A DNA stretch of 64,000 nucleotides from an uncultured Gammaproteobacteria bacterium (lineage in GTDB: Bacteria; Pseudomonadota; Gammaproteobacteria; SZUA-152). Below the pieces are notes generated by a model, which did no database searches, was not told the DNA's origin, and saw only the letters and a program-made list of their open reading frames with translations. Location of the stretch: positions 20,578-84,577 of the forward strand of contig CAJVYS010000001.1 of NCBI GenBank assembly GCA_913009875.1. Reading direction: 5' to 3'. Made by a program: the position numbers and the translations under genes. Shown here in pieces: positions 1 through 64,000 of this stretch (within the stretch, counting starts at the first letter, position 1; each line of letters starts with the position of its first letter).

Positions 1-596
1 TCGAAATAGGCCTCGTCGACCACCACGATGACCCGTTCCGGCACCGCGGCGATGAAGGTCTGCAATTCATCACCCTGCAGCCAGGTGCCGGTGGGATTGT
101 TGGGATTGGCAATGAAGATCACCCGCGTGCGCTCACTGATCAGCGCCTGCATGGCCTCGAGGTCGTGTCCCCAGTCGTGCGCCGGGGCGACCACCGCCTG
201 CGCGCTGGCGGCCTGAGTGACGATGGGATACATGGCGAAGGCGTGTTCAGAGAACAGCACCTCGTCGCCCGGCTGCACGAACACCCGCACGACGAATTCC
301 AGCACATCGCTGGAGCCATTGCCGAGGGTGATCTGCGCCATGTCCACACGGTGACGTTCACTCAAGGCCTGCTTGAGGGCGAAGCCGTTGCCGTCGGGAT
401 AGCGCGCCAGCCCGGCAAACTCAGCGGCCAGCACCTCACGCACGCGCAGGCTGGGGCCGAGGGGGTTTTCATTGGAGGCCAGCTTGACGATATCACTGAC
501 GCCGTATTCGCGCCGCAGCTCGTCGATGGGTTTGCCCGGCTGGTAGGGCTGCAGGCCACGCACGCCCGGCGTGGCCCACGGTTCAAAACGATTCAT
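1..596 (-). CDS. hisC: Histidinol-phosphate aminotransferase (5' part; runs off window edge)
   Basis: Manual translation from ATG 596: MNRFEPWATPGVRGLQPYQPGKP...KLASNENPLG...LGNGSSD...ANPNNPTG...VVVDEAYFE; follows pheA. Confidence 0.93.
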   Translation of the reverse strand, partial: MNRFEPWATPGVRGLQPYQPGKPIDELRREYGVSDIVKLASNENPLGPSLRVREVLAAEFAGLARYPDGNGFALKQALSERHRVDMAQITLGNGSSDVLEFVVRVFVQPGDEVLFSEHAFAMYPIVTQAASAQAVVAPAHDWGHDLEAMQALISERTRVIFIANPNNPTGTWLQGDELQTFIAAVPERVIVVVDEAYF

Positions 597-654
597 TGTG
601 ACTTCTCTGTTACGACTCTTGTTCTTGCTACACTGGGTGACCGGCGCTGAAAAA

Positions 655-724
655 CCTGTAGGAGCGGCTTTAGCCGCGAAGCGTTGTTTGAGATAATTGT
701 CGCGGCTAAAGCCGCTCCTACAGG
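655..724. repeat. REPIN (REP doublet), family A GTAGGAGCGGCTTTAGCCGCGA
   Basis: Perfect 25-bp inverted repeat 655-679 / 700-724 with GTAG motif. Confidence 0.85.
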
Positions 725-793
725 TTGAACTTACCACCATTATCACAGAACTAAATAATTTGGTGGGAGATACCCAGCCTACGAATTGTTTGT

Positions 794-1873
794 TTACAGT
801 ACCGCCTTGGGGTAGGAGCCCAGCACCTTGAACATGGGTGAATCCGTCTTCAGGGTCTCCAGTGCGCGGGCCACCGACTCGTCCCGCAGATGACCGTTGA
901 TGTCGATAAAAAACACATATTCCCAGTTAGCCAGGCGTGAGGGCCGAGACTCGATGCGGCTCATGGAAATGCCGTTGCGCTCAAAGGGCGACAGCAGACG
1001 ATAGAGTGCACCGGGGCGGTTTGGCGTTGATACCAGCAATGAGGTCTTGTCATCGCCACTGGGCGGAACCTCCTGCGTACCGATGACCAGAAAACGCGTG
1101 GTGTTGTCTGGGTTGTCCTCGATCTTGGCTTCAAGCACCGGCAGACTGTAAATGTCGGCGGCCGTCTCGCCGGCAATGGCAGCGGCGCCCTCCTCCACAG
1201 CAGCGCGGCGCACGGCCTCGGCATTGGAGCTGACGGAGACCCGCTCCACTTCCGGCAGATGTGCATCGAGCCATTCACGACACTGTGCCAGCGACTGCTG
1301 ATGGGAGTAGATCTTTTTTATGTTATGACGATCGCGGCCAATCAGGTGGTGATGGATACGTAATTCCACCTCACCACAAATAGCCAGCGAGGAGCGCATG
1401 AACATGTCGAGGGTGTGATTGATCACGCCTTCGGTGGAATTCTCCACCGGCACCACGCCAAAGTGGGCACTGCCCGCCTCCACCTCACGGAACACCTCGT
1501 CAATGGCGGCCATGGGGCGGGTGTGCACGGAATGCCCAAAATGCTTCAGTGCCGCGGCCTGGGTAAACGTGCCCTCGGGGCCGAGGAAGGCCACGCTGAG
1601 TGGTTGCTCCAAGGCCAGGCAGGCGGACATGATCTCGCGGAACAGGCGCGCCATTTCTTCACCGGGCAACGGGCCCTGGTTGCGTTCCAGCACCTTGCGC
1701 AATACCTGCGCCTCGCGCTCGGGGCGATAGAAGAGCACCTCCTCGCCCGTCTGCTCGGCCTGCTTGATCTGCGCCACTTCCTGCGCCAGTGCAGCGCGTT
1801 CGGAGATCAACTGCTGGATCTCCGCGTCCACGGCATCGATGCGTTTGCGAATCTCGTCCAGTCTGTCGCTCAT
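794..1873 (-). CDS. pheA: Chorismate mutase/prephenate dehydratase (P-protein)
   Basis: N-terminal CM domain (IRKRIDAVD...RE), LGPEGTF, NTTRF, ACT domain with ESRP. Confidence 0.97.
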   Translation of the reverse strand: MSDRLDEIRKRIDAVDAEIQQLISERAALAQEVAQIKQAEQTGEEVLFYRPEREAQVLRKVLERNQGPLPGEEMARLFREIMSACLALEQPLSVAFLGPEGTFTQAAALKHFGHSVHTRPMAAIDEVFREVEAGSAHFGVVPVENSTEGVINHTLDMFMRSSLAICGEVELRIHHHLIGRDRHNIKKIYSHQQSLAQCREWLDAHLPEVERVSVSSNAEAVRRAAVEEGAAAIAGETAADIYSLPVLEAKIEDNPDNTTRFLVIGTQEVPPSGDDKTSLLVSTPNRPGALYRLLSPFERNGISMSRIESRPSRLANWEYVFFIDINGHLRDESVARALETLKTDSPMFKVLGSYPKAVL

Positions 1874-1893
1874 TACTGCCAGCCTATTTTGTT

Positions 1894-3057
1894 TCAGAGT
1901 GCACGCACGGCCAGTACGCCGTCGATGGCTTCGATATTTTTCACTACCGAACCGGCCACTGGCTGATCGACATCGACCAGGGTATAGGCCAGATCACCGC
2001 GCGACTTGTTCAGCATGTCGACGATGTTCAGCCCGGCATCGCCCAGCGCGGTGGAGATCTGCCCGACCATGTTGGGCACATTGGAATTGACGATGGCGAT
2101 GCGATAGCCATCGGTGCGCGACATGAACACCTCGGGGAAATTGACGGAGTTGCGAATGGTGCCGTTTTCCAGATATTCACGCACTTCGTCGGCGACCATG
2201 ATGGCGCAGTTATCCTCCGCCTCTTGCGTCGAGGCACCCAGGTGCGGCAGGGTGATCACGCGCTGATGACTTTTCAGCAGGTTACTGGGAAAGTCGCACA
2301 CATAGGCGTAAACCTTGCCTTCGTCGATGGCGGCGCACACCGCCTCGTCGTCGACGATGCCGCCGCGGGCGAAATTGAGAATCACCACCTTGTCTTTCAT
2401 GATCTTCAGGCGTTCGACATTAATCATGTTCTTGGTGGCGTCGACGAGCGGCACGTGAAAAGTAACGAAATCCACATTGGACAACAGGTCGTCCACACTG
2501 GCTGCCTTTTTAACGTTAGACGATAACTCCCATGCGCCCTCCACCGTGATGCCGGGATCGAAGCCGATGACGTTCATGCCCAGTGACACGGCGGCGTTGG
2601 CCACCTGCCGGCCGATGGCGCCAAGGCCGATGACACCGAGGGTACGACCCGGCAGCTCGAAACCGCCAAAGTTCTTTTTACCCGCCTCGACCTGCTTGCC
2701 GATGCTCGCGTCGTCACCCTCCAGATTGCGGGCGAAGTCCCAGGCCGGACAGATGTTGCGCGCCGCCAGCAGCATGCCGGTCAGCACCAGTTCCTTCACC
2801 GCATTGGCATTGGCGCCGGGGGCGTTGAACACCGGGATGCCCATGGCGCTCATTTTATCGACGGGAATATTATTGACCCCGGCACCGGCGCGGCCCACGG
2901 CCTTCAGCGTGAGCGGGATCTCCATGTCGTGCATCTTGAAGGAGCGCAGCAGGATGGCGTCCGGATGCTGGATCTCGGAAGCGATTTCGTACTGGTCGCG
3001 CGGCAGGCGTTCCAGACCGGCGATAGAGATATTGTTCAGTGTGAGAATTTTATACAT
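1894..3057 (-). CDS. serA: D-3-phosphoglycerate dehydrogenase with C-terminal ACT domain
   Basis: GRAGAGVNN, GLGAIG, NFARG, LPHLGAST motifs; likely start MYKILT at 3057 (ORF-track extension comes from a REP). Confidence 0.93.
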   Translation of the reverse strand: MYKILTLNNISIAGLERLPRDQYEIASEIQHPDAILLRSFKMHDMEIPLTLKAVGRAGAGVNNIPVDKMSAMGIPVFNAPGANANAVKELVLTGMLLAARNICPAWDFARNLEGDDASIGKQVEAGKKNFGGFELPGRTLGVIGLGAIGRQVANAAVSLGMNVIGFDPGITVEGAWELSSNVKKAASVDDLLSNVDFVTFHVPLVDATKNMINVERLKIMKDKVVILNFARGGIVDDEAVCAAIDEGKVYAYVCDFPSNLLKSHQRVITLPHLGASTQEAEDNCAIMVADEVREYLENGTIRNSVNFPEVFMSRTDGYRIAIVNSNVPNMVGQISTALGDAGLNIVDMLNKSRGDLAYTLVDVDQPVAGSVVKNIEAIDGVLAVRAL

Positions 3058-3088
3058 CGGTACCCATCCAGGTTTTTGACACGATTTC

Positions 3089-3153
3089 GTAGGGTGGGCA
3101 CTGCCCACCATGACCGTTCAGATTCCCTTGCTGGTGGGCGCTGCCCACCCTAC
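3089..3153. repeat. REPIN, family B GTAGGGTGGGCACTGCCCACC
   Basis: Inverted pair 3089-3110 / 3132-3153 between serC and serA. Confidence 0.85.
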
Positions 3154-3164
3154 AGCTCTTTAAT

Positions 3165-4253
3165 TCAGCCGTTGCGCTTTTCGAAATCGGCCATAAAGGC
3201 GATCAGTGCATCCACGCCTTCTTCCGGCATGGCGTTGTAGATGCTGGCGCGCATGCCGCCCACGGAACGGTGGCCCTTGAGGGTGACCAGGCCGGCCTCT
3301 TTAGCCTCGCTAAGGAAGGTCTTATCCAGCTCGGCATCTGCCAGGGTAAAAGGCACGTTCATCCACGAACGGCAACCGAGATCCACCGGGTTGCCATAAA
3401 AGCTGGATGCATCGATGGCAGCATACAGCTTGCCGGCCTTGCGCTGGTTGATCTCGGCCATGGCCTTGAGCCCGCCCTTCTGCTTGATCCAGTCGAACAC
3501 CAGGCCGGCCAGATACCAGCCATAGGTCGGCGGCGTGTTGTACATGGAACCGGCGTCGACGTGGGTCTTGTAATCGAACATGGCGGGCGTGCCGTCCCTG
3601 GCATTGCCGATCAGATCCTCACGAACGATGACCACGGTCAGCCCGGCGGGGCCGATATTTTTCTGCGCACCGGCGTAGATGATGCCGAACTTCGACACAT
3701 CAATGGGACGAGACAGAATCGTCGACGACATATCTGCAACTAGCGGTATGTTGCCAGTGTCAGGAATATAGGGAAACTCCACACCTTCGATGGTCTCGTT
3801 GGGCGTGTAGTGCACGTAAGCGGCATCAGGGCTGTGCACCACGGCATCCTCGACGGGCACGCTGGTGAACTTACCGCCACGCTCGGTATCCGCCACCACC
3901 GTGACCTCAGCGAAGCGTTTGGCCTCGGCGATGGCCTTCTTCGACCAGGAGCCGGTGCGGTAGTATTCCGCTTTGCCTTTGTTACACAGCAAATTCAGCG
4001 GCACCATGGCGAACTGGCTGGAGGCACCGCCCTGTAAAAACAGCACCTTGTAGTTGGCGGGAATCGCCATGATCTCACGCAGATCGGCCTCGGCCCGTTC
4101 CGCAATGGACACGAATTCCTTGCCACGGTGACTCATCTCCATCACCGACATGCCCGAACCGCGCCAGGATAGTATCTCGCCTCCGGCCTTTTGTAGGACA
4201 TCCAGCGGCAGCATGCCAGGGCCAGCACTGAAATTATATTTTCTTGTCTCCAC
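3165..4253 (-). CDS. serC: Phosphoserine aminotransferase
   Basis: YNFSAGP, LQGGAS, YAGAQKNIGPAG, GHRSVGGMRASIYNA. Confidence 0.97.
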   Translation of the reverse strand: METRKYNFSAGPGMLPLDVLQKAGGEILSWRGSGMSVMEMSHRGKEFVSIAERAEADLREIMAIPANYKVLFLQGGASSQFAMVPLNLLCNKGKAEYYRTGSWSKKAIAEAKRFAEVTVVADTERGGKFTSVPVEDAVVHSPDAAYVHYTPNETIEGVEFPYIPDTGNIPLVADMSSTILSRPIDVSKFGIIYAGAQKNIGPAGLTVVIVREDLIGNARDGTPAMFDYKTHVDAGSMYNTPPTYGWYLAGLVFDWIKQKGGLKAMAEINQRKAGKLYAAIDASSFYGNPVDLGCRSWMNVPFTLADAELDKTFLSEAKEAGLVTLKGHRSVGGMRASIYNAMPEEGVDALIAFMADFEKRNG

Positions 4254-4295
4254 CTCAACTACTCCTGCTTTTTCGGATTTTCAAATCATTTATCT

Positions 4296-4374
4296 GTAGG
4301 AGCGGCCCCTCAGGCCGCGATGTTTTTTCTCGCCATGGGCGGGTCATCATCGCGGCCTGAGGGGCCGCTCCTAC
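4296..4374. repeat. REPIN, family A variant GTAGGAGCGGCCCCTCAGGCCGCGATG
   Basis: Perfect 27-bp inverted repeat 4296-4322 / 4348-4374. Confidence 0.85.
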
Positions 4375-4389
4375 GGGGAATGGTGGCAT

Positions 4390-7032
4390 TTATTCGTTTT
4401 CGCTGCCCTCTCCCTCTACACCCTCTACTCTATTGTCAGATTCATTGGTCTCGGCTGACGCATTATCGCTACCCCCCTCATCACCTTCGTCCTCATCATC
4501 ATCCTGTTCGACGATGCGCTGCATGCCCACCAGCTTCTCGCCCTTGGTGAGGTTGATGAGCTTCACGCCCTGGGTATTGCGGCCCAGCACGGAGACCTCG
4601 GCGACGCGGGTGCGCACCAGGGTGCCACGATTGGTGATCAGCATGATCTCGTCATCGTCCTGCACCAGCACGGCGCCCACCACGGCGCCATTGCGCTCGT
4701 TGCTCTGGATCGACAACACACCCTGCCCGCCACGGCCGTGGGCCGGGTACTGATCCACGGCGGTGCGTTTGCCATAGCCGTTTTCCGTCGCTGTGAGTAC
4801 ACAGCCTTCGCTGGCGATGATCAGCGAGATCACTCGCACACCCTCGGCCAGTCGTACGCCGCGCACACCACAGGCGGTGCGGCCCATGGCACGCACATTG
4901 CTTTCATTGAAGCGGATGACCTTGCCGGCACTGGTAAACAGCATGACATCGCGCTCGCCGTCGGTGATGTCCACACCCACCAACTGGTCGCCTTCACGCA
5001 GATCGATGGCGATGATGCCGTTGCTGCGCGGGCGCGAGAAGTCCTGCAGCGAGGTCTTCTTCACCGTGCCATTGGCGGTGGCAAAGAAGATGTTCTTGTC
5101 GGCCTCGTACTCGCGGATCGGCAGCACCGCGGTAATGCGTTCCCCCTCATCCAGCGGCAACAGATTGACAATTGGCTTGCCGCGCGCGCCACGGCCGGCC
5201 TGCGGCAATTCATAGACCTTTTTCCAGTACACCTTGCCGGCGCTGGAGAAGCACAGGATGGTGTCATGGGTACTGGCGATGAACAGCTGGTCAACGAAGT
5301 CCTCTTCCTTCATGGCCGTGGCGGACTTGCCGCGGCCACCGCGACGCTGGGCGCGATAATCGGCCAGCGGCTGAGCCTTGGCATAGCCTTCGTGGGAAAG
5401 CGTGACCACCACATCTTCCTCGGTGATCAGGTCTTCGAGGCTGAGGTCGAGATGGGTTTCGAGGATCTCGGTGCGACGCTCATCGCCGTACAGCTCCTTC
5501 ATGGCCTGCAGCTCTTCGCGGATCACCTCCATCAGGCGCTCGATGCTGCCGAGGATCTCCAGCAGCTCGAAGATAGTCGCCAGCAGCTCTTCGTATTCGC
5601 CGAGAATCTTGTCCTGCTCGAGACCGGTGAGGCGGTGCAACCGCATCTCCAGGATCGCCTGGGCCTGGGTGTCGGAAAGGTGGTAGCTGCCGTCGATAAA
5701 GCCGAAGGCCTTGTCCAGCCCGTCCGGACGTGAAGACTCGGCACCGGCACGCTCCAGCATCTGCACCACCACGCCCGGCTCCCAGCCGGTGGCCATCAAG
5801 CCTTCTTTCGCCGCCGCCGGGTTGGGCGCGGCCTTGATCAGGACGATGATCGGGTCAATGTTGGCCAGCGCCACCGCCAGACCTTCGCGGATGTGCGCCT
5901 TTTCGCGCGCCTTGCGCAGGTCATAAATGGTGCGGCGGGTGACCACGGTACGGCGGTGATCGATAAAGGCCTGCAGGATCTGCTTGAGATTGAGCAGGCG
6001 CGGCTGACCGTCCACCAGCGCCACCATATTGATGCCAAACACGGTCTGCATCTGGGTCTGCTGGAACAGGTTGTTGAGCAGCACCTCGGCCACTTCGCCG
6101 CGCTTCAGATCCACCACCATGCGCATACCGTCCTTGTCGGACTCGTCGCGCAGCTCGGAGATGCCCTCGATCTTTTTGTCTTTCACCAGCTCGGCGATCT
6201 TCTCCACCAGGCGGGCCTTGTTGACCTGATATGGCAGCTCGGTGACGACGATACGCTGGCGACCGTTGTCGTCGGTTTCGATCCCGGCACGCGCACGCAT
6301 CACGCAGCGGCCGCGGCCGGTGCGGTAGGCCTCGTGAATCCCGCGCACGCCGTTGATAAAGCCGGCGGTGGGAAAGTCCGGGCCGGGGACGTATTCAAGC
6401 AGGGCCGTGATATCCAGGTTGGCATCGTCGATCAGCGCGAGGATGGCGTTGATCACCTCGGTAATATTGTGCGGCGGAATATTGGTGGCCATGCCTACGG
6501 CGATGCCGGAGGAGCCGTTGATCAGCAGGTTGGGGATCTTGGCGGGAAAGACCGCAGGTTCGTGCTCGGATTCGTCGTAGTTGGGGACGAAATCCACCGT
6601 TTCCTTATCGAGGTCGGCCAACAGCTCGTGGGCAATCTTGGCCATGCGCACTTCGGTGTAACGCATGGCGGCGGCGGAATCGCCATCCACCGAACCGAAG
6701 TTACCCTGCCCGTCCACCAGCATGTAACGCAGCGAAAAGGGCTGCGCCATGCGCACGATGGTGTCGTACACCGCCGAGTCGCCGTGCGGGTGGTATTTAC
6801 CGATCACGTCACCGACCACACGGGCGGATTTCTTGTAGGCCTTGTTCCAGTCATTGCCCAGCACGCTCATGGCGTAGAGTACGCGGCGATGCACGGGCTT
6901 GAGGCCGTCGCGCACGTCCGGCAGGGCGCGCCCGACGATGACACTCATGGCGTAGTCCAGATAGGACTGCTTCATTTCCTCTTCGATGTTGACCGGGAGG
7001 GTTTCTTTGGCGAATTCTGTGCTATCTGTCAT
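4390..7032 (-). CDS. gyrA: DNA gyrase subunit A
   Basis: [33 protein letters not shown], GyrA-box QRRGGRG, acidic tail. Confidence 0.99.
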
Positions 7033-7304
7033 AGGTGTCCAGTGATACGCGAGTGGAACGCCAGCCTCTTATTGTTGTTTGCCACACGTCGAGCAAAAAC
7101 GGGCTGATCTGCTGATTCATGCAAGCAAGCGCTTCAGCGCCTTTTTAATCGCGAAATCATACCACACCGCGCACCCTACGGCACACGCATAAAACCCGCC
7201 AAGACCAGCACAGAGACCGCCACCGACAGCATCTGTGTGGAAAACGGCCAATTTGGAGCTTGTCCAAAAAAACACATCGGCACCATGCCGCCATGAACAG
7301 CGCG

Positions 7305-7385
7305 GTAGGATGCGGTGAAGAATGAACCGCATCAATCGCGCAAAGTTTCTCGACAGATGCGGTTCGCAGGCTCACCACATCCTAC
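7305..7385. repeat. REPIN, family E GTAGGATGCGGTGAA...GAACCGCATC
   Basis: Imperfect inverted pair 7305-7333 / 7356-7385; related half copies at 26805 and 30218. Confidence 0.75.
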
Positions 7386-7835
7386 TGCACTCAACACAAA
7401 GTTTTCTATTGATATTCCCGTACCCTCGGCGACAAAACGTACGACTGTCGGTTTCTTTTACACCCGCATCCACCCGTCTAGATCTCACCAAGCCCACACA
7501 GTTACCAATGAAATCAGGCATTCACCCATGACAACAATGATTTGAGTCCGCATTAGTCGCCCATAACAACGTCGGAAAAACTTACACCACAACCACAACC
7601 ACAAGAATCAACAACTTAGTGATCTGGCGCAAATGTTGCTTGTAGGAAATCTTGATCGTAATTAACGAATTAGAAATAGCAAAAATAATAACGAAGACTT
7701 GAAAGCCATGCAGCAGAGATGACTACCCGCCATCCGCACGGATTTAGCGAGGCTTGCACACAGGCGCGGCGGCACCACACAAACGGTGTGCGGCCAACGA
7801 CAAATTATTCAGCACGTACAAAGGAAGGTCGAACC

Positions 7836-7994
7836 ATGAAACAAACAACCATCCAGCAAATACTCTGGGGCGTGCTATTCACGGGTTTTCTGGGGGCCGC
7901 CAATGCGGCAGAGTTTGACATCGACGTTTTGTTTGACGGCGTCGATGCCAACCCGGGTGACGGCGCCTGCGCCACAGCAAGTAGGTTGGGGTGA
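7836..7994 (+). pseudogene. 5' fragment of a secreted CSLREA-like repeat protein, truncated at a REPIN
   Basis: Signal peptide (MKQTT...AANA) then DGVDANPGDGACATA, the usual lead-in to the CSLREA motif; frame runs into GTAGG REP at 7981 and stops. Confidence 0.6.
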
Positions 7995-8149
7995 ATGTTT
8001 TTTATGAACCCCAACATGCCAGAACAACAATACGCCTCAAAAACCATGCTCAAGCCACCACAAACAAATTCACTTCGATTTTCAAAGCCAAAAAATATCC
8101 ACATTCCAAGTTATGAACGTGCTGGGGTTCGTGCCTCACCCCAACCTAT
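7981..8149. repeat. Long REPIN, family C (GTAGGTTGGGGTGA...ACCCCAAC), left copy of a direct repeat
   Basis: Inverted REP ends with an approx. 100-bp spacer; closely similar, spacer included, to 11437-11610. Confidence 0.85.
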
Positions 8150-8276
8150 CGAGCTTTGCCATATGAACCAGATCCATTTCGTCTACGCGCTCATGCAACG
8201 AAATCTGAGGAAAGAAAAACCGGATCCATGAAAGATCGCCGCAATAATTAAGTATTGTGAACCCTTATTTTTCAAT

Positions 8277-8714
8277 CTACCCTTGATCATTCAGTACAGA
8301 GGCTTGCTCCGCCTCCCACTTTGTTTCTTTTGATACTTTTTTTAACGAACTAAGCAACATTTCAAAAGATGTTTTCATCATCAGATTTCCAGAACTCTCA
8401 TCGATATACTGACACATATCCCAATCTTTTTTGGCCGATTCCTCGATTCTCTCACAACTGGAAATCTCCCGATTTATTTCAGCCACAAGACTCTCAATGA
8501 AATATTTTTCTGCATTCCGATAGTCTGGATCACTCCCTTCGGCAGAAACAAGTGTTGCTGAATTCTCATGCTTAAAGACTAATGTAATATTGTATTTACA
8601 ATACTTCCGTTCTGCTGAAGCCACTATAATTGTGGCTCCTTTTAAACATAGCGATATACGATAAAGAGTCTTGTTTAATATTTTGGTAAGAGACAGATAA
8701 TTTCTGGGATTCAT
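8277..8714 (-). CDS. Hypothetical protein (AT-rich)
   Basis: 145-aa ORF whose start overlaps the stop of the upstream gene (ATGA); no recognised motif. Confidence 0.55.
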   Translation of the reverse strand: MNPRNYLSLTKILNKTLYRISLCLKGATIIVASAERKYCKYNITLVFKHENSATLVSAEGSDPDYRNAEKYFIESLVAEINREISSCERIEESAKKDWDMCQYIDESSGNLMMKTSFEMLLSSLKKVSKETKWEAEQASVLNDQG

Positions 8715-10345
8715 TCTTCAACCTCTAATAACGCCTCTAGCTCTTGAGTCTCATCCCATTGATTTTTAGATATCACTTTCTGCAGCTTAACTTCCCCATG
8801 AATCTCACAGACTGCATCTTCTATTTCTTCCAAAGTGACTCTAAAAAACTCTCTTCGGCAATTCACCTTATTCACGCGACGTTTTTCAAACCGTTTATGA
8901 AGTTTTCTTTCTAGTCCAGGGGCATCCTCACTTTGGATTATTCCATGCACATCAAAGAAAAATGGAACCGAGGCATCGCCTAGTTCTTTTACTCGATCCA
9001 TCGGCTCAAGACGCCTCGTCATGCCTATTTTGTATATTTCATCCCCAAACGAACCTTTATTACTGATTATATAAACATATCCAGAACGTGTGAGTTGAGC
9101 CATCGACAGGGCCCTTTCTTTTTCATTTACCGCAACCTCCAACAAACGTTTTAACCGGCCTATTTCTTCATTAAGAATGCCAATCTCTTCGCCTGCTTTA
9201 TTCTTTAAATCTTCTTCAGCAAACCTTAAAGCATTAGCATACTCTTTCTCCTCCTTCTCCCTATCCTTGACAAATTCTTCAATTTCTTTCTGAACTCTAT
9301 TTTCTTCACGAATGCTTTCCTGAATATATCTTTGTTCCTCTTTTTCAAACCTAACTTGAAGGTGGTATCCAAATACAAGCTTAAGCTCTTCTAAACGTAG
9401 CTTTAAATATTCCCTCTCAATACGAATGAAGTTATCTTCGCTATACTTATTTATTCTGGAAAACCATTTTTCAATTTTCTTATGCATTGAAACGTAATTT
9501 GAATGCTTAACATTACCAATAATATTGTCAACCTCTGCATTGAACGCAATCAACATAAATTTTGCTGCTCTATTCTGGCGAGCTTTGCCAGCCCGCAAGC
9601 TATAATTCCATTCGATATCACCAAACTGTTTCCAAGCTTTCTTTTCTTTAATAAAGAATCTTTGAAGAACCTTATTATCATCAATCATTCCTCGAACTTG
9701 GTCACTCCCCATGCCATCAAATTTTTGTATGTTTTCGGATATACTTCCAATCTCATCATAATACTCAACTTCGAGGTTTAAATTGGAAAGCTCCGATTTC
9801 TTTCTATTCACATCATTGCTTAGAGAATTGATAGTGTCTTGAATTTTCTCAAGATTTTCCGGCAGCATTATCTCCTTTAATTTTTTAATACTCTCCAGTT
9901 GTTTTTCTTTTTCCACCCCAGACTGTTTTAGGGTAATATTTTCCTTAAGAAGGTCATTGAGTTTTTCATCAATCTCCAAGGATTTACTTTCTTTTTCTAC
10001 CCCAGACCGCTTAAGGACAGTATTTTCTTGAAGCAGATTGTTAAGCTTTCCTTCAATCTCTAAGAATTTACTTTCTTTTTCTGCCCCAGACCGATTTAGA
10101 TCAACGTTTTCTTGAAACAGATCATTAAACTTCCCTTCAAACTCCAATAATTTACTTTCTTTTTCTGCCCCAGACCGCTTAAGGACAGTATTTTCTTGAA
10201 GCAGATTGTTAAGCTTTCCTTCAAACTCCAATAATTTACTTTCTTTTTCTGTCCCAGACCGCTTAAGGACAGTATTTTCTTGAAGCAGATTGTTAAGCTT
10301 TCCTTCAATCTCTAAGAATTTACTTTCTTTTACGAGTCCTAACAC
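8711..10345 (-). CDS. DUF4041 / T5orf172 (GIY-YIG-like, MUG113) domain protein with N-terminal coiled-coil repeats
   Basis: C-terminal GYVYIISNKGSFG..YKIGMTRR..RVKELGDASVPF.FDVH...LE..LH......REFF; RBS AAGGAGA upstream. Confidence 0.85.
   Translation of the reverse strand: MLGLVKESKFLEIEGKLNNLLQENTVLKRSGTEKESKLLEFEGKLNNLLQENTVLKRSGAEKESKLLEFEGKFNDLFQENVDLNRSGAEKESKFLEIEGKLNNLLQENTVLKRSGVEKESKSLEIDEKLNDLLKENITLKQSGVEKEKQLESIKKLKEIMLPENLEKIQDTINSLSNDVNRKKSELSNLNLEVEYYDEIGSISENIQKFDGMGSDQVRGMIDDNKVLQRFFIKEKKAWKQFGDIEWNYSLRAGKARQNRAAKFMLIAFNAEVDNIIGNVKHSNYVSMHKKIEKWFSRINKYSEDNFIRIEREYLKLRLEELKLVFGYHLQVRFEKEEQRYIQESIREENRVQKEIEEFVKDREKEEKEYANALRFAEEDLKNKAGEEIGILNEEIGRLKRLLEVAVNEKERALSMAQLTRSGYVYIISNKGSFGDEIYKIGMTRRLEPMDRVKELGDASVPFFFDVHGIIQSEDAPGLERKLHKRFEKRRVNKVNCRREFFRVTLEEIEDAVCEIHGEVKLQKVISKNQWDETQELEALLEVEE
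9911..10330 (-). repeat. Intragenic tandem repeat, 5 x 84 bp (28 aa KESKxLExEGKLNNLLQENTVLKRSGxE)
   Basis: Directly visible in protein and DNA. Confidence 0.9.
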
Positions 10346-10515
10346 AATCTCTCCTTAAAAACATAACCTCACCAACAGCCAGCAACCCAAATCTAACACC
10401 ACCAAGAAAGGGAGCCAAGATCACACCTGCGCTTCGATAATATTCCTTATTACGCATAGCATCGAACTCAGCCAAGGAATCTCGCGTTGCAGCCTGCACC
10501 GAATAAAATGTAGCG

Positions 10516-11291
10516 TTATACATATTTGATATCCATTAGGAATGAGTTTCCAGCAAACTCGGCTCGACCAAGGCGTACATGGCTAAGTGCCGGATCGGAA
10601 AGCAAGGATTTAACGAGAGCATAATCTCCTCCGGAAATTTTCTTTCCCACAATAACTTCCTTGATCAGTTCTCTCGGTATACAAACAACACCCGGCTCAC
10701 GCCGTATAATTCTGTATTCATCCTCGTATTTCCAATGCTTAGATTTTGTTCCTAACACAGACATCACAACATCTACGAACATATGATCTTTGTTTATAGA
10801 GCTTCCTTCGGCTTCGCGCTTGATGTACCGTAATACCACCTCATGGAAGTCCGGCATATCCTTATACGAAACAGGCTGAGAACTAATCAGTTGGTTTGAC
10901 TCCCATTCACTCTCAACAAAATCTTCCATACGTTGCTTATCAAGACCGACGCAAAAACCCGCGTGACCACCGGAATAATGAGACCACATCAGTGGTTCCT
11001 TTTCTGTTAACGAGAACGACAACACTCCAGCTTTATTGGCACGGCCCTCTATGGCATACAACAGCTCATTTTTTCTCCAGTAATCTTGTCGTCTACTTCT
11101 CGTTTCAATACCTCACGTATAGTTTCGTGCATATACTCATCGGCTAATTTCTCAACCATCCTACGCACTCCGTCCGGCGAAAAACTACAATCAAGAGGAT
11201 CATTTAATTGACACGGTTTTGCAAAATATAATTCGCCGCTAGAAATAAGCCGCAAACCAAAACTATTTATATCTCGATATTTATACAGCAT
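10516..11291 (-). pseudogene. DUF2971-family protein split by a single frameshift
   Basis: N-half MLYKYR...NDPLDC (11049-11291) and C-half LMWSHY..GH.GFC...KSKHWKYEDEYR (10516-11061); frames switch at T6 run 11069-11074. Confidence 0.75.
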
Positions 11292-11397
11292 GCACATTGC
11301 CCTATAAGGTATGAAATTTGAATATTGACGCAACTGATCGCCAGATATAAGAAGACGTAAGGCGTATTAGCGGTTAAATCCTTGGTTAAAGAAGCAA

Positions 11398-11427
11398 GTA
11401 GCCTGGGTTGAGCTTGCGAAACCCGGG
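11398..11427. repeat. REP singlet, family F GTAGCCTGGGTTGAGCTTGCGAAACCCGGG
   Basis: GTAG followed by imperfect hairpin, immediately before a family C REPIN. Confidence 0.55.
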
Positions 11428-11436
11428 AAGCAGCAA

Positions 11437-11610
11437 GTAGGTTGGGGTGAATGTTTTTTTATGAACCCCAACATGCCAGAACAACAATCCACCTCAAAAA
11501 CCATGTTCAAGCAATCACAAACAAATCCATTTCAATTTTCAAAGCCAAAAAATATCCACGTTCCGCGTTATGAACGTGTTGGGGTTCGTGCCTCCCTCCC
11601 TCCAACTTAC
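11437..11610. repeat. Long REPIN, family C, right copy of the direct repeat
   Basis: Same orientation and similar spacer as 7981-8149; 3' REP degenerate. Confidence 0.85.
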
Positions 11611-11614
11611 CGAA

Positions 11615-11902
11615 CTAAAATTTCTGTGTCCACCGTCTTCTAGCGTGCGGTACGCGTAAGATTTCAATCCTCTTGTCACGAACCCGATACGGTAAAATGT
11701 AAGGGGTGTGATCAATGACAAGTTCCTTGGTATTTGATATTCGCCCGGGTCTTCCAATGCCCGGCTGTTCGCTTAATAAAGAAACAGCACCTTTGATTCT
11801 CAAAACAACTTGATGAGCAGTCTGGGGGTTGTCCTGGGTAATGTAATCCTTAATCGATTCCAAATCCCGAACAGCCATTTTAAACCAGACAATCCTCATC
11901 AT
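11615..11902 (-). CDS. RelE/ParE family toxin
   Basis: IVW...A..DL..I..YI..DNP..A......I......L...P..GR.G.....RELVI...PYIL.YRV. Confidence 0.9.
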   Translation of the reverse strand: MMRIVWFKMAVRDLESIKDYITQDNPQTAHQVVLRIKGAVSLLSEQPGIGRPGRISNTKELVIDHTPYILPYRVRDKRIEILRVPHARRRWTQKF

Positions 11903-12168
11903 GATGGGGGCTGGCTCTCCTGGTCGGTTCCCCAGGTTTCCATCCAGGCCATGACGATATCGTTATCAACAAATTGATCCGGGCCCGCAGAATCGGCTTC
12001 AGCCACGGCTTGTTTGATGTCCTGTACCTGCCATTCATTATTCTCCAGGAACAACTTGAGTGCCTGCATGGCCAAATATGACTTTGAGCGATCAGTCGCG
12101 CCTGCCAGGTTTGACAGGCGGTCATTGGTTTCATCATCAAGGCGAAGCGTCATCGTTGTAGTCATCAT
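11899..12168 (-). CDS. CopG/ribbon-helix-helix antitoxin
   Basis: TMTLRLDDE...RL..LA....RSKSYL; overlaps toxin start. Confidence 0.85.
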   Translation of the reverse strand: MMTTTMTLRLDDETNDRLSNLAGATDRSKSYLAMQALKLFLENNEWQVQDIKQAVAEADSAGPDQFVDNDIVMAWMETWGTDQESQPPS

Positions 12169-12269
12169 GATTCTCCTGCGTTCACGTGTATCATGACAAG
12201 CCCGTCAATCAATCAGCTGCGGGGAATTAAACCCCAAGCGATTAAAAGCACCTATTAGGCGACATCTTC

Positions 12270-12536
12270 TCAACTGGCCTTTCGATGGCTATTCATGTAT
12301 TCACGCAACGCTTGATTGATACGGGTCTGATACTTGTTGCCTTGCTCGCGAAACCATTCCAGCATGTCGGCATCGAGGCGCAATGTTACCTGTTTTTTCA
12401 TGGGCCGATAGAATTTACCCACCTCGGCACCGGCCCAGTCTGTGACCTCTGGAATGTCGGATGTATCAATATCACTATCTGACTGCTTAGCCAGACTGGC
12501 AACTTCCTCTCGCTGTTTTTTATCCGGCTTGTTCAT
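12270..12536 (-). CDS. brnA: BrnA family antitoxin
   Basis: DIDTSDIPE...KKQVTLRLDADML.WFR..G..YQTRINQALR. Confidence 0.9.
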   Translation of the reverse strand: MNKPDKKQREEVASLAKQSDSDIDTSDIPEVTDWAGAEVGKFYRPMKKQVTLRLDADMLEWFREQGNKYQTRINQALREYMNSHRKAS

Positions 12537-12804
12537 ATCTTTGCCTCTCTCGTTTGGTCGCTTTGCGAGCGGAAATAATACGGATTAGCTCGAAGTCATC
12601 CTGCTCGCGGTATGCGTGGGCAACCAGAAGCACCACCACCCCATCCACCAGACCCAAGGTCTGCCAGCGCTCCTCCCCGCACTCGTGCCGGTTCTGCACG
12701 CTGATGGCATGTGGGTCGTCAAACACAAGCCGTGCCGTCTCGAAGCTTACGCCGTGTTTGGCGCAGTTAGTCTTATTTTTAGTTTCGTCCCACGCAAACC
12801 GCAT
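12520..12804 (-). CDS. brnT: BrnT family toxin
   Basis: F.WDE.KN..N..KHGVSF..A..VF.DP......E.R..TLG...RIISARKAT..ER. Confidence 0.92.
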   Translation of the reverse strand: MRFAWDETKNKTNCAKHGVSFETARLVFDDPHAISVQNRHECGEERWQTLGLVDGVVVLLVAHAYREQDDFELIRIISARKATKRERQRYEQAG

Positions 12805-12812
12805 AAGTTGAT

Positions 12813-12835
12813 TGTAGTTACGATAATGTAGTTAC
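12813..12835. promoter_or_regulatory. Putative brnTA autoregulatory operator
   Basis: TGTAGTTAC direct repeat at 12813 and 12827 just upstream of brnT. Confidence 0.4.
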
Positions 12836-12853
12836 ACAAGGTGCTTTTTCATT

Positions 12854-12864
12854 GGGGGGGGGGG
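12854..12864. repeat. G11 homopolymer upstream of brnT
   Basis: Directly visible. Confidence 0.8.
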
Positions 12865-12979
12865 CGTCCCGCTATTCATTAACGATCATGACCAACAATC
12901 ATCAGTCCGCAGGGCTGACAATAGAACCTGCCAGCTCAAGTTCGGTGTGTATTTGAGTGCAGCCCGCGCAGGCAATAAA

Positions 12980-14026
12980 TCAGGCTCTCTCCATCATCGC
13001 CCGCATCCTTTCCGCATCGGGATTCAGCACCACGCCGCGCTCGGTAACGATGGCGTCGACCAACGCTGCCGGTGTGACATCAAAGGCGGGATTCCAGGCC
13101 TCCGCGCCCACTGCTGCAATGCGCTGGCCAGTCAGGTACAGCACCTCATCGGGCGAGCGTTGCTCAATGGTAACGTCGTCACCACAGGTGATGCCCATGT
13201 CCACCGTGGAGGCCGGCGCCACGACCATAAACTTCACCCCGTGGTGACGTGCCAGCACTGCCAGACCATAGGTGCCGATCTTGTTGACCACGTCGCCATT
13301 GGCGGCGATGCGGTCGGAACCGACGATCACCCAGCCCACCTTGCCCTGTTTCATCAGGTGCGCCGCCGCGCCTTCGGCCTGCAGGGTCACGGGGATGCCC
13401 TCCTGCACCATCTCCCAGGCGGTGAGCCGCGCACCCTGCATCCACGGGCGGGTCTCGTCGGCATAGACGTGGGTGATCTTGCCGGCTGCGAAACCGGCCC
13501 GCACCACGCCCAGCGCCGTGCCGTAACCGCCGGTGGCCAGGGCGCCAGCGTTGCAGTGGGTGAGTATCGCGCAGGGGGTCTCGATGAGGGCCGCGCCCAA
13601 TTCACCCATGCGCCGGTTGGCGGCGATATCGTCGTCGTGAATACGCCGGGCCGCCGCCAGCAACGTGGACTCGGGATTGCCATCGATGTCCGCCATCAGC
13701 TCACGCATGCGCTCAATGGCCCAGAACAGGTTCACCGCCGTGGGGCGCGATGCCGCCAGGGTTTGCAGATCTGCCTCGATGGCTGGTTTCCAGCCATCCG
13801 GTGACTGTGCGAAACGCGCCCGTGCCGCCAGCACGATGCCATAGGCCGCCGTGATACCAATCGCCGGCGCGCCACGCACCACCATGTCGCGGATGGCCCC
13901 GGCCACGGCATCGACATCGCCATAGCTCAGATAGGCGACCTCTTGCGGCAGCACGCGCTGATCCAGCAGCTGCAATCTATTCCCCTGCCAGCGTACCGCC
14001 TCCACCGTGTCGGCCTGATCAGTCAT
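12980..14026 (-). CDS. mtnA: S-methyl-5-thioribose-1-phosphate isomerase
   Basis: [45 protein letters not shown]. Confidence 0.97.
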
Positions 14027-14148
14027 GTTGAGTCCTCGTCACTATGAATAATGAAATCCGCAAAAACGGTACATGATAACGAAAGCGCACGGGGACGACA
14101 CCGCCGGACAACTTGCCCCACGCACACCGCAAACGCTATCTTCCCCCC

Positions 14149-15495
14149 ATGCAAACGACACCTGAAACCATCGACACCCTGATCCACGCCCGCTGGGTGA
14201 TCCCGGTCGAGCCCCACGACAGTGTGCTGGATCACCACGCCATCGCCATTCACGAAGGCCGCATCGTCGAGCTGCTGCCCAGCCAGGAGGCTGACGAAAA
14301 GTATCAAGCCGAGGTCGAATACCGACTCGACCGCCATGCCCTGATCCCCGGCCTGGTCAACGCCCATACCCACGCCGCCATGTCCCTGTTCCGCGGCCTC
14401 GCCGACGACCTGCATCTCATGGACTGGCTGCAGAACCACATCTGGCCCGCCGAGGGCAAATGGATCAGCCCGGAATTCGTCGCCGACGGCAGCCGTCTGG
14501 CCATCGCCGAGATGCTGCGCGGTGGTACCACCTGTTTCAACGACATGTATTTCTTCCCGGATGAGACCGCACGCGTAGCCGACAACGCCGGCATGCGCGC
14601 CATGGTCGGCCTGATCCTCATCGATTTCCCCACCGTGTGGGCAGCCAACGCCGATGACTATCTGCACAAGGGCATCGAGGTGCACGACCACTACCGTCAT
14701 CACCCACTGATCCACACCGCTTTCGCTCCCCACGCGCCCTACACTGTATCCGACGACCCCCTGCAGCGCGTGGTCACCTTCGCCGAGGAAATGGACCTGC
14801 CCATTCACATGCATGTGCACGAAACCGCGCACGAGGTCGAGGAAGCCAGCGCCCAAAGTGGCCTGCGCCCCCTGGCGCGCCTCACTCGGCTGGGCCTGCT
14901 GTCGCCACGCCTGGCAGCGGTGCACATGACCCAGCTCAGCGACGGCGAGATCGCCCAGCTCGCCGGCAGCGGCGCCAGCGTGGTGCATTGCCCGGAATCC
15001 AACCTCAAGCTGGCCAGCGGCTTCTGTCCGGTGCAGAAACTGCTCGATGCCGGGGTCAACGTGGCACTGGGAACCGACGGCGCCGCCAGCAACAACGACC
15101 TGGACATGTTCAGTGAAATGCGCAGCGCCGCCCTGCTCGGCAAGGCCGTGGCCGGTGACGCCAGCGCCGTGACCGCCGCCCAGACCCTGCGCATGGCCAC
15201 CCTTGGCGGCGCACGTGCGCTGGGCCTCGACGACACTATCGGCTCACTCACACCCGGCAAGGCCGCCGACATCACCGCCATCAACCTCGGCGCACTGGAG
15301 ACGCAACCCGTCTACCATCCCATCTCACAACTGGTCTACGCCGCCGGCCGCGAACAGGTCAGCGACGTGTGGGTGGCCGGCCGGCATTTACTCAAGGCAC
15401 GTGAACTCACCACGCTCAACCAGACGTCAATCATAGAAAAGGCCCATGCCTGGGCGGAGAAGATTCAAGCCGCCGATGAGCATCTGGGTGATTGA
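14149..15495 (+). CDS. mtaD: TRZ/ATZ family amidohydrolase (MTA/SAH deaminase-like)
   Basis: PGLVNAHTH, HMHVHET, HCPESNLKLASG, GTDGAASNN; divergent from mtnA; likely start MQTTPE. Confidence 0.85.
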   Translation: MQTTPETIDTLIHARWVIPVEPHDSVLDHHAIAIHEGRIVELLPSQEADEKYQAEVEYRLDRHALIPGLVNAHTHAAMSLFRGLADDLHLMDWLQNHIWPAEGKWISPEFVADGSRLAIAEMLRGGTTCFNDMYFFPDETARVADNAGMRAMVGLILIDFPTVWAANADDYLHKGIEVHDHYRHHPLIHTAFAPHAPYTVSDDPLQRVVTFAEEMDLPIHMHVHETAHEVEEASAQSGLRPLARLTRLGLLSPRLAAVHMTQLSDGEIAQLAGSGASVVHCPESNLKLASGFCPVQKLLDAGVNVALGTDGAASNNDLDMFSEMRSAALLGKAVAGDASAVTAAQTLRMATLGGARALGLDDTIGSLTPGKAADITAINLGALETQPVYHPISQLVYAAGREQVSDVWVAGRHLLKARELTTLNQTSIIEKAHAWAEKIQAADEHLGD

Positions 15496-15513
15496 GGTTG
15501 TGGATGCAGCCAA

Positions 15514-15593
15514 GTAGGTTGGGCAAAGCACAGCGTGCCCAACGTTCCGTGCACCCCGTTGGGCACGTCGCTTCGCTCCTTTGCCCAACCTAC
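15514..15593. repeat. REPIN, family D GTAGGTTGGGCAAAG...GTGCCCAAC, 3' flank of RAYT
   Basis: Inverted REP pair ending 10 bp from the RAYT stop. Confidence 0.85.
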
Positions 15594-15602
15594 GGAGGTG
15601 TC

Positions 15603-16139
15603 TTATTCGCAATCGATGCCTTTGATGTTTTCCGGCTCTGTTGTTCCCCAATTTGGGGGGTACCATCCTTTTTGTACGCATCGTTTGAATGAGCTGTATG
15701 GCCATTCACCGGGTGCTTGGGTGTGGCCGTGCCTGACCGGGTTGTAATGGATGTAATCCATGTGTCTTTGCCAATCGTTGTCATCACGGATGATGTGTTC
15801 CCAAAAACGTCTCTGCCAGACTGGTTTTTCCCGCTTGTTATGGCGTGAGGTTGATTGCTGCTCTACGGCACCAACACAACCGCTGCTGAAATAGCGTTTG
15901 ATTCTTCTCCAGCGGGTCGAGTAATCATTGTCGCCTTCCGGCAAACGCCAAAGCGTGTGCAGATGATCGGGCAGGATGACAATGGCGTCGATGGTGAAGG
16001 GGTATTTTTCCATTTCCCTTTTGAAGGCAACCCTCAGGCGATTGATATTCTCTGGAAGCGAGAGGATGTTCTGGCGCCGATAGGTAACGACGGTGAAGAA
16101 GTAGCTGCCACCTTGCTGTTGTGATCTGCGGTATTTCAT
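15603..16139 (-). mobile_element. REP-associated tyrosine transposase (RAYT, TnpA-REP; HUH Y1 family)
   Basis: GGSYFFTVVT, LPDHLH (HUH), WQRRFWEHIIRD, YIHYNPVRHG; flanked by REPs on both sides. Confidence 0.95.
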
Positions 16140-16167
16140 GGTGTTTTGGCATTGTGGGGGGTGGGTT

Positions 16168-16203
16168 GTTGGGCACGTCGCTGCGCTCCTTTGCCCAACC
16201 TAC
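16168..16203. repeat. REP singlet, family D, 5' flank of RAYT
   Basis: GTTGGGCACGTCGCTGCGCTCCTTTGCCCAACCTAC, one mismatch to the REP at 15558-15593. Confidence 0.85.
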
Positions 16204-16233
16204 AGGCGGCGCACAGCGTGCCCGAATAAGGTT

Positions 16234-18120
16234 TCAAAGCTTGTTAATGGCCTTGCAAAGCCGCTTGGCCTGCTTGGGATGGCCATCGAGATAGGCATCG
16301 TGCGCAAGCTGCCAGGCCTGCCACAGGTAGCCTTCGATATCACCATCATCTTCGTCATGGTATTTACGGTGGTGATGATCGTCCTCACCATCAAATTCCA
16401 GTGAGGTGTACCAGCCCAGTTCACCGTGGGCCACGTTCAGACGCAGGGCCAGACACTGTTGCAGCGCGGCACGGCGCTTTTTGTTTTTCCGCCCTTCCTT
16501 GCCTTCCTCGTGCTCATGCCTGCCAAAGAACAGCGCATAGGCCTCGTCCAGCGAGGTAATGCGGGTGTCAAACACGGGGATGGGGAAATAGCCGGCCAGG
16601 ATCTCGGCATCCACCGTGGCAGAACCGTGGCCAGTGACGGCGACGCGGATCTGGCGTTTCCAGAAACCCTTGCCCTTGGGGTCGTTCAGCGGGTCGCTGA
16701 GTTCGTGTGGCAGGGTGTCGGGGGTAACGAAGACGCGGCTGCTGTAGGTCTGCGGCAAACCGCCGGCGCCGGGGTAGATCAGTTCGAGATAATAGGCCGT
16801 CCAGCCGCTCTGCGGTTCATCGACCGTGACCGGGAAGACGCCATTGCCATCCCCCAGCACCAGCTCGGAGGTCCAGGCGGCACCGATGATGTCGCGGCGG
16901 AAGTCGCGTGCCTCGGGATTGGTGGCGCGCCACAGACGGGCCAGCATGGGCGGTGGAGAGGCGACCACGGTCACGCCCTCCTCCGTCGTCTGCCACTCGA
17001 TGGTGGGTCGCGGCAGACCATAGAGGATGCCGGCGTACCAGGTCAGCAGGCTGGCGAGGGCATCATCCACACTGCCATCCGGGCTGCTGAGGGAGTGGTC
17101 GGTATTGGGCACGTAGCGGATCAGGTTTTCGCCCCGCAGCTCTTTGAAATAGAAGCGCGCCGAGTCCGGCGGGAAGAACTGATCACCGGTGGAATTGAGC
17201 AGAAACTTGGGGCGGTCCAGGCGCGGCAGGTAGCTGTAGGGATCGACTACCTGCAGCAGGTCCTGCCCCTCGGGGGTGCGCACCCGCCGCACGATGTCGT
17301 AGTCCACATAGGGCTGCACGGCCTCGGCATAGAAACCATAGGCGCGGTAATGGTGCTCGATGTGCGGCGCAACGTTGAGAAAGTCGATGACGCCGGGGCT
17401 GATGGCGCGCACCCTCGGGTCGACCACCGAGGTCAACCAGGTGATGGCGCCGCGCTTGGAAAAGCCGACGATGACGAAGTCATTGACCAGGCGTTCCGCC
17501 ACCATGGGCGTGACGGCCTGCACCGTGTCCATGGCGCGCACCACGCTTTTCACCATCGGCAGATACACCGGCCAGGAGAAGTCGCCGGTGTCCATGGCCT
17601 TGTCCCAGGAATAGGCCACCAGTGAATCCTCCTGCAGCCCCTCGTCGGCATCTGGAAACACCAGCGGCTGGTTGGGCACCTGGGAAATGACGGCGACGAT
17701 GGAGTTGCTGGCCAGGGCGATCTGCGCAGCGAGCTGCAATTCGCCGGCATTCAGATCGGGCAGATCACGGTTGCGCCCGCCGGCGACCATCAGCATGGCG
17801 GTCTCGCTGGCCACCGTGTCGGGAACGATCACCGCCAGCCAGTGGCTCCACAGTTGGCGGTCGACCTCGTCATCGCTGCGCCAGCGCTGTGAGGTCATGG
17901 AGAAGACGTGGGCGCTGTAGCCGGCCCCCGGCAGGCTGGCGAAGTGCTCGAAGCCGTAGGCGGAATCCGGGGCGCTGACGTAGTCGTCCAGGGCGGTCCG
18001 CGGGTCGTCCAGGGCCAGCGCCTGCCCCGCCGGCATGAGTAATCCGAGAGCAAACAGCAGGTCGCGGAAGGCCCGGCCGATCAATGTTTCTCTTTGGTGC
18101 ATCTCTGTCTCCTTGTCCAT
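16234..18120 (-). CDS. PhoPQ-activated pathogenicity-related (PqaA-like) alpha/beta hydrolase with C-terminal extension
   Basis: LDDYV..PDSAY, MTSQRW...W.HWL, GFSKRGAITW, VDPYSY..RL..PK...NSTGDQFF.PD. Confidence 0.85.
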   Translation of the reverse strand: MDKETEMHQRETLIGRAFRDLLFALGLLMPAGQALALDDPRTALDDYVSAPDSAYGFEHFASLPGAGYSAHVFSMTSQRWRSDDEVDRQLWSHWLAVIVPDTVASETAMLMVAGGRNRDLPDLNAGELQLAAQIALASNSIVAVISQVPNQPLVFPDADEGLQEDSLVAYSWDKAMDTGDFSWPVYLPMVKSVVRAMDTVQAVTPMVAERLVNDFVIVGFSKRGAITWLTSVVDPRVRAISPGVIDFLNVAPHIEHHYRAYGFYAEAVQPYVDYDIVRRVRTPEGQDLLQVVDPYSYLPRLDRPKFLLNSTGDQFFPPDSARFYFKELRGENLIRYVPNTDHSLSSPDGSVDDALASLLTWYAGILYGLPRPTIEWQTTEEGVTVVASPPPMLARLWRATNPEARDFRRDIIGAAWTSELVLGDGNGVFPVTVDEPQSGWTAYYLELIYPGAGGLPQTYSSRVFVTPDTLPHELSDPLNDPKGKGFWKRQIRVAVTGHGSATVDAEILAGYFPIPVFDTRITSLDEAYALFFGRHEHEEGKEGRKNKKRRAALQQCLALRLNVAHGELGWYTSLEFDGEDDHHHRKYHDEDDGDIEGYLWQAWQLAHDAYLDGHPKQAKRLCKAINKL

Positions 18121-18362
18121 GATGGCTGATTGTAGTTATGGCGAGGCCAAGCGTCCCGCATCCGGATGGCCCGGTCAAGGAGGAAATGGGCTGCCATGCC
18201 CCAAAAGAACACATACAGACCACAGGGGATATGTCTGTTTCGAGACAGCCAGCGTCGATTTGTGGCATTATGCGCGCCTCGTTTTACCTCTCCCAGCCCG
18301 CCAGCCGTTGGTGCGGCTCCCCGGGTATTGCCAATCAACACGCTCCAATCGGTATCAATACA

Positions 18363-19946
18363 GTGCTAGCAACCGCAAATATCACCATGCAATTCGGCGC
18401 CAAGCCGCTCTTTGAAGACGTCTCCATCAAATTCGGCGACGGCAATCGTTACGGCCTCATCGGCGCCAATGGCTGTGGCAAATCCACCTTCATGAAGATC
18501 CTAGGCGGTGATCTGGAACCCACCGCCGGCAACGTCTCCAAGGACCCCAACCAGCGCATCGGTAAGCTGCGCCAAGACCAGTTCGCCTACGAGGAATTCA
18601 GCGTGGTCGACACGGTCATCATGGGCCACGAGGAGCTGTGGAAGGTCAAGGCCGAGCGTGATGCTATCTACGCCAACCCGGACATGAGCGAGGAAGACGG
18701 CATTCGCGCCGGTGAGCTGGAGGCCGAATTTGCCGAGATGGACGGCTACACCGCCGAGACCCGCGCCGGCGAACTGCTGTCCGGCGTGGGCATCCCCGTC
18801 GAGCAGCACTACGGGCCCATGAGCGAAGTGGCACCCGGCTGGAAACTGCGGGTGCTGCTGGCGCAGGTGCTGTTTTCCGATCCCGACATCATGCTGCTGG
18901 ACGAGCCGACCAACAATCTGGACATCAACACCATCGGCTGGCTGGAAGGCGTGCTCAACGAACGCAACTGCACCATGATCATTATTTCCCATGACCGCCA
19001 CTTTCTAAACAGTGTCTGTACTCACATGGCGGATCTGGATTATGGGGAAATACGCCTGTACCCCGGCTCCTATGACGAATACATGACAGCAGCAACCCAG
19101 GCCAGTGAACGCCTGCTGTCGGACAATGCGAAGAAAAAGGCACAGATTGCTGAACTCAAGGCCTTCGTCAGCCGTTTCTCGGCCAATGCCTCGAAATCAA
19201 AACAGGCCACCTCCCGCGCCCGGCAGATCGACAAGATCAAACTGGCGGAAGTGAAACCCTCCAGTCGCCAGAATCCATTCATTCGCTTTGAACAAGACAG
19301 GAAACTGCACCGCCTGGCACTGGAGGTTGAGGGTCTGGACAAGCATTTCGGTGAACCGCTGTTCACCGCTCTCAACCTGATGGTGGAAGTGGGCGAACGT
19401 ATCGCCATCATCGGCCCGAACGGGGTTGGCAAATCCACCCTGCTGAAATGCCTGGTCGGTGATTTGCAGCCGGATGCCGGTATTGTGAAGTGGTCCGAAA
19501 ATGTGGAAATCGGCTATTATGCGCAGGATCACGCCACCGATTTCGAAGAAAAAATATCCTTGTACGACTGGATGGATCAGTGGGGTAAGGAAAGCGATGA
19601 CGAACAGGTCATTCGCGGCACCCTGGGCCGACTGCTGTTTTCCCAGGATGACATCAACAAGACCGTTGACGTGATCTCAGGAGGTGAACAGGGCCGCATG
19701 CTGTTCGGCAAACTGATGCTGCAACGGCCTAACATCATGTTGCTGGACGAGCCCACCAATCACCTCGACATGGAATCCATCGAGGCGCTCAATCTGGCGT
19801 TGGAGAACTATCCCGGAACGCTGATCTTCGTCAGCCACGACCGTGAGTTCGTCTCATCACTGGCGACACGCATCATCGAGCTGACGCCAACGGGCATCAT
19901 CGATATCCACGGCGGCTACGAAGAGTATCTGCGCAGCCGAGGTTGA
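18363..19946 (+). CDS. ABC-F family ATPase (YbiT-like)
   Basis: Two Walker A ([16 protein letters not shown]), two LLDEPTN, no TM segments; likely GTG start at 18363. Confidence 0.92.
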
Positions 19947-19950
19947 CCAG

Positions 19951-20072
19951 GTAGGGTGGGCACTTTAATTTAGAAAAGTAGGTTGGGGTGAACGTTTTTT
20001 GTGAACCCCAACATGCGGAGTGACGCCCGACCTCCGAGGTGACGTTGGGGTTCGTTCCTCACCCCAACCTAC
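19951..20072. repeat. Half family B REP (19951-19963) followed by family C REPIN (19978-20072)
   Basis: GTAGGGTGGGCAC then GTAGGTTGGGGTGA...TCACCCCAACCTAC. Confidence 0.8.
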
Positions 20073-20149
20073 GGGCTAGTTTGGTCTTTCCGAATACTGG
20101 GGGTTAGTGGGGATTGGGGTTTTAGAGGCTGCCGGTTACCCGATTAGCC

Positions 20150-20482
20150 TTATTTTTTTCTTACCAGTCGATCAAGCAAAATATCTTCGACGTTTCGATG
20201 CGAGTCAATAACCAACAGCACATAAACTTGAAATTCTGATATGCGGTAAATTACCCGCCAGGGAGGAATTATCAATTCTCGATATTGAAGAATGCCATAT
20301 CCCTTAAGCTCTGGGACAACCCGCCCCCGCTGTGGAGAGGAACCAAGGCTTGAAGTCTTGCTTTTTATTCTTTTAAGGTTATCTTTTGCTGCCGCTGGAC
20401 TATCCGCATGAATGTACTCAAGAATAGATCTCAGATCTTCCCTGGCAATGTCAGCCCAATAAACCTTATATTCGTTTGCCAT
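20150..20482 (-). CDS. RelE/ParE family toxin
   Basis: YKVYW...A.EDL..I..YI..DSP..A......P.RGRVVPEL....YRELI..PWRVIYRI. Confidence 0.9.
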   Translation of the reverse strand: MANEYKVYWADIAREDLRSILEYIHADSPAAAKDNLKRIKSKTSSLGSSPQRGRVVPELKGYGILQYRELIIPPWRVIYRISEFQVYVLLVIDSHRNVEDILLDRLVRKK

Positions 20483-20485
20483 CCT

Positions 20486-20767
20486 TTACGAACCCACCAG
20501 TTTCCCCAGTTCTGAAAATACTTCACTTTGCGTTTTTGATTTTCCATTACGAATATCTTCTTCACCCAGAGATATAAGTTTTAATATCCCTATTGCATTA
20601 CGCATATTTTCATAACTTTCGGGATCTTGAAGCACCGCTCTCGGCTCACCATTTTGGGTAATGATAATTGGCCGATGGGTTTCATTCACCTGCTTCAGCA
20701 TATCGGCAGCCTTGGACTTAAGAAATGATACAGGTTTAATATCAGTGGAAATTTTCATAACAATCAC
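20486..20767 (-). CDS. Phd/YefM family antitoxin
   Basis: DIKPVS.LK..AA..L..V....RPIIITQNGEP.AVL. Confidence 0.9.
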   Translation of the reverse strand: MIVMKISTDIKPVSFLKSKAADMLKQVNETHRPIIITQNGEPRAVLQDPESYENMRNAIGILKLISLGEEDIRNGKSKTQSEVFSELGKLVGS

Positions 20768-20903
20768 CTCAGTCTTTTTACAGTACCATATTAAGACTGA
20801 CTGTCAACTCATCAGAGGATGGCGGAGGTAGGCGACACAGGAATCCAGGAATCAAGGCCGAGGAGCCTATCCTGTCTCCGGGACCGCACAGCATGTGGCA
20901 AAC

Positions 20904-21053
20904 GTGAAGTTGTCCTCGGACGACAGGGATCAGCAGCCAGTTCTGAACGAAGAGCTACTGAAACGAGTCCTGTCACCCGCGAACCTTCACGCAGCCTGGA
21001 AGCAAGTGCGAAAGATCACTGACGAAACGCTCTTGGGCTGGCGCAGCAGATAA
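20904..21053 (+). pseudogene. Probable N-terminal remnant of a group II intron reverse transcriptase
   Basis: Manual frame from GTG 20904: ...EELLKRVLSPANLHAAWKQVR, like the RT0 start of class C intron RTs (LLERIL..DNL..A.KRV); similarity ends abruptly. Confidence 0.5.
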
Positions 21054-21103
21054 GGAGGGCGCGCCTTATGCGCCCACACGGGGCCGCGCGTAAAATTCGC
21101 ATC

Positions 21104-21251
21104 GTAGGGTGGGCGCCGCCCACCCTACTTGGCTGCGCGATAACTTGTGGGAGCGACTTTAGTCGCGAAGATTAAACCAGAATTTTTTCGCGGCTGAAGC
21201 CGCTCCCACCAGTGAGTAGGTTGGGGTGAGCGTTTTTTTGTGAACCCCAAC
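21104..21251. repeat. Mixed REP cluster: family B (21104-21128), A (21147-21209), C (21216-21251)
   Basis: Three distinct GTAG/GTGG hairpin families within 150 bp. Confidence 0.8.
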
Positions 21252-21375
21252 ATGCAGAGTAACGCCGACCTTCGCTCCTCGATAGTTTTTTCCTAACATT
21301 TTGTATTGAACGTCCGTATCAGTCGCCCATTTGCCCCCTTTCATCACCAGCTATTTCAAGGTGTGATACCCGACA

Positions 21376-21909
21376 CTACATAACCAGCACCGGCTCCGCC
21401 CCCTGCCATTTCAGCCGCTGTTGCCACTTTACGGGATCATCGTTGCCACTGTCGAGAATTAGCACGGTCTTGCCGTCCATGATGGCATCGTGCAGCACCT
21501 CAAGGTGTTCCTCAGGAATGCCCATGCGCCGCAGGGCAATGGTGACATGGGTGACGGCGGCACCGCCGGACATCAGGCCGGCGCCGGCGATGGCTCCGGC
21601 AATGGCGTCGACGATGGGCCCGGCGATCAGCAGCGGGCCGACGCCAGGCAGTAGCACCAGGCCGGCGGTTCCCGCCAGCAGCCCGCCGAGCGCGCCCCAC
21701 AGCGCGCCCTGCGTGCCCCAGACCTTGAAGCGTTCTTTCTCGTCCGCGTAGGCGATGCCGAGTACGTCGTCGCCCTGCCCACCGGCGCGGTGCAGGACGG
21801 ATACCTGATCCATGGGGAAGTCGTGTTCGATCATGTCTTCCACGACGGTAAAGGCGCGGCCTTCGTTATCGAATACGCCGGCAACGAAATGTTTTCTGTG
21901 TGCGGTCAT
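21376..21909 (-). CDS. Membrane protein, general-stress/DUF1269-like
   Basis: Gly-rich hydrophobic core GALWGALGGLLAG...PGVGPLLIAGP...ALRRMGIPEE. Confidence 0.7.
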   Translation of the reverse strand: MTAHRKHFVAGVFDNEGRAFTVVEDMIEHDFPMDQVSVLHRAGGQGDDVLGIAYADEKERFKVWGTQGALWGALGGLLAGTAGLVLLPGVGPLLIAGPIVDAIAGAIAGAGLMSGGAAVTHVTIALRRMGIPEEHLEVLHDAIMDGKTVLILDSGNDDPVKWQQRLKWQGAEPVLVM

Positions 21910-21968
21910 AAGAATACTCCTTCGTCATCCAGTTTCAGTTAGTCAGGCATTGATCGTTGACCATCGGC

Positions 21969-24578
21969 TTACGCGATCCCTTCCCTGCGCAGCATGCGGT
22001 AGGTCCAGACCTTCACGGCGTCGTTGATGAGAAACCAGATCAGCGCATAGGCCCAGATCAGCAGTGCATACTCCCAGCCGATGGGGGTAATGAAGATGCC
22101 GTAGACAGCGATCAGGGTGCCGAAGATCTCGGTGCCGAAGGTGGCCCAGAACAGCAGCGGCGACGGCCACGGGCGCTGCCAGAACCAACCCTCCGCGCGC
22201 GTGATATAGAGTGTGCTGTGGCCGGCGATGATCAGCTTGAGGAACAACAGTGTGCGGATCACCTCCTCGTCCATGCCCTTTTCCTGCAGGATGAAAAACA
22301 AGATGAAGGACGACACCACGCCCGTGATGCCTAACACGCTGGAGACGGTCAGCAGCTCACGCATATTCCAGCGTACCGGCGTTTGGTGGATCCTGGTGTT
22401 ATCGTAGGCGATGGCGAGTATCGGGATGTCGTTGAGCAGCGCCAGCAGGATGATCATCAGCGCAGTGATGGGATAGAAATCGAACACAATGATGGACAGG
22501 GTCATGAAGAGGATGATGCGAATGGTCTCCGCAATGCGGAAGGTGGCATAGCTCTTCATGCGCGCAAAGGTGATGCGCGCCTGTTTAATGGCGCTGTTGA
22601 TCACCGACAGGCCGGGGGTGGTGAGGATGATGTCGGCGGCGGCGCGCGCAGCGTCGGTGGCGTTGGAGACGGCGAAGCCGCAGTCGGCCTTTTTCAGTGC
22701 CGGTGCATCGTTAACGCCATCGCCGGTCATGGCGACGATGTGATCACCCTTTTGCAAAGTGTCGACAATGCGGTACTTGTCCTCCGGCACCACCTCGGCA
22801 AAGATGTCCACTTCCTCGATCATCTCGATGATGGCCGACTCATGGGTGTGCACGAATTCCCGCTCCAGCAGACGTGTATCGTAGATTGACTGCACCTCCG
22901 ACATGACCTCGGCGGCAAATTGCTTGGCCTCCTTGGTCGATACGTCACCCTTCAGACGTCGATAGATGGCGGCGGCCAGTGCCTCCGACAGGGCCAGCAA
23001 CTCATTGGAGGTGGTGCCGGACAACTGCACCGAGCGAATGGTGCGCTGCTCCAGCCCCAGTAAGCGGCCAATCTCCTTGGCAATGGCGAGGTTGTCGCCG
23101 GTGACCATCTTCACCCGCACACCGTAGCGTTTCATCTCCTCGATGACCTGACGTGAGTCTTCGCGGGGCGGATCGTAGAGGGGAATCAGGCCGACCAGTT
23201 GCAGCTTTTGGCCGTCATTGTCGCGGCGGCCAACGGCGAGGGTGCGATAGCCCTTGGAGGCCAGCAGGTCGACGGTCTTGTTGAGGTCGAAGGCCACCTC
23301 CTCGTCCAGCTCGGCCATTTCGATGAGCACCTGGGCGGCGCCCTTGACGGCCTGGAAGTGTTCATCGCCGTGAACGATGTTGGCCTCGGTGCGCTTGCGG
23401 ATCGGGTCGAAGGGGGTGAAGTCGAGCTGCCGGTAATCCGCCAGCGGTAGCTGCGGGAAGTGTTCGTCGATGTAGTGGAACAGCGGCAGTTCGATGGGGT
23501 CGTTGTTCTCCAGCCGCGATGCCAGCGCCGCGGTCAGGAACAGTTCCTGTTCGCGGTGCCCATGCAGCACCACCGGCTCGGCGACGCGCATTTCATTGCG
23601 GGTCAGGGTGCCGGTCTTGTCGCTGCAGAAGATGTCAACACCGGCCAGCTCCTCGATGGCGGTGAGCCGCGAGACGATGGCCTGCTTGCGCGCCAGGTTC
23701 ATGGCCCCCACGGCCATGGTCAACGACAGCACAGCGGGCAGCGCGACGGGAATGGCGGCGACGGTCAACACCAGTGCGAAGCGGGCGATTTCCAGAAAGG
23801 GCTCATGGCGGAACAGGGACACCAGCACGATGAGCATCACCAGAACGAGGGTCAGCAGAATGAGGAAGTTGCCGATCTGGATGACCATTTTCTGGAAATG
23901 GCTGCGCTCTTCGAGCTGAGCCTTGGCCACCAGCGAGGCGACGCTGGAAAAATTGGTGCGCATGCCCGTGTTGATCACCACCGCCAGCATCTCGCCCTGC
24001 TTGACGATGGTATTGGCGTAGGCGACCTCGTTGAGCTTCTTGCTCACCGGCAAAGATTCACCGGTGAGGGCCGACTGATCAATGAGCAGGTAATCACCCT
24101 TCAGCAGCTGCACGTCGCCGGGTACGATGTCACCTATTTTCAGTTTGACGATATCACCGGGCACCAGTTCGCGTGCCTCCACGGTGGTGAATTTGCCATC
24201 ACGCAGTACGATAACCTCGATGGCGAGGCGCTGCCTCAGGGCCTTGAGGGCATTCAGCGCGCGGTGTTCCTGGAAGAAATCCAGAGACGCATTGACCAAC
24301 AGCATGACGGTGATAATGGCGAAGTCTTCCCACTTCCGCACGATGGCGGACAGCAACGCCGCCACCTCGATCATCCACGGAATCGGCCCCCAGAAGCGGC
24401 GGAAGATGCGATGCCAGAGCGGCTCCTCGCGCTCCTCGATTTCGTTATAACCATACTGCGCCCGACGTGCCGTGGCTTCGGCCCCGGCGAGGCCGCACTC
24501 GGCATCTGCCTGCAACTGAGCCAGCGTCTCTGCGACGACCTGTTGGGCATAATCATCCGTCGGCTTGTTGAATGTCAT
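21969..24578 (-). CDS. Plasma-membrane-type proton-efflux P-type ATPase (P3A)
   Basis: FWGPIPWMIE, DQSALTGES, IPVALP, CSDKTGTLT, MVTGD, GDGVNDAPAL, LLNDIP; likely start MTFNKP at 24578. Confidence 0.9.
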   Translation of the reverse strand: MTFNKPTDDYAQQVVAETLAQLQADAECGLAGAEATARRAQYGYNEIEEREEPLWHRIFRRFWGPIPWMIEVAALLSAIVRKWEDFAIITVMLLVNASLDFFQEHRALNALKALRQRLAIEVIVLRDGKFTTVEARELVPGDIVKLKIGDIVPGDVQLLKGDYLLIDQSALTGESLPVSKKLNEVAYANTIVKQGEMLAVVINTGMRTNFSSVASLVAKAQLEERSHFQKMVIQIGNFLILLTLVLVMLIVLVSLFRHEPFLEIARFALVLTVAAIPVALPAVLSLTMAVGAMNLARKQAIVSRLTAIEELAGVDIFCSDKTGTLTRNEMRVAEPVVLHGHREQELFLTAALASRLENNDPIELPLFHYIDEHFPQLPLADYRQLDFTPFDPIRKRTEANIVHGDEHFQAVKGAAQVLIEMAELDEEVAFDLNKTVDLLASKGYRTLAVGRRDNDGQKLQLVGLIPLYDPPREDSRQVIEEMKRYGVRVKMVTGDNLAIAKEIGRLLGLEQRTIRSVQLSGTTSNELLALSEALAAAIYRRLKGDVSTKEAKQFAAEVMSEVQSIYDTRLLEREFVHTHESAIIEMIEEVDIFAEVVPEDKYRIVDTLQKGDHIVAMTGDGVNDAPALKKADCGFAVSNATDAARAAADIILTTPGLSVINSAIKQARITFARMKSYATFRIAETIRIILFMTLSIIVFDFYPITALMIILLALLNDIPILAIAYDNTRIHQTPVRWNMRELLTVSSVLGITGVVSSFILFFILQEKGMDEEVIRTLLFLKLIIAGHSTLYITRAEGWFWQRPWPSPLLFWATFGTEIFGTLIAVYGIFITPIGWEYALLIWAYALIWFLINDAVKVWTYRMLRREGIA

Positions 24579-25879
24579 GATTGCCCCCCGCCGGTAAACA
24601 GCCAGCGCCGCTGGCTGAAGAGGACCTCGACCATTATCACTACCGCGTAGATAACCAGCAGTGCATAGAAGACAGCGGGCCGGGACTGCCACAGATAAAC
24701 CAACAACACCCCCAGCGAAACCAGCGACAGAATCATCCCCGCCATGGGTGCGGATGCACGGATACCAATGATCTTGCGCAGCCGCCAGGCAGAGAGATTG
24801 ATGGCGGCGAAGATAAGCAGAAAGGTGGCACTGGCGAAGGAAGAGATCATGGTCAGGTCGCTGGTGTTAACGAATACCAGGGTCACGCCAGTGATGATGA
24901 CCAGACTCGCCCAAGGGATGCCGTTCTGCCGGCGGCGAAAACCAAACACCCTCGGCAGGGCCTTGCTCCTGGCCATTTCACTGCCCAGGCGGGCGGTGCC
25001 GAACAGGGTGGCATTAATCGCCGAGGCAGTGGAAAACAGTGCCGCCAGTCCAATGAGCAGAAAACCGGCCTGACCCAGAAAGGGCTTGGCGGCCTCGGCC
25101 AGTGCATATTCCTTGTAGCGGACGACCTCATCCGGCAGCAGATTGCCCACCGCCACCAACGACACGGTGATGTAGATGAACGTCGTGATAACGATGGACC
25201 ACATGATACCGCGCGCGAGGTTACGCTGCGGATCCTGCATTTCATTGACGGCATTGGGAATCAACTCAAAGCCCTCGTAGGCGACGAAGATCAGCGCCGC
25301 GCCCATCAATACACCACCGATACCCTGATTGAATACCGGCAGCACATAGTCCTCCTTGATGTATATCAGCCCGATGGCGGCGAACAGCAACAGGATCAGC
25401 ACCTTGGCGGTGACGATGATCAGTTCGGTATTGCCGGTCTCGCGCACGCCATAGAGATTGATGCCGAGAAACAGCAACAGGACGAAGGACGCCAGCAGGT
25501 GGTGCATGGCGGGGTCGGCCGTACTGCCCAGCATGGCGGAACCATAGATGCCGAAGGTGAAGGCATACAGGCCCATAGTGCCGATGTAGCCCGCCAGCAG
25601 CAGCCAGCCGCCGATACCGGCGATGGTGGGGTGGGTGAAGGCCTGTTCCAGATAAGTGAAACTGCCACCGTCCGAGCGATAGGTCAGCCCCAGCCGCGCA
25701 TAGGACCAACCGGTCAACAGGGCGATCACACCGCCGAGGGCAAAGGCGATGGGTGCGGCATGGCCCGCCTGCACCATGGCCAGGCCGAGCACGGAAAAGA
25801 TACCACCGCCGACCATGCCACCCACACCCATGGCGATGACCTGTTTGAGGTCCAGTTTACCGTTCGTTTCGGTAGACAT
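24575..25879 (-). CDS. APC family amino acid permease
   Basis: GVGGMVGGGIFS, FVAYEGFELI, about 12 hydrophobic segments. Confidence 0.9.
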   Translation of the reverse strand: MSTETNGKLDLKQVIAMGVGGMVGGGIFSVLGLAMVQAGHAAPIAFALGGVIALLTGWSYARLGLTYRSDGGSFTYLEQAFTHPTIAGIGGWLLLAGYIGTMGLYAFTFGIYGSAMLGSTADPAMHHLLASFVLLLFLGINLYGVRETGNTELIIVTAKVLILLLFAAIGLIYIKEDYVLPVFNQGIGGVLMGAALIFVAYEGFELIPNAVNEMQDPQRNLARGIMWSIVITTFIYITVSLVAVGNLLPDEVVRYKEYALAEAAKPFLGQAGFLLIGLAALFSTASAINATLFGTARLGSEMARSKALPRVFGFRRRQNGIPWASLVIITGVTLVFVNTSDLTMISSFASATFLLIFAAINLSAWRLRKIIGIRASAPMAGMILSLVSLGVLLVYLWQSRPAVFYALLVIYAVVIMVEVLFSQRRWLFTGGGQS

Positions 25880-26020
25880 TCGTGCTGGCTCTGTTGTTGT
25901 TTTTTGATGGCCCCGTTGTCGGGGAATGGCATGTCCATCCTGTGCGCACGGCGCACACTACAGCCGCCCGCGTAGCGTGCGCCGCGCGCACGTCGGCACT
26001 GAAATTACCAATTCGCTACG

Positions 26021-26524
26021 CTAACGCTCGATGTCGATACGCCGTGTCTGATAGGCCTTGGCGATAGGCAGCTTAACGGTCAGTACGCCGCGACGGTATT
26101 TCGCCTTGGCATGGCCGTCATCCACGGGCCTGGGTAGGGGAATGGCGCGCTCGAATTCGCCATAGGCACATTCCAGCAGATGATAACGGCCCTCCGTATC
26201 GCTGCGCTGCCAGTGCTTTTCACCGCGGATCAGCAAGGTGTCGTCGATCACCTGAATATCAAAGTCGTCCGCCTCCATGCCCGGCACCTCAAGACGTACG
26301 ATAAGCTCCTTGCCGGTCTCCTTGATCTCGGCGCCGAGCACGCTCCAGCCAGGCGTCGCCGGCAGCCACTCACTGCCCTGCGCCTGCAAGTCATCATCGC
26401 GCTTCTTCGGCGTGAAGCGGGTCACCGCATTGCGGGCCTTGTCCCACAGCCGGCTCCAGCCCTCAGCCACATTGTCGAGGACGTTCGCAGCACGTTGTTT
26501 GATCGGGTTCAGTATTGCCATCAT
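26021..26524 (-). CDS. Small heat shock protein (Hsp20)
   Basis: V.LEVPGM...DF.I.V....L.IRGEK...ECAYGEFER.IPLP..V....A.A.Y..GVL.V.LP. Confidence 0.92.
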   Translation of the reverse strand: MMAILNPIKQRAANVLDNVAEGWSRLWDKARNAVTRFTPKKRDDDLQAQGSEWLPATPGWSVLGAEIKETGKELIVRLEVPGMEADDFDIQVIDDTLLIRGEKHWQRSDTEGRYHLLECAYGEFERAIPLPRPVDDGHAKAKYRRGVLTVKLPIAKAYQTRRIDIER

Positions 26525-26592
26525 CCACCTCCTGTTTTGCAGATTTCCAATCGAGGGAAAACCGCCCCCGCATTGCCAATGACTATCCTGAT

Positions 26593-26620
26593 AATTGGGG
26601 TTGGCCGCAGGAATATCAAT
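26593..26620 (-). promoter_or_regulatory. Possible sigma32-like promoter for hsp20
   Basis: Minus strand ATTGATA-N13-CCCCAATT resembles CTTGAAA-N13-17-CCCCATNT; weak match. Confidence 0.3.
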
Positions 26621-26760
26621 CGGCCGGAGCGGTTATGTGTAGGGTGGGGGAAGCTCCCCTCGCTTGGCCCCTTCGGGATTTCCCGGCCCGTTTGCTTGGG
26701 TCGGAATCTTGGTATTTAATGGCTGGCGAAAGCCGTGGAGTTTTATTGGGCGGAAGTCAT

Positions 26761-26837
26761 GTAGGGTGGGCACGTTTTGTGTGCCCACGCGGAATTGCTC
26801 GAACGATGCGGTTCGCTACCGTTCATCAGCATCCTAC
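26761..26837. repeat. Hybrid REP pair: family B (26761-26787) and inverted family E (26805-26837)
   Basis: GTAGGGTGGGCAC...GTGCCCAC and GATGCGGTTCGCTACCGTTCATCAGCATCCTAC. Confidence 0.75.
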
Positions 26838-26850
26838 ATAGGCGACTGAA

Positions 26851-27168
26851 TCAGATCCCTGAGACAATCAGATCAATGGCATCAATAAATTCAGATCGAT
26901 AATCTGAAACATTGGCAACTTCGGCGCCCAACAATGTCCTGTCTATCCCGGCAAGTTGTTGCGTGAGAGCTGCGTATTTGACGCCATCAATTTCCACGAT
27001 TGGGCAAAGTTTTGTTATGACCTGCTCTTTTACTACGGAGTATTTTCCGAGCGGGACAACGATGGTTGTGCGAAGCTGGTCCAAAAGATCCGATTGAATA
27101 TCGAGCAGATAGGGGAAGGTCTTTTTCGTTCTGGGATTCTTGTTTTTATAGACGGTAAACTGACTCAT
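26851..27168 (-). CDS. ccdB: CcdB family toxin
   Basis: MSQF.VY.N......FPYLLDIQSDLL..L.T.IVVPL.........L.P...IDG......TQQLAGI. Confidence 0.88.
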   Translation of the reverse strand: MSQFTVYKNKNPRTKKTFPYLLDIQSDLLDQLRTTIVVPLGKYSVVKEQVITKLCPIVEIDGVKYAALTQQLAGIDRTLLGAEVANVSDYRSEFIDAIDLIVSGI

Positions 27169-27410
27169 CAGAAGCGCCTGATGCCATCGCTAAAAACCCC
27201 CTCCTCCTCCACAAAATCGTTATAGACCTGAATCGCCTTTGCGTTTTCCTGAAGCCAGCGTTCTCTTTGTTTAATCTTTATTCGTCTGGCAAGCTCATAT
27301 TCAAGTGTGGCGGAAAGATTGATATTCATCTCGCGCGCCGTTGAAAGCAAGTCGCTGTTTATTGAGACATTTGTTGGTTTCTTGGGGGCTTTGCTGTTGT
27401 AGGCTTTCAT
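27168..27410 (-). CDS. ccdA: CcdA family antitoxin
   Basis: KKPTNVSIN.DLL..AR...INLSA.LE..L.......W..EN..AI..YN.FVE..G.F. Confidence 0.9.
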   Translation of the reverse strand: MKAYNSKAPKKPTNVSINSDLLSTAREMNINLSATLEYELARRIKIKQRERWLQENAKAIQVYNDFVEEEGVFSDGIRRF

Positions 27411-27433
27411 CGTCAGACTTCCGGCAAGGATAC

Positions 27434-27452
27434 TGCGTATAGTCTATGCGCA
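27434..27452. promoter_or_regulatory. Putative ccdAB operator palindrome
   Basis: TGCGTATAG-T-CTATGCGCA, one mismatch. Confidence 0.45.
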
Positions 27453-27582
27453 TGCCGGCTAATGATCAATAATGGGCATCTGAACACGGCATATTAGGTG
27501 GCCGGGTTAATAGGATATCCAGTAACAGGCACTCCTGCCGCTGAATAAACAAGAAAATCGACCAAAATAAGAGCCTGAATTC

Positions 27583-28956
27583 ATGACCGAAGACAAGAAC
27601 ACCGCACGCATCAGCCCCTACGGGCATCTGGACATCCTCTCTCAGGCGGAGGTGAATCTGCTGGTCAAGGCCAGTGGCGCCGATGGCTGTTACGACATCT
27701 TCCGCCGCTGTTCACTGGCAGTGCTCAACGTGGGCAGCGATCTGGATGACACCAAGGAGGTGCTGGAAAAATACCGTGACTTCGACATCCAGGTCATCTC
27801 CCGGGAACGTGGCGTCAAGCTGGAGGTGGAGAACGCCCCGGCCAGCGCCTTCGTCGATGGTGAGATGATTACGGGTATCCGTGAACACCTATTCGCGGTG
27901 TTGCGCGACATCGTCTATGCACGCAACGAGATCGAACTCAGCGGCCGCTTCGATCTAAAGGATTCCAGCGGCATCACCAATGCCGTGTTTCACATCTTGC
28001 GTAATGCCAGCATCATCGAGCCACAAAGCGAGCCGGATCTGGTGATCTGCTGGGGTGGCCATTCCATCAGCCGCGGGGAATACGAATACACCAAGGAGGT
28101 GGGCCACGAGCTGGGCCTGCGTGGATTGAACATCGGCACCGGCTGCGGGCCGGGGGCCATGAAGGGGCCGATGAAGGGGGCCACCATCGGCCATTCCAAA
28201 CAGCGCATCTACAGTGGCCGTTACGTCGGTATCACCGAGCCGGGTATCATTGCCGCGGAATCGCCTAACCCTATCGTCAACGAGCTGGTGATCCTGCCCG
28301 ACATCGAAAAACGCCTGGAGGCCTTCGTGCGCACGGGGCATGGGCTGATCGTGTTTCCCGGCGGTGCCGGCACGGCAGAGGAGATCCTTTATCTGCTGGG
28401 CATTCTGCTACACCCGGATAACGCGGAAATCCCCTTCCCGCTGATCTTCACCGGACCGAAGAGCAGCGAGGACTATTTCCGCCAGATCCACCACTTCATC
28501 GAGCAGACCCTGGGCTTCGAGGCGCAGCAGAAGTACAAGATCATCATTGACGACCCGGCCCTGGTGGCACGGGAGATGCTACTGGGAATGGAGGCCGTGC
28601 GGCAGTTCCGTCGCGCCAATAGCGATGCCTTTTACTACAACTGGATTTTGCATATCGACCGCGAATTTCAGAAGCCCTTCGAGCCGAGCCACGAAAACAT
28701 GGCGCAGCTGGAACTGCACCGCAACCAGGACAATCACCATCTGGCCGCCCACCTGCGACGCGCCTTTTCCGGCATTGTTGCCGGCAACGTCAAGGAAGAC
28801 GGCATCCGTGCCATCGAGGAACACGGACACTTCGAGATCCGCGGCGATGCGGCGATCCTGCAACCATTGGACGAATTGCTCGAATCCTTCGTGCAACAGC
28901 AGCGCATGAAGCTGCCGGGCAAGCAGTATGTGCCCTGTTACAAGGTGATTCGCTGA
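27583..28956 (+). CDS. ppnN: Nucleotide 5'-monophosphate nucleosidase (LOG family)
   Basis: CWGGHSI, GCGPGAMKGPMKGA, GITEPGIIAAE.PN, EKRLEAFVR, FPGGAGTAEE, RMKLP. Confidence 0.93.
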   Translation: MTEDKNTARISPYGHLDILSQAEVNLLVKASGADGCYDIFRRCSLAVLNVGSDLDDTKEVLEKYRDFDIQVISRERGVKLEVENAPASAFVDGEMITGIREHLFAVLRDIVYARNEIELSGRFDLKDSSGITNAVFHILRNASIIEPQSEPDLVICWGGHSISRGEYEYTKEVGHELGLRGLNIGTGCGPGAMKGPMKGATIGHSKQRIYSGRYVGITEPGIIAAESPNPIVNELVILPDIEKRLEAFVRTGHGLIVFPGGAGTAEEILYLLGILLHPDNAEIPFPLIFTGPKSSEDYFRQIHHFIEQTLGFEAQQKYKIIIDDPALVAREMLLGMEAVRQFRRANSDAFYYNWILHIDREFQKPFEPSHENMAQLELHRNQDNHHLAAHLRRAFSGIVAGNVKEDGIRAIEEHGHFEIRGDAAILQPLDELLESFVQQQRMKLPGKQYVPCYKVIR

Positions 28957-29012
28957 GTTGGGGTTAGCGGGCTGTTGGCCACAAAGAGAATGCCTGATTC
29001 ATTCCCTTTTAC

Positions 29013-29161
29013 CGTCCTACCGGCGCAGGCCAGAATCCAGGAAATTCAAAGCACTGGACCCCGTGCTTTCGCCGGGGTGACGAAAGAAAATCGATCAGAG
29101 ATTCCTTAATACCTATTGAAAAACGTCAAATCTCTGGATTCCGGCCTGCGCCGGAATGACG
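29013..29161. repeat. CGTC-type REP cluster
   Basis: CGTCCTACCGGCGCAGGCCAGAATCCAG (29013-29040) inverted to CTGGATTCCGGCCTGCGCCGGAATGACG (29134-29161); third half copy 29054-29082. Confidence 0.75.
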
Positions 29162-29164
29162 AAT

Positions 29165-29593
29165 CTAAGCCTGCGTCTGAGCGCGTTGCTCATCCAGATA
29201 CCAGTCGTAGGAGCAGTCCAGCTGGATGCGCACACGGGTGATGCCTTCAAGGCCGTCGTCGATCATGGTGGCCAACGGGGTGCGGCCATCGAGGCGTCGG
29301 TTGCGGCGGTGCAACCACATAACGGCGGCGCGCTCATTGAGCGGGTTGGCCAGACTCAAAGCCTGCGAGATACCGAGCAGATGCTCGACGCGGGTTACCA
29401 CGTTCTCGTCATTGGGCAGAGTCTTGCCGTTATGGAAGCCCTGTAGCGAACGCGGCTTGGTCGCGGCGGGAAGTCCCAGCAGGTTGATTTTTTCGTGATC
29501 CCCGACGCCCCAGTGGTCGAGTAGAGAAATCATCATACTGGCCAGTGCAGCCTGTTCATCCAGTTTCTCAGTTGTCATGCGTTCCACCCCCAT
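29165..29593 (-). CDS. Xre/MbcA/ParS (DUF2384)-like antitoxin, no adjacent toxin
   Basis: LLDHWG....K..LLGL...RVEHLL.I..AL....P.....A..WL...N....GRTPL..M...G..G..RVR..LD. Confidence 0.7.
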   Translation of the reverse strand: MGVERMTTEKLDEQAALASMMISLLDHWGVGDHEKINLLGLPAATKPRSLQGFHNGKTLPNDENVVTRVEHLLGISQALSLANPLNERAAVMWLHRRNRRLDGRTPLATMIDDGLEGITRVRIQLDCSYDWYLDEQRAQTQA

Positions 29594-29677
29594 GAGGCCC
29601 GTTGCCCCCGTCTGTGTGCATTTATAAATCCTTGATAACGAACCAAGCCTAGCATAATTTCATACTATTTTACTAGG

Positions 29678-30090
29678 TTATGACTGGCGTCTCAGCGGAT
29701 CCTGGCGATAACAGCCAATCAGCTGTTCATAAACTTCTGCACAATAGTGCTGCAACACATTGGGGTACATAAAGAAATACTCGCTGATCACGGCAAAGAA
29801 TTCGGCCGGATGGGTGGTGGCATAGTCATCAATGCAGGCCGCCTCATGATGGAAAACCTGGTCCTGCAGGCGGGCAAAGGCCTGACTCAGCACGGTGGTC
29901 CAGCGCTGCAGGTTCATCTCCGGGTGCAATGGTGGAAAGCCATTGGCGCGTCCGTTCAACATATCCAGCTTGTGCGAAAACTCATGCAGGACGAGATTGC
30001 TCCCTGCCCTGCCGCCCGTCAGCTCCTGCGCAATACTGCCCCATGACAGGATCACCGGTCCGCGCTGCCAGGACTGCCCCATCAAGCACG
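29678..30090 (-). pseudogene. 3' fragment of an MtfA / peptidase M90 family zinc protein
   Basis: GQSWQRGPVILSW, NLVLHEFSHKLD (HExxH), YA.THPAEFFAV.SEYFF; N-terminal half absent. Confidence 0.75.
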
Positions 30091-30217
30091 CCCGCCGCAG
30101 CCGCAGCACCCATGAATGGGCGAAGCAGTTCGTCGACTACGGCGATACGGAGAATTACCGGCAGCGACTAAAGGAATTGCGCCGGGAGTTTCGTCGTTCC
30201 GAACATTGAGAGTGAAC

Positions 30218-30250
30218 GATGCGGTTCGCTACCGTTCACCGGCATCCTAC
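30218..30250. repeat. REP singlet, family E
   Basis: GATGCGGTTCGCTACCGTTCACCGGCATCCTAC, two mismatches to 26805-26837. Confidence 0.75.
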
Positions 30251-30300
30251 AAAAAAGGGGCTGTACCCCGCCGGAAAATGCCCGGATGAGGTACAGCCCC
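30251..30300 (-). terminator. Rho-independent terminator after idrA-like gene
   Basis: 11-bp stem GGGGCTGTACC/GGTACAGCCCC followed by T6 on minus strand. Confidence 0.7.
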
Positions 30301-30322
30301 TGCTGGGTGCCGTCTGCTTGCT

Positions 30323-33034
30323 TTAAGCAGTGAGGTTACGCGGCACGAAGCTCAGACTGTTGAAGGTACTCTTGTACTTGGATTCACCCAGTTTTTTCAC
30401 CTTGGCAATACCAAGCTTGTAGTTGTAGTTGCCGGTAATGATGTCCACCACCGCGCCCTGCAGCGAGTTGGTGGGTTGCCACATGTTAAGGAAGTTGGTG
30501 AACAGTACGCCCTTCTTGATCGCGGGTGTCACAAGCGCCACCGCCGTTACCGCGCCCTTGCCGAGTTCGATGTGCCCCTCTTTCATCAGGGTATCGAACT
30601 GCAGGTGGTTCTTGTAGACGCCGAGGATGGTGTCCTTGAAGGTCGGCACACGTTCGTTGTACATCATCACCAAGTCGCCCGACTCGATACCGCGCGCCGC
30701 GGCATCGTCCGGGTGGATCTCCATGAACTGGGTATCCGCCGGCCAGCGCTGGGCGATATAGGCGCGGCGTTCCGTGTCATCGAAACCCGATTGCCAGATC
30801 TCATTGATGCGGCCATTGGTGTGCCATAGCTCACCATCCTTTGGCTGCAGCCAGTACCAGTAATCGGAGATTAATGACCAGGGATGCTTCTGGAGATTGA
30901 CCTTGCCGGTCTGGCTGTTGAAGTGGGTGTACTTCTTGCTATGGAAATTGGCGCCTCTTGGCCCGTCCACGCCCCACTTTTTCTCCATGTCGGCCTTGGT
31001 CAAGGTGGTGTCATGCAGGCGTTTGGTGCCATGCAGTTCGCCGGTTTCGTAGTTATAGAAGGTGGGGCCCTGAATGCCATCGGTGCCCAGGGAACGCAAC
31101 TTTTCGTGCAGGGTGGTACCCTCGCGATGCGCCGCGACCTTGATCATGTGATAGGCCTTGCGGCTCTTGCGTGAGAAGCGTGACATCTCTTCCGCCACGT
31201 CGCTGGAGTTCTTCCAGTCATAGCCGTCGTAGCCCATGCGCTTGGCCATCTGGGCGATGATCCACCAATCGGGCTTGGCGTCGCCCGGGGCGTCATAGAA
31301 CTTCGAGTACAGGCGCATGCGGCGCTCACCATTGCCGCGCATGAAGTCTTCCTCGCCCCAGGTGGCGGCGGGGAATACGATATCGGCAAAGCGGCTGCCG
31401 ATGGGGTCACGCAGATAGATTTCGTGATTCCACACCACCATGCCACCGGAGTCGGCGCGCTTCTTCAGCGTGTCGATGATCTCCTGCTTGTCGTGCGAGC
31501 GCACCTGGTGAGGGTTGTGGGTCACCATCTGCTCGAAGGCCTGTTGCAGCCCCACGGTGCCGGCCATGGCCTGCACCCAGGTGGTGCCGATAACGTGCGC
31601 CAGACGGGTATGCCCGGATTTCAGCCAGCGGTCGGTGTCCAGTGGGCGCCGGCGTCTGCCCGGTACCTTCTCCGGTGATTTGTTGCGTGGATAGCTGCCG
31701 CCATTCTGACCACCGCGCTGGTGACCACCGAAGCGTCCCACCACCTGACCCGGCCGGCCGCCTGCGCCGCAGGTCGTCGCCAGGGAGGCGACGGCGTTGG
31801 TGTTGGATGTGCCGGCAGACCAATAGGCGCCCTTCTCAATGCCAAAGGAGGCCTTGATCCGCGAACCATCGGCCTTGGGCTTGGCCAGCCACTCGGCCGC
31901 CAGACGGATCTTGTCGGCATCGACGCCGGTGATGCGGGCGGCATTCTCCAGTTTGTACTCGTCCTGTGCCAGCAGCCACTTCTTGTAGCCCTCAAAGCCC
32001 CCGGTCTGAAACTTGCCCCAGGTGGTGCGCCACTGCCAGGGGGTGTTACGGGTGCCCTGGCCGAAACCGGAATTGGTTTCCCACTTGTTGTTGACCCACT
32101 TTTTGATCCATTCCTGATCCTGCCAACCGTTCTCGACGATGATGCGCGTGATCGCGCCCAGCAGCGGTGTATCGGTGCCCGGATAGAGGTCGAGGTGCAG
32201 GCCAACGCCCATTTTCTTGGCATAGGTCAGGCCGGCTGTCTCGCGCGGATTGATGAAGATAACCTTCATGCCACGATCGATGCCCGGCTTGATCCATTGG
32301 GTATAGATGATGGTCTTGGTTTCGTAGGGGTCGGTGCCACTGATCAACAGGGTGTCCGCCGCACCCCAGTCTTCATACGACGGGGCAAAATTGTCGAAAC
32401 CGGCATCACGATAACCCGGAGTGGAGGTCGCCTTGGAGGGCGTGTCGTGCCAGGTCCAGGCCGCGGTATTGACATCGCGGAAGGAGAAACGGGTGATGGC
32501 GTACATGTTTTCCAGAAACTGGTAACCAAAAGTCTTCACAGAATAGGCATTGGCACCATGGGCCTTGATGACATGCTTGCCCACCTCGGCGGCGATATCC
32601 AGGGCGAAATCCCAAGTCACTGGTTGCAGCATGCCATTGATGCGTACCAGGGGGTGCTTGAGCCTGTCCCGTGTCGGCTTGTCGGGATTGTAGACTTTCT
32701 GCGCGATACACCCGCCGCGGATACTGGAGTCACCCTGCAGGTTGACGTACTGGGTGCTCTTGTCGGGCGTGATCACCACATTATGGGGACGCCCTTTGTG
32801 CATCACCACATTGTGCTGAGTCGGCGCCACCCAGTCTTCCATGGCGGCCGAGGGAAAGTCGATGCCGAAGGCATTTTCCGCGGCCTTGGGGCCACCGCTG
32901 GGGGTACCTACCGGCCAGCGATAGACCTTGTAGCCGCAGGCCACGATGCAATAATCGCAGGCGGTGGTCAGCACATCACAATTCTTCGGCGGCAGCGGTG
33001 CATTGTCTTCAGGGATATAATACTCGGTAGTCAT
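30323..33034 (-). CDS. idrA: AioA-like molybdopterin catalytic subunit, probable dissimilatory iodate reductase large subunit
   Basis: CDYCIVACGY (CX2CX3C, [3Fe-4S] type) and SSIRGG, bis-MGD family motifs (GRINEIWQS, EIHPDDA), no own signal peptide, Rieske plus two CCP genes upstream. Confidence 0.82.
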   Translation of the reverse strand: MTTEYYIPEDNAPLPPKNCDVLTTACDYCIVACGYKVYRWPVGTPSGGPKAAENAFGIDFPSAAMEDWVAPTQHNVVMHKGRPHNVVITPDKSTQYVNLQGDSSIRGGCIAQKVYNPDKPTRDRLKHPLVRINGMLQPVTWDFALDIAAEVGKHVIKAHGANAYSVKTFGYQFLENMYAITRFSFRDVNTAAWTWHDTPSKATSTPGYRDAGFDNFAPSYEDWGAADTLLISGTDPYETKTIIYTQWIKPGIDRGMKVIFINPRETAGLTYAKKMGVGLHLDLYPGTDTPLLGAITRIIVENGWQDQEWIKKWVNNKWETNSGFGQGTRNTPWQWRTTWGKFQTGGFEGYKKWLLAQDEYKLENAARITGVDADKIRLAAEWLAKPKADGSRIKASFGIEKGAYWSAGTSNTNAVASLATTCGAGGRPGQVVGRFGGHQRGGQNGGSYPRNKSPEKVPGRRRRPLDTDRWLKSGHTRLAHVIGTTWVQAMAGTVGLQQAFEQMVTHNPHQVRSHDKQEIIDTLKKRADSGGMVVWNHEIYLRDPIGSRFADIVFPAATWGEEDFMRGNGERRMRLYSKFYDAPGDAKPDWWIIAQMAKRMGYDGYDWKNSSDVAEEMSRFSRKSRKAYHMIKVAAHREGTTLHEKLRSLGTDGIQGPTFYNYETGELHGTKRLHDTTLTKADMEKKWGVDGPRGANFHSKKYTHFNSQTGKVNLQKHPWSLISDYWYWLQPKDGELWHTNGRINEIWQSGFDDTERRAYIAQRWPADTQFMEIHPDDAAARGIESGDLVMMYNERVPTFKDTILGVYKNHLQFDTLMKEGHIELGKGAVTAVALVTPAIKKGVLFTNFLNMWQPTNSLQGAVVDIITGNYNYKLGIAKVKKLGESKYKSTFNSLSFVPRNLTA

Positions 33035-33136
33035 AGTGACACCCTCCGGTGATTCTTTTTAGTACCTTAGAAATAATTTTCTGCGCATTTTGTAGAAAAT
33101 TATTTTTTAGTGAAGGTACTTATCCTGTTTATGGGG

Positions 33137-33736
33137 TTACGATTCCAGCAGATTTTTGTGACGGCCAAAGATCAGCCCCATCATGCCTACGGCGTAGATA
33201 TTGTCGCCATCCAGTTCCAGTAGTACCTGGGGCAGGCTTTCGTAAGCCTGGCCCGAGACCACGATGCCATGTCGTCTCAGGTCATAGGTCGACAGATGGA
33301 GCGGACACTGGCCCAGGATGCGGTGCGGGCCTTCGGCCACATAGCTGCCCTGCAGCGGGCCGCCCTGGTGAGAGCAGATATAGTTGAAGGCAACCACATC
33401 CCGCTTCGGGCCGATGCCGCCACCGGCCTGTGCGCCCGCCATCTTGACGACCATGGCGGAAGAATTGGCCAGCTCATCCGGATAATTGAAATCCACCGGC
33501 ACGTTGTCTTTCAGCTCGCTGAGCTTGGCAATAAGCTTGCGGGGGTAACTCACCACCCGCGCCTGGGCCGCCTGTGCGCTGCCCGGAAATAGCGAGATGG
33601 TAATGGTGCTCGCCGCGACTGCCGTGCTGCCACTGTAAAGAAGGAACTGGCGGCGGGTGAGCATAACCTTGTTATGCACCGCGGCTGAACGTTCCTGCTT
33701 CTGCTTGTCTCTCGGTGTGCTTGTATCAGTACTCAT
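33137..33736 (-). CDS. idrB: AioB-like Rieske subunit with Tat signal
   Basis: TRRQFL Tat motif; CSHQG and CPLH Rieske boxes. Confidence 0.85.
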   Translation of the reverse strand: MSTDTSTPRDKQKQERSAAVHNKVMLTRRQFLLYSGSTAVAASTITISLFPGSAQAAQARVVSYPRKLIAKLSELKDNVPVDFNYPDELANSSAMVVKMAGAQAGGGIGPKRDVVAFNYICSHQGGPLQGSYVAEGPHRILGQCPLHLSTYDLRRHGIVVSGQAYESLPQVLLELDGDNIYAVGMMGLIFGRHKNLLES

Positions 33737-33765
33737 TTCTTGCCTCCGATTTCCGTTAGGAACGG

Positions 33766-35031
33766 TTATTTCGCAGCCTGCGCCGCCTCGAGTTCAGCCA
33801 ATGTGAACAGCGGCTTGTAGCCCGGCAGTCTGGGTTTGGCCATCATGATTTTTTCACCCGTGAAGGCTTCCAGGAAGGCCAGAAGATCCTCTTTTTCTTC
33901 ATCGCTCAAATTGAGCTTGGTGATCAACGGGGTCTTGGTCTTGGGGTAGCTGGTGGTGTTGCCTTCCTCATCGAAACCGCCGCGATCATAGAAGTCGATG
34001 ACTTCCTCGAGGGTATAGAACTGGCCCTGTCGCATGTAGGGTTCGGTGTAGCCGATATAACGCAAACTGGGAACCCGGAACTTGCCTTTGTCCCACTTGT
34101 TCTTGTTACGGAAGTACAGGCCGACATCGTCCTTGACCGTGCGATACAGTTCCTCGGTGGCACCCTTGGCATAGTATTCGAAGCGGAAGGTGATCTGTGC
34201 CAGTCCGTCTTCCAACCACCGCCCTGCGCGGGGGACACCGATATTGTAGTAATTTTCATTGGTAGCAAGGGCGCCATTATGACAAAGGATGCAGCGTGCC
34301 TTTCCTTCAAACAACGCCTTGCCACTCACCTGCTGCTCTGTCAGCGCGGAGCTGTCACCCAGAAGATATTTATCCAGTGGTGTATCACGCTGCACCAGGG
34401 TTCGCTCAAAGGCGGCGAGGGCCTTCCAGGCGTTGTTGATGGTGGGCCAGGGTTCACCGAAGGCCTCATTGAAGCGCTTGACGTACTCCGGGATCAGGCG
34501 CAGCCGTGCCTCCATAAGGTCATTCTCGCCGTTACCGGCGACACCGCCCTTGGCGGCGCTGGGTGCTTGCGCCTCCAGGGAGGGAACCGAACCTGCCCAG
34601 AACAACTTGCTGTAATAGGCGGTGTTGATAATGCTCTGGTTGCTGCGCCAGTGCACGGTGCCGGGATAGCCGCGGGAGATGTCTTCCGCCCAGGACCAGC
34701 CCTGCTCCGGGTCATGACAGGTGGCGCAGCTCACCGAGGCATCACCACCCAGGCGGGGATCAAAAAACAGCAGCTTGCCCAGTTCAATCTTGGCCTTCGA
34801 CATGGGGTTGTCAGGCGGAATGGGGGGTTCACCCAAGGGGGCCAGGGGCGGGATCGCCGCTTCCGGGGCCTTGGCAAACGTGCCGGCCATGGCGGGGGTT
34901 GGCCCCACTTGAGACATCCCGCTTGCTGAAGCCGATGGCTTGTCGCCCATGGCCGCCGCAACCGATACCGACAGAGCCGCTGCAACTGTCGTCGCCATTA
35001 TCAGAATAGACGTTTTCTTTAACGAACTCAT
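33766..35031 (-). CDS. idrP1: Di-heme cytochrome c peroxidase/MauG family protein (IdrP-type)
   Basis: Signal peptide, LGKLLFFDPRL, CATCH, CILCH, FRVPSLR; P1/P2 numbering assigned by position only. Confidence 0.75.
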   Translation of the reverse strand: MSSLKKTSILIMATTVAAALSVSVAAAMGDKPSASASGMSQVGPTPAMAGTFAKAPEAAIPPLAPLGEPPIPPDNPMSKAKIELGKLLFFDPRLGGDASVSCATCHDPEQGWSWAEDISRGYPGTVHWRSNQSIINTAYYSKLFWAGSVPSLEAQAPSAAKGGVAGNGENDLMEARLRLIPEYVKRFNEAFGEPWPTINNAWKALAAFERTLVQRDTPLDKYLLGDSSALTEQQVSGKALFEGKARCILCHNGALATNENYYNIGVPRAGRWLEDGLAQITFRFEYYAKGATEELYRTVKDDVGLYFRNKNKWDKGKFRVPSLRYIGYTEPYMRQGQFYTLEEVIDFYDRGGFDEEGNTTSYPKTKTPLITKLNLSDEEKEDLLAFLEAFTGEKIMMAKPRLPGYKPLFTLAELEAAQAAK

Positions 35032-35047
35032 GGCTCTCTCCTAGCGA

Positions 35048-36178
35048 TTAGTTGGGAACATCCAGCCAATTGGCGATTACTTCGTATTCTTTCGGATACG
35101 CTTCGGTCCACACGTGCCGACTGCTGGTCAGCGGTTTGCCGGATAGCGCTAGCAGAAAGGCCACCAGGTCTTTTTGCTCCTGCTTGCTCAGGTCCAGGGG
35201 TTTCATCCTGATGTCCTTGTTGCGGTCGTTATCACCACCACGGTTATAAAAGGCCACGACTTCCGGCAGTGTCTTGATCATGCCGTTGTGCATGTAGGGC
35301 GCGGTGTATTTCAGCTCCCGCAGACTGGGCGTAATGAACTTGCCTATGTCCGACCCATCCGCCTTGTGCTTCTGGATGTGGGCACCGGGGTCACGCTTGA
35401 GGTTCATGTAATTCACGATACCCATGAAATCGGCATAGCCAATGAAGGCCTGATGGCGCGCGGGATCGAGAAACACGTCAAAGTTCTCCTTTACGCCGGT
35501 GTTATATGGCTGGCCGTCGGTGAACATGGGGCCGTTGTGACAGGCGATGCAGCCCGCCTTGCCCTTGAACAGTTCCAGGCCGTGTTTTGCACTGGCCGAC
35601 ATCTGGCCGTCATCAAAAGGCGCCCCTTCCGAGTTCAGGGTCTTGAGGTATTCAGGGATGGCCTTGCGGGCGCCGCCATTGGACGGCTCACCCAGCCCCG
35701 CATCCTTGAACATCTTCACATACAGAGAGTCCTGCTTAAGACGCTCCTGCATGATGCGCATGTCCATGTTCATGATGTAAGATTCGGTAATCATGCCGCG
35801 GGTCACATCATTGAGGTTGGTGCCGATACGCCCGTCATGCATCCACACCGTTTTATGTGCGGCGTTGATCACGCTGGGGGCATTGCGGAAATGCTTGTTA
35901 CCGGGATAACCCTCGGACAGGGCGTCCGGATTGGCAAAGCCATATTCCGGCTTGTGACAGGTTCCGCAGGAGATGGCGGCATCTCCCGACAGACGCTTGT
36001 CAAAGAACAGACGCTTGCCCAGCTCTGCCCTGGCCTTGTTGACTTTGAGGGTCGCTAGCGGGCCAATATCATCGCCTGCTATCGCGACTGGATTCGCCAA
36101 TATCAAACCCATACCCAGGGCTGTTACGAGGAAACCCCTTTTATTCATAAATGGTCTTGTGGTCATTATGCCGGCCAT
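35048..36178 (-). CDS. idrP2: Di-heme cytochrome c peroxidase/MauG family protein (IdrP-type)
   Basis: Signal peptide, LGKRLFFDKRL, CGTCH, CIACH, F.TPSLR..TAPYMHNG; numbering by position only. Confidence 0.75.
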   Translation of the reverse strand: MAGIMTTRPFMNKRGFLVTALGMGLILANPVAIAGDDIGPLATLKVNKARAELGKRLFFDKRLSGDAAISCGTCHKPEYGFANPDALSEGYPGNKHFRNAPSVINAAHKTVWMHDGRIGTNLNDVTRGMITESYIMNMDMRIMQERLKQDSLYVKMFKDAGLGEPSNGGARKAIPEYLKTLNSEGAPFDDGQMSASAKHGLELFKGKAGCIACHNGPMFTDGQPYNTGVKENFDVFLDPARHQAFIGYADFMGIVNYMNLKRDPGAHIQKHKADGSDIGKFITPSLRELKYTAPYMHNGMIKTLPEVVAFYNRGGDNDRNKDIRMKPLDLSKQEQKDLVAFLLALSGKPLTSSRHVWTEAYPKEYEVIANWLDVPN

Positions 36179-36273
36179 TACTATTCCTCCTCAATTGATT
36201 GCGGGCCTCGCCCATGCCCTCAGGGCGAGGACGCATAGTAAATCGATTAAAATCCCTATCTGAACAGGGGGAT

Positions 36274-36290
36274 TGCACAATGCAGGCCAA
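36274..36290 (-). promoter_or_regulatory. Putative sigma54 (-24/-12) promoter for idr operon
   Basis: Minus strand TTGGCCTGCATTGTGCA = GG-N10-GC about 95 bp upstream of first ATG. Confidence 0.55.
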
Positions 36291-36586
36291 ACTGGCCATA
36301 TTACATATTTTCATTTTAAAACATTGGCTTACAGTACATATGTCGAATGTTTCACGGAACAATTTATGAACGCTTTGTTCTATGGAGTCAACCGCAGAGA
36401 CGACTTTGTTCACCCCTCCACGAAATAGCAGGGATATGGGCTGGGATGTCTGTGCAACACGGATCTCACCAGAACGCATGGCAGTCAGCTCACCCGTGTA
36501 GTGTCCTGTTACTTGCTTGTGTTTTGTCATAGCTCCCCTACCCGGATGTCACCTTGGCCTATGCCCTGGATCAGGCTGTGGCCCTA

Positions 36587-38995
36587 TCAGACAACAGCCT
36601 TTCTTTGCCTGCGAACCAACAGCAGACCCATCAGGAATACACCACCGGCAATACCCAGTGGCAAACCATAAACCCTCACCGGATCGACTTCGGCGGGCAG
36701 TACCAGCCAGTACCAAGTGGTCAAGGTATGCTTCGACCCGGCCTCACCATTGCTGCCATCCCAGTCGGCGAAGGACACCGGAATAAAGTCACCCTCATTA
36801 AAGCTCACATCGCCACTGTCACCCCCGTTGCGAGGACGTTTCATCAGCACGCTCCACTGACCATTGTCCCAGCGGCTCTGTACCGAAAGACTGTCATCAC
36901 CCTCTCGAGGCACTATTTTCTGGTTAGGCCCGGAGGCATCCAGCAAGGCACCCCGGGATGCCACAGCGGGTTCCACGCTGCCGGCATTCCAATACCACAT
37001 GGTGGTGGGATGGGCGCCATCGCCATGGCGGAACAGGGGCTTGACCACCACGGGCTTGGTCTTGAATGAATCCTGTTTGGGGAACTGGATCGCAAGGGCA
37101 TCGGAATACAGGGTCAGCTTACTGTCCTGTATCTGTGTCGACACGGCTTCCCCCGGACGGCTGTCGGTACGATCATCCACTTTCATTAAGAAGGCGATCT
37201 CATCCGCGTTGTACAATACCTGCACCGTAATCGAGTCATTCAGTGGCGTAAACAGCCGGTCTTCCTTAATGATGTTGGGCACCAGAGGCAAGGTCACTGC
37301 AGGTGCCGTGTCCCACACCTCATCGGTCAAACTATCCGGCAAGGCACCCTCGATCTTTGCGGCACGCACTACCGGCTCATCACTGGGGGCAGCGGATTTG
37401 TTGCGCAGGCTGTAGACGTAATTGGCAATGTGCCAGCGATCTTCCAGGGAAACGGGATCCTTGTTGCCCTCCTCCGTCGCCCGGTGTGCCGGCATGGGTG
37501 TGCCCGGCACACCGATGGACAGACGTGTATAGATGTTTTTAATGGTCTGTTCACGGACCTTCTCATCCTCGCCAGACACATTGGTGACACGCCAGGTCCA
37601 GGGTTTGGTGAGGTTGCGCGGCCAGAGCCGGTTACCCCAGTCATCCTTCAGTTTTTTACCGGAGGTAATATTGCCGCGACCGGTAATGCCGTGACACTTG
37701 CCGCAAACCTTTTCAAAAACGGGTTTACCCTTGGCCACGGACTCTTCACTGAAAGGAATCTGCGATGCAACGGGTTCCGTGTTGGTAATCTTTTGGTAAT
37801 CCGTTTTCAGATAGCGACCGTCATCATCGAAGAACTCATCATCGGCGTCTTCCGGCGCCCAGGCCGCGGTGGTGTCAAAACCCTTGATCACGGGAATCAG
37901 GCTACGAATCTGCTTGTCGCTCAACAACGTGCTCCACGCCGGCATCGCCGTCCCGTTCAGGCCATGTTTAATGGTATTGAACAAATCATCATCACTTGGC
38001 AGCTCGGTGCCCGGTGAGGTCTTGTATTTGAACAGCGAGAGGGTAAAGTCACGCGGCTTGGGATACATGAGATCGGTGGCAACACCATCTCCCGCCCCCT
38101 GCTCGCCATGGCACACCTGGCAGCGTTGCACATAAACGTCGACACCCATTTGTTGCTTATGGCGCGCACTGACCTTGGACGCCATGCCACTCACCACCTT
38201 GGAGATTTCCGCATCCCACATGCGTGGCACCTGGCCGACATAGTCATAAAGAAAGGTAATCACTTCCCAGGTCTCATTCTCGTTCAGCATCTCGTGCCAC
38301 ACGGGCATGGCGGAATTCCACGGTGTACCCTCTTTGGGCAGGCCCGGGCCACCGGTCGAAATACGCCAGAACAGATAGGCCTCCTGCAACTGGGCAATGG
38401 TACCGACATCCTGGAAGTTGGCCGGCTGGGGACTGAAGCCCAGGGCATAATGACCCTTACCGTCCAACAGATCGCCATGACAGAAGAAACAGTTTTTGTA
38501 ATAGACATCACGCCCCGCCTCGACGATCCCTTCATAGGCCTCCCAGCCTTTGTCCTCATCTTCGGCCATGGTTTTCAAAACCTGTTCGCGCAGCGGATTT
38601 TCCAACTTGGACAAATTGTGGCTTTTGCCGAAGACTCGTAATGAGCCCGGCGGCGCGGGATGTACTTGGCGCAGTTCCACTGGCGCATCCATGGAGGGCT
38701 TGACAAAGCCATAGGTGGTATAACCAACGAGGGCCGGGATGGCGAGCAGGAAACCCCAGCGCACAATCACCAGTCTTGGCTCTCTGAGCACCGCCAGGAT
38801 CGGTGAATTGAATTCTTTCCAGCGCGCCTCATCAAAGGAAAAATACAACAATACACTGACAATGGTAATGATCATGTACTGCACCATCAGCGAACTGGGC
38901 AGCAAGGGTGGAAAGGCATTATCAAAAATCAGGTAGGCGATAATGACGACCAACACAGCCTGCCAAAAAGCGGGAATTTTAATGCCTTTCATCAT
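36587..38995 (-). CDS. Membrane-anchored tri-heme cytochrome c with C-terminal ethylbenzene-dehydrogenase-gamma (EB_dh, heme b)-like domain
   Basis: 3 N-terminal TM helices; CFFCH, CQVCH, CGKCH; W..AP..TLPL...D.LAIQFP...WYWNA...W.V.MKRP...F..WDG; C-terminal TM. Confidence 0.85.
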   Translation of the reverse strand: MMKGIKIPAFWQAVLVVIIAYLIFDNAFPPLLPSSLMVQYMIITIVSVLLYFSFDEARWKEFNSPILAVLREPRLVIVRWGFLLAIPALVGYTTYGFVKPSMDAPVELRQVHPAPPGSLRVFGKSHNLSKLENPLREQVLKTMAEDEDKGWEAYEGIVEAGRDVYYKNCFFCHGDLLDGKGHYALGFSPQPANFQDVGTIAQLQEAYLFWRISTGGPGLPKEGTPWNSAMPVWHEMLNENETWEVITFLYDYVGQVPRMWDAEISKVVSGMASKVSARHKQQMGVDVYVQRCQVCHGEQGAGDGVATDLMYPKPRDFTLSLFKYKTSPGTELPSDDDLFNTIKHGLNGTAMPAWSTLLSDKQIRSLIPVIKGFDTTAAWAPEDADDEFFDDDGRYLKTDYQKITNTEPVASQIPFSEESVAKGKPVFEKVCGKCHGITGRGNITSGKKLKDDWGNRLWPRNLTKPWTWRVTNVSGEDEKVREQTIKNIYTRLSIGVPGTPMPAHRATEEGNKDPVSLEDRWHIANYVYSLRNKSAAPSDEPVVRAAKIEGALPDSLTDEVWDTAPAVTLPLVPNIIKEDRLFTPLNDSITVQVLYNADEIAFLMKVDDRTDSRPGEAVSTQIQDSKLTLYSDALAIQFPKQDSFKTKPVVVKPLFRHGDGAHPTTMWYWNAGSVEPAVASRGALLDASGPNQKIVPREGDDSLSVQSRWDNGQWSVLMKRPRNGGDSGDVSFNEGDFIPVSFADWDGSNGEAGSKHTLTTWYWLVLPAEVDPVRVYGLPLGIAGGVFLMGLLLVRRQRKAVV

Positions 38996-39074
38996 TCACC
39001 CCGTACCAATAATATCGATTTATAGATTTTTTCTTCACCAGCCCTGCGGACACCTGCATTTATCGAGACACTCA

Positions 39075-40223
39075 TTACTTACGTTCCATCAGGAAAGTCA
39101 CCAGCGCATCCAGCTGTGCATCGCTCATTTGTTCGGAAAAGTTAGGCGGCATCACCCCCGAGGGAAAGCCCTTGGCAATAACGGCATTGGGGTCGACAAT
39201 ACTCTGACGAACTTGCCCGGCATCCAGTCGTGCCCCCACATCATCCAGGCCGGGGCCAATCTTTCCGCCACTTCCCCAAATGATGTGGCAGGCCTGGCAG
39301 CCAAACTGGCCGATCACTGCCTTGGCACTACTGCTATCGCCGCCATCATCTCCGTCTGTCGCATGAGTGTCCGGCAGGGATGCCGCGATAGATTTCTTAC
39401 TGTCCACCAAATAGTCCACCAATATATCCAGCTCCTTCACCATCATCTGCTCGGCGAAGTCCTGCGGCATCACACCGGGCGGGAAGCCCTCGGCAATCAC
39501 CACATCAGGGGTGATAATGCCCTGACGGATTTCTTCGCGGGTGAAGCGAGCAACCATCTGATCCAGGTCGGGGCCGAGATCCCCTCCGCTGCCCAGTATT
39601 TTGTGGCAAGCCTGGCAACCATACTTGGCGACTACCTCTTCAATTGTGCCCGCGGGTCCAGCTGCTTCCGGGCTGGCGGTTTCCATCGCCGGCGCCTCTG
39701 TGGGAAGCGTCACCGTCACATCGTGTCCATCCTTGGCCTGAAGGAAGGCAATGATGGCATTGATCTCTATTTCCGAAAGCTCAATCGGCGGTTTATCGAC
39801 CGCCGGCATGGGTGAAATGGTGTCGTTACTTCCCTTCTTACCGAAGCCCTTCACCACGTAGATACCGGGATCGACCATGGATTCATGCAGGTAGGATTCG
39901 GCATCAGTGGCTGAGCCCTTGTAGCGCTCATCCTGCATATGCTGGTTGGCCACCTCCACCATATTGATCGCCAATATATCCGGGGCGCGGCCGAGATCGT
40001 TATGGCACAGGGCACAGGTTCCCTTTCCTGAAAAGAGGGTCTCACCCAGGGCGGCATAAGATTCCACGGTCAACGCCCCCAGATCCACTTTCTGCTCGAC
40101 AGGGGCCTCACCTTCCACCTGTGGCAACAGGTTGGCGACCAGGGTGAACAACAGTGCCAAGGCCAGACTGAAGCCCATACTTTTTGCCAGCACACCGCGA
40201 GGGGCTTTTGTCTTGTTGCTCAT
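39075..40223 (-). CDS. Membrane-anchored tri-heme cytochrome c
   Basis: N-terminal TM; CALCH, CQACH, CQACH; the last two domains are near-duplicates. Confidence 0.9.
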   Translation of the reverse strand: MSNKTKAPRGVLAKSMGFSLALALLFTLVANLLPQVEGEAPVEQKVDLGALTVESYAALGETLFSGKGTCALCHNDLGRAPDILAINMVEVANQHMQDERYKGSATDAESYLHESMVDPGIYVVKGFGKKGSNDTISPMPAVDKPPIELSEIEINAIIAFLQAKDGHDVTVTLPTEAPAMETASPEAAGPAGTIEEVVAKYGCQACHKILGSGGDLGPDLDQMVARFTREEIRQGIITPDVVIAEGFPPGVMPQDFAEQMMVKELDILVDYLVDSKKSIAASLPDTHATDGDDGGDSSSAKAVIGQFGCQACHIIWGSGGKIGPGLDDVGARLDAGQVRQSIVDPNAVIAKGFPSGVMPPNFSEQMSDAQLDALVTFLMERK

Positions 40224-42085
40224 GCGGCCTCTCCTGCCTTTTTAGTCACCGACAATGGTGGCGCCTGTTTGGTATTACTGAGATTGGCGATCCAGAAGAT
40301 AAACAGGACAAAGAGTACAAACATGACAGTAACAATCGTCATCATATTTCCCGCATAACCAATAGTGGGGATAAAATTGTCCGGCGAGTTGTCCTTCATT
40401 ACGGTATACACATGCCAGTGGGTACGCACCGAAGAGCGCACATACCCCATCAGCGCCATCAACCAGGTAAAGGCGATGGGCAGTGCAAACAGGGCGTACT
40501 GGGAACGGTTGCTGACCTGGCCCCAGAAGGATGGCAGGGTCTTGGCCTTGCGATACATGAAGGCATCGATCACGACTCCACTGATAATGACCACCAGGGT
40601 GGACACCACCTGCGTAACACTCGCCCCGACCTTGTACACGGTGTTGGTGAAGTAACCGTAATAGACACCGGCAAAAATGATATTGACGATAGCCACGACA
40701 TAGATTGCCACCATCAGGGCATTGCCGGCCTTCTCCCACGAGACCGTGGCGACCTTGTCCGAGCGCCGGTAAATCTGGAAGGACAGAAAGGTGAAAATGA
40801 GCATCAGATTCACGGCGATGTTCTTGGCCGGCATGATCCCCAGTGGTCCCAGCAAGTGATGATGGCTACCACCCAAGGCGGCGATTTCACCCGAGGTAAG
40901 GATCAGGGTATGCGGCGTCACCCAGATCAGGAAACAGATGACCAGGACGACGGCGATATATTTGATCATCCCCTGGTAACGCTTTGATCCTTCGGTGCGT
41001 GACATGCCAGACCACAAATAGTAGTTACCCGCCATGAGGATGGTGCCGATCAATACTGCCTGAACGATAAACAACCAGGCCAGAATGCCACCCATGGCGG
41101 TAATGCCCATCTGCTGCGAATAGGCGTAGATCTCGGCCATCAGCCAATAACCGGCGAAGGGCAAGGGCAGGAAGGCGAGGATGGCGATGAAGTTGGAGGT
41201 GTAGCCCATCCAGTCATAATGCGCGCGGTCCTCGGCGGTTCGGGCGGCCAGACACTTGTAGGCCGCATAGGCTCCCACCACCGCGCCGCCGAAGGCAATG
41301 TTGGCGATAAACCGATGCAGATTGATGGGGTTCCACAACGGCCCCTTCATGACCTCCCAGATATTGCCGATGACCGCGCCGACCTCATTGACCCCCGAGG
41401 GCGCCATCATGAAGGTGGCCCAGGAGTTGGCCATCACCATCAACGTAGCGCCGACACCATTCAATAACAGACCCAGGGAAATATGTACCCACTTGGCGTT
41501 GCCATAGCGCATGGCATCCCAGCCGTAGTAATAGATGTAAAGCAATATGCTTTCCATGAAGAACAGCATGGCGTAAACCAGCATCTGTGCGCCGAAGGCC
41601 TGCATCAGATAGGCCATTAAATCGGGATAAAGCAGGAATAACGCTAACGCCAGGGTGCCACCGAACAGGGCCGTGATGGAATAGGCGGTAATGCTGATCT
41701 TCATGAACTCGTGGGCCATGTCGTCATAGCGCGCATCACCGGTGGATCGGCCCAGCAGTTCAATCACCAGCACAAAAAGCGGCACCGCCAGCACCAGGGC
41801 GCCGAAAAATAAATGCATTTGCGCGATGATCCAGACAATGGAGCGGCTACTGACGCCGACATCGGGATAATCCTCACGGCCAGGCCGGGGGGCCGGTCTC
41901 AGCTGAAATTCCTGCGCAGAATCAGCACTCTCTGCCGTGGCCACTTCCTCTGCGGCAACTTCACTCGCCACGGCCTCGGGCAACCAGTGAGTCGGCGCCA
42001 TGTCTCCTGACCATAAAAAACCCAGTACGGCGACCACCAACAGAGACAGCAGTATCGGTGACGAGAAATTTCTTGTTTCCTTCAT
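40220..42085 (-). CDS. Cytochrome bd subunit I (CydA)-like orphan membrane protein
   Basis: AQMHLFF (His19-like), ANSWATFM, NLHRFIAN (His186-like), MGYVRSSVRTHW; many TM helices; no cydB nearby. Confidence 0.82.
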   Translation of the reverse strand: MKETRNFSSPILLSLLVVAVLGFLWSGDMAPTHWLPEAVASEVAAEEVATAESADSAQEFQLRPAPRPGREDYPDVGVSSRSIVWIIAQMHLFFGALVLAVPLFVLVIELLGRSTGDARYDDMAHEFMKISITAYSITALFGGTLALALFLLYPDLMAYLMQAFGAQMLVYAMLFFMESILLYIYYYGWDAMRYGNAKWVHISLGLLLNGVGATLMVMANSWATFMMAPSGVNEVGAVIGNIWEVMKGPLWNPINLHRFIANIAFGGAVVGAYAAYKCLAARTAEDRAHYDWMGYTSNFIAILAFLPLPFAGYWLMAEIYAYSQQMGITAMGGILAWLFIVQAVLIGTILMAGNYYLWSGMSRTEGSKRYQGMIKYIAVVLVICFLIWVTPHTLILTSGEIAALGGSHHHLLGPLGIMPAKNIAVNLMLIFTFLSFQIYRRSDKVATVSWEKAGNALMVAIYVVAIVNIIFAGVYYGYFTNTVYKVGASVTQVVSTLVVIISGVVIDAFMYRKAKTLPSFWGQVSNRSQYALFALPIAFTWLMALMGYVRSSVRTHWHVYTVMKDNSPDNFIPTIGYAGNMMTIVTVMFVLFVLFIFWIANLSNTKQAPPLSVTKKAGEAA

Positions 42086-42177
42086 GCCGCTATCTCCACA
42101 ATCTTGAGTCGGGTGTTAAGTACGGCGCCTGGAGGTAGAACCCCAGCACATAGAACCAAAGTTTTCATCGTCATGAT

Positions 42178-42306
42178 TTACTGTGACGGTGTTAAATCAA
42201 GATTCAGAGGCAAGCCCTGCACATTCATGATCAAGTGATCCAATCCATAGAAAAGGATCAGCACCACGGTGAAGGCGATTAACCAGATTTGTAGATTCTT
42301 TCCCAT
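42178..42306 (-). CDS. 42-aa single-TM small protein
   Basis: MGKNLQIWLIAFTVVLILFYGLDHLIMNVQGLPLNLDLTPSQ; purine-rich leader; in operon. Confidence 0.6.
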   Translation of the reverse strand: MGKNLQIWLIAFTVVLILFYGLDHLIMNVQGLPLNLDLTPSQ

Positions 42307-42384
42307 TTGCTTCTCTTGATCTTTACGCGTGAAATATTCCGTCCGCCATAACATGGCGAACACGAATTCTGTTCTCAATCAACG

Positions 42385-42546
42385 TCAACCGTGATGTATT
42401 TCAGCACCGCCGGAATAGATTAGCAGCCACCAGAAAAACACCAGCATCAGAACCAGGATGGTCCAGAACAATTTGGGACCCCAGGTGGTGCCGTCCTGTA
42501 ACTCCGTGGCCTGGGTCTTGTCTTCTTGCTTCCCCGATGCAGTCAT
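42385..42546 (-). CDS. 53-aa single-TM small protein (not in ORF track)
   Basis: MTASGKQEDKTQATELQDGTTWGPKLFWTILVLMLVFFWWLLIYSGGAEIHHG; GGAG RBS. Confidence 0.65.
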   Translation of the reverse strand: MTASGKQEDKTQATELQDGTTWGPKLFWTILVLMLVFFWWLLIYSGGAEIHHG

Positions 42547-42656
42547 GTCGTCTCCACTCGTCGTCGCTACTTAAACCTGCCGCATTGCCGGGAAAGTCCG
42601 GAAGTCGTTATTTTCAGCAGACCCATTCGTCACAGTTGATCCATCTGCCCGAGACA

Positions 42657-42674
42657 TAGCAACATCCAGGCCAT
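42657..42674 (-). promoter_or_regulatory. Putative sigma54 promoter for the bd-like operon
   Basis: Minus strand ATGGCCTGGATGTTGCTA = GG-N10-GC with TTGC. Confidence 0.6.
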
Positions 42675-42995
42675 CTCGTCCATAGCGGTTGAAAACACAC
42701 TGATAGTGCGGCCTTGGTGTTCATTGCCCTGTCCAACAAGCCCTGGCCTGTGGGCCTGAGGCAGGCAAAAAAATGAATACAACGTTCATTTGCGAGGGAT
42801 GGCCGGAACAAAATGATGCATTGGGCACAACGAGTGATATATTGAACGAATCATTCACTGCCAACCTGGCATACCCTACGAATTAAACGTTGCGTTCAAC
42901 TCCAGGACCGATGTTCGTGTCGCAACGGCCTATAAACCAACCGAAGGCCCATACAAGACGGGAATGGAATCCGCTTTTCAGGGCTATATCAGAAC

Positions 42996-43012
42996 TTGGT
43001 ACGGCTTCTGCT
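42996..43012 (+). promoter_or_regulatory. Putative sigma54 promoter for the HEAT/USP/radical SAM operon
   Basis: TTGGTACGGCTTCTGCT, close to YTGGCACGRNNNTTGCW. Confidence 0.65.
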
Positions 43013-43128
43013 ATCCACAAGCTAACGCGATGTGAAACAGCGTCCTGAAACCGGAACACATGCACTTTCTATCTTCATGGGATATCAACGTGACCAGTAT
43101 TCAAAAACCAACGGATTCAAAACGAGAT

Positions 43129-45597
43129 ATGGCTGACAAACAAGACGCAGTGCAAGCCCTCCGCAGGCTGCTCAGCAAGGGCGATGAACTGGATCGTTGT
43201 TGCGCCTGCCGCTCCCTCGGCGTACTGGGGAGCCGTGATGCCGTACAGGCACTGGTCAAACATCTGCGCGATGACGATATCGATGTGTGTATCGATGCCG
43301 CTGAATCCCTGGGACTGCTGGATGATCCGACCGCCGTCGCACCCTTGATCGAATCCTTGCACAATGACTCCGATGGTGAAATCAGGGTCTCCGTCGTCGA
43401 GGCACTGGGACGCCTGGGTGGAGAACAGGCCACGTCAGCGCTGCTGTCACTGCTGACATCCGTGCCGGAAGATACCGACTGGGACGATGATGATGCCTGG
43501 GACAGCAACTGGGACGTCCAGCGCAAGGCCGTGCAGGCATTGGGTTACCTGCATGTCGCCGAGGCCGTTGCCCCCCTCACCACGCTGCTGGACGAAGAAG
43601 ACGCCCTGGTCGACGAAACCGACGTCCTGCTGGCCCTGGCGCGGATTGGTGATGCCGGTGAAGACATCGTCATCCAACGCCTGCAGAACGGCACGACACG
43701 TGAACGCCGGCGTGCGGCCCATGCCTTGGGCCAACCCTGCTCCCCCACCGGCGCCCGTGCCCTGGGTCGCGCCTTGCGAGATCCGGAACCGGAAGTCCGC
43801 GCCGTCGCCGCCGAAGCGCTCGCCAATAATGGCCAGGGCCGCTACCTGGGCGCCCTGCTCCTGCTGTTGCGTGATCCCGCCGACGAAGTGCGCGAAATCG
43901 CCCTGAAGATGGCCAGCAAGCTCAGTTCACAGGTCAATGCCGAACTCGATGTACAACAGCTGTTGCCCCTGTTGGGCGATCCCAGTGCCAGGGTGCGCGC
44001 CGCCGCGCTGCACGCCTTGCAGGGACACTTGCCCGACCCGCTTGATGCCGAAACCCGGGCACGCCTGGTCGGCTTGCTGAGCGATTCCGAGCCCATGGTT
44101 GCCACCGCCGCCCTCCCTCACGCTCCCCGTCTGGAGGATCCGGACGTCGATGCTATCCTGCTCGGTCTGCTGGCCGATGAACAACGGGATCCCGCCGTTC
44201 GACAGCAGGCCGCACTGGCCCTGGGCAATCGCCCACAAACCTCAGAGGAAGTGCTCACGGTCCTGGACAACGCGATCAATGACCATGAACCTGTGGTGCG
44301 CTGGGCGGCATTACAGGCCCTGATGGCCTGTCATAAAAAACAGCCCGATACGACCACTTCCGATGCAGCCCCCGACACAGCACTTGATACAGCTCTCGAT
44401 ACAGTTTTTGATACAGAGAAAGAGAAGCCCGCTGAAGCAGAAGACGAGCCCGCCGCCCCGCTGGCCCGCATTCTCGCCGCATTGCATGGCGAAGCGGGCA
44501 TGGTCACAACAACGCTTGCATCTGCCGAAAGCAGCAGCGGAGACGATCCAATCCCCGAGTCAACGGACGAGACTTCCGTCGACGTTTCTGACGCCCAAGA
44601 AGAAACCGATGCATCAAGCATCAATGAGACCGCACCGGCATCGACCCTCGACGCCATCATGCTGGCCAATACAGAATACGAGCAACTCGACGAAAAGAAA
44701 AAAACCATCACCACGGATGTACTGCCCGAACTGCCAGCCGAGGAAACCGAAGCCTTCCAGGACTTCTATGACATCCTCGCCCGGCAGCGGCATAACAAGA
44801 AAAAGTTCTACCGTGGCAAGAATATCGATATCGAGGCCGATATCCGCCTGCTCAGCGCCCGCGTCCTCGGCGAGTGCAGCCAGCCCGAGGTGGTCGAGGT
44901 ACTGAAAAAGACCATGCTTGAGGATAACCCCGAACTCCAGCAGGAAGCCGTTGACGCCCTCGCACGCCTGGTGCCGGGTACCCCCGGGTTGACAGAAACA
45001 CTGGGACCACTGAACAGCCTTCTGCATATGGGGGCATCCGAACTACGGGTCGCCAGCGCACGCGCACTGGGCGCCCTCGGCAACCTGCCCTGCCTGCCCA
45101 ATCTGCAGGAAAGCCTGCAGGATGAAAATCCTCTGGTACGCAGTCAATCGGTCATGGCCATAGCGCAGATACTGGAACGACACGCCGGCAAGCTGTCATG
45201 GGAACAGCACGCCGACACGCATACCGCCATCCCCGTCGCCAGCGCACGGGCACAAGAAGAGGCCGATACCATCGAACAGACATTGCACGCCCTGTCCGAA
45301 CATCTGGCCGACAGTGATGTGGGCGTCAGCAAGGCCGCCGCTCTGTCGCTGGCAAAACTAAACCCGCTTCTGCCCGGCGGCAAGACCCGTGATGACATCA
45401 TTGAGCGTCTTATTACCGCCGGCTTTGTCGGCGAGGGACGGCAAGCGCGGGAGATGGGCCAGGCCTTACGCGCCCTTGACCCCGGCATGGCCAGCGACAC
45501 ACTGATACACCACCTGGATACCTTGCCATCGAGTATGGAACGACGATTTGTGCTGGAAATGCTGGAAGAAGTCTTCCGCCCATCACAGGCCGCATAG
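43129..45597 (+). CDS. HEAT / PBS-lyase-like repeat protein
   Basis: Many D....VR..A..ALG.L repeats, acidic low-complexity middle; likely start MADKQD. Confidence 0.85.
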   Translation: MADKQDAVQALRRLLSKGDELDRCCACRSLGVLGSRDAVQALVKHLRDDDIDVCIDAAESLGLLDDPTAVAPLIESLHNDSDGEIRVSVVEALGRLGGEQATSALLSLLTSVPEDTDWDDDDAWDSNWDVQRKAVQALGYLHVAEAVAPLTTLLDEEDALVDETDVLLALARIGDAGEDIVIQRLQNGTTRERRRAAHALGQPCSPTGARALGRALRDPEPEVRAVAAEALANNGQGRYLGALLLLLRDPADEVREIALKMASKLSSQVNAELDVQQLLPLLGDPSARVRAAALHALQGHLPDPLDAETRARLVGLLSDSEPMVATAALPHAPRLEDPDVDAILLGLLADEQRDPAVRQQAALALGNRPQTSEEVLTVLDNAINDHEPVVRWAALQALMACHKKQPDTTTSDAAPDTALDTALDTVFDTEKEKPAEAEDEPAAPLARILAALHGEAGMVTTTLASAESSSGDDPIPESTDETSVDVSDAQEETDASSINETAPASTLDAIMLANTEYEQLDEKKKTITTDVLPELPAEETEAFQDFYDILARQRHNKKKFYRGKNIDIEADIRLLSARVLGECSQPEVVEVLKKTMLEDNPELQQEAVDALARLVPGTPGLTETLGPLNSLLHMGASELRVASARALGALGNLPCLPNLQESLQDENPLVRSQSVMAIAQILERHAGKLSWEQHADTHTAIPVASARAQEEADTIEQTLHALSEHLADSDVGVSKAAALSLAKLNPLLPGGKTRDDIIERLITAGFVGEGRQAREMGQALRALDPGMASDTLIHHLDTLPSSMERRFVLEMLEEVFRPSQAA

Positions 45598-45691
45598 CGA
45601 CCCGGGACAGTCAACCCTGATAACGAAAATCCTGAATAAATAGCAAACCCCTCAACAACCCTGAAACAGAGCAAGCTGAAAGGAGCCACAC

Positions 45692-46426
45692 ATGAATAAG
45701 GCACTCACGGTATTTACCCTATTTGCAGCAGCCAGTCTTCCGTTAACGGCCGCAGCCTACAAGGTCGTGGATGTTGCCAACGGCGGCACCATCACTGGAA
45801 AAGTGAATTTTTCGGGAACCGACCCGGCGCCAAAAATCTACGCCATCACCAAGGACACCGATGCCTGCGGTACCGGTGATCGTGAAATTGATTTTGTCCG
45901 CGTCACCAATGGCGCCCTCAATGACACCGTGGTCTATCTGAAAAAGGTAAAATCCGGCAAGGATTTTTCGGCCGACATCAATAACCTCGAGGTCAACCAG
46001 AAGAAATGCGGCTTCATTCCCTTCCTGTCGGTGATGAAAAACAAAGACAAATTAGCGGTGCACAACTCAGACCCGGTGCTGCACAATATCCATACCTACG
46101 AACTTATCGGTAAGGCGAGAAAGACCGTCTTCAACATCAGTCAGCCACCGGAACTCACCGTCATCAAGAAGACCGTCAAGCTCAAGCGTGGCGCTGCCAT
46201 GAAGCTGGAGTGTGATGCCCACGACTTCATGCACGGTTATGTCTTCGTGGCCAAAAACCCCTACTTTGCCGTCGTTAAAGAGGACGGCAGCTTCGTCATC
46301 GACAATGTCCCCCCCGGCAACTACAAGATTGCCGCCTGGCACGGTCTCCTGGGCGAACAAAAGGGCAAGGTCACGGTGGATGCCGGCGGCAAGACCTCCA
46401 TCGATTTCACATTCAAGGGCAGATAA
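45692..46426 (+). CDS. Secreted cupredoxin-like protein with carboxypeptidase-regulatory-like domains
   Basis: Sec signal; HNIH ... CDAHDFM fits a type-1 Cu His/Cys/His/Met set. Confidence 0.7.
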   Translation: MNKALTVFTLFAAASLPLTAAAYKVVDVANGGTITGKVNFSGTDPAPKIYAITKDTDACGTGDREIDFVRVTNGALNDTVVYLKKVKSGKDFSADINNLEVNQKKCGFIPFLSVMKNKDKLAVHNSDPVLHNIHTYELIGKARKTVFNISQPPELTVIKKTVKLKRGAAMKLECDAHDFMHGYVFVAKNPYFAVVKEDGSFVIDNVPPGNYKIAAWHGLLGEQKGKVTVDAGGKTSIDFTFKGR

Positions 46427-46546
46427 TCGCTGGGATCTCTGAATGGATCTGGGCATGACAGGCTGCATGTCCACGATCCATGCCCGCCTCCTTAAACTGC
46501 TCAAGATCAAGTAACACATTGATATTTCAAGAGGAAAATAAATCTC

Positions 46547-46678
46547 ATGGCAAGCTACCGACTTCCCTTCCTGGGCCGGCGTCAGGCCACTGGTTTTGAC
46601 TATCTGGCACTGGTCGGTTTCTCAATCAACATGGCCGTGGTCGCAGTGATTGTCGCCCACTGGCTATCAAACCCATGA
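46547..46678 (+). CDS. 43-aa single-TM small protein (not in ORF track)
   Basis: MASYRLPFLGRRQATGFDYLALVGFSINMAVVAVIVAHWLSNP; GAGGA upstream. Confidence 0.55.
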   Translation: MASYRLPFLGRRQATGFDYLALVGFSINMAVVAVIVAHWLSNP

Positions 46679-46885
46679 AAAGCACCCCTTAATTCTACCG
46701 TTTTGGCAGACATAATTTGCCCTCAAAAGCGCTTTTTCACCGCCAAAATGGATCTATGTCAAAGAAAAACAGCACGATGCGACGGAAAATGGTATCGATG
46801 AAAGTCATGAAAAACCACTGAATGACCTTCATCAAGAGCCTGTTGCACGGCCGGATTTGACATTAATTCACACAGGGCAAGATGG

Positions 46886-49123
46886 ATGAATACGATGAAT
46901 GCACAACTGCAAACCCGCGTTAAACCCAGCACAGAAGAACAAGGGCCACTGCCGCTTCCCGAGTACCACCACATTCTGCTGGCGGTGGACTCATCGGATC
47001 ACTCCAACCGCAGTCTGCAGGATGCCGTGCAACTGGCCGGCCTGTGGAACGCCGACATCACCGGCGCCCACGTCTACGCCGCCAAACTGCACGATGTGCG
47101 TTTCCGCCAAATGGAAGGTGGGCTACCCGAGCAATTCCGCGAAGAAGATGAACTGGAAAGACAGCGCGATGTGCACGATGACCTCATCACCCGCGGGCTG
47201 TCCATTATTACCGACTCTTACCTGGATCATTCCGAACGGCAATGCCAGACGGCAAACCTGACCTTCAAACGCTGCAGCCTGGAAGGCAAGAATTACCGGG
47301 AACTGGCGGCTGAAACCAATAATGGCCAATATGATTTATTGGTTCTGGGCGCACTGGGCTTGGGCGCCGTACAAGGCAGCCGCGTGGGTACCGTGTGTCT
47401 GCGTGTGGTACGTCGCAGCAATATCGACACCCTGGTCATCAAGGAGCCCGGCCGTTCCATCACTGACGGGCCGATCGTGGTGGCCGTTGATGGCTCCAGC
47501 CGGGCCTATGGTGGATTGCTGACGGCATTAGCGCTGGGGGAACAATGGCAGGTGCCGGTCAAGGTCATCGCCGCCTTCGACCCCTACTATCACTACGTTG
47601 CCTTCAATCGCATTGCCGATGTGCTCTCGGAAGAGGCTGGAAAGGTGTTTCGTTTTCAGGAGCAGGAAAAGCTTCACGAGGAAATCATCGACTCGGGTCT
47701 GGCAAAAATTTATCAGGGTCATCTGGAGATTGCCGAGAGCATCGCCCGCGACCACGGCTTCGAGCACGGCTTTGAAACCAAACTTCTGGATGGCAAACCT
47801 CACGACGCCATCGAGAAATACCTCAAAGAGGTGAACCCTTCTCTGCTGGTAATCGGCAAGCTGGGCATCCATGCCGACGCCGATCTCGACATCGGCGGCA
47901 ATACCGAAAACCTGCTCCACAACACCGGCTGCGCGCTGCTAATCAGTCAGCGGGAATTCCAGCCGCGAGTGGAAGTCATTGCCGAATCCACCACCTCCTG
48001 GACCACCCAGGCGGAAGAACGCATGGCCAGGGTACCCGAGTTTGTGCAGGGCATGGCGAAGATGGCTATTCTGCGTTATGCCCAGGAACGCGGTCATACC
48101 GTCATTACCGAAAGCATTGTCGAAGAAGCCACCGCACAGCTATGCCCCGGCCACGCCAAAGAGGCCATGGCGGATATCGTCGCCGCCCACGACGCTGGCG
48201 AGCTGGCGAGAAAACCCATCGAAGAGCTGGTCATGCGCTGGTCGGACGATGCCACGGCGCGCCTGTTGACCATCGACGATTTGCCGCTGCGCGGCAACCT
48301 CAGCATGCGGGCGGAGAAAAAGGCCCGGGTCGAGGGTGCTGAGCGAGTGGAGCTGGTACATATCGCGGCCTTCCTCGATATGCCTGAGCTGGTGAAAGAC
48401 ACCAACCCGCCTCCCGTCGAGGAAACAGTGGCAGCCGAGCCCCGGGCCGACGAGGCACTGAACTGGAACGCCGCCGCCCTTGCCCGCCTGATGCGGGTGC
48501 CCGAAGGCTTCATGCGTGATGCCTGTAAGCAACGGGTCGAAGAATACGCGCACGAAACAGGCGAAACCGACATTACCCTGTCGGTAGCCGAAGCCGGCCT
48601 GCAACGGGCGCGCGAGACGATGATGGCGCAGATGAAGGCCGAACCCGGCAGTGTCCCCGAGGCCGTCGCCAACGCCAAGCCCGGCACCTGCCCGTTCGGC
48701 CACAGCGCCACGGAAGAAACCGCCGAGGACAGCGCCACCCCCTGGAGCGAAGAGGCGAAACAGCGTCTGCAAAAGGTGCCCGAAGGCTTCATGCGCGACC
48801 TCACCCGCCAGCGCATCGAGGCCTATGCGCAGCGCAACGGGATGACGGAAATCACCCCGCAGCTGATCGCCGAGAAATACCGCGAATGGGGCGATGGCTC
48901 GGAAAAACTGCAGCGCCAGCTCGACTGGAGCGACGAGGCCCTGCAGCGCATCGAGCGTATCCCTGACTTCGTGCGCGGCATGGTGGTGAAGGAAGTGGAA
49001 CGTTGCGCCCGCGAGCAGGGCATCGACACGGTCACTCCGGCATCCCTCAGCAAGGCCATGGGCCGCTGGGAGGACATGGGCCAGTTCCATTCCGAGTCCA
49101 ACCCCGATCTCTATAAAGGCTGA
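46886..49123 (+). CDS. Tandem universal stress protein domains fused to five PCP_red-like modules
   Basis: ILLAVDSS..S and IVVAVDGSS USP starts; repeats W...A..R...VP..F.R......E..A...G. Confidence 0.8.
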   Translation: MNTMNAQLQTRVKPSTEEQGPLPLPEYHHILLAVDSSDHSNRSLQDAVQLAGLWNADITGAHVYAAKLHDVRFRQMEGGLPEQFREEDELERQRDVHDDLITRGLSIITDSYLDHSERQCQTANLTFKRCSLEGKNYRELAAETNNGQYDLLVLGALGLGAVQGSRVGTVCLRVVRRSNIDTLVIKEPGRSITDGPIVVAVDGSSRAYGGLLTALALGEQWQVPVKVIAAFDPYYHYVAFNRIADVLSEEAGKVFRFQEQEKLHEEIIDSGLAKIYQGHLEIAESIARDHGFEHGFETKLLDGKPHDAIEKYLKEVNPSLLVIGKLGIHADADLDIGGNTENLLHNTGCALLISQREFQPRVEVIAESTTSWTTQAEERMARVPEFVQGMAKMAILRYAQERGHTVITESIVEEATAQLCPGHAKEAMADIVAAHDAGELARKPIEELVMRWSDDATARLLTIDDLPLRGNLSMRAEKKARVEGAERVELVHIAAFLDMPELVKDTNPPPVEETVAAEPRADEALNWNAAALARLMRVPEGFMRDACKQRVEEYAHETGETDITLSVAEAGLQRARETMMAQMKAEPGSVPEAVANAKPGTCPFGHSATEETAEDSATPWSEEAKQRLQKVPEGFMRDLTRQRIEAYAQRNGMTEITPQLIAEKYREWGDGSEKLQRQLDWSDEALQRIERIPDFVRGMVVKEVERCAREQGIDTVTPASLSKAMGRWEDMGQFHSESNPDLYKG

Positions 49124-49127
49124 CACG

Positions 49128-51149
49128 ATGTCCGACAACGACCTCTTCCTGCTGGCCATCAACCTGACCCGGCGTTGCAATCTGGCCTGTGACCACTGTT
49201 ATCTCGACGCCAACACCCTGCAAAATGGCAGCCCCGACGAACTGAGCCGCGAAGAGGTCTGCCACCTGCTCGATGACATCGCCGCGCGCGGCACCGATGT
49301 GATGGTCGTACTCACCGGCGGCGAACCGCTGATACGCCCCGATCTGGAGCTTCTCATCAACCATGGTAGTCGCCTCGGCCTGTCCATGGTGGTGGGTACC
49401 AATGGCGTCATGCTCACCGACAAACGTGTGCAATCGCTCAAGCTCGCCGGCGCCCTGGGCATGGGTATCAGTGTCGATTCACTCGATCCCCACCAACACG
49501 ATCAATTCCGCGGCCGCAGCGGCGCCTGGGAAAAAACCCTGGCCGGTATCGAGGCCTGCCGCCGTCACGACCTGCCCTTCCAGGTGCACTTCTCCGTCAC
49601 CGAGGCCAACGCCAACGAGGTGCCGGCGATGATCGACTTCGCCCGTGCCAGCGGCGCACGGGTGTTGAACATCTTCTTTCTGGTCTGCACCGGGCGCGGC
49701 GAATCCATGTCCGACATCAGCCCCATCACCTATGAGCGAGTATTGAATCAACTGGTGGCGGCGCAGAGCGAAAACCACGAGCTGATGATCCGCGCCCGTT
49801 GTGCGCCACACTTCAAGCGCATCGCCTATGAACAGGATCCCCAGTCCCCCCTCACCCGGGCCGAGGGCTACGAGGGCGGCGGCTGTCTGGCGGGCATTCA
49901 TTACTGCCGGATTACTCCCGAGGGCGATATCACCGCCTGCCCCTATATTCCCGACAGCGAGGGCAATATCCGCGAAACCCCCTTCTGGCAGACCTGGGAA
50001 GAGTCACCGACCTTCGCCTCGTTGCGTGATCCCTCGTTGAAGGACAAGTGCGGCCAGTGCGAATACCAGAAACTGTGCGGCGGCTGCCGCGCCCGGCCGC
50101 TGGCAATGGGTGGCAACCTCATGGACACCGACCCCTGGTGCAGCTACCTGCCGCAGGGCGGCAAGGTAATCCAACCATTAGTAGAGACCCCCTCGACCAT
50201 CACCTGGTCGCCGGAGGCCGAACAACGCCTGCAGCGCATCCCCTCCTTCCTGCGCAAGATGGTGAAGAAGCGCACCGAGGCCCATGTGCAGGAGTTGGGT
50301 GAACAGCAGGTCACCGTGGCGCACATGTCCACCCTGGCCGCCAAGCGTTTCGGCGATGCCGGACCGCTGGGCATGCCCGATCAGGCCGCCGCCAAATCCC
50401 CCTTCGACGAGGCTAGCAAGGAACTGCCCTGGAGTCAGGAGGCGCGTGAGCGTCTGGCCGGCATGCCGGCCTTTTTGGCCGAGGGCGTGCGCGCCGTGGC
50501 CGAGGACGTGGCCCGCGCCGAGGGTCGTCTGGAGGTCAACATCAAGCTGCTGGACCGGCTGGAGGCCGAGGACCGGCAGGTGCGCCGGTTCGACTGGTCC
50601 AGCGAGGCCGAGGCTGCAGTGGAGGAATGCTTGGCCGACAAGCCCCCCCAGGTGCGCATGTTTGTCGCCCCGGCGCTGGAGGCCGAGGCCGAGCAGATCA
50701 CCAAGAAACGTCGTGCGACCACGGTGGCAGCAGAGGACGTGCAGCAGGCCATGGCCGTCTTCACCGGTGGCGTGGAATGGTCCGATGAGGCCGCCAAACG
50801 GGTCGCCAGTGCCCCTGATTTTGTCCGTGCCGGTATCAAAAAGGCGGCTGAGTTCAACGCCCGCCGGGAAGGTTTGGATGTCATCGGATCCACCGACCTC
50901 ACACGATTCCGCAATCGCGCCATGATGCGCGCGGTGCAGCGCATGAAGGGCTTCGGCATGACCGAACTGAGCTTTGACGCCTTCGATATCGCCAAGGTCA
51001 AGGTGCCGCGCCTGAAGGAAAACCCGGAGGCGGTAAAGCGCTTCAGCAGCATCCGCGAGTTTGTCGATGCACGCGAACACCCCGGAGAACTGCTGGGGCA
51101 GGAGCTGCTGGCGGAGATGAAAGAAAAGTTGAAAGGTAATGTTAAATGA
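49128..51149 (+). CDS. Radical SAM/SPASM protein (AhbC/AhbD/NirJ-like) fused to four PCP_red-like modules
   Basis: CNLACDHC, LTGGEPL; SPASM C..G..YC.ITPEG...C...C..C.Y..LCGGCRAR...DPWC. Confidence 0.85.
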   Translation: MSDNDLFLLAINLTRRCNLACDHCYLDANTLQNGSPDELSREEVCHLLDDIAARGTDVMVVLTGGEPLIRPDLELLINHGSRLGLSMVVGTNGVMLTDKRVQSLKLAGALGMGISVDSLDPHQHDQFRGRSGAWEKTLAGIEACRRHDLPFQVHFSVTEANANEVPAMIDFARASGARVLNIFFLVCTGRGESMSDISPITYERVLNQLVAAQSENHELMIRARCAPHFKRIAYEQDPQSPLTRAEGYEGGGCLAGIHYCRITPEGDITACPYIPDSEGNIRETPFWQTWEESPTFASLRDPSLKDKCGQCEYQKLCGGCRARPLAMGGNLMDTDPWCSYLPQGGKVIQPLVETPSTITWSPEAEQRLQRIPSFLRKMVKKRTEAHVQELGEQQVTVAHMSTLAAKRFGDAGPLGMPDQAAAKSPFDEASKELPWSQEARERLAGMPAFLAEGVRAVAEDVARAEGRLEVNIKLLDRLEAEDRQVRRFDWSSEAEAAVEECLADKPPQVRMFVAPALEAEAEQITKKRRATTVAAEDVQQAMAVFTGGVEWSDEAAKRVASAPDFVRAGIKKAAEFNARREGLDVIGSTDLTRFRNRAMMRAVQRMKGFGMTELSFDAFDIAKVKVPRLKENPEAVKRFSSIREFVDAREHPGELLGQELLAEMKEKLKGNVK

Positions 51150-51157
51150 ATATGCCG

Positions 51158-51241
51158 GTAGGTTGGGGTGAGGTACGAACCCCAACAGCGGCAGTTTGCC
51201 AAAACCTCGATTGTTGGGGTTCGTACCTCACCCCAACCTAC
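51158..51241. repeat. REPIN, family C, inside the operon
   Basis: Perfect 30-bp inverted repeat between radical SAM gene and hemY. Confidence 0.9.
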
Positions 51242-51256
51242 AACTAGAAGTAAAAC

Positions 51257-52675
51257 ATGACCGACACAGACGTACTCATCATCGGCGGTGGAATCTCCGG
51301 CCTCGCCACGGCTTGGTGGCTGGCCCAGGCGGGTGTCTCTGTGCAGGTGTGGGAGGCCGACAAGCGCATCGGCGGCAAGATAAAGAGCCGCCAGCAGGAT
51401 GGCTACCTCACCGAGCAGGCCGCCTCGCTATTGATGAATTTTCGCCCGGAAGTCGCGCAACTGGTGCACGCAGCGGGGCTGGACGAGGTCAAGACCCGGC
51501 GCATCTCCCAGGCCCAGGCACGACGCTATCTCCTCCACCGTGGCCAACTACAGGCCTTGCCGATGCGAATCGGCGGCATGTTGACCTCGCCCCTGTGGAG
51601 TCTGCGCGGCAAATTACGCCTGATGCTGGAGCCCTTCATCCCCGCCGGTAGCCACGATGACGAATCCGTCAGCCAGTTCATCCGCCGGCGGCTGGGCAAT
51701 GAAATGCTGGAAAAGGCCATGGAACCCTTTGTCGCCGGCACCCTGTCGGCAGACCCGGATCTGGCCAGCGCCGGCGCCACTCTGCCCCGTCTGACCACAC
51801 TGGAACGCCACTTCGGCTCCATCACCGCCGGTGTGGTGGCGCATAAACTGCTGCGCCGCCGCACCGCTTGCAGCACCGATACCTTTTCCTTCCGCGGTGG
51901 CATGAGCACACTGGCCAATACCCTGGCATGCACACCCGGCCTGCAGATCCTCTCCAACCGTCGCGTGCAGGAAGTGGCGCCCTGCCGGAATGGCTGGCGT
52001 GTCACTGCGGCAACCCCGGACGGAGAACGCAGCCTCACCGCCACACACGTCATCATGGCCACACCGGCACCGGCGGCGGCAAACCTGCTGGCATCGGTGG
52101 ACAAAACCCTGGCATCGCTACTGGATGAAATCCGCTATGCGCCACTGGCGGTGTTACACATGGGGCTGGAACGCGCAGATATCGAACACCCACTGGACGG
52201 CACCGGCTTCCTCACGCCACGATGCGAGCAGCAACCCTTTTCCGGCAATCTGTGGATGAGCAGCCTGTTTGCGGATCGCGCCCCGCAAGACAAGGCCCTG
52301 CTCACCACCTACCTTGGCGGTGCCCGCCAACCCGAGGCCGCCGCCTGGAGTGACGCCCGCCTGGTCGACGAGAGCCTGCGTGCGCTGACACCGCTGCTGG
52401 GACTGAAGGGCAGTCCTGTGATGGTGCGCATCGATCGCCACGCCCAGGCCCTGCCCCTCTACCATGGTGCCCATATGGCGCGGGACCGGAGTATCAGCCA
52501 GCAACTGCGCGCCTTGCCCGGTCTGCATGTCGAAGCCAATTATCGGGGTGGTGTATCCGTACGTGATCGCATTGCCCGTGGCCGCTCATTGGCGCGCCAC
52601 ATCTGCACACAATTGCAGACAAATACGCGGGGCCTGTCAGCGGATACCCTGATTTCACTGCCCGCGAATCGTTAA
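51257..52675 (+). CDS. hemY: FAD-dependent protoporphyrinogen/coproporphyrinogen oxidase (HemY type)
   Basis: IIGGGISGL, EA..RIGG.I, RRRLG.E......PFVAG..S.DP, FRGGM..L, GTGFL.P, LPLYH. Confidence 0.85.
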   Translation: MTDTDVLIIGGGISGLATAWWLAQAGVSVQVWEADKRIGGKIKSRQQDGYLTEQAASLLMNFRPEVAQLVHAAGLDEVKTRRISQAQARRYLLHRGQLQALPMRIGGMLTSPLWSLRGKLRLMLEPFIPAGSHDDESVSQFIRRRLGNEMLEKAMEPFVAGTLSADPDLASAGATLPRLTTLERHFGSITAGVVAHKLLRRRTACSTDTFSFRGGMSTLANTLACTPGLQILSNRRVQEVAPCRNGWRVTAATPDGERSLTATHVIMATPAPAAANLLASVDKTLASLLDEIRYAPLAVLHMGLERADIEHPLDGTGFLTPRCEQQPFSGNLWMSSLFADRAPQDKALLTTYLGGARQPEAAAWSDARLVDESLRALTPLLGLKGSPVMVRIDRHAQALPLYHGAHMARDRSISQQLRALPGLHVEANYRGGVSVRDRIARGRSLARHICTQLQTNTRGLSADTLISLPANR

Positions 52676-52796
52676 TCGTCAAAACCGCCAGCAGGGTATT
52701 GCGGGCGTTGCGGATCTTGCCAATAGCCTCCACTATTGGCGGCAATGCCGGCTGGTACCGGCATCGATCAGAAACCCATTGATGGAGAACCGAAGC

Positions 52797-53132
52797 ATGG
52801 CCATACCGAAACAGGCCAACCTCCCGCAACCCGCCGCACCCTATCTTTTTCTGCGTGTTACCGGGGCGGTATTATTGATCATGCTGCTGATTTCGGTATG
52901 GGCTAGGTGGTACGGTCAGCAGGTCTCCCTGCCGCGTTACTGCGAGGATCCGCAGGGCACAGTGCAACACCTCGAAAAGGTATTGGTGGAAAAACGTCCT
53001 GCCGGCGATGAGGCGCGCCGCCCCTACATTATTGCCGCCAAGATACTCTTTCTTTTACCGCGTCATCCGGAAGAAGGACAGACGGCCTATCTCACTCGCA
53101 TCCGCACCCACATCCAGGATACCTGCCGGTGA
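52797..53132 (+). CDS. Small membrane-anchored hypothetical protein
   Basis: One TM, periplasmic part with two Cys; stop overlaps kinase start (GTGA). Confidence 0.6.
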   Translation: MAIPKQANLPQPAAPYLFLRVTGAVLLIMLLISVWARWYGQQVSLPRYCEDPQGTVQHLEKVLVEKRPAGDEARRPYIIAAKILFLLPRHPEEGQTAYLTRIRTHIQDTCR

Positions 53133-55723
53133 ACACGAGCATTCAGAGTCGTGATCGCCCCCCCGCCCTGAGCGGACGCTTTCTGCTGATCTTTCTACCC
53201 CTGAGCACCCTGCTGGTCGCCATCGGCGTCAGTCATTACTACGCCGAGATGCGGCTGGCACGGGTCAGTCTGGAAAGCAATGAAATACAAAACGTGGCAC
53301 TGGCACAAAAAGGAATTACCAGTGAGATGCGCGCCGTCATCTCCGACCTCACCTTCCTCGCCAAACTCAATGAACTCTGGGGCCTTTTGGATGACCCCAA
53401 CAATAACTCCGCGCGCCAGAACCTGTCGCAGGAATTTCTCTACTTCAGCGAGAAAAAAGGTATCTATGACCAGATCCGTTTTTTGTCGGCGGACGGCATG
53501 GAAATCATCCGCATTAATTACAACCAGGGTCAGCCGCACATCGTTGGGCAAGATCAATTACAAAACAAGGGTGATCGATATTACTTTAAAGAGGCCATGG
53601 CACAAGACATCGGTGGCGTCTATATGTCACCTTTCGACTTGAATGTCGAAGATGGGCAAGTTGAAAACCCCTTTCGGCCGGTGATTCGCTTCGCCACTCC
53701 TCTGTTCAATAGTCAGGGAGAAAAAAAAGGCGTGTTGATGTTCAACTTCCGTGGTGAACGACTGCTGCAGAGTTTTCATCTGGCCGCCCCCAATATCGAT
53801 GATCACCTCAACCTCATTGATACCAAAGGCTACTGGCTCAGCGGCCCCCGCCCGGAAGACGAATGGGGGTTCTTTATGGGACGAAAACGTTCATTTGCTG
53901 AAACCTTTCCCGCTGCCTGGCAACGGATATTGAACGAAAACAGTGGCGGCTTCGTCACGGAAGAAGGCTTGTTCACCTTTTCCACCATCTACCCCATGGT
54001 CTCGGTCATGGAATTTTATGCCAATGCCGGTATGGGGTCGATCTCCTCAATCTTCGATGGCTATCAGGACACCAACCCCCGTTTTTGGAAAACCGTTTCA
54101 CATGTTCCAACCTCAATTCTGAATACCGCTTCGCAAAACTTTTTTCGCCAAAATCTCTTGCTCTATTCACTGGCGGGTCTTTTTTTACTGGCAGGATCCT
54201 TTATCGTTGCCCAGGCAGGCATTCGCAAACAACTCGAAGAGGCGCAAAGAAGCTTTGAACGCCGCTACCGTGACACACTGAAAAACATGCAATTGTCGGC
54301 AGTCACCCTGGATGCGGAGGGTCTTATTACCTTCTGCAATGATTGCCTTCTTAAATTGACAGGTTGGCGGCGAGAAGAAGTTATCGGGAAAAACTGGTTT
54401 GATCTTTTTGTGACACCACAGGATCGGCAACAGGCACATACTTCCTTTGCGGAAATTATCAACGGCAATGCCTCGCCACACACGATTGAAAGCCATATTG
54501 CGACGAAGTCCGGCGAGACATTACTCTTTTCCTGGGCCTCCACTCTCTCTTTCAGCCGTCTTGGAAAAATATCCACACTGACCAGCATTGGCCAGGACAT
54601 TACCCTGCAGAACGAGCATGAAGAACGCCTGCGAAAATTGTCCCGAGCCGTCGAGCAAAGTCGAAACTCGGTGATGATTACCGACATCGACGGTCATATT
54701 GAATATGTCAATCCGCGCTTTAGCGAGGTGACGGGCTACAGCGCCGAAGAAGTGACTGGCAAGACACCGAGACTCTTCAAATCCGGAGAGACCAGCGACA
54801 CGGATTATGACCAACTCTGGAAAACCATCATCCAGGGCAATGAATGGCGTGGTGTGTTCCACAATCGCAAGAAAAACGGTGAGTTCTATTGGGAAGATAC
54901 CCTGATCTCCCCCATACGCAATGAACAGGGTGAAATCACCCATTTTCTCGCCATCAAGGAAGACATCACTGAGCATGTGCGGCTAAAAGAGGAGGTAGAA
55001 GAACGCAACCGGGAACTGGCAAAAAACCAGACACTGACAGCCATGGGACGAATGGCCACCATGATTGCTCATGATCTGCGCAACCCGCTTTCCTCCATCA
55101 AGATGACCTTGCAGATATGGGGAAAGCGTGCCGAGGGGGACTGGGGTGAAGAGGCTGCAGAGATGAAACAAATCTCACTGGATCAGGTACGCTACATGGA
55201 AACCATTCTCGCCGACCTGTTGACCTTTGCTCGCCCCGACGCCCTGAGTCCGGAGTGGCTGGATGTAAAAAAGCTGCTCACCAGTGCCATCAATACCACA
55301 CAAAAGGAGCTACAAGAACGCGGCGCCAGGATCACCGTGGACTACCAGCCACAGCTACCGACGGTACATGGCGATGCCACCAAATTACGGCAGGCATTCA
55401 GTAACCTGATCACAAACGCCCTGGACGCTACCGACGACGTAAACCACGTTCCGCAAATCCGCATCCGCGCCTTAATGGAGGTTAATGACGCGACACCGGC
55501 AATTCGCATTGATATCTGCGACAACGGTGGCGGTATCGAGCCGGGGCTGAATGGCAAGTTGTTTGAGCCATTCTTCACCACTCGCGCCAAGGGCACGGGT
55601 CTGGGCCTGCCCATTGTCAAGCGCATCCTCGACCAGCATCATAGCCAGATCAGCTTGCACGCAAACAAGAGTGGCGGCACCTGTGCCAGTGTCACCTTAC
55701 CGATAGGACCCATTGAGTCATGA
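53129..55723 (+). CDS. Sensor histidine kinase (periplasmic Cache-like, 2 PAS, HisKA, HATPase)
   Basis: Two TM, YDQIRFL..DG.E.IR, PAS repeats, AHDLRNPL, NLITNA, DNGGG, FFTTR.KGTGLGL. Confidence 0.93.
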   Translation: MNTSIQSRDRPPALSGRFLLIFLPLSTLLVAIGVSHYYAEMRLARVSLESNEIQNVALAQKGITSEMRAVISDLTFLAKLNELWGLLDDPNNNSARQNLSQEFLYFSEKKGIYDQIRFLSADGMEIIRINYNQGQPHIVGQDQLQNKGDRYYFKEAMAQDIGGVYMSPFDLNVEDGQVENPFRPVIRFATPLFNSQGEKKGVLMFNFRGERLLQSFHLAAPNIDDHLNLIDTKGYWLSGPRPEDEWGFFMGRKRSFAETFPAAWQRILNENSGGFVTEEGLFTFSTIYPMVSVMEFYANAGMGSISSIFDGYQDTNPRFWKTVSHVPTSILNTASQNFFRQNLLLYSLAGLFLLAGSFIVAQAGIRKQLEEAQRSFERRYRDTLKNMQLSAVTLDAEGLITFCNDCLLKLTGWRREEVIGKNWFDLFVTPQDRQQAHTSFAEIINGNASPHTIESHIATKSGETLLFSWASTLSFSRLGKISTLTSIGQDITLQNEHEERLRKLSRAVEQSRNSVMITDIDGHIEYVNPRFSEVTGYSAEEVTGKTPRLFKSGETSDTDYDQLWKTIIQGNEWRGVFHNRKKNGEFYWEDTLISPIRNEQGEITHFLAIKEDITEHVRLKEEVEERNRELAKNQTLTAMGRMATMIAHDLRNPLSSIKMTLQIWGKRAEGDWGEEAAEMKQISLDQVRYMETILADLLTFARPDALSPEWLDVKKLLTSAINTTQKELQERGARITVDYQPQLPTVHGDATKLRQAFSNLITNALDATDDVNHVPQIRIRALMEVNDATPAIRIDICDNGGGIEPGLNGKLFEPFFTTRAKGTGLGLPIVKRILDQHHSQISLHANKSGGTCASVTLPIGPIES

Positions 55724-57183
55724 ACACGGCGATGAAAGATTTGAGTTCCATAACGGGTACAGAAGACAGGATGTCCATGAGTAAAGGACATATATTAATC
55801 GTTGACGACGATGTCGCCAGCTGCAGAACGCTACAGCTGCATCTGCGCAGTGAAGGCTATGATGTCGACATGGCCCATAGTGTCGACGAAGGATTAGCCG
55901 CGGCTCATGTTCGGCGTCCCGACCTGCTTATTCTCGACATCCGCATGCCGGGCAAGTCCGGCCTGGAAGGACTGCCCGAATTCAAGCAAACCTTCTCCGC
56001 CCTCCACATCATCATGATTACCGCATTCCATGACATGGACAGTACGATCCAGGCCATGCAAAACGGTGCCGAAGACTATATCCACAAGCCCATCGATATC
56101 GATGAGCTGGACAGCACCATCTCTCAGATTCTGGCCCCCGAAGCTCAATCGACGGTGAAAGCAGATCACAATGAACCCATCACTGACGGCAACACCATGG
56201 TGGGTCGTTCACGTGCCATGAAAGAGGTGTTCAAAACCATTGGCCTGGTTGCGTCCAGCCCGGTAACGGTATTGATCACCGGCGAATCCGGCACCGGCAA
56301 GGAACTGGTGGCCCGGGCCACCCACCGTGCAGGACAGAGAGCCGGTGGTGCCTTTGTCGCCATTAATTGCGCAGCGCTGGTCGAAAACCTTCTGGAATCA
56401 GACATGTTCGGCCATGAAAAGGGATCCTTCACCGGTGCAGTGAGCCGTCAATCCGGTAAATTTGAGCAGGCCAACCACGGCAGCATCTTCCTCGACGAAA
56501 TTGGCGAGCTTTCCCTCACCATGCAGGCCAAATTATTACGCGTGCTGCAAGAAAAGGAATTTACCCCGATTGGCGCCAAGACCCCCCAGCGAACCAATGC
56601 CCGTGTTATTGCCGCTACCAATGTGAATCTGGCTGAGCGTGTACGCGAAGGAAGGTTTCGCGAAGACCTGTACTACCGCTTGCGGGTAGTGACCATTCAT
56701 CTGCCGCCACTGCGCGAGCGCCGCGAAGATATCGAAGATCTGGTGCAGACCCTGATTTCGCGCATCAACCAACAAATGCATGCCGGCGTTAAACAGATCT
56801 CCGCCGATGTTATGGAGTGCCTGAAAAAATACGACTGGCCAGGCAACGTTCGCGAATTGTCCAATACGCTGGAAAAGGCGATAGCCCTCTGCCCGGGCTC
56901 GGTCATCACCCGCAATCTGATATCAGATATTTGTAGTTGTGGTACACCCATGGCCGATAGCGACCATCGCCCGCTGACGGAATTAAGCCTGGAAGAAATT
57001 GAAGGTGCTCATGTAAAACGGGTGCTGGAGGCAACCCGCTGGCACAAGGGGCGCGCCTGCGACATCCTCGGCGTCTCCCGGCCACGCCTGCGACGCATGA
57101 TCAAACACTTCGGGCTGACACCACCTGACGGCACGGAAGAGGATGATGATCACGGAGATGAAAATGCGGTATCCCACGACTAG
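55720..57183 (+). CDS. Sigma54-dependent response regulator (REC-AAA-HTH)
   Basis: ILIVDDD, LDIRMPG, GESGTGKE, ESDMFGHEKGSFTGA, WPGNVREL, Fis-type HTH. Confidence 0.95.
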   Translation: MNTAMKDLSSITGTEDRMSMSKGHILIVDDDVASCRTLQLHLRSEGYDVDMAHSVDEGLAAAHVRRPDLLILDIRMPGKSGLEGLPEFKQTFSALHIIMITAFHDMDSTIQAMQNGAEDYIHKPIDIDELDSTISQILAPEAQSTVKADHNEPITDGNTMVGRSRAMKEVFKTIGLVASSPVTVLITGESGTGKELVARATHRAGQRAGGAFVAINCAALVENLLESDMFGHEKGSFTGAVSRQSGKFEQANHGSIFLDEIGELSLTMQAKLLRVLQEKEFTPIGAKTPQRTNARVIAATNVNLAERVREGRFREDLYYRLRVVTIHLPPLRERREDIEDLVQTLISRINQQMHAGVKQISADVMECLKKYDWPGNVRELSNTLEKAIALCPGSVITRNLISDICSCGTPMADSDHRPLTELSLEEIEGAHVKRVLEATRWHKGRACDILGVSRPRLRRMIKHFGLTPPDGTEEDDDHGDENAVSHD

Positions 57184-57254
57184 GAAAATTCGCTTCACCG
57201 CCACCCAGTGAGCACGCTCATTGCACTTATTGCTTGCAGCAAAGAAGGTAGACT

Positions 57255-58238
57255 ATGAAAACACAACTCGTCGACCCATTCGGTAGAAAAGTTGAATACC
57301 TGCGTTTATCCGTAACCGACAAATGCAATATCCGTTGCTTTTATTGTCTGCCAAAGGGATTCAATGACTTTGACTGCGCAAGCCAGCATCTCACCCAAGA
57401 CGAGATAGTCCGTGTCGTGGGCGCCTTTTCCGAATTGGGCGTTCGACGCATTCGCCTCACGGGAGGCGAGCCGCTGGTGAGAAAAGACTTGTGCAAATTG
57501 AGCGCACGCCTTTCCGGTCTACCGGGGGTAGAAGATTTATCGCTCAGCACCAATGCCAGCCTCCTGGCACAACACGCGACGGCCTTAAAAAAGTCTGGTG
57601 TGGCGCGCCTCAATGTCAGCCTTGACACCCTGCAGGCGGATCGCTTTCATGACATCAACGGTGGAAATCTGTCCGATACCCTGGATGGCCTCATGGCTGC
57701 AAAGGCCGCAGGCTTTGCCCCCATCAAGATCAACATGGTGGCCATGAAGGACATCAATGATGATGAGTTTGAAGACATGGTTGCATTTTGTCTTGAACAT
57801 GACTTCACCCTGCGCTTCATCGAAACCATGCCGGTAAGCAGCGCAGGCCGCAATGCCAGTAAACACTACCTCCCGCTACAGGAGATAGAGGACAGACTCA
57901 AGCGCAAGTTTAATCTGATTCCCGGCGTCATGCCCGGTGGAGGCCCGGCCCGTTACTTCCAGGTCAAGGGCACAAGGCTGCGCATCGGTTTCATCACCCC
58001 GATCTCCCAGCACTTCTGCGAAACCTGCAACCGAGTACGCCTGACGGCGACGGGTGCCCTCTATCTTTGCCTGGGTCACGAGCACAAGATCGAATTACGT
58101 CAACAGCTCAGGGATGGCATAAGTGACGAGATGTTAAAGCAATGTCTCATTGACGCACTGACGCTGAAGCCGGAACGCCATTACTTTGAGGAAAGCCCTA
58201 CCCAGGTCGTTCGCTTCATGGCCAAGATCGGTGGATAA
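57255..58238 (+). CDS. moaA: GTP 3',8-cyclase (molybdenum cofactor biosynthesis)
   Basis: LRLSVTDKCNIRCFYC, LTGGEP, RFIE.MP, FCETCNRVRLT..G.L..CL, M..IGG end. Confidence 0.95.
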   Translation: MKTQLVDPFGRKVEYLRLSVTDKCNIRCFYCLPKGFNDFDCASQHLTQDEIVRVVGAFSELGVRRIRLTGGEPLVRKDLCKLSARLSGLPGVEDLSLSTNASLLAQHATALKKSGVARLNVSLDTLQADRFHDINGGNLSDTLDGLMAAKAAGFAPIKINMVAMKDINDDEFEDMVAFCLEHDFTLRFIETMPVSSAGRNASKHYLPLQEIEDRLKRKFNLIPGVMPGGGPARYFQVKGTRLRIGFITPISQHFCETCNRVRLTATGALYLCLGHEHKIELRQQLRDGISDEMLKQCLIDALTLKPERHYFEESPTQVVRFMAKIGG

Positions 58239-58244
58239 TCGTCA

Positions 58245-59810
58245 TCAACCCTCTTGGGCCGGATGAATGCCTAAGCGTTTTAACAGCCGATAAAAATTAC
58301 TCCTGTCCAAGCCAAGGTTCTTCGCTGTAGCCGCAAGGTTGTTGTTATGCGTAGCCAACTGCTGCGTAATGAGATCACGCTGAAAGTGTTCGACGGCTTC
58401 TTTCAAATCCACTTTGGCTTGCAGAGGTGCGGGGCTGTCTTCCGGTAATTCATTGTCTTGCGGCAGATCTACCTTGGAAATATCCAGGTTCGCCAAGGAA
58501 ATAGTAACGAACCGTGACTGACGGCCCTGGGCAGTCACCGCTTTGAGTGCGGCACGGCTTATCAGATGTTCCAGTTCACGTATATTGCCGGGCCAGTCAT
58601 ATTTCAATAATGCTCGCTTGGCATCACTGCCAAGCCGCAACCCAGCGACGCCCAAACGGTATTGATTTTTCTCCAGAAAAAAACCCGCGAGTAACAGTAT
58701 GTCATTGCCCCGTTCACGCAGCGGCGGCACATGTACCGGGTAAACCGTGAGACGATGATAAAGGTCGGCTCGAAAACGCCCCTCAGAGACTTCCCGCCTC
58801 AGGTCACGGTTAGTGGCAGCGACAATGCGCACATCGACTTTGATATGGCGATCACTACCCACCCGCTGGATTTCCCCATTTTGCAGTACACGTAACATTT
58901 TGGCCTGAATCGATAAGGGCAGCTCACCGATTTCATCAAGAAATAAAGTGCCACCGTTGGCCAGTTCAAATTTACCCATGCGGTCGGCAAGCGCACCGGA
59001 GAATGCTCCCTTGACATGACCAAACAATTCGCTCTCAGCGATATTTTCCGGCAGTGCAGCACAGTTAATATAGACCATGGCCTGTTCCGCACGGGCCGAC
59101 AATACGTGTACTTGATGCGCCACCAATTCTTTACCGACACCCGTTTCACCGAGTATCAGTACCGCAAGATCAGACTGGGCAATTACATCAATCTCCCGTT
59201 TAAGTTCAAGCATCTGTGAGCTTATACCCACCATATCTATCTGGCCACCCTCCTCAAGCAGGGTACGGGTTACCTGATTCACCTGCTTTACCCGTGTTTC
59301 CAGGGCGGATATCAGATCAGCTGCTTTTACCGCGGCTTCGCTCAGGCTGATAAAGGTGCGCAGTTCGATGGCACTGATGTCATCAAAGGTGCCCGGACGC
59401 AAGGCATCCATTGTCAATACACCCCAAGGCAAATCGTCGATGTAAAGTGATGCCCCCATGCAGTCATGCACGTCTAGCGGGGTATCGTCCGGTTCCACCA
59501 GGCCATCATAGGGGTCGGGCAAATCTGAGTCCGCAGCAAAACGCACCGGCGTATGCGAATGCAGAATTTTCTCCAGGCGCGGTTGTTCATCCACTCTAAA
59601 GCGGCGCCCCAGAGTGTCATTTGAGAGTCCATCTACCGCCAGGGGGATTAGGCTGTTTCCCTCAAGCTTGAGCAGCGAGATCGCATCCACAGGGAAGATT
59701 TTCCTAAACGCGCTCAATAAACGCTGATATCTCTGCTCTGTGGTTAGCTTGCTGGAAAGGTCTGCAACCACGGAAATCAATGCACTACAAAATTGGGGAT
59801 TGGCTGTCAT
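58245..59810 (-). CDS. norR: NO-sensing sigma54 activator NorR
   Basis: GAF with [22 protein letters not shown] (non-heme Fe ligand positions), [25 protein letters not shown]; likely start MTANPQ at 59810. Confidence 0.9.
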
Positions 59811-59862
59811 TCTAACCTCATAGCTGTCATTTGCACAACATTCACATTGTTGTGATATCAAC
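59806..59862. promoter_or_regulatory. Three NorR-type boxes GT-N7-AC
   Basis: GTCATTCTAAC 59806, GTCATTTGCAC 59826, GTGATATCAAC 59852; first overlaps the norR start codon. Confidence 0.7.
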
Positions 59863-59903
59863 AACAGTAGTGCATAACCCCTTTATAAACAACTAATTAA
59901 TTT

Positions 59904-59921
59904 CTGGCACGAAAAATGATA
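59904..59921 (+). promoter_or_regulatory. Putative sigma54 promoter for nirK operon
   Basis: CTGGCACGAAAAATGATA: perfect -24 element, -12 is GA not GC. Confidence 0.5.
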
Positions 59922-59990
59922 CAGGCAAATAGGGTGAAGTGCGACAGGCGCAAATCACTTATAAACACTATCAATCATAGGAGCAGTTAA

Positions 59991-60932
59991 ATGAGAACGA
60001 ATACGATTGCCTTAATCATGGCCGCGACCACCCTGCTGCCATCGGCGGTGGTAATCGCCAGGACCGTCCAGGTTGAAATTCCTGTTATCGAGAAAAATCT
60101 GGAGGTTGATAATGCAGGCAAGCAGCAGAAGATGTGGACCTTTGGGGGAAAAATCCCCGGCCCACTGGTGCGGGTCACTCAGGGGGATGTGGTTAATTTC
60201 ACCCTGGTCAATCAAAAGGGTAATAAGCAGAGTCATTCCATGGATTTCCATGCCGCCCGGGTGGATGTGCTGGATGAATTCGCCGCCGTCAAGCCCGGCA
60301 AGTCAAAAAACTTTCAGTTCAGTGCGGACTACCCCGGTGTGTTTATTTATCACTGCGGGGCCGAGGCGATGTCAGAGCATATCGCCCGTGGCATGTACGG
60401 GGTCATCATCGTTGATCCCAAAGAGGGCTACAGCGATGACTATCCAAAGCCCGATCGTGAATATGTGATTGTGCAGGGTGACCTGTTTAAAGATGGCACC
60501 AAGCCCAATGACATCACGAAAAATATTGGCAAGGTTGCCAATCTTATCAACGGCAAGGTTTTTCACTATGACCCCGTGCACGATTCCAATGCCAGTCTGG
60601 CACTGGAGTCCAAGCCTGGGGAGCGAGTGAGAATTTTCTTTGTCAATGCACAGATCAATGACAGTGTGGCTTTCCATCCTATCGCAGGCATTTGGGATCG
60701 GGTCTGGGATAACGGCAATCCCAAGAATGTCTCTTATGGCATTCAAACATACGACGTTCCGCCTGCCCATGGTGTGACATTTGATTTGATCAGCCCTGCC
60801 GATCGTCCAACCAATAATGCCCTGGTTGACCATCAGATGAAGAATGCTCTGACTGGTGCGATCACCGTATTAATGAACCATGACGAAGCAGACCCGGAAC
60901 TGGGTCGTAACGGTAATTTAATTCCCCGTTAA
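59991..60932 (+). CDS. nirK: Copper-containing nitrite reductase (short form)
   Basis: HSMDFH, YHC........H...GM, AFHPI, LVDH: all T1/T2 Cu ligands plus catalytic Asp/His positions; Sec signal. Confidence 0.85.
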   Translation: MRTNTIALIMAATTLLPSAVVIARTVQVEIPVIEKNLEVDNAGKQQKMWTFGGKIPGPLVRVTQGDVVNFTLVNQKGNKQSHSMDFHAARVDVLDEFAAVKPGKSKNFQFSADYPGVFIYHCGAEAMSEHIARGMYGVIIVDPKEGYSDDYPKPDREYVIVQGDLFKDGTKPNDITKNIGKVANLINGKVFHYDPVHDSNASLALESKPGERVRIFFVNAQINDSVAFHPIAGIWDRVWDNGNPKNVSYGIQTYDVPPAHGVTFDLISPADRPTNNALVDHQMKNALTGAITVLMNHDEADPELGRNGNLIPR

Positions 60933-60975
60933 TTAGCCAATGCCACGGATGGCTAACCTTATTGAGGACAGGTCA

Positions 60976-61680
60976 ATGATTATTTTCAACAAGTCAATCT
61001 CACTTAGCCTGTTAGCTGGCACTTTGATGTTTGGGCTGGCTCCGGCTTATGTGGCCGCGGCAGAGGCGCAATTTGTTTTAAACAATTGCGCATCCTGTCA
61101 TGTATTAACACAAACTGAAAAGGATACTCTTCAAAGTTATATGTCCAGAAAAGGCCCCGACTTATATTACGCTGGTAATAAATATCGTGAAGCCTGGATG
61201 GTTAAGTGGTTACAGAATCCTCAGAGAATTCGCCCCGGCGGAATGTTTTTTGGTAACCACACCGAGGTAACGGATGAAGGTGATGTCATCAAAGAAGGCA
61301 GCCTTCCTGATCCTGTCCACGTGAAGCTCTCTAAAGAAGATGCACAGGACAGCGCTGCTTACCTGATGACGTTGACAGCAAAGAGTGACTTGCTGGCAGA
61401 GGAAAATTACACACCGAAAAAAATATCCAAACGAATGGGCGCTATGAACTTTAGCAAGTTCAAGGGCTGCTCCTCATGCCATCGTGATCGGCCGGATTAT
61501 GGTGGTGTGTCCGGCCCTGAGCTTTACACGGCTGCCGAACGCTTGCAGGAAAACTTTATGACCTCTTATATCCGCAACCCACAAGTGTGGGAAAGCAAAA
61601 GTCTGATGCCCAACCGGCATTTACCGGACAAGGAGGTTTCCAAACTGGTGGATTATTTAAAACTGCTGGAGGAGAAGTAA
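60976..61680 (+). CDS. Di-heme cytochrome c (NcgB-like)
   Basis: Signal peptide, CASCH and CSSCH; likely start at 60976 with GAGGA RBS. Confidence 0.85.
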   Translation: MIIFNKSISLSLLAGTLMFGLAPAYVAAAEAQFVLNNCASCHVLTQTEKDTLQSYMSRKGPDLYYAGNKYREAWMVKWLQNPQRIRPGGMFFGNHTEVTDEGDVIKEGSLPDPVHVKLSKEDAQDSAAYLMTLTAKSDLLAEENYTPKKISKRMGAMNFSKFKGCSSCHRDRPDYGGVSGPELYTAAERLQENFMTSYIRNPQVWESKSLMPNRHLPDKEVSKLVDYLKLLEEK

Positions 61681-61682
61681 CC

Positions 61683-62045
61683 ATGAAAACTTCAATACTT
61701 GCGCTTACCTTGCTGGCAGCAACCACTGGCAGCCCCGCACTGCTGGCCGCTGATGCAGAAAATGGTCGAACCCTGTACCGAGGTTATTGTGCGCAATGTC
61801 ATGGCCTGGAAGGCGATGGTTTTGGTGTGAATGCCCCGGATATGGAAGTCGCACCCAAGGATCATACGGAGACTGCGGAGATGCAGGCACGTAGCGATGC
61901 CGATCTCTTTAAGGCCATAAAACAGGGCGGCAAGGCCGTGGATAAATCTGTGCTGATGCCCAACTGGGACGCCAACATGAGTGACGATGAGATTCGTGAC
62001 CTGGTGGCCTACCTGCGTGTTCTTTCCAATACAGGAGCTAAATGA
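61683..62045 (+). CDS. Mono-heme cytochrome c (NcgC-like)
   Basis: Signal peptide, CAQCH, LMPNW distal Met; likely start MKTSIL. Confidence 0.88.
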   Translation: MKTSILALTLLAATTGSPALLAADAENGRTLYRGYCAQCHGLEGDGFGVNAPDMEVAPKDHTETAEMQARSDADLFKAIKQGGKAVDKSVLMPNWDANMSDDEIRDLVAYLRVLSNTGAK

Positions 62046-63124
62046 TGAATATACGATACACAAAGGCTCTCAGCTATCTGGGTCTGTTGTTTTGTTTTGG
62101 GGCGGTGAGCATGGGTTCAGCCCAGGCGGAACTGCGTAAATTTGATCTCACCATTGAAGAGGTGGAATTGGAAATTGCACCGGGCTTTAAATCAAAGGTA
62201 TGGGCCTATAATGGCCAGGTTCCTGGCCCGTTACTGCGTGTGAAAGAAGATGATGACGTGGAAATCACCCTGATAAACAATACCACGCTCAACCATACCG
62301 TGCACTGGCATGGTATCCATCAAAAAGGCACCTGGCGAAGTGATGGTGTGCCAGGCGTAACGCAGCTATCTGTTGAGCCGGGTGAAAATTACGTCTACCG
62401 CTTCAAGGCCGACCGCGTGGGCAGCCTGTGGTACCACTGTCATGTTAATGTACCTGAGCATGTAGGGCTGCGTGGCATGTGGGGCCCCATTATTGTCGAT
62501 CCTAAAGATCCGCTACCTATTGAAGAAGAGGTGACCAAAGAGGCCATATTAATGTTCTCCGGGTGGAATTCCGAGGTCGCCATGACTTATGGCAAGGGCG
62601 GTGAGCCAGGGGAAGTTCTGGATTACTTCTCTATCAACGGGAAGTCCTTTCCTCTCACGCAACCGCTACGTGTTAAAGAGGGTGATGTGGTTCGTTTAAG
62701 ACTCTATGGAGCAACCCTCCCGGTGGCATTTCATACCCATGGTCACGATATGTTTGTCACCCATCAGGATGGCCTACCACTGGCTTCGCCCTATTGGGCC
62801 GATGTGGTCGATATCCCCAGCGGTGGGCGTCTGGACGTGATCGTTCGTATGGACAACCCGGGGATCTGGATCAACCATGACCATATCGAACAGCATATCA
62901 GCAACAAGGGTAAGGCTCCGGGTGGCGCGGCACTGATCATTGAATATGAAGGTGTGGAAAAAGATGACTGGTACGTATGGAAAAATAAGGAATTCCAGAG
63001 CGATTTCTACATGAGCGACACGATGGGAAAAGGTTATGGCCTGTTTGACAATGAACTCTTCAAAGGAGATGAAATCAAGGTACAGAGAAGAAAGAAAAAG
63101 AAAGCAAAATCATCTCACGAATGA
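62042..63124 (+). CDS. Two-domain multicopper oxidase (NcgA-like, type C)
   Basis: HTVHWHG, WYHCH....H....GM in domain 1; FHTHGH and HDHIEQH (no Cys) in domain 2. Confidence 0.85.
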   Translation: MMNIRYTKALSYLGLLFCFGAVSMGSAQAELRKFDLTIEEVELEIAPGFKSKVWAYNGQVPGPLLRVKEDDDVEITLINNTTLNHTVHWHGIHQKGTWRSDGVPGVTQLSVEPGENYVYRFKADRVGSLWYHCHVNVPEHVGLRGMWGPIIVDPKDPLPIEEEVTKEAILMFSGWNSEVAMTYGKGGEPGEVLDYFSINGKSFPLTQPLRVKEGDVVRLRLYGATLPVAFHTHGHDMFVTHQDGLPLASPYWADVVDIPSGGRLDVIVRMDNPGIWINHDHIEQHISNKGKAPGGAALIIEYEGVEKDDWYVWKNKEFQSDFYMSDTMGKGYGLFDNELFKGDEIKVQRRKKKKAKSSHE

Positions 63125-63139
63125 GATGCAGCTTGACAG

Positions 63140-63172
63140 CAAGCAGCCCGTCACTCGGGCTGCTTGTTTTTT
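63140..63172 (+). terminator. Rho-independent terminator
   Basis: CAAGCAGCCCG/CGGGCTGCTTG stem then T6. Confidence 0.85.
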
Positions 63173-63267
63173 GTCGATATATTTCATAAGCAATGATAAA
63201 TCAACATATGCTTTTCTCCGCTTATTACACACTATGTGCAGCCTTATATTACTAACGGAAAGAGAAA

Positions 63268-64000
63268 ATGAGAAAAATAATACGAGCGTTACCGGCACTT
63301 TACATGATGTTTGTTTCATCGCATGCATTGGCGCTGGGTGACTCACACCACAAGCATCATAATCATACGAACCAGTTATACAGTCCAATTGGTGTGATGG
63401 ATGATCATTCTCACAAACAAGGTGGATGGATGCTCTCCTATGCTTACAGAACCATGTATATGGAAGGTAATCGTGACGGTGTCAATGATGTCGGCGTTAC
63501 ACAGGTACTGAATGACTTTATGGTATCGCCGACAGAAATGAGCATGCAGATGCACATGTTTGGCGTAATGTACGGAGTGACTGATAGAGTCATGATCATG
63601 GGAATGATGCCATATAAGATGATATCTATGGATCACATCAACCGCATGGGGTCACGGTTTACCACTGAGTCAGAAGGCATTGGTGATGTGAAATTATCTG
63701 GAATCTATACACTGCATGAACAGGGCAGTCAGAAGACTTTACTAAATATCGGCATCGCTCTTCCTTCCGGATCAATTGACGAAAGAGGTGATACGCCCAA
63801 TGGAGAAAAACAAAAACTTCCTTATCCGATGCAGCTGGGATCGGGCACATATGATTTGTTGCCGGGTATTGCCTATGCTGATCAGCGAGGCAGCTGGGCA
63901 TGGGGAAGTCAGCTAAAGGCTACCATTCGCCTGGGCAATAACAACAATGGCTATCGGCTAGGAAATGAATACAACCTAACCCTGTGGGGTGCGCGTAAAA
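63268..64000 (+). CDS. His/Met-rich putative outer-membrane beta-barrel transporter (5' part; runs off window edge)
   Basis: Manual translation: MRKIIRALPALYMMFVSSHALA-LGDSHHKHHNH...SPIGVMDDHSH.QGGWMLSY...MSMQMHM...GIGDV...LPYPMQLGSGTYD; open to the window end. Confidence 0.75.
   Translation, partial: MRKIIRALPALYMMFVSSHALALGDSHHKHHNHTNQLYSPIGVMDDHSHKQGGWMLSYAYRTMYMEGNRDGVNDVGVTQVLNDFMVSPTEMSMQMHMFGVMYGVTDRVMIMGMMPYKMISMDHINRMGSRFTTESEGIGDVKLSGIYTLHEQGSQKTLLNIGIALPSGSIDERGDTPNGEKQKLPYPMQLGSGTYDLLPGIAYADQRGSWAWGSQLKATIRLGNNNNGYRLGNEYNLTLWGARK

What the first reader, a model, noticed from the sequence alone, without database searches (positions are those of the whole stretch)
7981..11610. AT-rich cargo bracketed by two long direct-repeat REPINs: a REPIN composite element
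Seen: 169-bp and 174-bp elements with similar internal spacers, same orientation, both preceded by CAGCAA, enclosing 3.3 kb of visibly AT-rich genes; the left copy cuts a coding sequence. Established: REPINs are non-autonomous, RAYT-mobilised and usually carry no genes. Inference: gene capture by RAYT acting on the outer REPs or by recombination between REPIN copies, which would be a little-described route of horizontal transfer.
Basis: partly seen in the sequence, partly recalled or inferred. Interest (0 to 1): 0.75.

Follow-up and report, generated by a model that had tools for sequence, protein, structure and literature searches.

The report
REPIN pair flanking a defence islet
Two copies of a small native repeat (a long-spacer REPIN) do bracket 3.3 kb of foreign, AT-rich anti-phage genes in a marine bacterium, but nothing shows that the repeats moved the genes as one unit; it looks like an ordinary variable gene hotspot whose joints hold the host's own repeats.

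Summary
Two direct copies, 7981-8149 (169 nt) and 11437-11610 (174 nt), are 92% identical. Each is a head-to-head dimer of the lineage's own GTAG-type REP with a ~100-nt AT-rich spacer. Independent metagenome assemblies reproduce both junctions.

The cargo (GC 0.38, flanking core genes about 0.62) is a small defence cassette. It holds a PD-Lambda-1/SNIPE nuclease, a frameshifted PDC-S31/DUF2971 gene and two small ORFs, and no mobility gene.

In 39 of 45 relatives, mtnA and gyrA lie 125-300 bp apart; here the gap is 5.95 kb. A sister species has a 1104+ aa secreted Calx-beta protein gene where the window keeps only 47 codons. So the block replaced about 3.3 kb of DNA instead of simply inserting. 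Homology breaks 3-4 nt from the outer REP heads.

Evidence against a RAYT-driven composite:
- The copies differ by 8%, and about 12% in the spacer.
- The outer right REP is decayed.
- No second copy of the unit was found in any collection.
- Homologous long REPINs elsewhere are solo copies between housekeeping genes.
- A 99.5%-identical strain diverges 64 nt inside the left REPIN.

Best reading: a hotspot islet with native REPINs at its joints. A role for the REPINs in recombination remains possible but is not shown.

The parts
7836..7977 (+). 5' remnant (47 codons, signal peptide) of a secreted beta-helix/Calx-beta protein gene
   Evidence: ORF list. About 79% nt identity to the start of the 1104+ aa gene in L011, with homology ending at 7977. 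The L011 protein matches Calx-beta and Chlam_PMP.
7975..8155 (+). REPIN_L: long-spacer REPIN (core 7981-8149, 169 nt) with tails CAGCAA and CGAGCT. The left REP is intact; the right REP head is ATAGG.
   Evidence: It folds in ssDNA as one long hairpin with the two REPs paired (dG -20.3, z -3.0). REP hairpins are -7.2 and -5.4 kcal/mol.
8150..8214 (.). 64-nt segment of unknown origin between REPIN_L and the cargo
   Evidence: GC 0.47 against 0.34-0.38 for the cargo. It is not the continuation of the truncated gene. It is present in L090-L092 but replaced by unrelated sequence in L083.
8277..8714 (-). 145-aa ORF overlapping the stop of the SNIPE-like gene; possible partner protein
   Evidence: No Pfam, PADLOC or NCBIfam hit. 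It is 27% identical (E 4e-5) to the ORF that follows a SNIPE homologue in an Oceanospirillaceae MAG.
8711..10345 (-). PD-Lambda-1/SNIPE-family defence nuclease (DUF4041 + T5orf172/MUG113 GIY-YIG-like domain), 544 aa
   Evidence: Pfam. PADLOC PD-Lambda-1, E 1.5e-123. The closest relative outside this population is at most 58% identical.
9904..10331 (-). 84-nt in-frame tandem repeat (5.1 copies) encoding the N-terminal coiled coil of the SNIPE-like protein
   Evidence: The variant strain has two fewer units (P0001, 488 aa).
10320..10523 (-). 67-aa ORF with a hydrophobic segment, overlapping the start of the SNIPE-like gene
   Evidence: It is 100% conserved in L082, L083, L093 and L094. It matches no family.
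10516..11291 (-). PDC-S31/DUF2971 candidate defence gene, inactivated here by a -1 frameshift in an A-run near 11075
   Evidence: Pfam DUF2971. The intact 258-aa allele in L083 hits PADLOC PDC-S31 at E 8e-42. The indel was located.
11398..11428 (+). REP singlet of a related type (GTAGCCTGGGTT...AACCCGGG), head-to-tail with REPIN_R
   Evidence: (family D5).
11431..11616 (+). REPIN_R: long-spacer REPIN (core 11437-11610, 174 nt). The left REP is intact. The outer right REP is decayed (4-nt insertion, head GTAAG). Its tail supplies the parE stop codon.
   Evidence: It does not fold as a REPIN. The right REP hairpin is only -3.6 kcal/mol.
11615..12168 (-). parE toxin (11615-11902) and RHH antitoxin (11899-12168)
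   Evidence: Pfam ParE_toxin, RHH_1 and TraY. Present in L011, and as a remnant in L002.
12270..12804 (-). brnA antitoxin (12270-12536) and brnT toxin (12520-12804)
   Evidence: Pfam. Conserved at 90% nt identity in L002.
15603..16139 (-). RAYT (REP-associated tyrosine transposase), flanked by a different REP subfamily (GTAGGTTGGGCAAAGG...)
   Evidence: NCBIfam NF047646, 201 bits against a cut-off of 80. Flanking REPs.

Best explanation
The region is a strain-variable anti-phage and toxin-antitoxin islet. It has grown inside the normally ~170-bp mtnA-gyrA spacer of an uncultured marine gammaproteobacterium.

The two 169/174-nt elements are genuine REPINs: head-to-head dimers of the lineage's own GTAG-type REP, of a long-spacer subfamily. 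They are two already-diverged members of that family, not the twin arms of a recently built transposon. Each sits immediately downstream of a minus-strand transcription unit (parE for REPIN_R, the defence operon for REPIN_L). This is the same position the homologous element holds at trmL-gpsA in another organism.

The ~3.1-kb low-GC cargo holds PDC-S31/DUF2971, a 67-aa membrane ORF, a PD-Lambda-1/SNIPE nuclease and a 145-aa ORF. It was acquired horizontally by an unidentified route and lies next to REPIN_R. A resident secreted beta-helix/Calx-beta gene was lost except for its first 47 codons, and one end of that deletion coincides with REPIN_L. The likely cause is recombination between dispersed REPIN copies or breakage at a REP end.

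Shown: the identity of the repeats, the cargo, the resident gene, the position of the joints, the population polymorphism and the hotspot nature of the locus. Inferred: the order of events, and that the REPIN took part in the deletion and did not merely land there.
For: - REP family and REPIN anatomy.
- The same REP family forms short REPINs in the window (19978-20073, 51158-51242) and in sister species L002 (20825-20908), so it is native.
- Homologous long-spacer REPINs (77-85% identical) occur as single copies between the convergent housekeeping genes trmL and gpsA in three metagenome contigs, with no cargo.
- The two copies differ by 8% overall and about 12% in the spacer. Their left REPs are identical apart from one extra T in the loop. 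Strains of this population differ by only 0.3-0.6%.
- Hotspot: mtnA and gyrA are 125-300 bp apart in 39 of 45 relatives. The gap is 5951 bp here, and other lineages hold unrelated cargo there (Fic, Wzz-like, copper resistance).
- L011 shows the resident gene, and L002 shows another deletion state of the same spot.
- The cargo is a defence cassette with no integrase or transposase.
- The compositional end of the cargo (8214) coincides with the break against strain L083, not with the REPIN.
- Other TA cassettes in the window also border REP/REPIN elements (20150-20767; 26851-27410).
Against: - Both outer limits of the DNA that is new relative to L011 fall within 3-4 nt of the outer REP heads. 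That is what a REP-delimited unit would give. It is a coincidence under purely independent insertions, at least for the left element, whose inner flank is not the resident gene.
- The ancestral state is inferred from a different species (MtnA 90% identical). No closer genome lacking the cargo was found.
- The whole-genome census of this REPIN subfamily is unknown, because only 64 kb is available.
- The left flank of variant strain L083 is only 97 nt long. It cannot be told whether that strain still has REPIN_L further on.
Confidence: 0.5

Rival explanations
1. REPIN copies act as portable homology. The cassette was integrated or exchanged by homologous recombination through REPINs. One route is Campbell-type integration of a circle carrying one REPIN into a resident REPIN. 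Another is a double crossover in two REPINs. Both leave direct REPIN repeats around the cargo without any integrase.
For: - 170-nt direct repeats flank a cargo that has no mobility gene.
- The same long-spacer family exists in a different organism with 52% GC, so donors could carry it.
- The 8% divergence between the copies fits one resident and one incoming copy.
- REP elements have been proposed as sites of homologous recombination for acquiring strain-specific genes (PMC3390384).
Against: - No donor was found. Cargo relatives outside this population are at most 58% identical in protein.
- The loss of 3.3 kb of resident gene needs a further step.
- DNA of different composition lies between each REPIN and the cargo: 64 nt on the left, and about 100-140 nt holding a REP singlet on the right.
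- The L083 break lies at the cargo end, not in a REPIN.
Confidence: 0.2
2. A true REPIN composite. A RAYT treated the outer left REP of REPIN_L and the outer right REP of REPIN_R as the two ends of one giant REPIN, and transposed the 3.6-kb block as single-stranded DNA.
For: - New DNA starts 3 nt before the outer GTAG and ends 4 nt after the outer REP head.
- The head-to-head geometry of the two outer REPs is correct.
- A RAYT gene lies 4 kb away.
- Pairs of non-autonomous elements are known to mobilise genes in other transposon classes (TIME-COMPs, PMC13367494).
Against: - It is a replacement, not an insertion.
- The outer right REP is decayed and REPIN_R does not fold.
- The right-REP heads read ATAG and GTAA in the window, and mutating GTAG abolishes RAYT cleavage in E. 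coli (as reported in PMC3733652).
- The copies are 8% diverged.
- The nearby RAYT is flanked by another REP subfamily.
- No second copy of the unit exists in GTDB genomes, JGI metagenomes or IMG/VR.
- A near-identical strain has a different left junction.
- REPIN duplication is reported to be extremely slow (bioRxiv 10.1101/2024.07.17.603846).
Confidence: 0.1
3. The duplication is an assembly artefact (a collapsed or mis-joined repeat).
For: Repeats of about 170 nt often break or mis-join short-read assemblies. Several related contigs end at or near these repeats.
Against: - Four independent contigs from three samples span the junctions: L082 for parE-REPIN_R-cargo, and L090, L091 and L092 for cargo-REPIN_L.
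- The two copies differ at 12 mismatched positions plus one indel, and each junction contig carries the copy-specific variant.
Confidence: 0.01

Closest known systems
REPINs / GTAG-type REP head-to-head dimers mobilised by RAYTs (Bertels & Rainey 2011, PMC3116915; Di Nocera et al. 2013, PMC3733652)
   Same: Two inverted REP hairpins with GTAG heads on the outside. A conserved spacer. The whole element folds as a hairpin in ssDNA (left copy). Extragenic position abutting gene ends. A RAYT gene in the genome. The family is shared with a sister species.
   Different: The spacer (~100 nt, 38% GC) is at the upper end of the reported 20-100 bp range and about four times that of this genome's short REPINs. 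Two copies lie 3.3 kb apart in direct orientation around foreign genes. One copy lies inside a former coding sequence. One end of each copy carries a mutated GTAG.
Composite structures bounded by two non-autonomous elements: TIME-COMPs and integron mobilization units (PMC13367494)
   Same: Two copies of a gene-less miniature element bracket cargo that has no transposase of its own.
   Different: Those elements are DDE-transposon derivatives and were shown to mobilise their cargo (PMC13367494 abstract). From general knowledge, not checked here, they also have target-site duplications and recur at several sites. Here there is no duplication, no recurrence and a decayed outer end. The putative enzyme is a single-strand HUH Y1 transposase, for which no composite has been described in the papers read.
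REP/BIME-associated rearrangements and REP elements as recombination sites at strain-specific genes (proposed in Loper et al. 2012, PMC3390384)
   Same: Native REP-type repeats lie at the borders of strain-specific DNA that lacks the hallmarks of mobile elements. A deletion endpoint coincides with a REP element.
   Different: That paper finds horizontally acquired regions to be mostly REP deserts. Here REPINs abut the foreign DNA on both sides.
PD-Lambda-1 / SNIPE membrane-bound anti-phage nuclease (Nature 2026, PMC13190303)
   Same: DUF4041 followed by a GIY-YIG/T5orf172 nuclease domain. Strong match to both PADLOC PD-Lambda-1 models (E 1.5e-123).
   Different: No N-terminal transmembrane segment was seen by eye in the 544-aa ORF. 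Instead it has a 28-aa-repeat coiled coil whose copy number varies between strains, and a separate overlapping 67-aa hydrophobic ORF lies upstream. In the paper, 34% of homologues also lack a predicted TM domain.

Membership tests
REPIN (REP doublet forming a hairpin) | [quoted passage not shown] | tested here: met
   Both copies have a left REP (GTAGGTTGGGGTGA...ACCCCAAC) and an inverted right REP.
REPIN (REP doublet forming a hairpin) | The whole element folds into one long hairpin as single-stranded DNA | tested here: inconclusive
   Met for REPIN_L (dG -20.3, z -3.0), for the homologues in L085 and L089, and for the short REPINs. Not met for REPIN_R, whose outer REP is decayed.
REPIN (REP doublet forming a hairpin) | GTAG tetranucleotide at the outer end of each REP (GTAG superfamily; needed for RAYT cleavage in E. 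coli per PMC3733652) | tested here: inconclusive
   Both left REPs have GTAG. The right REPs read ATAG (8149) and GTAA (11610) in the window. Strain L083 has GTAG in REPIN_R.
REPIN (REP doublet forming a hairpin) | Many copies per genome, mostly extragenic | tested here: inconclusive
   The REP 13-mer has 11 matches in 64 kb against 1.16 expected, and the family is present in sister species L002. The long-spacer subfamily has only 2 copies in the window. Elsewhere one locus type carries full-length copies and 3 loci carry partial ones. The whole genome is not available.
REPIN (REP doublet forming a hairpin) | A cognate RAYT gene flanked by the same REP | tested here: inconclusive
   A RAYT is present (NF047646, 201 bits). 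Its flanking REPs are a different subfamily, sharing only GTAGGTTGGG.
Composite transposon-like unit bounded by two non-autonomous elements | Both outer ends intact and recognisable by the transposase | tested here: not met
   The outer right REP has a 4-nt insertion, a GTAAG head and a -3.6 kcal/mol hairpin, against -7 to -8 for intact REPs.
Composite transposon-like unit bounded by two non-autonomous elements | The same unit at more than one site, or an empty site whose two flanks are contiguous | tested here: not met
   No other occurrence was found. Sister species have 3.3 kb of other DNA (L011) or a different deletion (L002) at the site.
Composite transposon-like unit bounded by two non-autonomous elements | Excision or transposition of the whole unit | not testable with these tools
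   This needs read-level data or experiments.
PD-Lambda-1 / SNIPE defence nuclease | DUF4041 domain followed by a GIY-YIG-type nuclease domain | tested here: met
   Pfam DUF4041 (262-317) and T5orf172/MUG113 (422-513). PADLOC E 1.5e-123 over residues 102-538.
PD-Lambda-1 / SNIPE defence nuclease | N-terminal membrane anchor (present in 66% of homologues, PMC13190303) | not tested
   No TM predictor was run. By eye the N-terminus is a coiled-coil repeat, and the overlapping 67-aa ORF carries a hydrophobic stretch.
PD-Lambda-1 / SNIPE defence nuclease | Protection against phage | not testable with these tools
   This needs a plaque assay.

The most novel reading that the evidence does not exclude
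The two long-spacer REPINs delimit a cassette site. Defence genes are swapped in and out, and resident DNA deleted, through the REP ends themselves. The mechanism would be RAYT cleavage and joining, or recombination between dispersed REPIN copies. That would make this a 'REPIN-COMP', the HUH/REPIN counterpart of MITE-bounded composites, and a route by which a vertically inherited, domesticated repeat system captures foreign genes.
Probability: 0.15. Interest if true: 0.75.

Novelty: new member of a known kind. Interest (0 to 1): 0.4.

Why it matters
REPINs are regarded as gene-less, slowly duplicating and vertically inherited. A REPIN pair that mobilises or exchanges defence genes would give them a role in horizontal gene flow and in building defence islands. 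The present evidence does not show that.

What the evidence does show:
- A well-documented hotspot (mtnA-gyrA) whose joints are occupied by native REPINs.
- A long-spacer REPIN subfamily conserved at 77-85% identity between organisms of 52% and 62% GC.
- A polymorphic SNIPE-type defence cassette.

The locus is a good, small test case, because the decisive checks (circle junctions, a solo-REPIN allele, a genome-wide census) are simple once reads or a closed genome are at hand.

Tried and rejected
1. Exact search of GTDB species genomes for a spacer 24-mer (ATTTTCAAAGCCAAAAAN{0,3}TATCCAC) gave 0 hits.
2. Two REPIN patterns gave 0 hits in IMG/VR.
3. Rfam found nothing, on the region at E <= 1 or on the whole window at gathering scores. 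The spacer is therefore not a described RNA.
4. Exact-protein look-ups found nothing on record for MtnA, the SNIPE-like protein, or either version of the truncated ORF (52 and 91 aa). No contig with an alternative right flank of REPIN_L could be fetched.
5. The closest homologues of the resident Calx-beta gene (P0124, P0125; at most 56% identical) sit in unrelated organisms of 41-43% GC with different neighbours. They say nothing about the empty site.
6. CAGCAA as a target-site duplication was rejected. Homology to L011 ends inside it, and AGCAAGTAG also precedes a neighbouring REP singlet.
7. 8150-8214 as the continuation or 3' end of the truncated gene was rejected. No reading frame resembles the homologues.
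8. The L083 tail as xseB was only an N-terminal resemblance by eye (13 aa). No such gene is in the window, and the idea was dropped.
9. Assembly artefact was rejected.


Full report
**1. What is in the sequence.**
REPIN_L runs from the GTAG at 7981 to the inverted REP head ending at 8149 (169 nt). REPIN_R runs from 11437 to 11610 (174 nt). BLAST gives 92.1% identity over 164 nt (E 4e-64), and the ~100-nt spacer occurs nowhere else in the window.

Each element has three parts. A left REP hairpin (GTAGGTTGGGGTGAATG-T6/7-ATGAACCCCAAC) comes first. An A/C-rich spacer of 38% GC follows. An inverted right REP (GTTGGGGTTCGTGCCTCACCCCAACCTA) closes it.

The same REP forms two short REPINs (19978-20073 and 51158-51242) and a singlet (21216) in the window. 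The 13-mer core has 11 matches against 1.16 expected.

As single-stranded DNA, REPIN_L folds into one long hairpin with the REPs paired and the spacer as the loop. The short REPINs do the same. REPIN_R does not, because its outer REP carries a 4-nt insertion and substitutions (-3.6 kcal/mol against -7 to -8). In the window both right-REP heads are mutated (ATAG, GTAA).

A RAYT gene lies at 15603-16139 (NF047646, 201 bits). It is flanked by a different REP subfamily (GTAGGTTGGGCAAAGG...).

**2. The cargo.**
Between the repeats, GC falls to 0.38, against about 0.62 in gyrA and mtnA. All genes are on the minus strand:
- A DUF2971 gene that matches the PADLOC candidate system PDC-S31 (E 8e-42 for the intact allele). 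In the window it is broken by a -1 frameshift in an A-run near 11075.
- A 67-aa ORF with a hydrophobic stretch.
- A 544-aa DUF4041 + T5orf172/MUG113 protein that matches PD-Lambda-1 (E 1.5e-123). PD-Lambda-1 is the system now described as the membrane-bound nuclease SNIPE (PMC13190303).
- An overlapping 145-aa ORF. It is weakly similar to the ORF that follows a SNIPE homologue in an Oceanospirillaceae MAG.

There is no integrase, transposase or recombinase. Outside this population, the best SNIPE relatives are at most 58% identical.

**3. The locus and its relatives.**
The window comes from an uncultured marine gammaproteobacterium. The closest species representatives have MtnA 90% identical.

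In 39 of 45 related genomes that carry both genes on one contig, mtnA and gyrA are separated by only 125-300 bp. Here the gap is 5951 bp, the largest seen. A few other lineages hold unrelated cargo in the same spacer: a Fic protein, a Wzz-like protein and copper-resistance genes. The spacer is therefore an occasional integration hotspot.

Sister species L002 has mtnA-brnTA-(parDE remnant)-gyrA, with no REPIN of this kind there and no cargo.

Sister species L011 has mtnA-parDE, a hairpin terminator, and then a convergent 1104+ aa secreted Calx-beta/beta-helix protein gene. The window keeps only the first 47 codons of that gene (7836-7977).

Homology to L011 stops at 7977, 3 nt before the GTAG of REPIN_L. 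On the other side it stops at the parE stop codon, 4 nt from the head of REPIN_R's outer REP. The 64 nt just inside REPIN_L (8150-8214) does not continue the gene.

So, relative to the sister species, about 3.3 kb of resident DNA has been replaced by a 3.64-kb block that begins and ends with the two REPINs. This is not the footprint of a simple insertion.

**4. Population evidence.**
Contigs from three independent metagenome samples reproduce both junctions (L082, L090, L091, L092; 99.7-100% identity). This excludes an assembly artefact.

A second strain type (L083, L093, L094) is 99.4-99.7% identical outside the tandem repeat. It has an intact PDC-S31 gene and two fewer 28-aa repeats in the SNIPE-like protein.

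L083 shares parE-REPIN_R-cargo with the window but diverges at window 8214. That point lies just after a hairpin and T-run, noted by eye, that end the cargo operon, and 64 nt short of REPIN_L. Beyond it L083 carries unrelated sequence with a ribosome-binding site and a start codon. The break coincides with the compositional end of the cargo: 8215-8276 is 0.34 GC and 8151-8214 is 0.47 GC. The left frame of the cargo therefore varies among near-identical strains.

**5. The long-spacer REPIN elsewhere.**
An exact spacer 24-mer is absent from 596 Gb of species-representative genomes, and two REPIN patterns are absent from IMG/VR.

In JGI metagenomes a REP-spacer junction 24-mer found six loci. Three of them (L085, L088, L089) are one orthologous site in a 52%-GC organism. 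There a single full-length copy, 77-85% identical to the window copies, lies between the convergent housekeeping genes trmL and gpsA, and its GTAG supplies the trmL stop codon. In the same way the tail of REPIN_R supplies the parE stop codon.

The subfamily is therefore real and behaves as an ordinary extragenic REPIN where it is found alone.

**6. Weighing the composite reading.**

In its favour:
- The outer limits of the new block coincide with the outer REP heads within 3-4 nt.
- The two outer REPs have the head-to-head geometry of a giant REPIN.
- A RAYT is nearby.
- The cargo has no mobility gene.
- Pairs of non-autonomous elements do mobilise genes in other transposon classes (TIME-COMPs; PMC13367494).

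Against it:
- The event is a replacement, not an insertion.
- The copies differ by 8% (about 12% in the spacer, while their left REPs are identical apart from one extra T in the loop), although the strains differ by 0.3-0.6% and the cargo still has a GC content far below the host's. The copies are therefore old, separate family members and not a fresh duplication.
- The outer right end is decayed, and GTAG heads are mutated. Mutating GTAG abolishes RAYT cleavage in E. coli, as summarised in PMC3733652.
- The RAYT in view is associated with another REP subfamily.
- No second instance exists in any collection searched.
- The L083 polymorphism lies at the cargo end and not at a REPIN.
- On the right side, the coincidence of joint and REPIN needs no special explanation. 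A REPIN inserted just after parE, in the usual convergent-gene niche, gives the same outer joint.
- Only the left element truly sits on a rearrangement joint.

**7. Conclusion.**
The most likely account (about 0.5) is a hotspot defence/TA islet whose non-coding joints are occupied by the host's own REPINs. A REP-associated deletion removed the resident secreted-protein gene.

Rival accounts:
- REPIN-homology-mediated integration or exchange of the cassette: about 0.2.
- RAYT transposition of the whole block: about 0.1.
- Assembly artefact: excluded.

The same window shows the general pattern. The ParE/Phd cassette at 20150-20767 lies between a REPIN and a REP cluster, and the CcdAB cassette at 26851-27410 lies next to REPs.

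Spacers of 20-100 bp and intragenic REPs are already described for GTAG REP dimers (PMC3733652). REP elements have been proposed as recombination sites for strain-specific genes (PMC3390384). The finding is therefore a new member of known kinds. A small but testable chance remains that the REPINs do the joining.

Noticed in passing
window 15514-16203: A RAYT gene (15603-16139, minus strand) is flanked by its own REP subfamily: a REPIN at 15514-15593 and a REP at about 16165-16203. It sits exactly where synteny with sister species L002 ends (window 15498). L002 has no RAYT within 8.5 kb of mtaD.
   Followed up: partly
window 19978-21275: A second low-GC cassette (ParE toxin 20150-20482, Phd/YefM antitoxin 20486-20767) is bracketed by REP elements. 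On one side is a short REPIN of the same REP family (19978-20073). On the other is a REP cluster (21104-21128, 21148-21210) plus a same-orientation REP singlet (21216-21255). By eye, about 20900-21020 resembles the N-terminus of a group II intron reverse transcriptase. Rfam found nothing there.
   Followed up: partly
window 26639-27410: A CcdA/CcdB toxin-antitoxin pair (26851-27410, low GC) lies directly next to two REPs of the GTAGGGTGGG type (26639, 26761).
   Followed up: partly
window 9904-10331; L083 1444-1703: The 84-nt in-frame tandem repeat in the N-terminal coiled coil of the SNIPE-like protein has 5.1 copies here. A strain 99.5% identical elsewhere has two fewer units (544 against 488 aa). 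The SNIPE paper reports the N-terminal region as the most variable part of the family.
   Followed up: partly
window ~11075 (within 10516-11291, minus strand): The PDC-S31/DUF2971 gene is broken by a 1-nt deletion in an A-run in the window and in L082. It is intact in L083 and L094 (sequence-checked) and is called full-length in L093. This is a presence/absence-of-function polymorphism within one population.
   Followed up: yes
window 10320-10523 (minus strand): A 67-aa ORF with a hydrophobic stretch overlaps the start of the SNIPE-like gene by 26 nt and is 100% conserved in four other contigs. It could be a separate membrane anchor for a SNIPE homologue that lacks its own transmembrane segment.
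   Followed up: no
window 8100-8121 and 11557-11578 (minus strand): Inside the long spacer, just after the right REP as read on the minus strand, a 7-bp hairpin followed by GATATTTTTT matches the terminator pattern in both copies. Each copy lies just downstream of a minus-strand transcription unit. This could explain why the spacer is conserved. The motif is weaker in the L089 homologue.
   Followed up: partly
L089 12874-13050; L085 2276-2451; L088 5204-5336: The homologous long REPIN at trmL-gpsA in a 52%-GC organism is 77-85% identical to the copies in this ~62%-GC organism. That is unusually high conservation for a non-coding element across such different genomes. In L088 it has lost 12 nt of spacer and its right REP.
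   Followed up: partly
L011 1238-1559: In the sister species, parE is interrupted by a ~322-nt insertion. It contains a REPIN of the GTAGGGTGGGCA type (1356-1429) and is bounded by perfect 33-nt direct repeats (1279-1311, 1522-1554).
   Followed up: partly
window 7305-7385: A REPIN of a third REP type (GTAGGATGCGGTGA...) lies between gyrA and the truncated gene. The near-identical metagenome contig L001 ends about 40 nt beyond it.
   Followed up: no
L092 597-740: The metagenome contig ends in Illumina adapter sequence (AGATCGGAAGAGCACACGTCTGAACTCCAGTCAC...) directly after the REP. This is adapter contamination in a public assembly.
   Followed up: no
L003 3694-4923; L009 11175-12293; L058 and L064 ~11000-15300: Other lineages carry unrelated cargo in the same mtnA-gyrA spacer: a Fic-domain protein, a Wzz-like chain-length protein, and a copper-resistance cluster (outer-membrane factor, multicopper oxidase, CusF-like). 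These were named by eye from the translations.
   Followed up: partly

Follow-up and report, generated by a model that had tools for sequence, protein, structure and literature searches.

Four genes, idrABP1P2, confer iodate reduction on E. coli by themselves, as was found with idr clusters from marine MAGs (PMC13455634). The surroundings of idr are poorly conserved according to the literature, and the validated iodate-reducing strains are described without a module of the OR-N2 type. At the arsenite oxidase locus, cytochrome c or azurin serves as the redox partner, and electrons of AioBA pass from the substrate to such a carrier. NXR clusters carry a set made up of a bd-like protein, alt-NxrC, cytochrome c and cupredoxin (PMC3578206, PMC6606698). 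The idr regulator was treated as unsettled in the first-pass annotation of the present DNA; a sigma54 regulator and a kinase beside idr had already been noted for Azoarcus DN11 (PMC10149662).

Here, the window, which is the whole 64 kb stretch of DNA that was analysed, comes from a marine sulfur-bacterium-type genome and holds a four-gene iodate reductase embedded in a cluster of ~28 kb with a bd-like membrane haem complex, of a kind little understood and known elsewhere from nitrite oxidisers. The cluster is composed of two separable modules that also exist apart. In module I, idrP2P1BA is accompanied by moaA, by a sensor kinase and its sigma54 response regulator, and by two further proteins, one with HEAT repeats in the cytoplasm and one resembling cupredoxins in the periplasm. 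The bd-like OR-N2 complex of module II has a CydA-like subunit with 14 helices, two cytochromes c with three haems each and two small membrane proteins; the module also holds three tetrapyrrole genes, which encode USP-PCP_red, HemY and a radical SAM-PCP_red protein (rSAM-PCP_red) that resembles AhbD and NirJ. All genes named in the first-pass annotation were found where it had placed them. That idr, the bd-like module, HEAT and the other genes are one co-regulated system is probable. The best explanation of the whole, to which we give slightly less than an even chance, is a sigma54-controlled iodate-respiration cluster with the bd-like complex as the membrane partner of IdrAB. No description of the idr/OR-N2 pairing was found in the literature searched, and the searchable idr papers make no mention of the OR-N2 complex or of the HEAT, cupredoxin-like and tetrapyrrole genes. 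Recurring in dozens of genomes, the pairing is a new route to testing the role of the bd-like complex.

The idr core lies on the minus strand:

30257–30269, minus: terminator-like hairpin followed by a T run, just past the idrA stop (from a consensus scan only)
30323–33034, minus: idrA, molybdopterin catalytic subunit of the AioA/IdrA family, 903 aa (Rieske_3, Molybdopterin and Molydop_binding domains)
33137–33736, minus: idrB, Rieske [2Fe-2S] small subunit (Rieske motif CSH-X19-CPLH, TAT signal TRRQFL)
33766–35031, minus: idrP1, dihaem cytochrome c peroxidase (CCP_MauG, 2 CXXCH, signal peptide)
35048–36178, minus: idrP2, dihaem cytochrome c peroxidase (CCP_MauG, 2 CXXCH, signal peptide)

IdrA has a CX2CX3C motif at residue 26, and it passes the NCBIfam equivalog for arsenite oxidase (405 bits against a cut-off of 359). 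The latter would fit an oxidase of a periplasmic reductant which, as in AioAB and NXR, passes electrons to a bd-like terminal oxidase, and no iodate reductase; the hosts are lithotrophs and the OR-N enzymes are named as oxygen reductases. However, what distinguishes idr from aio loci is the gene order idrP2-P1-B-A, which includes two peroxidases, and the Sedimenticola and Vibrio proteins that are 69–71% identical to IdrA here have been assigned to the IdrA clade (PMC8692401). Together with the reduction of iodate by marine-MAG idr clusters expressed in E. coli (PMC13455634), this leaves the oxidase explanation very improbable.

The bd-like complex is encoded upstream of idrP2 on the same strand:

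36587–38995, minus: trihaem cytochrome c anchored in the membrane, 802 aa, ending in an EbdC-like haem b domain (matches to cytochrome c and EB_dh)
39075–40223, minus: membrane-anchored trihaem cytochrome c, 382 aa (3 CXXCH)
40220–42085, minus: CydA-like protein of the OR-N2 subfamily, 621 aa, about 14 membrane helices (PF01654)
42178–42306, minus: small single-helix membrane protein, 42 aa, conserved in 90 loci (motif FYGLDHxIMxxQGLPLN)
42385–42546, minus: small single-helix membrane protein, 53 aa, conserved in 88 loci (motif WGPKLF...FFWWLLIYSGG)

The CydA-like protein matches PF01654 with 67.7 bits (cut-off 26.2) and aligns with the first helices of solved CydA chains. In their spacing, its residues H91, Y171, E178, Y185, Y187, H201 and H257 agree with the signature that Murali et al. 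give for OR-N2. No variation is seen in the equivalents of H19, E107, H126 and H186, but the equivalent of E99 is replaced (Y171) and that of E445 is Ser or Ala in the family. The 802-aa cytochrome has three CXXCH motifs, membrane helices at its N- and C-terminus and a DMSO_red_II_gam match of 76 bits. The 42-aa and 53-aa proteins are each likely a small subunit of the complex. The module had been called an orphan, and this is contradicted by the OR-N2 signature: by its sequence features it is the same kind of module as that in the NXR clusters of Nitrospira, Nitrospina and anammox bacteria.

The tetrapyrrole genes lie on the opposite strand:

46886–49123, plus: cytoplasmic protein with tandem USP and four PCP_red domains, 745 aa (domain matches)
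49128–51149, plus: AhbD/NirJ-like radical SAM/SPASM protein with three PCP_red domains, 673 aa (NirJ2 311 bits, AhbD 297 bits, both short of the cut-off of 500)
51257–52675, plus: HemY-type protoporphyrinogen/coproporphyrinogen oxidase, 472 aa (TIGR00562, 257 bits against a cut-off of 98)

USP-PCP_red has 292 positions that are at least 90% conserved, and it is 65% identical in Betaproteobacteria that lack idr. The trio belongs to OR-N2 and not to idr, because it accompanies OR-N2 in the idr-less Gallionellales and Sulfuricellaceae (Betaproteobacteria) and is missing from idr loci without OR-N2. Consequently, its earlier assignment as an idr maturation operon is not upheld. The three proteins probably make or deliver the haem cofactor of the OR-N2 complex.

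Alternatively, the bd-like complex could be a sink within the same regulon, receiving electrons from cytochrome c or the cupredoxin-like protein as a terminal reductase. In this case, a specialised haem produced by rSAM, HemY and USP-PCP_red would reduce diffusible oxidants of iodate reduction (O2, H2O2 or hypoiodous acid), a reaction that would both detoxify and conserve energy since the protons would come from the cytoplasm. The invariant residues belong to the conserved core of the CydA superfamily, which is the haem site for O2 reduction, and the strictly co-inherited, highly conserved tetrapyrrole-modifying genes suggest a non-standard catalytic haem. Indeed, a catalytic haem site would explain these residues and the dedicated pathway no less well than a wire. 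In addition, the two peroxidases mean that by-product removal is already built into the idr core, H2O2 and O2 are expected to arise from iodate in the Yamazaki model, with the fate of HIO disputed (PMC10149662), and the module is also found in microaerophilic iron oxidisers. Against this stand the replaced E99 and E445 equivalents, the literature on OR-N2 in NXR clusters, which favours a membrane anchor or quinone link, the other oxidases that are probably present in the hosts, and the fact that no OR-N enzyme is known to have a demonstrated substrate. On balance a sink is unlikely, and a membrane partner of IdrAB is preferred.

The remaining genes follow on the plus strand, on either side of the tetrapyrrole trio:

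43060–45597, plus: cytoplasmic HEAT-repeat protein, 845 aa (HEAT_2, 210 bits; no signal peptide)
45692–46426, plus: secreted protein with a cupredoxin-like region and a CarboxypepD_reg beta-sandwich, 244 aa (signal peptide)
52797–53132, plus: small protein with a membrane anchor and two conserved Cys, present in 12 or more loci, its end overlapping the kinase start
53129–55723, plus: sensor histidine kinase with periplasmic sensor domain PF21623 and two PAS domains (domain matches)
55720–57183, plus: sigma54-dependent response regulator with receiver, AAA+ and Fis-type HTH (domain matches)
57255–58238, plus: moaA, GTP 3',8-cyclase of molybdenum cofactor synthesis (TIGR02666, 365 bits against a cut-off of 284)

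The true start of HEAT may be at 43129, as conservation begins near M24. Its homologue is found divergent from idrP2 even in loci without OR-N2. In the cupredoxin-like protein H131, H134, C174, H177 and M180 are invariant (HNIH...CDAHDFMHG), which is the pattern of type-1 copper ligands, and the protein aligns weakly with amicyanin and a blue copper domain. The gene of the proposed copper protein is present, and the copper label given to it earlier has a motif as its only basis. A gene for the SCO1 copper chaperone lies alongside in 28 loci, including loci without OR-N2. The kinase follows HemY in three other loci as well (L085, L086 and L088) and is beside idr in Vibrio and Pelagibaculum, where the kinase/regulator pair and the HEAT protein still travel with idr. 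The small gene ahead of the kinase had been missed earlier; its product matched no Pfam family.

The idr, OR-N2 and HEAT promoters have in common sigma54 elements and a palindromic site:

36274–36289, minus: sigma54-type -24/-12 element upstream of idrP2, TGGCCTGCATTGTGCA (consensus match)
42658–42673, minus: sigma54-type -24/-12 element upstream of the small ORFs/CydA-like operon, TGGCCTGGATGTTGCT (consensus match)
42997–43012, plus: sigma54-type -24/-12 element upstream of HEAT, TGGTACGGCTTCTGCT (consensus match)
36367–36381, no strand: candidate enhancer site of the TGAAC-N5-GTTCA type (at most one mismatch)
42774–42788, 42843–42857 and 42884–42898, no strand: three candidate enhancer sites of the TGAAC-N5-GTTCA type between the divergent sigma54 promoters

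Measured against the consensus TGGCAC-N5-TTGCW, the three sites are weak, with 2–3 mismatches each, and within the 64 kb window alone such sites show no excess over chance. It is conservation at the same places in orthologous loci that sustains the three proposed promoters. In 36 of 104 loci a site of this type lies 40–160 nt ahead of idrP2, compared with 7 on the antisense control; such sites precede the small ORFs/CydA-like gene in 76 of 104 loci and HEAT in 46 of 82, but idrA, the EB_dh cytochrome, rSAM or USP-PCP_red in only 1–6%. The palindrome TGAAC-N5-GTTCA, with at most one mismatch, is present five times in the window, four of these inside two promoter regions. Across 170 loci, promoter regions have 1.18 copies per kb and the remaining sequence 0.041 per kb, a 29-fold difference.

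Linkage was followed through the 80 closest matches per search, which are phylogenetically related, so that the counts are not independent events. With the CydA-like protein as anchor and among the matches listed, idr adjoins the CydA-like gene in 37 of 44 evaluable genome loci; the HEAT/cupredoxin-like genes adjoin the CydA-like module in 60 of 64 and the USP/rSAM genes in 47 of 51. In the reverse search, with IdrA as anchor, OR-N2 is adjacent in 27 and absent in 7–14 of 34–41 evaluable loci, again among the matches listed. The link is kept in three gene orders. The first is that of the window; the second is collinear, cydAL-cyt-cyt-idr-HEAT-cupredoxin-USP-rSAM-HemY (L152, L165 and L167); in the third (L157), idrP2P1BA is followed by two cupredoxin-like genes on the same strand and a divergent bd-like/cytochrome set. 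The flanking genes are therefore no chance neighbours, as had been proposed. Neighbourhood and co-occurrence thus bear out a strong idr-OR-N2 link, with the USP-PCP_red and rSAM-PCP_red genes tracking OR-N2 and not idr. The operon drawn from HEAT to HemY has the right genes, but it joins members of two different modules.

Could two autonomous systems share one island, OR-N2 and the tetrapyrrole genes being a general respiratory unit of lithoautotrophs, e.g., for reverse electron transport or O2 respiration, beside idr? Gallionellales, Sulfuricellaceae, Sulfuricaulis, Venteria and others do have module II with no idr, and the module is also present in nitrite oxidisers and anammox bacteria. Conversely, idr is found without module II: the closest relatives, whose IdrA is 95% identical, have retained HEAT and the cupredoxin-like gene along with idr but lack module II at the locus, others (IdrA 86–87% identical) have idr alone, and the literature describes poor conservation around idr. 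Such independence is improbable, however, given that linkage persists through three gene orders, one of which has a same-strand arrangement directly following idrA, and that the modules are interleaved round one divergent promoter region with common sigma54 elements and palindromic site. Moreover, both are in one genome even if unlinked, as for IdrA and the bd-like module in Halobeggiatoa HSG11 and Parabeggiatoa HSG14. The larger respiratory system proposed earlier hence stands as to linkage and common promoter elements, but the genes beyond the idr core are accessory, since idr also occurs alone or with HEAT only and its four genes suffice in E. coli.

For the preferred iodate-respiration cluster, the following mechanism is proposed. 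The kinase would pick up a periplasmic signal, presumably iodate, and the response regulator would then bind the candidate TGAAC-N5-GTTCA sites, so that the three sigma54 promoters fire together. The bd-like complex may act as the partner of IdrAB in the membrane. Precedent for a periplasmic molybdoenzyme partner comes from the same set in NXR clusters and from Sulfuricaulis, where the bd-like module adjoins a type II DMSO-reductase-family beta/delta/gamma set. Electrons would flow from the quinone pool through the c haems and EbdC-type haem of the complex to the cupredoxin-like carrier and on to IdrB, with USP-PCP_red, rSAM-PCP_red and HemY probably supplying the haem cofactor. The result would be a self-contained quinol-to-iodate chain; beside NXR, the same module is proposed for the reverse direction. 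That the complex supplies electrons to IdrAB is a tentative proposal, possible at somewhat below even chances. The canonical quinol site is reportedly missing from OR-N enzymes, so quinol oxidation by the CydA-like protein is only putative.

Compared to the idrABP1P2 island of Pseudomonas sp. SCT, Denitromonas IR-12 and Azoarcus DN11, the four genes, their order, cofactor motifs, TAT signal and peroxidases are the same here. The nearby sigma54 regulator and kinase are shared with Azoarcus DN11, and the nearby Moco genes with Pseudomonas sp. SCT. In contrast to that island, this locus and many marine genomes of the sulfur-oxidiser type add OR-N2, HEAT, cupredoxin-like and tetrapyrrole genes. 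The arsenite oxidase aioBA, with AioS/AioR/RpoN, is a homologous enzyme pair under sigma54-dependent two-component control like the idr cluster here; unlike idr, aio loci lack the two peroxidases. The perchlorate reduction island (pcrABCD, cld, the pcrSR sigma54 system, moaA and cytochromes; PMC8692401) likewise joins an oxyanion reductase to a kinase/sigma54 regulator, moaA and its own carriers. However, its molybdoenzyme belongs to a different subfamily, cld is absent here, and the bd-like complex replaces the NapC-type quinol dehydrogenase.

The N-terminal helices of canonical CydAB are homologous to those of the CydA-like protein, with His19, Glu107, His126 and His186 kept. Here, however, there is neither a CydB gene nor a Q-loop alignment, Glu99 is Tyr, the Glu445 equivalent is unconserved, about 14 helices take the place of 9, and the partners are cytochromes c. 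AhbD (haem b synthase) and NirJ (haem d1 synthesis) have a radical SAM and SPASM core strongly similar to that of rSAM-PCP_red, which differs in its three added PCP_red domains and in being always paired with the USP-PCP_red protein and OR-N2; HemY passes the equivalog cut-off of HemY/CgoX. Finally, the OR-N2 module of NXR clusters (Nitrospira, Nitrospina, Kuenenia) shares with this locus a CydA-like protein of 14 helices that lacks a Q-loop, c cytochromes bound to the membrane, cupredoxin-like proteins and a haem b protein similar to EbdC, all beside a periplasmic molybdoenzyme. The two small subunits, the USP/rSAM/HemY trio and sigma54 control are present here, and no such description was found for the NXR module. 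In the window, one protein combines the EbdC-like domain with a trihaem cytochrome; the partner is a reductase of the AioA family, whereas NXR belongs to the type II DMSO-reductase family, and electrons would on balance run the other way.

The genes and domains named in the first-pass annotation were found in the window, and its description of them is accurate. They form three operons, in which the idr genes for a predicted iodate reductase stand beside a cytochrome bd-like complex and a group of accessory genes:

36178 down to 30323, minus strand: idrP2, idrP1, idrB and idrA, in this order
Minus strand, start of the second operon: two single-helix proteins of 53 and 42 aa
Minus strand, next: CydA-like protein, 621 aa
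Minus strand, next: cytochrome c with three CXXCH motifs, 382 aa
36587–38995, minus strand: EB_dh cytochrome, 802 aa, last in the second operon
Plus strand, divergent from the bd-like operon: HEAT-repeat protein, cytoplasmic
45692–46426, plus strand: secreted cupredoxin-like protein, 244 aa
Plus strand, next: USP-PCP_red, a USP protein with four PCP_red domains
Plus strand, next: rSAM-PCP_red, a radical SAM/SPASM protein with three PCP_red domains
Plus strand, next: HemY-type oxidase
52797–53132, plus strand: small conserved membrane protein
Plus strand, next: kinase with a periplasmic sensor domain
Plus strand, next: sigma54 response regulator
Plus strand, last: moaA

IdrA, the large subunit, carries the Rieske_3, Molybdopterin and Molydop_binding domains of the AioA/IdrA family and an N-terminal 3Fe-4S motif, C26-X2-C29-X3-C33 (CX2CX3C). 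IdrB has a Rieske motif (CSH-X19-CPLH) and a twin-arginine signal (TRRQFL), while IdrP1 and IdrP2 are dihaem cytochrome c peroxidases, each with a signal peptide and two CXXCH motifs. IdrA is 69–71% identical to proteins of Sedimenticola, Vibrio, Thiodiazotropha and large sulfur bacteria, and the Sedimenticola and Vibrio proteins fall in the IdrA clade of Reyes-Umana et al. (PMC8692401). The protein also passes the NCBIfam arsenite-oxidase model. Loci of the idr type are, however, told apart from aio loci by the idrP2-P1-B-A synteny with two peroxidases (PMC8692401), and this order was found in the window, with the two peroxidase genes directly upstream of idrB and idrA. Synteny and transitive similarity to members of the published tree thus support placement in the IdrA clade; identity as an arsenite oxidase was rejected, as the peroxidase synteny speaks against it, and that this AioA-family enzyme acts oxidatively is highly improbable. 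The nearest public contigs are Gammaproteobacteria MAGs labelled Chromatiales/Ectothiorhodospiraceae, from hydrothermal and marine sediment samples. Since idrABP1P2 by themselves confer iodate reduction in E. coli (PMC13455634), the genes added around idr are accessory under any reading.

A terminator-like hairpin lies 3' of idrA. Further 3', within 29165–30109, is a Peptidase_M90 gene of 143 aa that matches profile positions 116–243; it is 5'-truncated in the window, because the orthologue in the closest relatives has 268 aa, and an Xre/MbcA/ParS-type antitoxin-like gene adjoins it.

The bd-like complex is of a described type. The cytochrome bd superfamily was split by Murali, Gennis and Hemp into qOR, OR-C and OR-N, and in their scheme OR-N2 are CydA homologues with 14 helices, encoded in operons together with several cytochromes c and a homologue of EbdC. 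The CydA-like protein is homologous to the N-terminal four-helix haem core of CydA: it scores 67.7 bits against PF01654, and its residues 79–319 align to the solved CydA chains 9r2g and 5doq, in the N-terminal helices only. The OR-N2 signature (H19, Y replacing E99, E107, two Tyr, H126 and H186) is present as H91, Y171, E178, Y185, Y187, H201 and H257, at offsets identical to those of the OR-N2 reference (H99/Y183/E190/Y197/Y199/H213/H269). These residues are invariant among close homologues and kept in 97 sequences, down to 39–50% identity. About 14 transmembrane helices are indicated by 13 hydropathy peaks and by an AlphaFold model of low confidence (shallow 12-sequence alignment, pLDDT 39.5) with 14 long helices beyond the N-terminal one. 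The operon holds several cytochromes c and an EbdC homologue: the EbdC-like haem b domain is part of the 802-aa EB_dh cytochrome, which also has three CXXCH motifs and membrane helices at both ends. The CydA-like protein gave no alignment to the Q-loop region in solved CydA, which by itself does not prove that the loop is absent. No CydB-like ORF was found in the operon, and a canonical CydAB quinol oxidase was rejected given this and the replacement of key residues (Tyr at Glu99). No NCBIfam family matches the CydA-like protein or the secreted protein.

The first-pass annotation had joined these operons in one respiratory system and proposed a neighbourhood comparison of idr with its flanking genes; in that comparison, the adjacency recurs. 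Anchoring on the CydA-like protein, the 80 best loci (one genome per species, 10-kb flanks) were searched by tblastn with all window proteins. Here idr follows the EB_dh cytochrome in 37/44 loci where the contig is long enough, the HEAT and secreted protein genes precede the module in 60/64 evaluable loci and USP/rSAM genes are present in 47/51, all counts being of the hits most similar to the query, from related genomes, and not of independent events. Carriers include Sedimenticola, Thiodiazotropha, Motiliproteus, Piscirickettsiaceae and Thiotrichales MAGs, a tubeworm symbiont and one Zetaproteobacterium. In the reverse search, anchored on IdrA in metagenome contigs, OR-N2 adjoins in 27 loci and is absent from 7 evaluable on both sides and 7 evaluable on one side; these, too, are top hits from related genomes and not independent events.

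Three gene orders were found: that of the window; a collinear one, with the bd-like genes before idr and HEAT to HemY after it (related loci L152, L165 and L167); and a third, in L157, where idrP2P1BA, two secreted-protein paralogues, CydA-like, two cytochromes, EB_dh cytochrome and a second CydA-like gene share a strand. Adjacency of idr and OR-N2 that survives rearrangement is, even so, a classical sign of a functional link. In Halobeggiatoa HSG11 and Parabeggiatoa HSG14, IdrA and the module are both present and not adjacent. Functional independence of idr and OR-N2, to be set against their repeated adjacency and beside the loci in which each occurs without the other, is quite unlikely.

The run in L157 (12741–21946) is operon-like and directly 3' of idrA. 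Two CydA-like genes that differ from each other (660 and 584 aa) stand on either side of its cytochromes, which calls to mind the OR-N1/OR-N2 gene pairs that Murali et al. mention. In a Zetaproteobacteria MAG (L082, 14969–15517), the EB_dh cytochrome and idrP2 are separated by genes for a hemerythrin-domain protein and a porin.

The loci with only one partner divide the accessory genes between the two. In the nearest relatives (IdrA 95% identical), the HEAT and secreted protein genes are directly divergent from idrP2, and no bd-like or USP/rSAM/HemY genes are present at the locus. Vibrio sp. VB16 and Pelagibaculum spongiae have regulator, kinase and HEAT divergent from idrP2P1BA and nothing else, and some relatives (IdrA 86–87% identical) have idr alone, followed by a Moco gene. 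Conversely, a Gallionellales and a Sulfuricellaceae contig (L171 and L172) hold OR-N2 without idr: the CydA-like protein is 59–62% identical, cytochromes including the EB_dh cytochrome are present, and USP-PCP_red (65%), rSAM-PCP_red (66–69%) and HemY (61%) lie on the same strand as the OR-N2 genes. Neither contig has idr, HEAT or the secreted protein. Because they are kept at idr loci that lack OR-N2, HEAT, the secreted protein and the kinase/regulator pair belong to idr. Because it accompanies OR-N2 in the idr-less contigs and is absent from idr loci without OR-N2, the tetrapyrrole trio of USP-PCP_red, rSAM-PCP_red and HemY belongs to OR-N2, and its earlier designation as idr maturation machinery was not borne out.

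A constant link of the rSAM/HemY pair to OR-N2 was also considered and rejected: in Ferrigenium the two genes are by themselves within 10 kb, and in L087 the kinase, regulator and moaA genes come straight after rSAM, and the 10 kb upstream hold neither USP-PCP_red nor HemY nor a bd-like gene. Further Moco genes (ThiS-like, ThiF/MoeB-like and MoeA) follow moaA in L087 (10001–22076). In L171 and L172 (1–21900), the module is separated from USP/rSAM/HemY by a YNCE/lactonase-type beta-propeller protein and additional cytochromes c, and two cytochrome b genes and an FGE-sulfatase gene are nearby on the opposite strand. In a Sulfuricaulis MAG (L077, 15155–21459), the OR-N2 module adjoins beta (Fer4_11), delta (NarJ-like) and gamma (two cytochrome c domains and EB_dh) genes of a type II DMSO-reductase-family enzyme, whose catalytic subunit gene would be past the locus end; a secreted-protein paralogue and a kinase/regulator pair are also present.

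On the right flank (58245–63124), a minus-strand GAF-domain sigma54 activator of NorR-like architecture precedes genes for a multicopper-oxidase-like protein, a dihaem cytochrome c and a two-domain copper oxidase (360 aa) that resembles NirK; this is probably a separate nitrogen-oxide module. The stretch 8000–12000 has a GC content of 0.37–0.43, versus about 0.58 elsewhere, and encodes a 544-aa DUF4041/T5orf172 (MUG113) protein (8711–10345, minus strand) and a DUF2971 protein (10516–11061, minus strand); the stretch has the look of inserted foreign DNA and may be defence-related.

The three operons appear to share their control. The response regulator has receiver, AAA+ sigma54-interaction and HTH domains. 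A GG-N10-GC element is found at each of the three operon starts, with 2–3 mismatches to TGGCAC-N5-TTGCW, and a strict sigma54 consensus search (at most 1 mismatch) yielded no site in the region, nor does the window as a whole show a surplus of such sites. As the window sites alone are unconvincing, the three sigma54-like promoters proposed earlier could be recognised only through conservation across loci, and at orthologous operon starts they do hold. A sigma54-type site recurs at the same relative position upstream of idrP2 in 36/104 loci (versus 7 on the antisense strand), before the bd-like operon in 76/104 and before HEAT in 46/82; upstream of USP-PCP_red, rSAM, EB_dh cytochrome or idrA, one is present in only 1–6% of loci. 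Five copies of the palindrome TGAAC-N5-GTTCA (at most 1 mismatch) occur in the 64 kb window, one about 85 bp upstream of the idr promoter and three between the divergent bd-like and HEAT promoters. Over 170 loci, its density is 1.18 per kb in promoter regions versus 0.041 per kb elsewhere. This pattern of sites fits one enhancer-binding protein driving all three operons, which most simply would be the cluster's own response regulator. The related aioBA genes are under AioS/AioR and RpoN control. For Azoarcus DN11, a kinase and a sigma54 regulator next to idr had been reported before (PMC10149662). An Rfam scan gave no match and no Moco riboswitch. The small membrane protein at 52797–53132 (about 111 aa, one membrane helix, two conserved Cys, PRYC...C) overlaps the kinase start codon; it is shared by at least 12 related loci, matches no Pfam family and is a candidate partner of the sensor kinase.

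The secreted protein is probably a periplasmic copper electron carrier. Residues H131, H134, C174, H177 and M180 are invariant among 18–75 orthologues (HNIH...CDAHDFMHG), the His...Cys-X2-His-X2-Met pattern of amicyanin-type blue copper sites. In an hhalign comparison with an amicyanin sequence entered by hand, all four ligands align, with weak statistical support (E 0.012, probability 3.6%). A PDB profile search matched the blue copper domain 5fc9 at E 0.81 only, with significant matches confined to the C-terminal beta-sandwich, and the AlphaFold model, built from a single sequence (pLDDT 37), was too poor for a fold search. The copper reading is supported independently because copper chaperone genes accompany the protein: in 28 related loci an SCO1/SenC gene separates the EB_dh cytochrome from idrP2, in loci with the secreted protein but without OR-N2 it lies directly upstream of idrP2, and PCuAC is present in two loci. 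Neither chaperone gene is in the window. Examples in the compared loci are:

L032, 14985–15578: copper chaperone gene
L062, 15226–16443: copper chaperone gene
L127, 4015–4494: copper chaperone gene
L134, 6422–6913: copper chaperone gene

A role for SCO1 at a copper site in OR-N2 was rejected, as SCO1 is absent from the idr-less OR-N2 loci L171 and L172; its presence in OR-N2-less idr loci with the cupredoxin-like gene also speaks against such a role.

The tetrapyrrole genes bear on what the bd-like complex does. The radical SAM protein has a CX3CX2C motif (N-terminal CNLACDHC) and a SPASM domain. It reaches 311 bits with the NirJ2 model and 297 with AhbD, each short of the cut-off of 500; by sequence, it is a distinct relative of the AhbD/NirJ-type enzymes that remodel haem propionate side chains. 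HemY passes TIGR00562 (257 bits versus 97.85). PCP_red, which forms the C-terminus of the protochlorophyllide reductase B subunit, occurs in seven copies over USP-PCP_red and rSAM-PCP_red. USP-PCP_red is extremely conserved (292/745 positions at 90% or above), and no paper on the USP/rSAM-PCP_red domain combination was found in the literature searched. On the most economical reading, the trio would make or deliver a haem-type cofactor for OR-N2, either ordinary haem b or a modified one.

Such a dedicated pathway beside OR-N2, like the haem-site residues retained in the CydA-like protein, favours a bd-like complex that acts as a terminal reductase for O2, H2O2 or HIO; published models, too, have iodate reduction releasing HIO, H2O2 and possibly O2 (PMC10149662). 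We regard this role as possible but less likely than not. More specifically, OR-N2 with a bespoke haem from the trio could be the missing enzyme of iodate respiration, a cytochrome c- or cupredoxin-fed reductase for HIO or HIO-derived O2, which is unlikely. If true, the six-electron reduction would be finished enzymatically with energy conserved across the membrane, and the dispute over the fate of HIO would be settled. It would also be the first physiological substrate for any OR-N enzyme, with a bearing on nitrite oxidisers, anammox bacteria and iron oxidisers.

Terminal reduction and the supply of electrons to IdrAB are nearly equally defensible roles, and electron supply is the one to which we commit, tentatively and at somewhat less than an even chance. 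It is preferred because respiratory islands usually bring their own quinol-side module and because the OR-N2 module accompanies periplasmic molybdoenzymes of two unrelated subfamilies. A further reason is that, for the bd-like protein of the nitrite oxidoreductase (NXR) clusters, the literature hypothesis is a quinone link (PMC3578206; PMC6606698). What the data show is the gene content, the predicted protein locations, the linkage and the shared promoter elements; in the system that we propose from these, a periplasmic signal, presumably iodate, would activate the kinase and the regulator would fire the three promoters. IdrAB would then reduce iodate in the periplasm while IdrP1 and IdrP2 remove peroxide, and the bd-like complex would be the membrane partner of IdrAB. 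On the supply reading, the complex would take electrons from quinol and send them, by way of six c haems plus the EbdC-type haem, to the copper carrier and from there to IdrB.

The components all come from families seen before; what appears to be new is the recurrent, co-regulated union of idr and OR-N2, the attribution to OR-N2 of the trio and the two small subunits, the HEAT and copper proteins as accessories to idr, and the shared enhancer motif. An incomplete literature search found no paper that names idrA with bd-like or cytochrome bd, or that discusses these neighbours. To a specialist, the cluster should be a moderate surprise; more important, it makes the bd-like question testable in tractable bacteria. 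It joins two questions, namely the electron route to IdrAB with the fate of HIO, H2O2 and possibly O2, and the role of the bd-like protein of NXR clusters. The latter, a 14-helix protein, has reportedly been called enigmatic since 2010, and to our knowledge no genetics is possible on it in nitrite oxidisers or anammox bacteria. Because conserved linkage and shared promoter elements tie the module to idr in Gammaproteobacteria, cultured Sedimenticola among them, OR-N2, its small subunits and the tetrapyrrole genes can be tested by ordinary knock-outs, expression and haem chemistry. The bacteria that carry Idr in oxygen-minimum zones, sediments and animal symbioses are for the most part sulfur oxidisers, and the accessory machinery may determine whether iodate reduction gives them energy.

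Compared with canonical CydAB, the window complex lacks a CydB gene and the haem-site residues Glu99 and Glu445. In Nitrospina, Nitrospira and Kuenenia, the NXR clusters encode a bd-like protein of 14 helices that has no Q-loop, together with an alternative NxrC, cytochromes c and cupredoxin-like proteins (PMC3578206; PMC6606698). The function of that bd-like protein was called enigmatic; proposals run from a terminal oxidase at one end to a quinone-pool link like that of alternative complex III at the other (PMC3578206; PMC6606698). The NXR-cluster module and the OR-N2 module of the window have the same gene set, and with this and the OR-N2 signature the bd-like module is no longer the orphan that it had been called. 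A secreted copper carrier would likewise match the azurin and cytochrome c partners of arsenite oxidase and the cupredoxin-like proteins of NXR clusters (PMC3578206).

Follow-up and report, generated by a model that had tools for sequence, protein, structure and literature searches.

We propose that four adjacent genes on the minus strand of the window, the 64,000-nucleotide stretch of DNA analyzed here, very probably form an operon, idrP2-idrP1-idrB-idrA, for an iodate reductase of the Idr family that acts in the periplasm. The system itself is known, and the operon would be a further copy of this already described bacterial iodate-reducing machinery, carried by an uncultured gammaproteobacterium of marine sediment or hydrothermal-vent habitats that is probably a sulfur oxidizer.

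Layout of the core operon

The first gene, distal to idrB and named idrP2 for that position (35048-36178), encodes a 376-aa di-heme protein resembling cytochrome c peroxidases, with a CCP_MauG Pfam domain (3.8e-35), two CxxCH motifs (residues 71 and 210) and a Sec-type hydrophobic N-terminal leader. It is followed by idrP1 (33766-35031), likewise named by position as the gene adjacent to idrB, whose 421-aa di-heme peroxidase-like product has a Sec-type leader, a CCP_MauG domain (6.9e-41) and CxxCH at residues 102 and 247. The idrB gene (33137-33736) encodes a 199-aa Tat-exported Rieske [2Fe-2S] subunit with a Rieske Pfam domain, the twin-arginine motif TRRQFLL and a CSH…CPLH cluster motif, in which the spacer is 20 residues long (CSH-x20-CPLH) against 18 in the Rieske motif of its DN11 counterpart (PMC10149662); its true start may be Met25. 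Last comes idrA (30323-33034), which encodes the 903-aa molybdopterin catalytic subunit, with an N-terminal 3Fe-4S domain (Rieske_3, 2.9e-36), Molybdopterin and Molydop_binding Pfam domains and no signal peptide. IdrA carries TACDYCIVACGY, in which C26, C29 and C33, together with S104, make up the CX2CX3CX70S [3Fe-4S] motif that belongs to the definition of Idr for its catalytic MopB subunit (PMC10149662). The intergenic gaps are, in order, 16, 29 and 102 nt. A first-pass annotation of this DNA had described a CDYCIVACGY large subunit, a Tat-Rieske subunit and two di-heme CCP genes in one operon, and all four genes were indeed found in their places on the minus strand.

Upstream of idrP2, 111 nt before its ATG, lies a match to the -24/-12 consensus of sigma-54 promoters, TGGCCTGCATTGTGCA (36274-36289, minus strand). 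The same box is present at the same distance in eight close relatives, with differences confined to the spacer and the last base, and the upstream regions of more distant relatives have no match to the strict box pattern. Across the window as a whole such boxes are no commoner than chance would give, with 28 matches where 46 are expected if two mismatches are allowed, and it is only the position of this one and its conservation in close relatives that make it a candidate promoter. At the other end of the operon, 54 nt past the idrA stop, a terminator-like hairpin and T-run (30257-30269, minus strand) was recognized by consensus match only.

Iodate reductase or arsenite oxidase

The closest alternative is that the genes encode an arsenite oxidase, AioBA, in which electrons from As(III) would reach an oxidase by way of cytochrome c or azurin. 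The likeness is considerable. AioBA of Alcaligenes faecalis and Pseudorhizobium/Rhizobium sp. NT-26 (PDB 1G8K, 4AAY) belongs to the same fold family and has the same cofactors, namely a Mo-bisPGD without a protein ligand, a 3Fe-4S cluster and a Tat-Rieske partner; no difference in Cys/Ser ligand motifs is detectable, and the best PDB matches of the window IdrA are the solved AioA structures. Homologs of AioS and AioR are encoded in the window, and a cytochrome-c-linked bd-like putative oxidase adjoins the idr operon. Moreover, the window IdrA passes the NCBIfam arsenite-oxidase equivalog TIGR02693 (405 bits, cut-off 359), and IdrB passes TIGR02694 (113.8 bits, cut-off 95.65). The bit scores nevertheless speak against AioBA, in that true AioA proteins reach 1367-1468 bits on TIGR02693, whereas Idr-type proteins score 402-460. 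The cut-off thus admits the whole Idr clade without discriminating it from AioA, and mislabeling is to be expected: public homologs of the window IdrA are in fact named arsenite oxidase or arsenate reductase, just as the first-pass annotation had predicted of automated pipelines, and no Idr model was among the matches from NCBIfam release 20.0. A cut-off of 359 bits, far below the scores of true AioA (>1300), provides a checkable reason for what is a systematic database error.

Phylogeny separates the two families. [quoted passage not shown] Within it, the window IdrA belongs to a marine clade of 23 rows (100/100), and the Idr placement has supports of 94-100 across trees. Its clade mates include Endozoicomonas OPT23, Moritella dasanensis, Vibrio sinaloensis, Photobacterium proteolyticum, Sedimenticola thiotaurini and Thiomargarita nelsonii, all six of which are listed as idr carriers (Table S3, Reyes-Umana et al., PMC8692401). 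The sister lineage of the marine clade contains the IdrA of Azonexus hydrophilus NCP973 (locus L082, found on a plasmid), a strain that grows on iodate with induction of idrABP1P2 (PMC13455634). This is the sole experimentally proven IdrA in the tree; those of IR-12, SCT (WP_125025141.1) and DN11 (AYH44092.1) were placed relative to the window through a published tree. AioA proteins whose identity is verified by neighboring aioXSR or ars genes make up a clade of their own (100/100), and an AU test rejects joining the window IdrA to them (delta lnL 325, p 1.6e-34). The window IdrA is 27-30% identical to these context-verified AioA, as opposed to 66-98% to Idr-clade proteins, and IdrB is 40% identical to Ensifer AioB but 54% to its Azonexus counterpart.

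The active site tells the same proteins apart. Eight second-sphere residues of AioA, in NT-26 numbering D169, H199, R201, E207, K413, R447, H451 and E453 (PMC10448176), are invariant in eight of eight AioA sequences. The corresponding residues of the window IdrA are G, H, T, S, K, R, H and R, so that H199, K413, R447 and H451 are kept and D169, R201, E207 and E453 are replaced, four of the eight, with each of the three acidic positions among them. This pattern is common to the entire marine Idr clade, and a pocket that lacks these three acids would fit an anion. The GGAGG insertion after the DH motif is also missing. Within our 57-sequence set, these four replaced positions constitute a signature that separates AioA from Idr.

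Gene context agrees with the tree. Two CCP paralogs in the cluster are the synteny rule that distinguishes idr from aio loci, which lack them (PMC8692401), and the window has two CCP_MauG genes with two CxxCH motifs each. Their products fall into two orthogroups, one of first-gene and one of adjacent-to-IdrB peroxidases, each shared with the Azonexus type (SH-aLRT 100 each), making them orthologs of both Idr peroxidase groups; the first-gene orthogroup spans both IdrA subclades, and wherever the contig of a related locus extends far enough, the P-P-B-A order is retained. Reference aio loci, on the other hand, do have aioX/ars context genes. Queries for AioX, ArsC and ArsR taken from a bona fide aio locus had no tblastn match in the window at E<=1e-3, and no Chlor_dismutase or ars Pfam domain occurs among the scanned window ORFs of at least 142 aa, which upholds the first-pass statement that the window holds no ars, aioX or chlorite-dismutase-like gene. 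With identity, tree, pocket and context all pointing away from AioBA, we regard arsenite oxidation as highly improbable, and for the window enzyme a reaction in the reductase direction is expected.

Relation to known iodate reducers and proposed function

Among characterized systems, the window operon most resembles the IdrABP1P2 of the isolated respirers Pseudomonas sp. SCT, Denitromonas iodatirespirans IR-12, Azoarcus sp. DN11, Aromatoleum toluclasticum TC-10 and Azonexus hydrophilus NCP973, with which it shares the same four genes in the same order, the same 3Fe-4S, Rieske, Tat and CxxCH motifs, pairwise orthologous peroxidases, the loss of both AioA D169 and E453 (S/G and R instead), and the presence at the locus of genes for a sensor kinase and a sigma-54 regulator, along with moaA. 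There are differences as well. The window enzyme belongs to the marine subclade and is thus distinct from the Azonexus type, which has K and D where the window has T and S at the equivalents of R201 and E207; no small cytochrome c gene follows the window idrA; about 20 kb, with other accessory genes in between, separates the regulators and moaA from the operon; and the host, unlike the isolates, is an uncultured and probably sulfur-oxidizing gammaproteobacterium. Identities to A. hydrophilus NCP973, the nearest proven enzyme in the tree, are 49% for IdrA, 54% for IdrB, 48% for the idrP2 product and 52% for that of idrP1. Alphaproteobacterial-type marine IdrA proteins are closer to the window protein (66-67% identical), share the active-site stretch FHDTPS..TSTPG with it and fall in the same 100/100 clade. 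Idr clusters from one alphaproteobacterial and one SAR324 marine MAG convert iodate stoichiometrically into iodide when expressed in E. coli (PMC13455634); these MAGs have the marine habitat in common with the window, a link to sulfur oxidizers has been proposed (PMC13455634), and they may correspond to the alphaproteobacterial and 'Deltaproteobacteria' rows of our sequence set. We found no direct activity test for the gammaproteobacterial sub-branch that contains the window.

By analogy with other branches of the Idr clade, the only ones in which the function has been demonstrated, we infer that the host would respire iodate. As in the rest of the family, the Tat signal of IdrB would carry IdrA, loaded with its Mo-bisPGD and 3Fe-4S cofactors, into the periplasm. 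There a high-potential carrier, either a c-type cytochrome or a cupredoxin, would deliver electrons to the Rieske cluster, from which they would go on to the 3Fe-4S cluster and to molybdenum, at which IO3- would be reduced. In published models the reaction yields hypoiodous acid, in some of them together with H2O2, and the HIO would finally become iodide. Expression would probably be driven by sigma-54 under the kinase/regulator pair encoded at the locus, and when oxygen is scarce the enzyme may serve the host as a terminal reductase, perhaps with sulfur oxidation as the coupled process.

A second alternative accepts an Idr-family enzyme and assigns it a main job other than energy-conserving iodate respiration: detoxification or opportunistic reduction of the micromolar iodate of seawater, reduction of another high-potential oxyanion such as bromate or chlorate, or work in the oxidizing direction that feeds the bd-like complex. 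In aerobic marine Alphaproteobacteria that carry idr clusters, iodate is reduced chiefly when oxygen is limiting, and the study describing them calls their physiological role unclear; it puts the iodate of seawater at just 0.4-0.5 uM (PMC11445184). The distance of the window sub-branch from the nearest proven enzyme, the T/S versus K/D difference between the marine and Azonexus types, and the dedicated bd-like/cytochrome c module linked to the operon can be read in the same sense. Against this stand the stoichiometric turnover by the marine MAG clusters, and a four-gene core, both peroxidase orthogroups, a regulator pair and moaA that are common to iodate-growing organisms; nothing in our analysis points to another substrate. 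We consider such a role rather unlikely, and iodate respiration remains our preferred reading.

In public sequencing data, none of the RNA runs searched for idrA was found to hold the gene, and partial matches in DNA runs came only from marine, sediment and vent metagenomes. With the window, an uncultured gammaproteobacterial lineage of vents or sediments joins the organisms known to carry iodate reductase, which agrees with the proposal that sulfur oxidizers in seawater low in oxygen link the oxidation of sulfide with the reduction of iodate (PMC13455634).

Conserved neighbors of the idr genes

Some 20 kb from the core operon, on the plus strand, are genes for a sensor histidine kinase (53129-55723, 864 aa) and a sigma-54-dependent response regulator (55720-57183, 487 aa), both identified by Pfam, followed by moaA for the first step of molybdenum cofactor synthesis (57255-58238; Radical_SAM and Mob_synth_C). 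The kinase and regulator, which are the AioS and AioR homologs mentioned above, share 34% and 39% identity with their counterparts in A. hydrophilus NCP973, where the pair directly precedes idr, and the window MoaA is 49% identical to the product of the moaA downstream of idrA in that strain. Such a pair accompanies idr genes elsewhere too, and a kinase/ZraR-like pair is among the genes common to the iodate respirers IR-12 and SCT (Table S2, PMC8692401). Since all three genes match validated idr loci, we count them in favor of the iodate reductase reading.

Immediately upstream of the idr genes and on the same strand is an accessory operon (36587-42673), delineated from Pfam/NCBIfam matches, CxxCH counts and hydrophobic segments. 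It is headed by a sigma-54-like box (42673-42658, consensus match), after which come two small ORFs with a single helix each (about 42545-42385 and 42305-42178) and the genes for a 621-aa membrane protein resembling CydA (42085-40220), a 382-aa tri-heme cytochrome c (40223-39075) and an 802-aa tri-heme cytochrome c with an EB_dh heme-b domain (38995-36587). Of 80 genome loci, 24 have this bd-like/cytochrome c module beside their idr genes, and in the other IdrA subclade it also occurs downstream of them (L090-L092); our literature search found no paper connecting idrA with cytochrome bd. Divergently transcribed from the accessory operon, on the plus strand, is the gene for an 845-aa HEAT-repeat protein, cytoplasmic by sequence (43060-45597; HEAT_2, 5e-63), with homologs (23-71% identity) beside idr in 14 loci, including those of Endozoicomonas OPT23, Moritella and Vibrio. 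Next on the same strand is a secreted cupredoxin-like protein of 244 aa (45692-46426) with a CarboxypepD_reg-like C-terminus (Pfam) and a putative type-1 copper site, H…C-x2-H-x2-M; homologs (50-86% identity) are found in nine idr loci of both subclades, and it is a candidate electron carrier.

We note that the bd-like/cytochrome c module, the HEAT protein, the cupredoxin-like protein, the kinase/sigma-54 regulator pair and MoaA all recur beside idr genes elsewhere.

It is conceivable, and we offer this tentatively as a reading with somewhat less than even chances, that in the marine branch the idr operon, rather than standing alone, is the terminal part of a co-regulated respiratory supercluster of about 28 kb (30.3-58.2 kb). 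The bd-like (OR-N type) complex, with its six c-hemes and EB_dh heme b, would serve as a dedicated membrane partner, acting either as an entry point for electrons from the membrane or as a sink for O2/H2O2 made during iodate reduction; the cupredoxin-like protein would be the shuttle and the HEAT protein a maturation factor, and the three operons would all be under the control of a single kinase/sigma-54 regulator pair. If true, this would give the uncharacterized OR-N family its first physiological context and would supply the 'missing' quinone-linked component noted in the first idr papers. For iodine cycling, the bd-like module and the other conserved neighbors are the part worth following up, and several culturable relatives carry them.

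An Idr-type operon within the marine clade

The operon comprises four consecutive minus-strand ORFs separated by intergenic gaps of 16, 29 and 102 nt. The first two genes, idrP2 (36178-35048, minus strand, 376 aa) and idrP1, which adjoins idrB (35031-33766, minus strand, 421 aa), each encode a CCP_MauG-family protein with two CxxCH motifs and a hydrophobic leader; here we follow the accession order IdrA, IdrB, IdrP1, IdrP2 of Azoarcus sp. DN11 (PMC10149662) in naming the gene beside idrB idrP1 and the first gene idrP2. They are followed by idrB (33736-33137, minus strand), encoding a 199-aa Rieske protein with TRRQFLL and CSH…CPLH motifs, and by idrA (33034-30323, minus strand), whose 903-aa product has the Pfam domains Rieske_3, Molybdopterin and Molydop_binding. 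This product begins MTTEYYIPED…, has no signal peptide and carries the 3Fe-4S motif C26-x2-C29-x3-C33-x70-S104, the same as that reported for DN11 IdrA (PMC10149662). A terminator-like hairpin lies 54 nt 3' of the idrA stop codon. The genes and motifs listed by the first-pass annotation were thus all found in place. Just downstream of the terminator, a 143-aa ORF (29678-30109, minus strand) matches only the C-terminal half of Peptidase_M90 (positions 116-243 of 243) and looks like a truncated gene; the truncated form is kept in close relatives.

The first-pass annotation had read this AioBA-like enzyme with its two tandem peroxidases as an iodate reductase rather than an arsenite oxidase, and the large-subunit phylogeny supports that reading. 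Our IQ-TREE tree contained 57 sequences, was rooted on NapA and included eight AioA references, four with aioXSR or ars neighbours and four representatives. All eight form one clade (100/100), and the window protein lies outside it, in an Idr superclade of 36 rows (94/89) made up of two branches. One is the Azonexus/Sulfurivermis type (100/100); the other (29 rows, 100/100) holds Methylomirabilales, Nitrospinota and "Deltaproteobacteria" sequences together with a 23-row marine clade (100/100), in which the window protein is found among alphaproteobacterial sequences and the Gammaproteobacteria of Table S3 of Reyes-Umana et al. (2021; PMC8692401). A tree constrained to place the window protein with AioA is worse by 325 log-likelihood units (AU p 1.6e-34).

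At least 577 genomes carry an IdrA relative, as judged from a genome-contig scan. The best matches are uncultured gammaproteobacterial MAGs (Ectothiorhodospiraceae, Chromatiales and HyVt vent bins; 94-98% identity), followed by named marine Gammaproteobacteria at 68-74%. Table S3 (PMC8692401) counts six of these named relatives among the idr carriers: Endozoicomonas sp. OPT23, Moritella dasanensis, Vibrio sinaloensis, Photobacterium proteolyticum, Sedimenticola thiotaurini and Thiomargarita nelsonii. M. dasanensis, V. sinaloensis and S. thiotaurini are culturable and belong to the sub-branch of the window protein. On the published tree, IR-12, SCT and DN11 share one clade with the Table S3 genomes (PMC8692401). 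A plasmid match (L082) belongs to Azonexus hydrophilus strain NCP973, which grows by reducing IO3- to I- and switches on idrABP1P2 during the iodate phase (Li et al., 2026; PMC13455634); the tree hence includes one experimentally proven IdrA, which falls in the sister lineage and is 49% identical to the window protein. The same study reports that idr clusters synthesised from one alphaproteobacterial and one SAR324 OMZ MAG raised iodate-to-iodide conversion in E. coli DH5alpha, where the empty-vector background was about 28%, and that marine idr MAGs are mostly sulfur oxidisers (PMC13455634). Identity to the window protein is 66-67% for our alphaproteobacterial-type rows and 54% for our "Deltaproteobacteria" row, and we infer that these rows correspond to the MAG types so tested. 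In a single species, Sedimenticola hydrogenitrophicus, IdrA of both subclades occurs (P0089/P0105 and P0388): a marine-type protein sharing about 70% identity with that of the window, and an Azonexus-type protein sharing 67% with L082.

Arsenite oxidation and iodate reduction weighed

The window IdrA passes the NCBIfam model TIGR02693, "arsenate reductase (azurin) large subunit", with 405 bits against a cut-off of 359, and public homologues are named arsenite oxidase, arsenate reductase or "molybdopterin-dependent oxidoreductase"; no Idr-specific model is present among the NCBIfam matches of the window protein. TIGR02693 gives 1367 and 1468 bits for AioA proteins verified by gene context, as against 402-460 bits for the Idr-type proteins of Azonexus, Moritella and Methylomirabilales, and the "equivalog" cut-off admits every Idr-type protein scored. 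The arsenate-reductase label is hence an artefact of a permissive cut-off, and the mislabelling by automated pipelines that had been anticipated is demonstrated. A cut-off set anywhere from about 650 to 1300 bits would part AioA from Idr among the proteins scored. In tblastn searches of the window with the proteins of the textbook aio/ars locus on plasmid pD of Ensifer adhaerens, the AioB and AioA queries match the operon at 40% and 27% identity, and AioS and AioR match one kinase and two sigma-54 activators; AioX, both ArsC and ArsR have no match in the window. Pfam scans of the window's larger ORFs (at least 142 aa) found neither Chlor_dismutase nor ars domains, and within the reach of these searches the earlier statement that the window holds no ars, aioX or chlorite-dismutase-like gene is borne out.

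The active site also bears on the choice. Eight conserved second-sphere residues have been described in NT-26 AioA (D169, H199, R201, E207, K413, R447, H451 and E453; Engrola et al., PMC10448176), and in our alignment all are invariant in 8/8 AioA rows. At these positions the residues are G/S, H, T, S, K, R, H and R in the window protein and the marine clade to which it belongs, and S, H, K, D, K, R, H and R in the Azonexus type. Idr thus retains the catalytic His/Lys/Arg/His core; the acidic D169 and E453 are missing across the superclade, and E207 is missing in the marine clade. The pocket is less acidic, which, we infer, would suit a switch from neutral As(OH)3 to anionic IO3-. Two representatives that branch deep, between AioA and Idr (P0134, with 603 bits on TIGR02693, and P0137), lack D169; because they retain R201, E207 and E453 they may be arsenite-type enzymes, and they are candidate members of an "unknown clade" with arsenite-type chemistry.

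The peroxidase pair could in principle have arisen by recent tandem duplication. We therefore placed the two window paralogues in one tree with those of 14 marine and three Azonexus-type loci. The sequences fall into a "first gene" group and an "adjacent to idrB" group, both with SH-aLRT 100 and both containing a single copy from every locus, which rules out such a duplication and identifies the pair, on phylogenetic grounds, as the ancient Idr pair. By its sequence, the operon belongs to the known Idr family; in this host and sub-branch the enzyme would be expected to reduce iodate, and may support growth.

Recurrent accessory genes

The operon itself is one more member of a known family, and new insight could come from the recurrent accessory genes outside 36178-30323. 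All related loci with sufficiently long contigs contain the P-P-B-A core. A second operon, the bd-like module (36587-42673, minus strand), is found upstream in the same orientation. It comprises two small ORFs, each with a single helix, a CydA-like protein of 621 aa that has 12-14 hydrophobic segments and lacks CxxCH, a tri-haem cytochrome c, and a second tri-haem cytochrome c that also carries an EB_dh haem-b domain, in agreement with the description by Murali et al. of bd-like families lacking the quinol site. The module adjoins idr genes in 24 of 80 genome loci, its hosts including Sedimenticola, Thiodiazotropha, Motiliproteus, Thiomargarita, Aestuariirhabdus and a tubeworm symbiont, and in loci of the other IdrA subclade (L090-L092) it lies downstream of idr and regulators. 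It behaves as an insertable cassette, since a locus whose IdrA is 95% identical (L004) has no such module in the interval from the HEAT gene to idrP2.

Divergent from the idr side, an 845-aa HEAT-repeat protein without signal peptide (43060-45597, plus strand) is an idr neighbour in 14 loci; in those of Endozoicomonas, Moritella, Vibrio and Motiliproteus its place is taken by distant homologues (23-36% identity). Next comes a secreted 244-aa protein (45692-46426, plus strand) with a possible type-1 (blue) copper site, H…C-x2-H-x2-M, fused to a CarboxypepD_reg-like domain. Its homologues adjoin idr in nine loci of both IdrA subclades, as with the 240-aa gene before idrP in L090, and it may serve as an electron donor. 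The genes at 46886-52675 (plus strand) encode a Usp protein with four PCP_red domains, an AhbD/NirJ-like radical SAM protein with three, and a HemY-like oxidase with a 39% identical homologue beside the idr cluster of L090/L091; the PCP_red and HemY-like proteins may supply or modify haem for the many cytochromes of the locus. The last three genes of this divergent plus-strand group, a sensor kinase, a sigma-54 response regulator and moaA, are 34%, 39% and 49% identical to idr-adjacent genes of A. hydrophilus, and are among the genes common to IR-12 and SCT (PMC8692401). Further along (58245-63124), a NorR-like GAF/sigma-54 activator adjoins genes for multicopper-oxidase-domain proteins and c-type cytochromes.

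Promoters, inheritance and habitat

Sigma-54-like boxes lie upstream of idrP2 (36289-36274, minus strand), the bd-like operon (42673-42658, minus strand) and the HEAT gene (42997-43012, plus strand), and the idrP2 box is kept in eight close relatives. Since the count of such boxes across the window is not above chance, sigma-54 promoters for these three operons are only a lead. The genes downstream of idrA are common to the closest relatives, and the locus hence looks stably inherited in this lineage; the window contains no tRNA. The public contigs most similar to the window come from MAGs of hydrothermal and marine sediment surveys, and partial sequence-run matches come chiefly from vent and marine metagenomes. 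Elsewhere in the window, a low-GC stretch (8000-12000; 0.37-0.43 against flanks of about 0.58), encoding T5orf172/DUF4041 and DUF2971 proteins, is probably foreign DNA.
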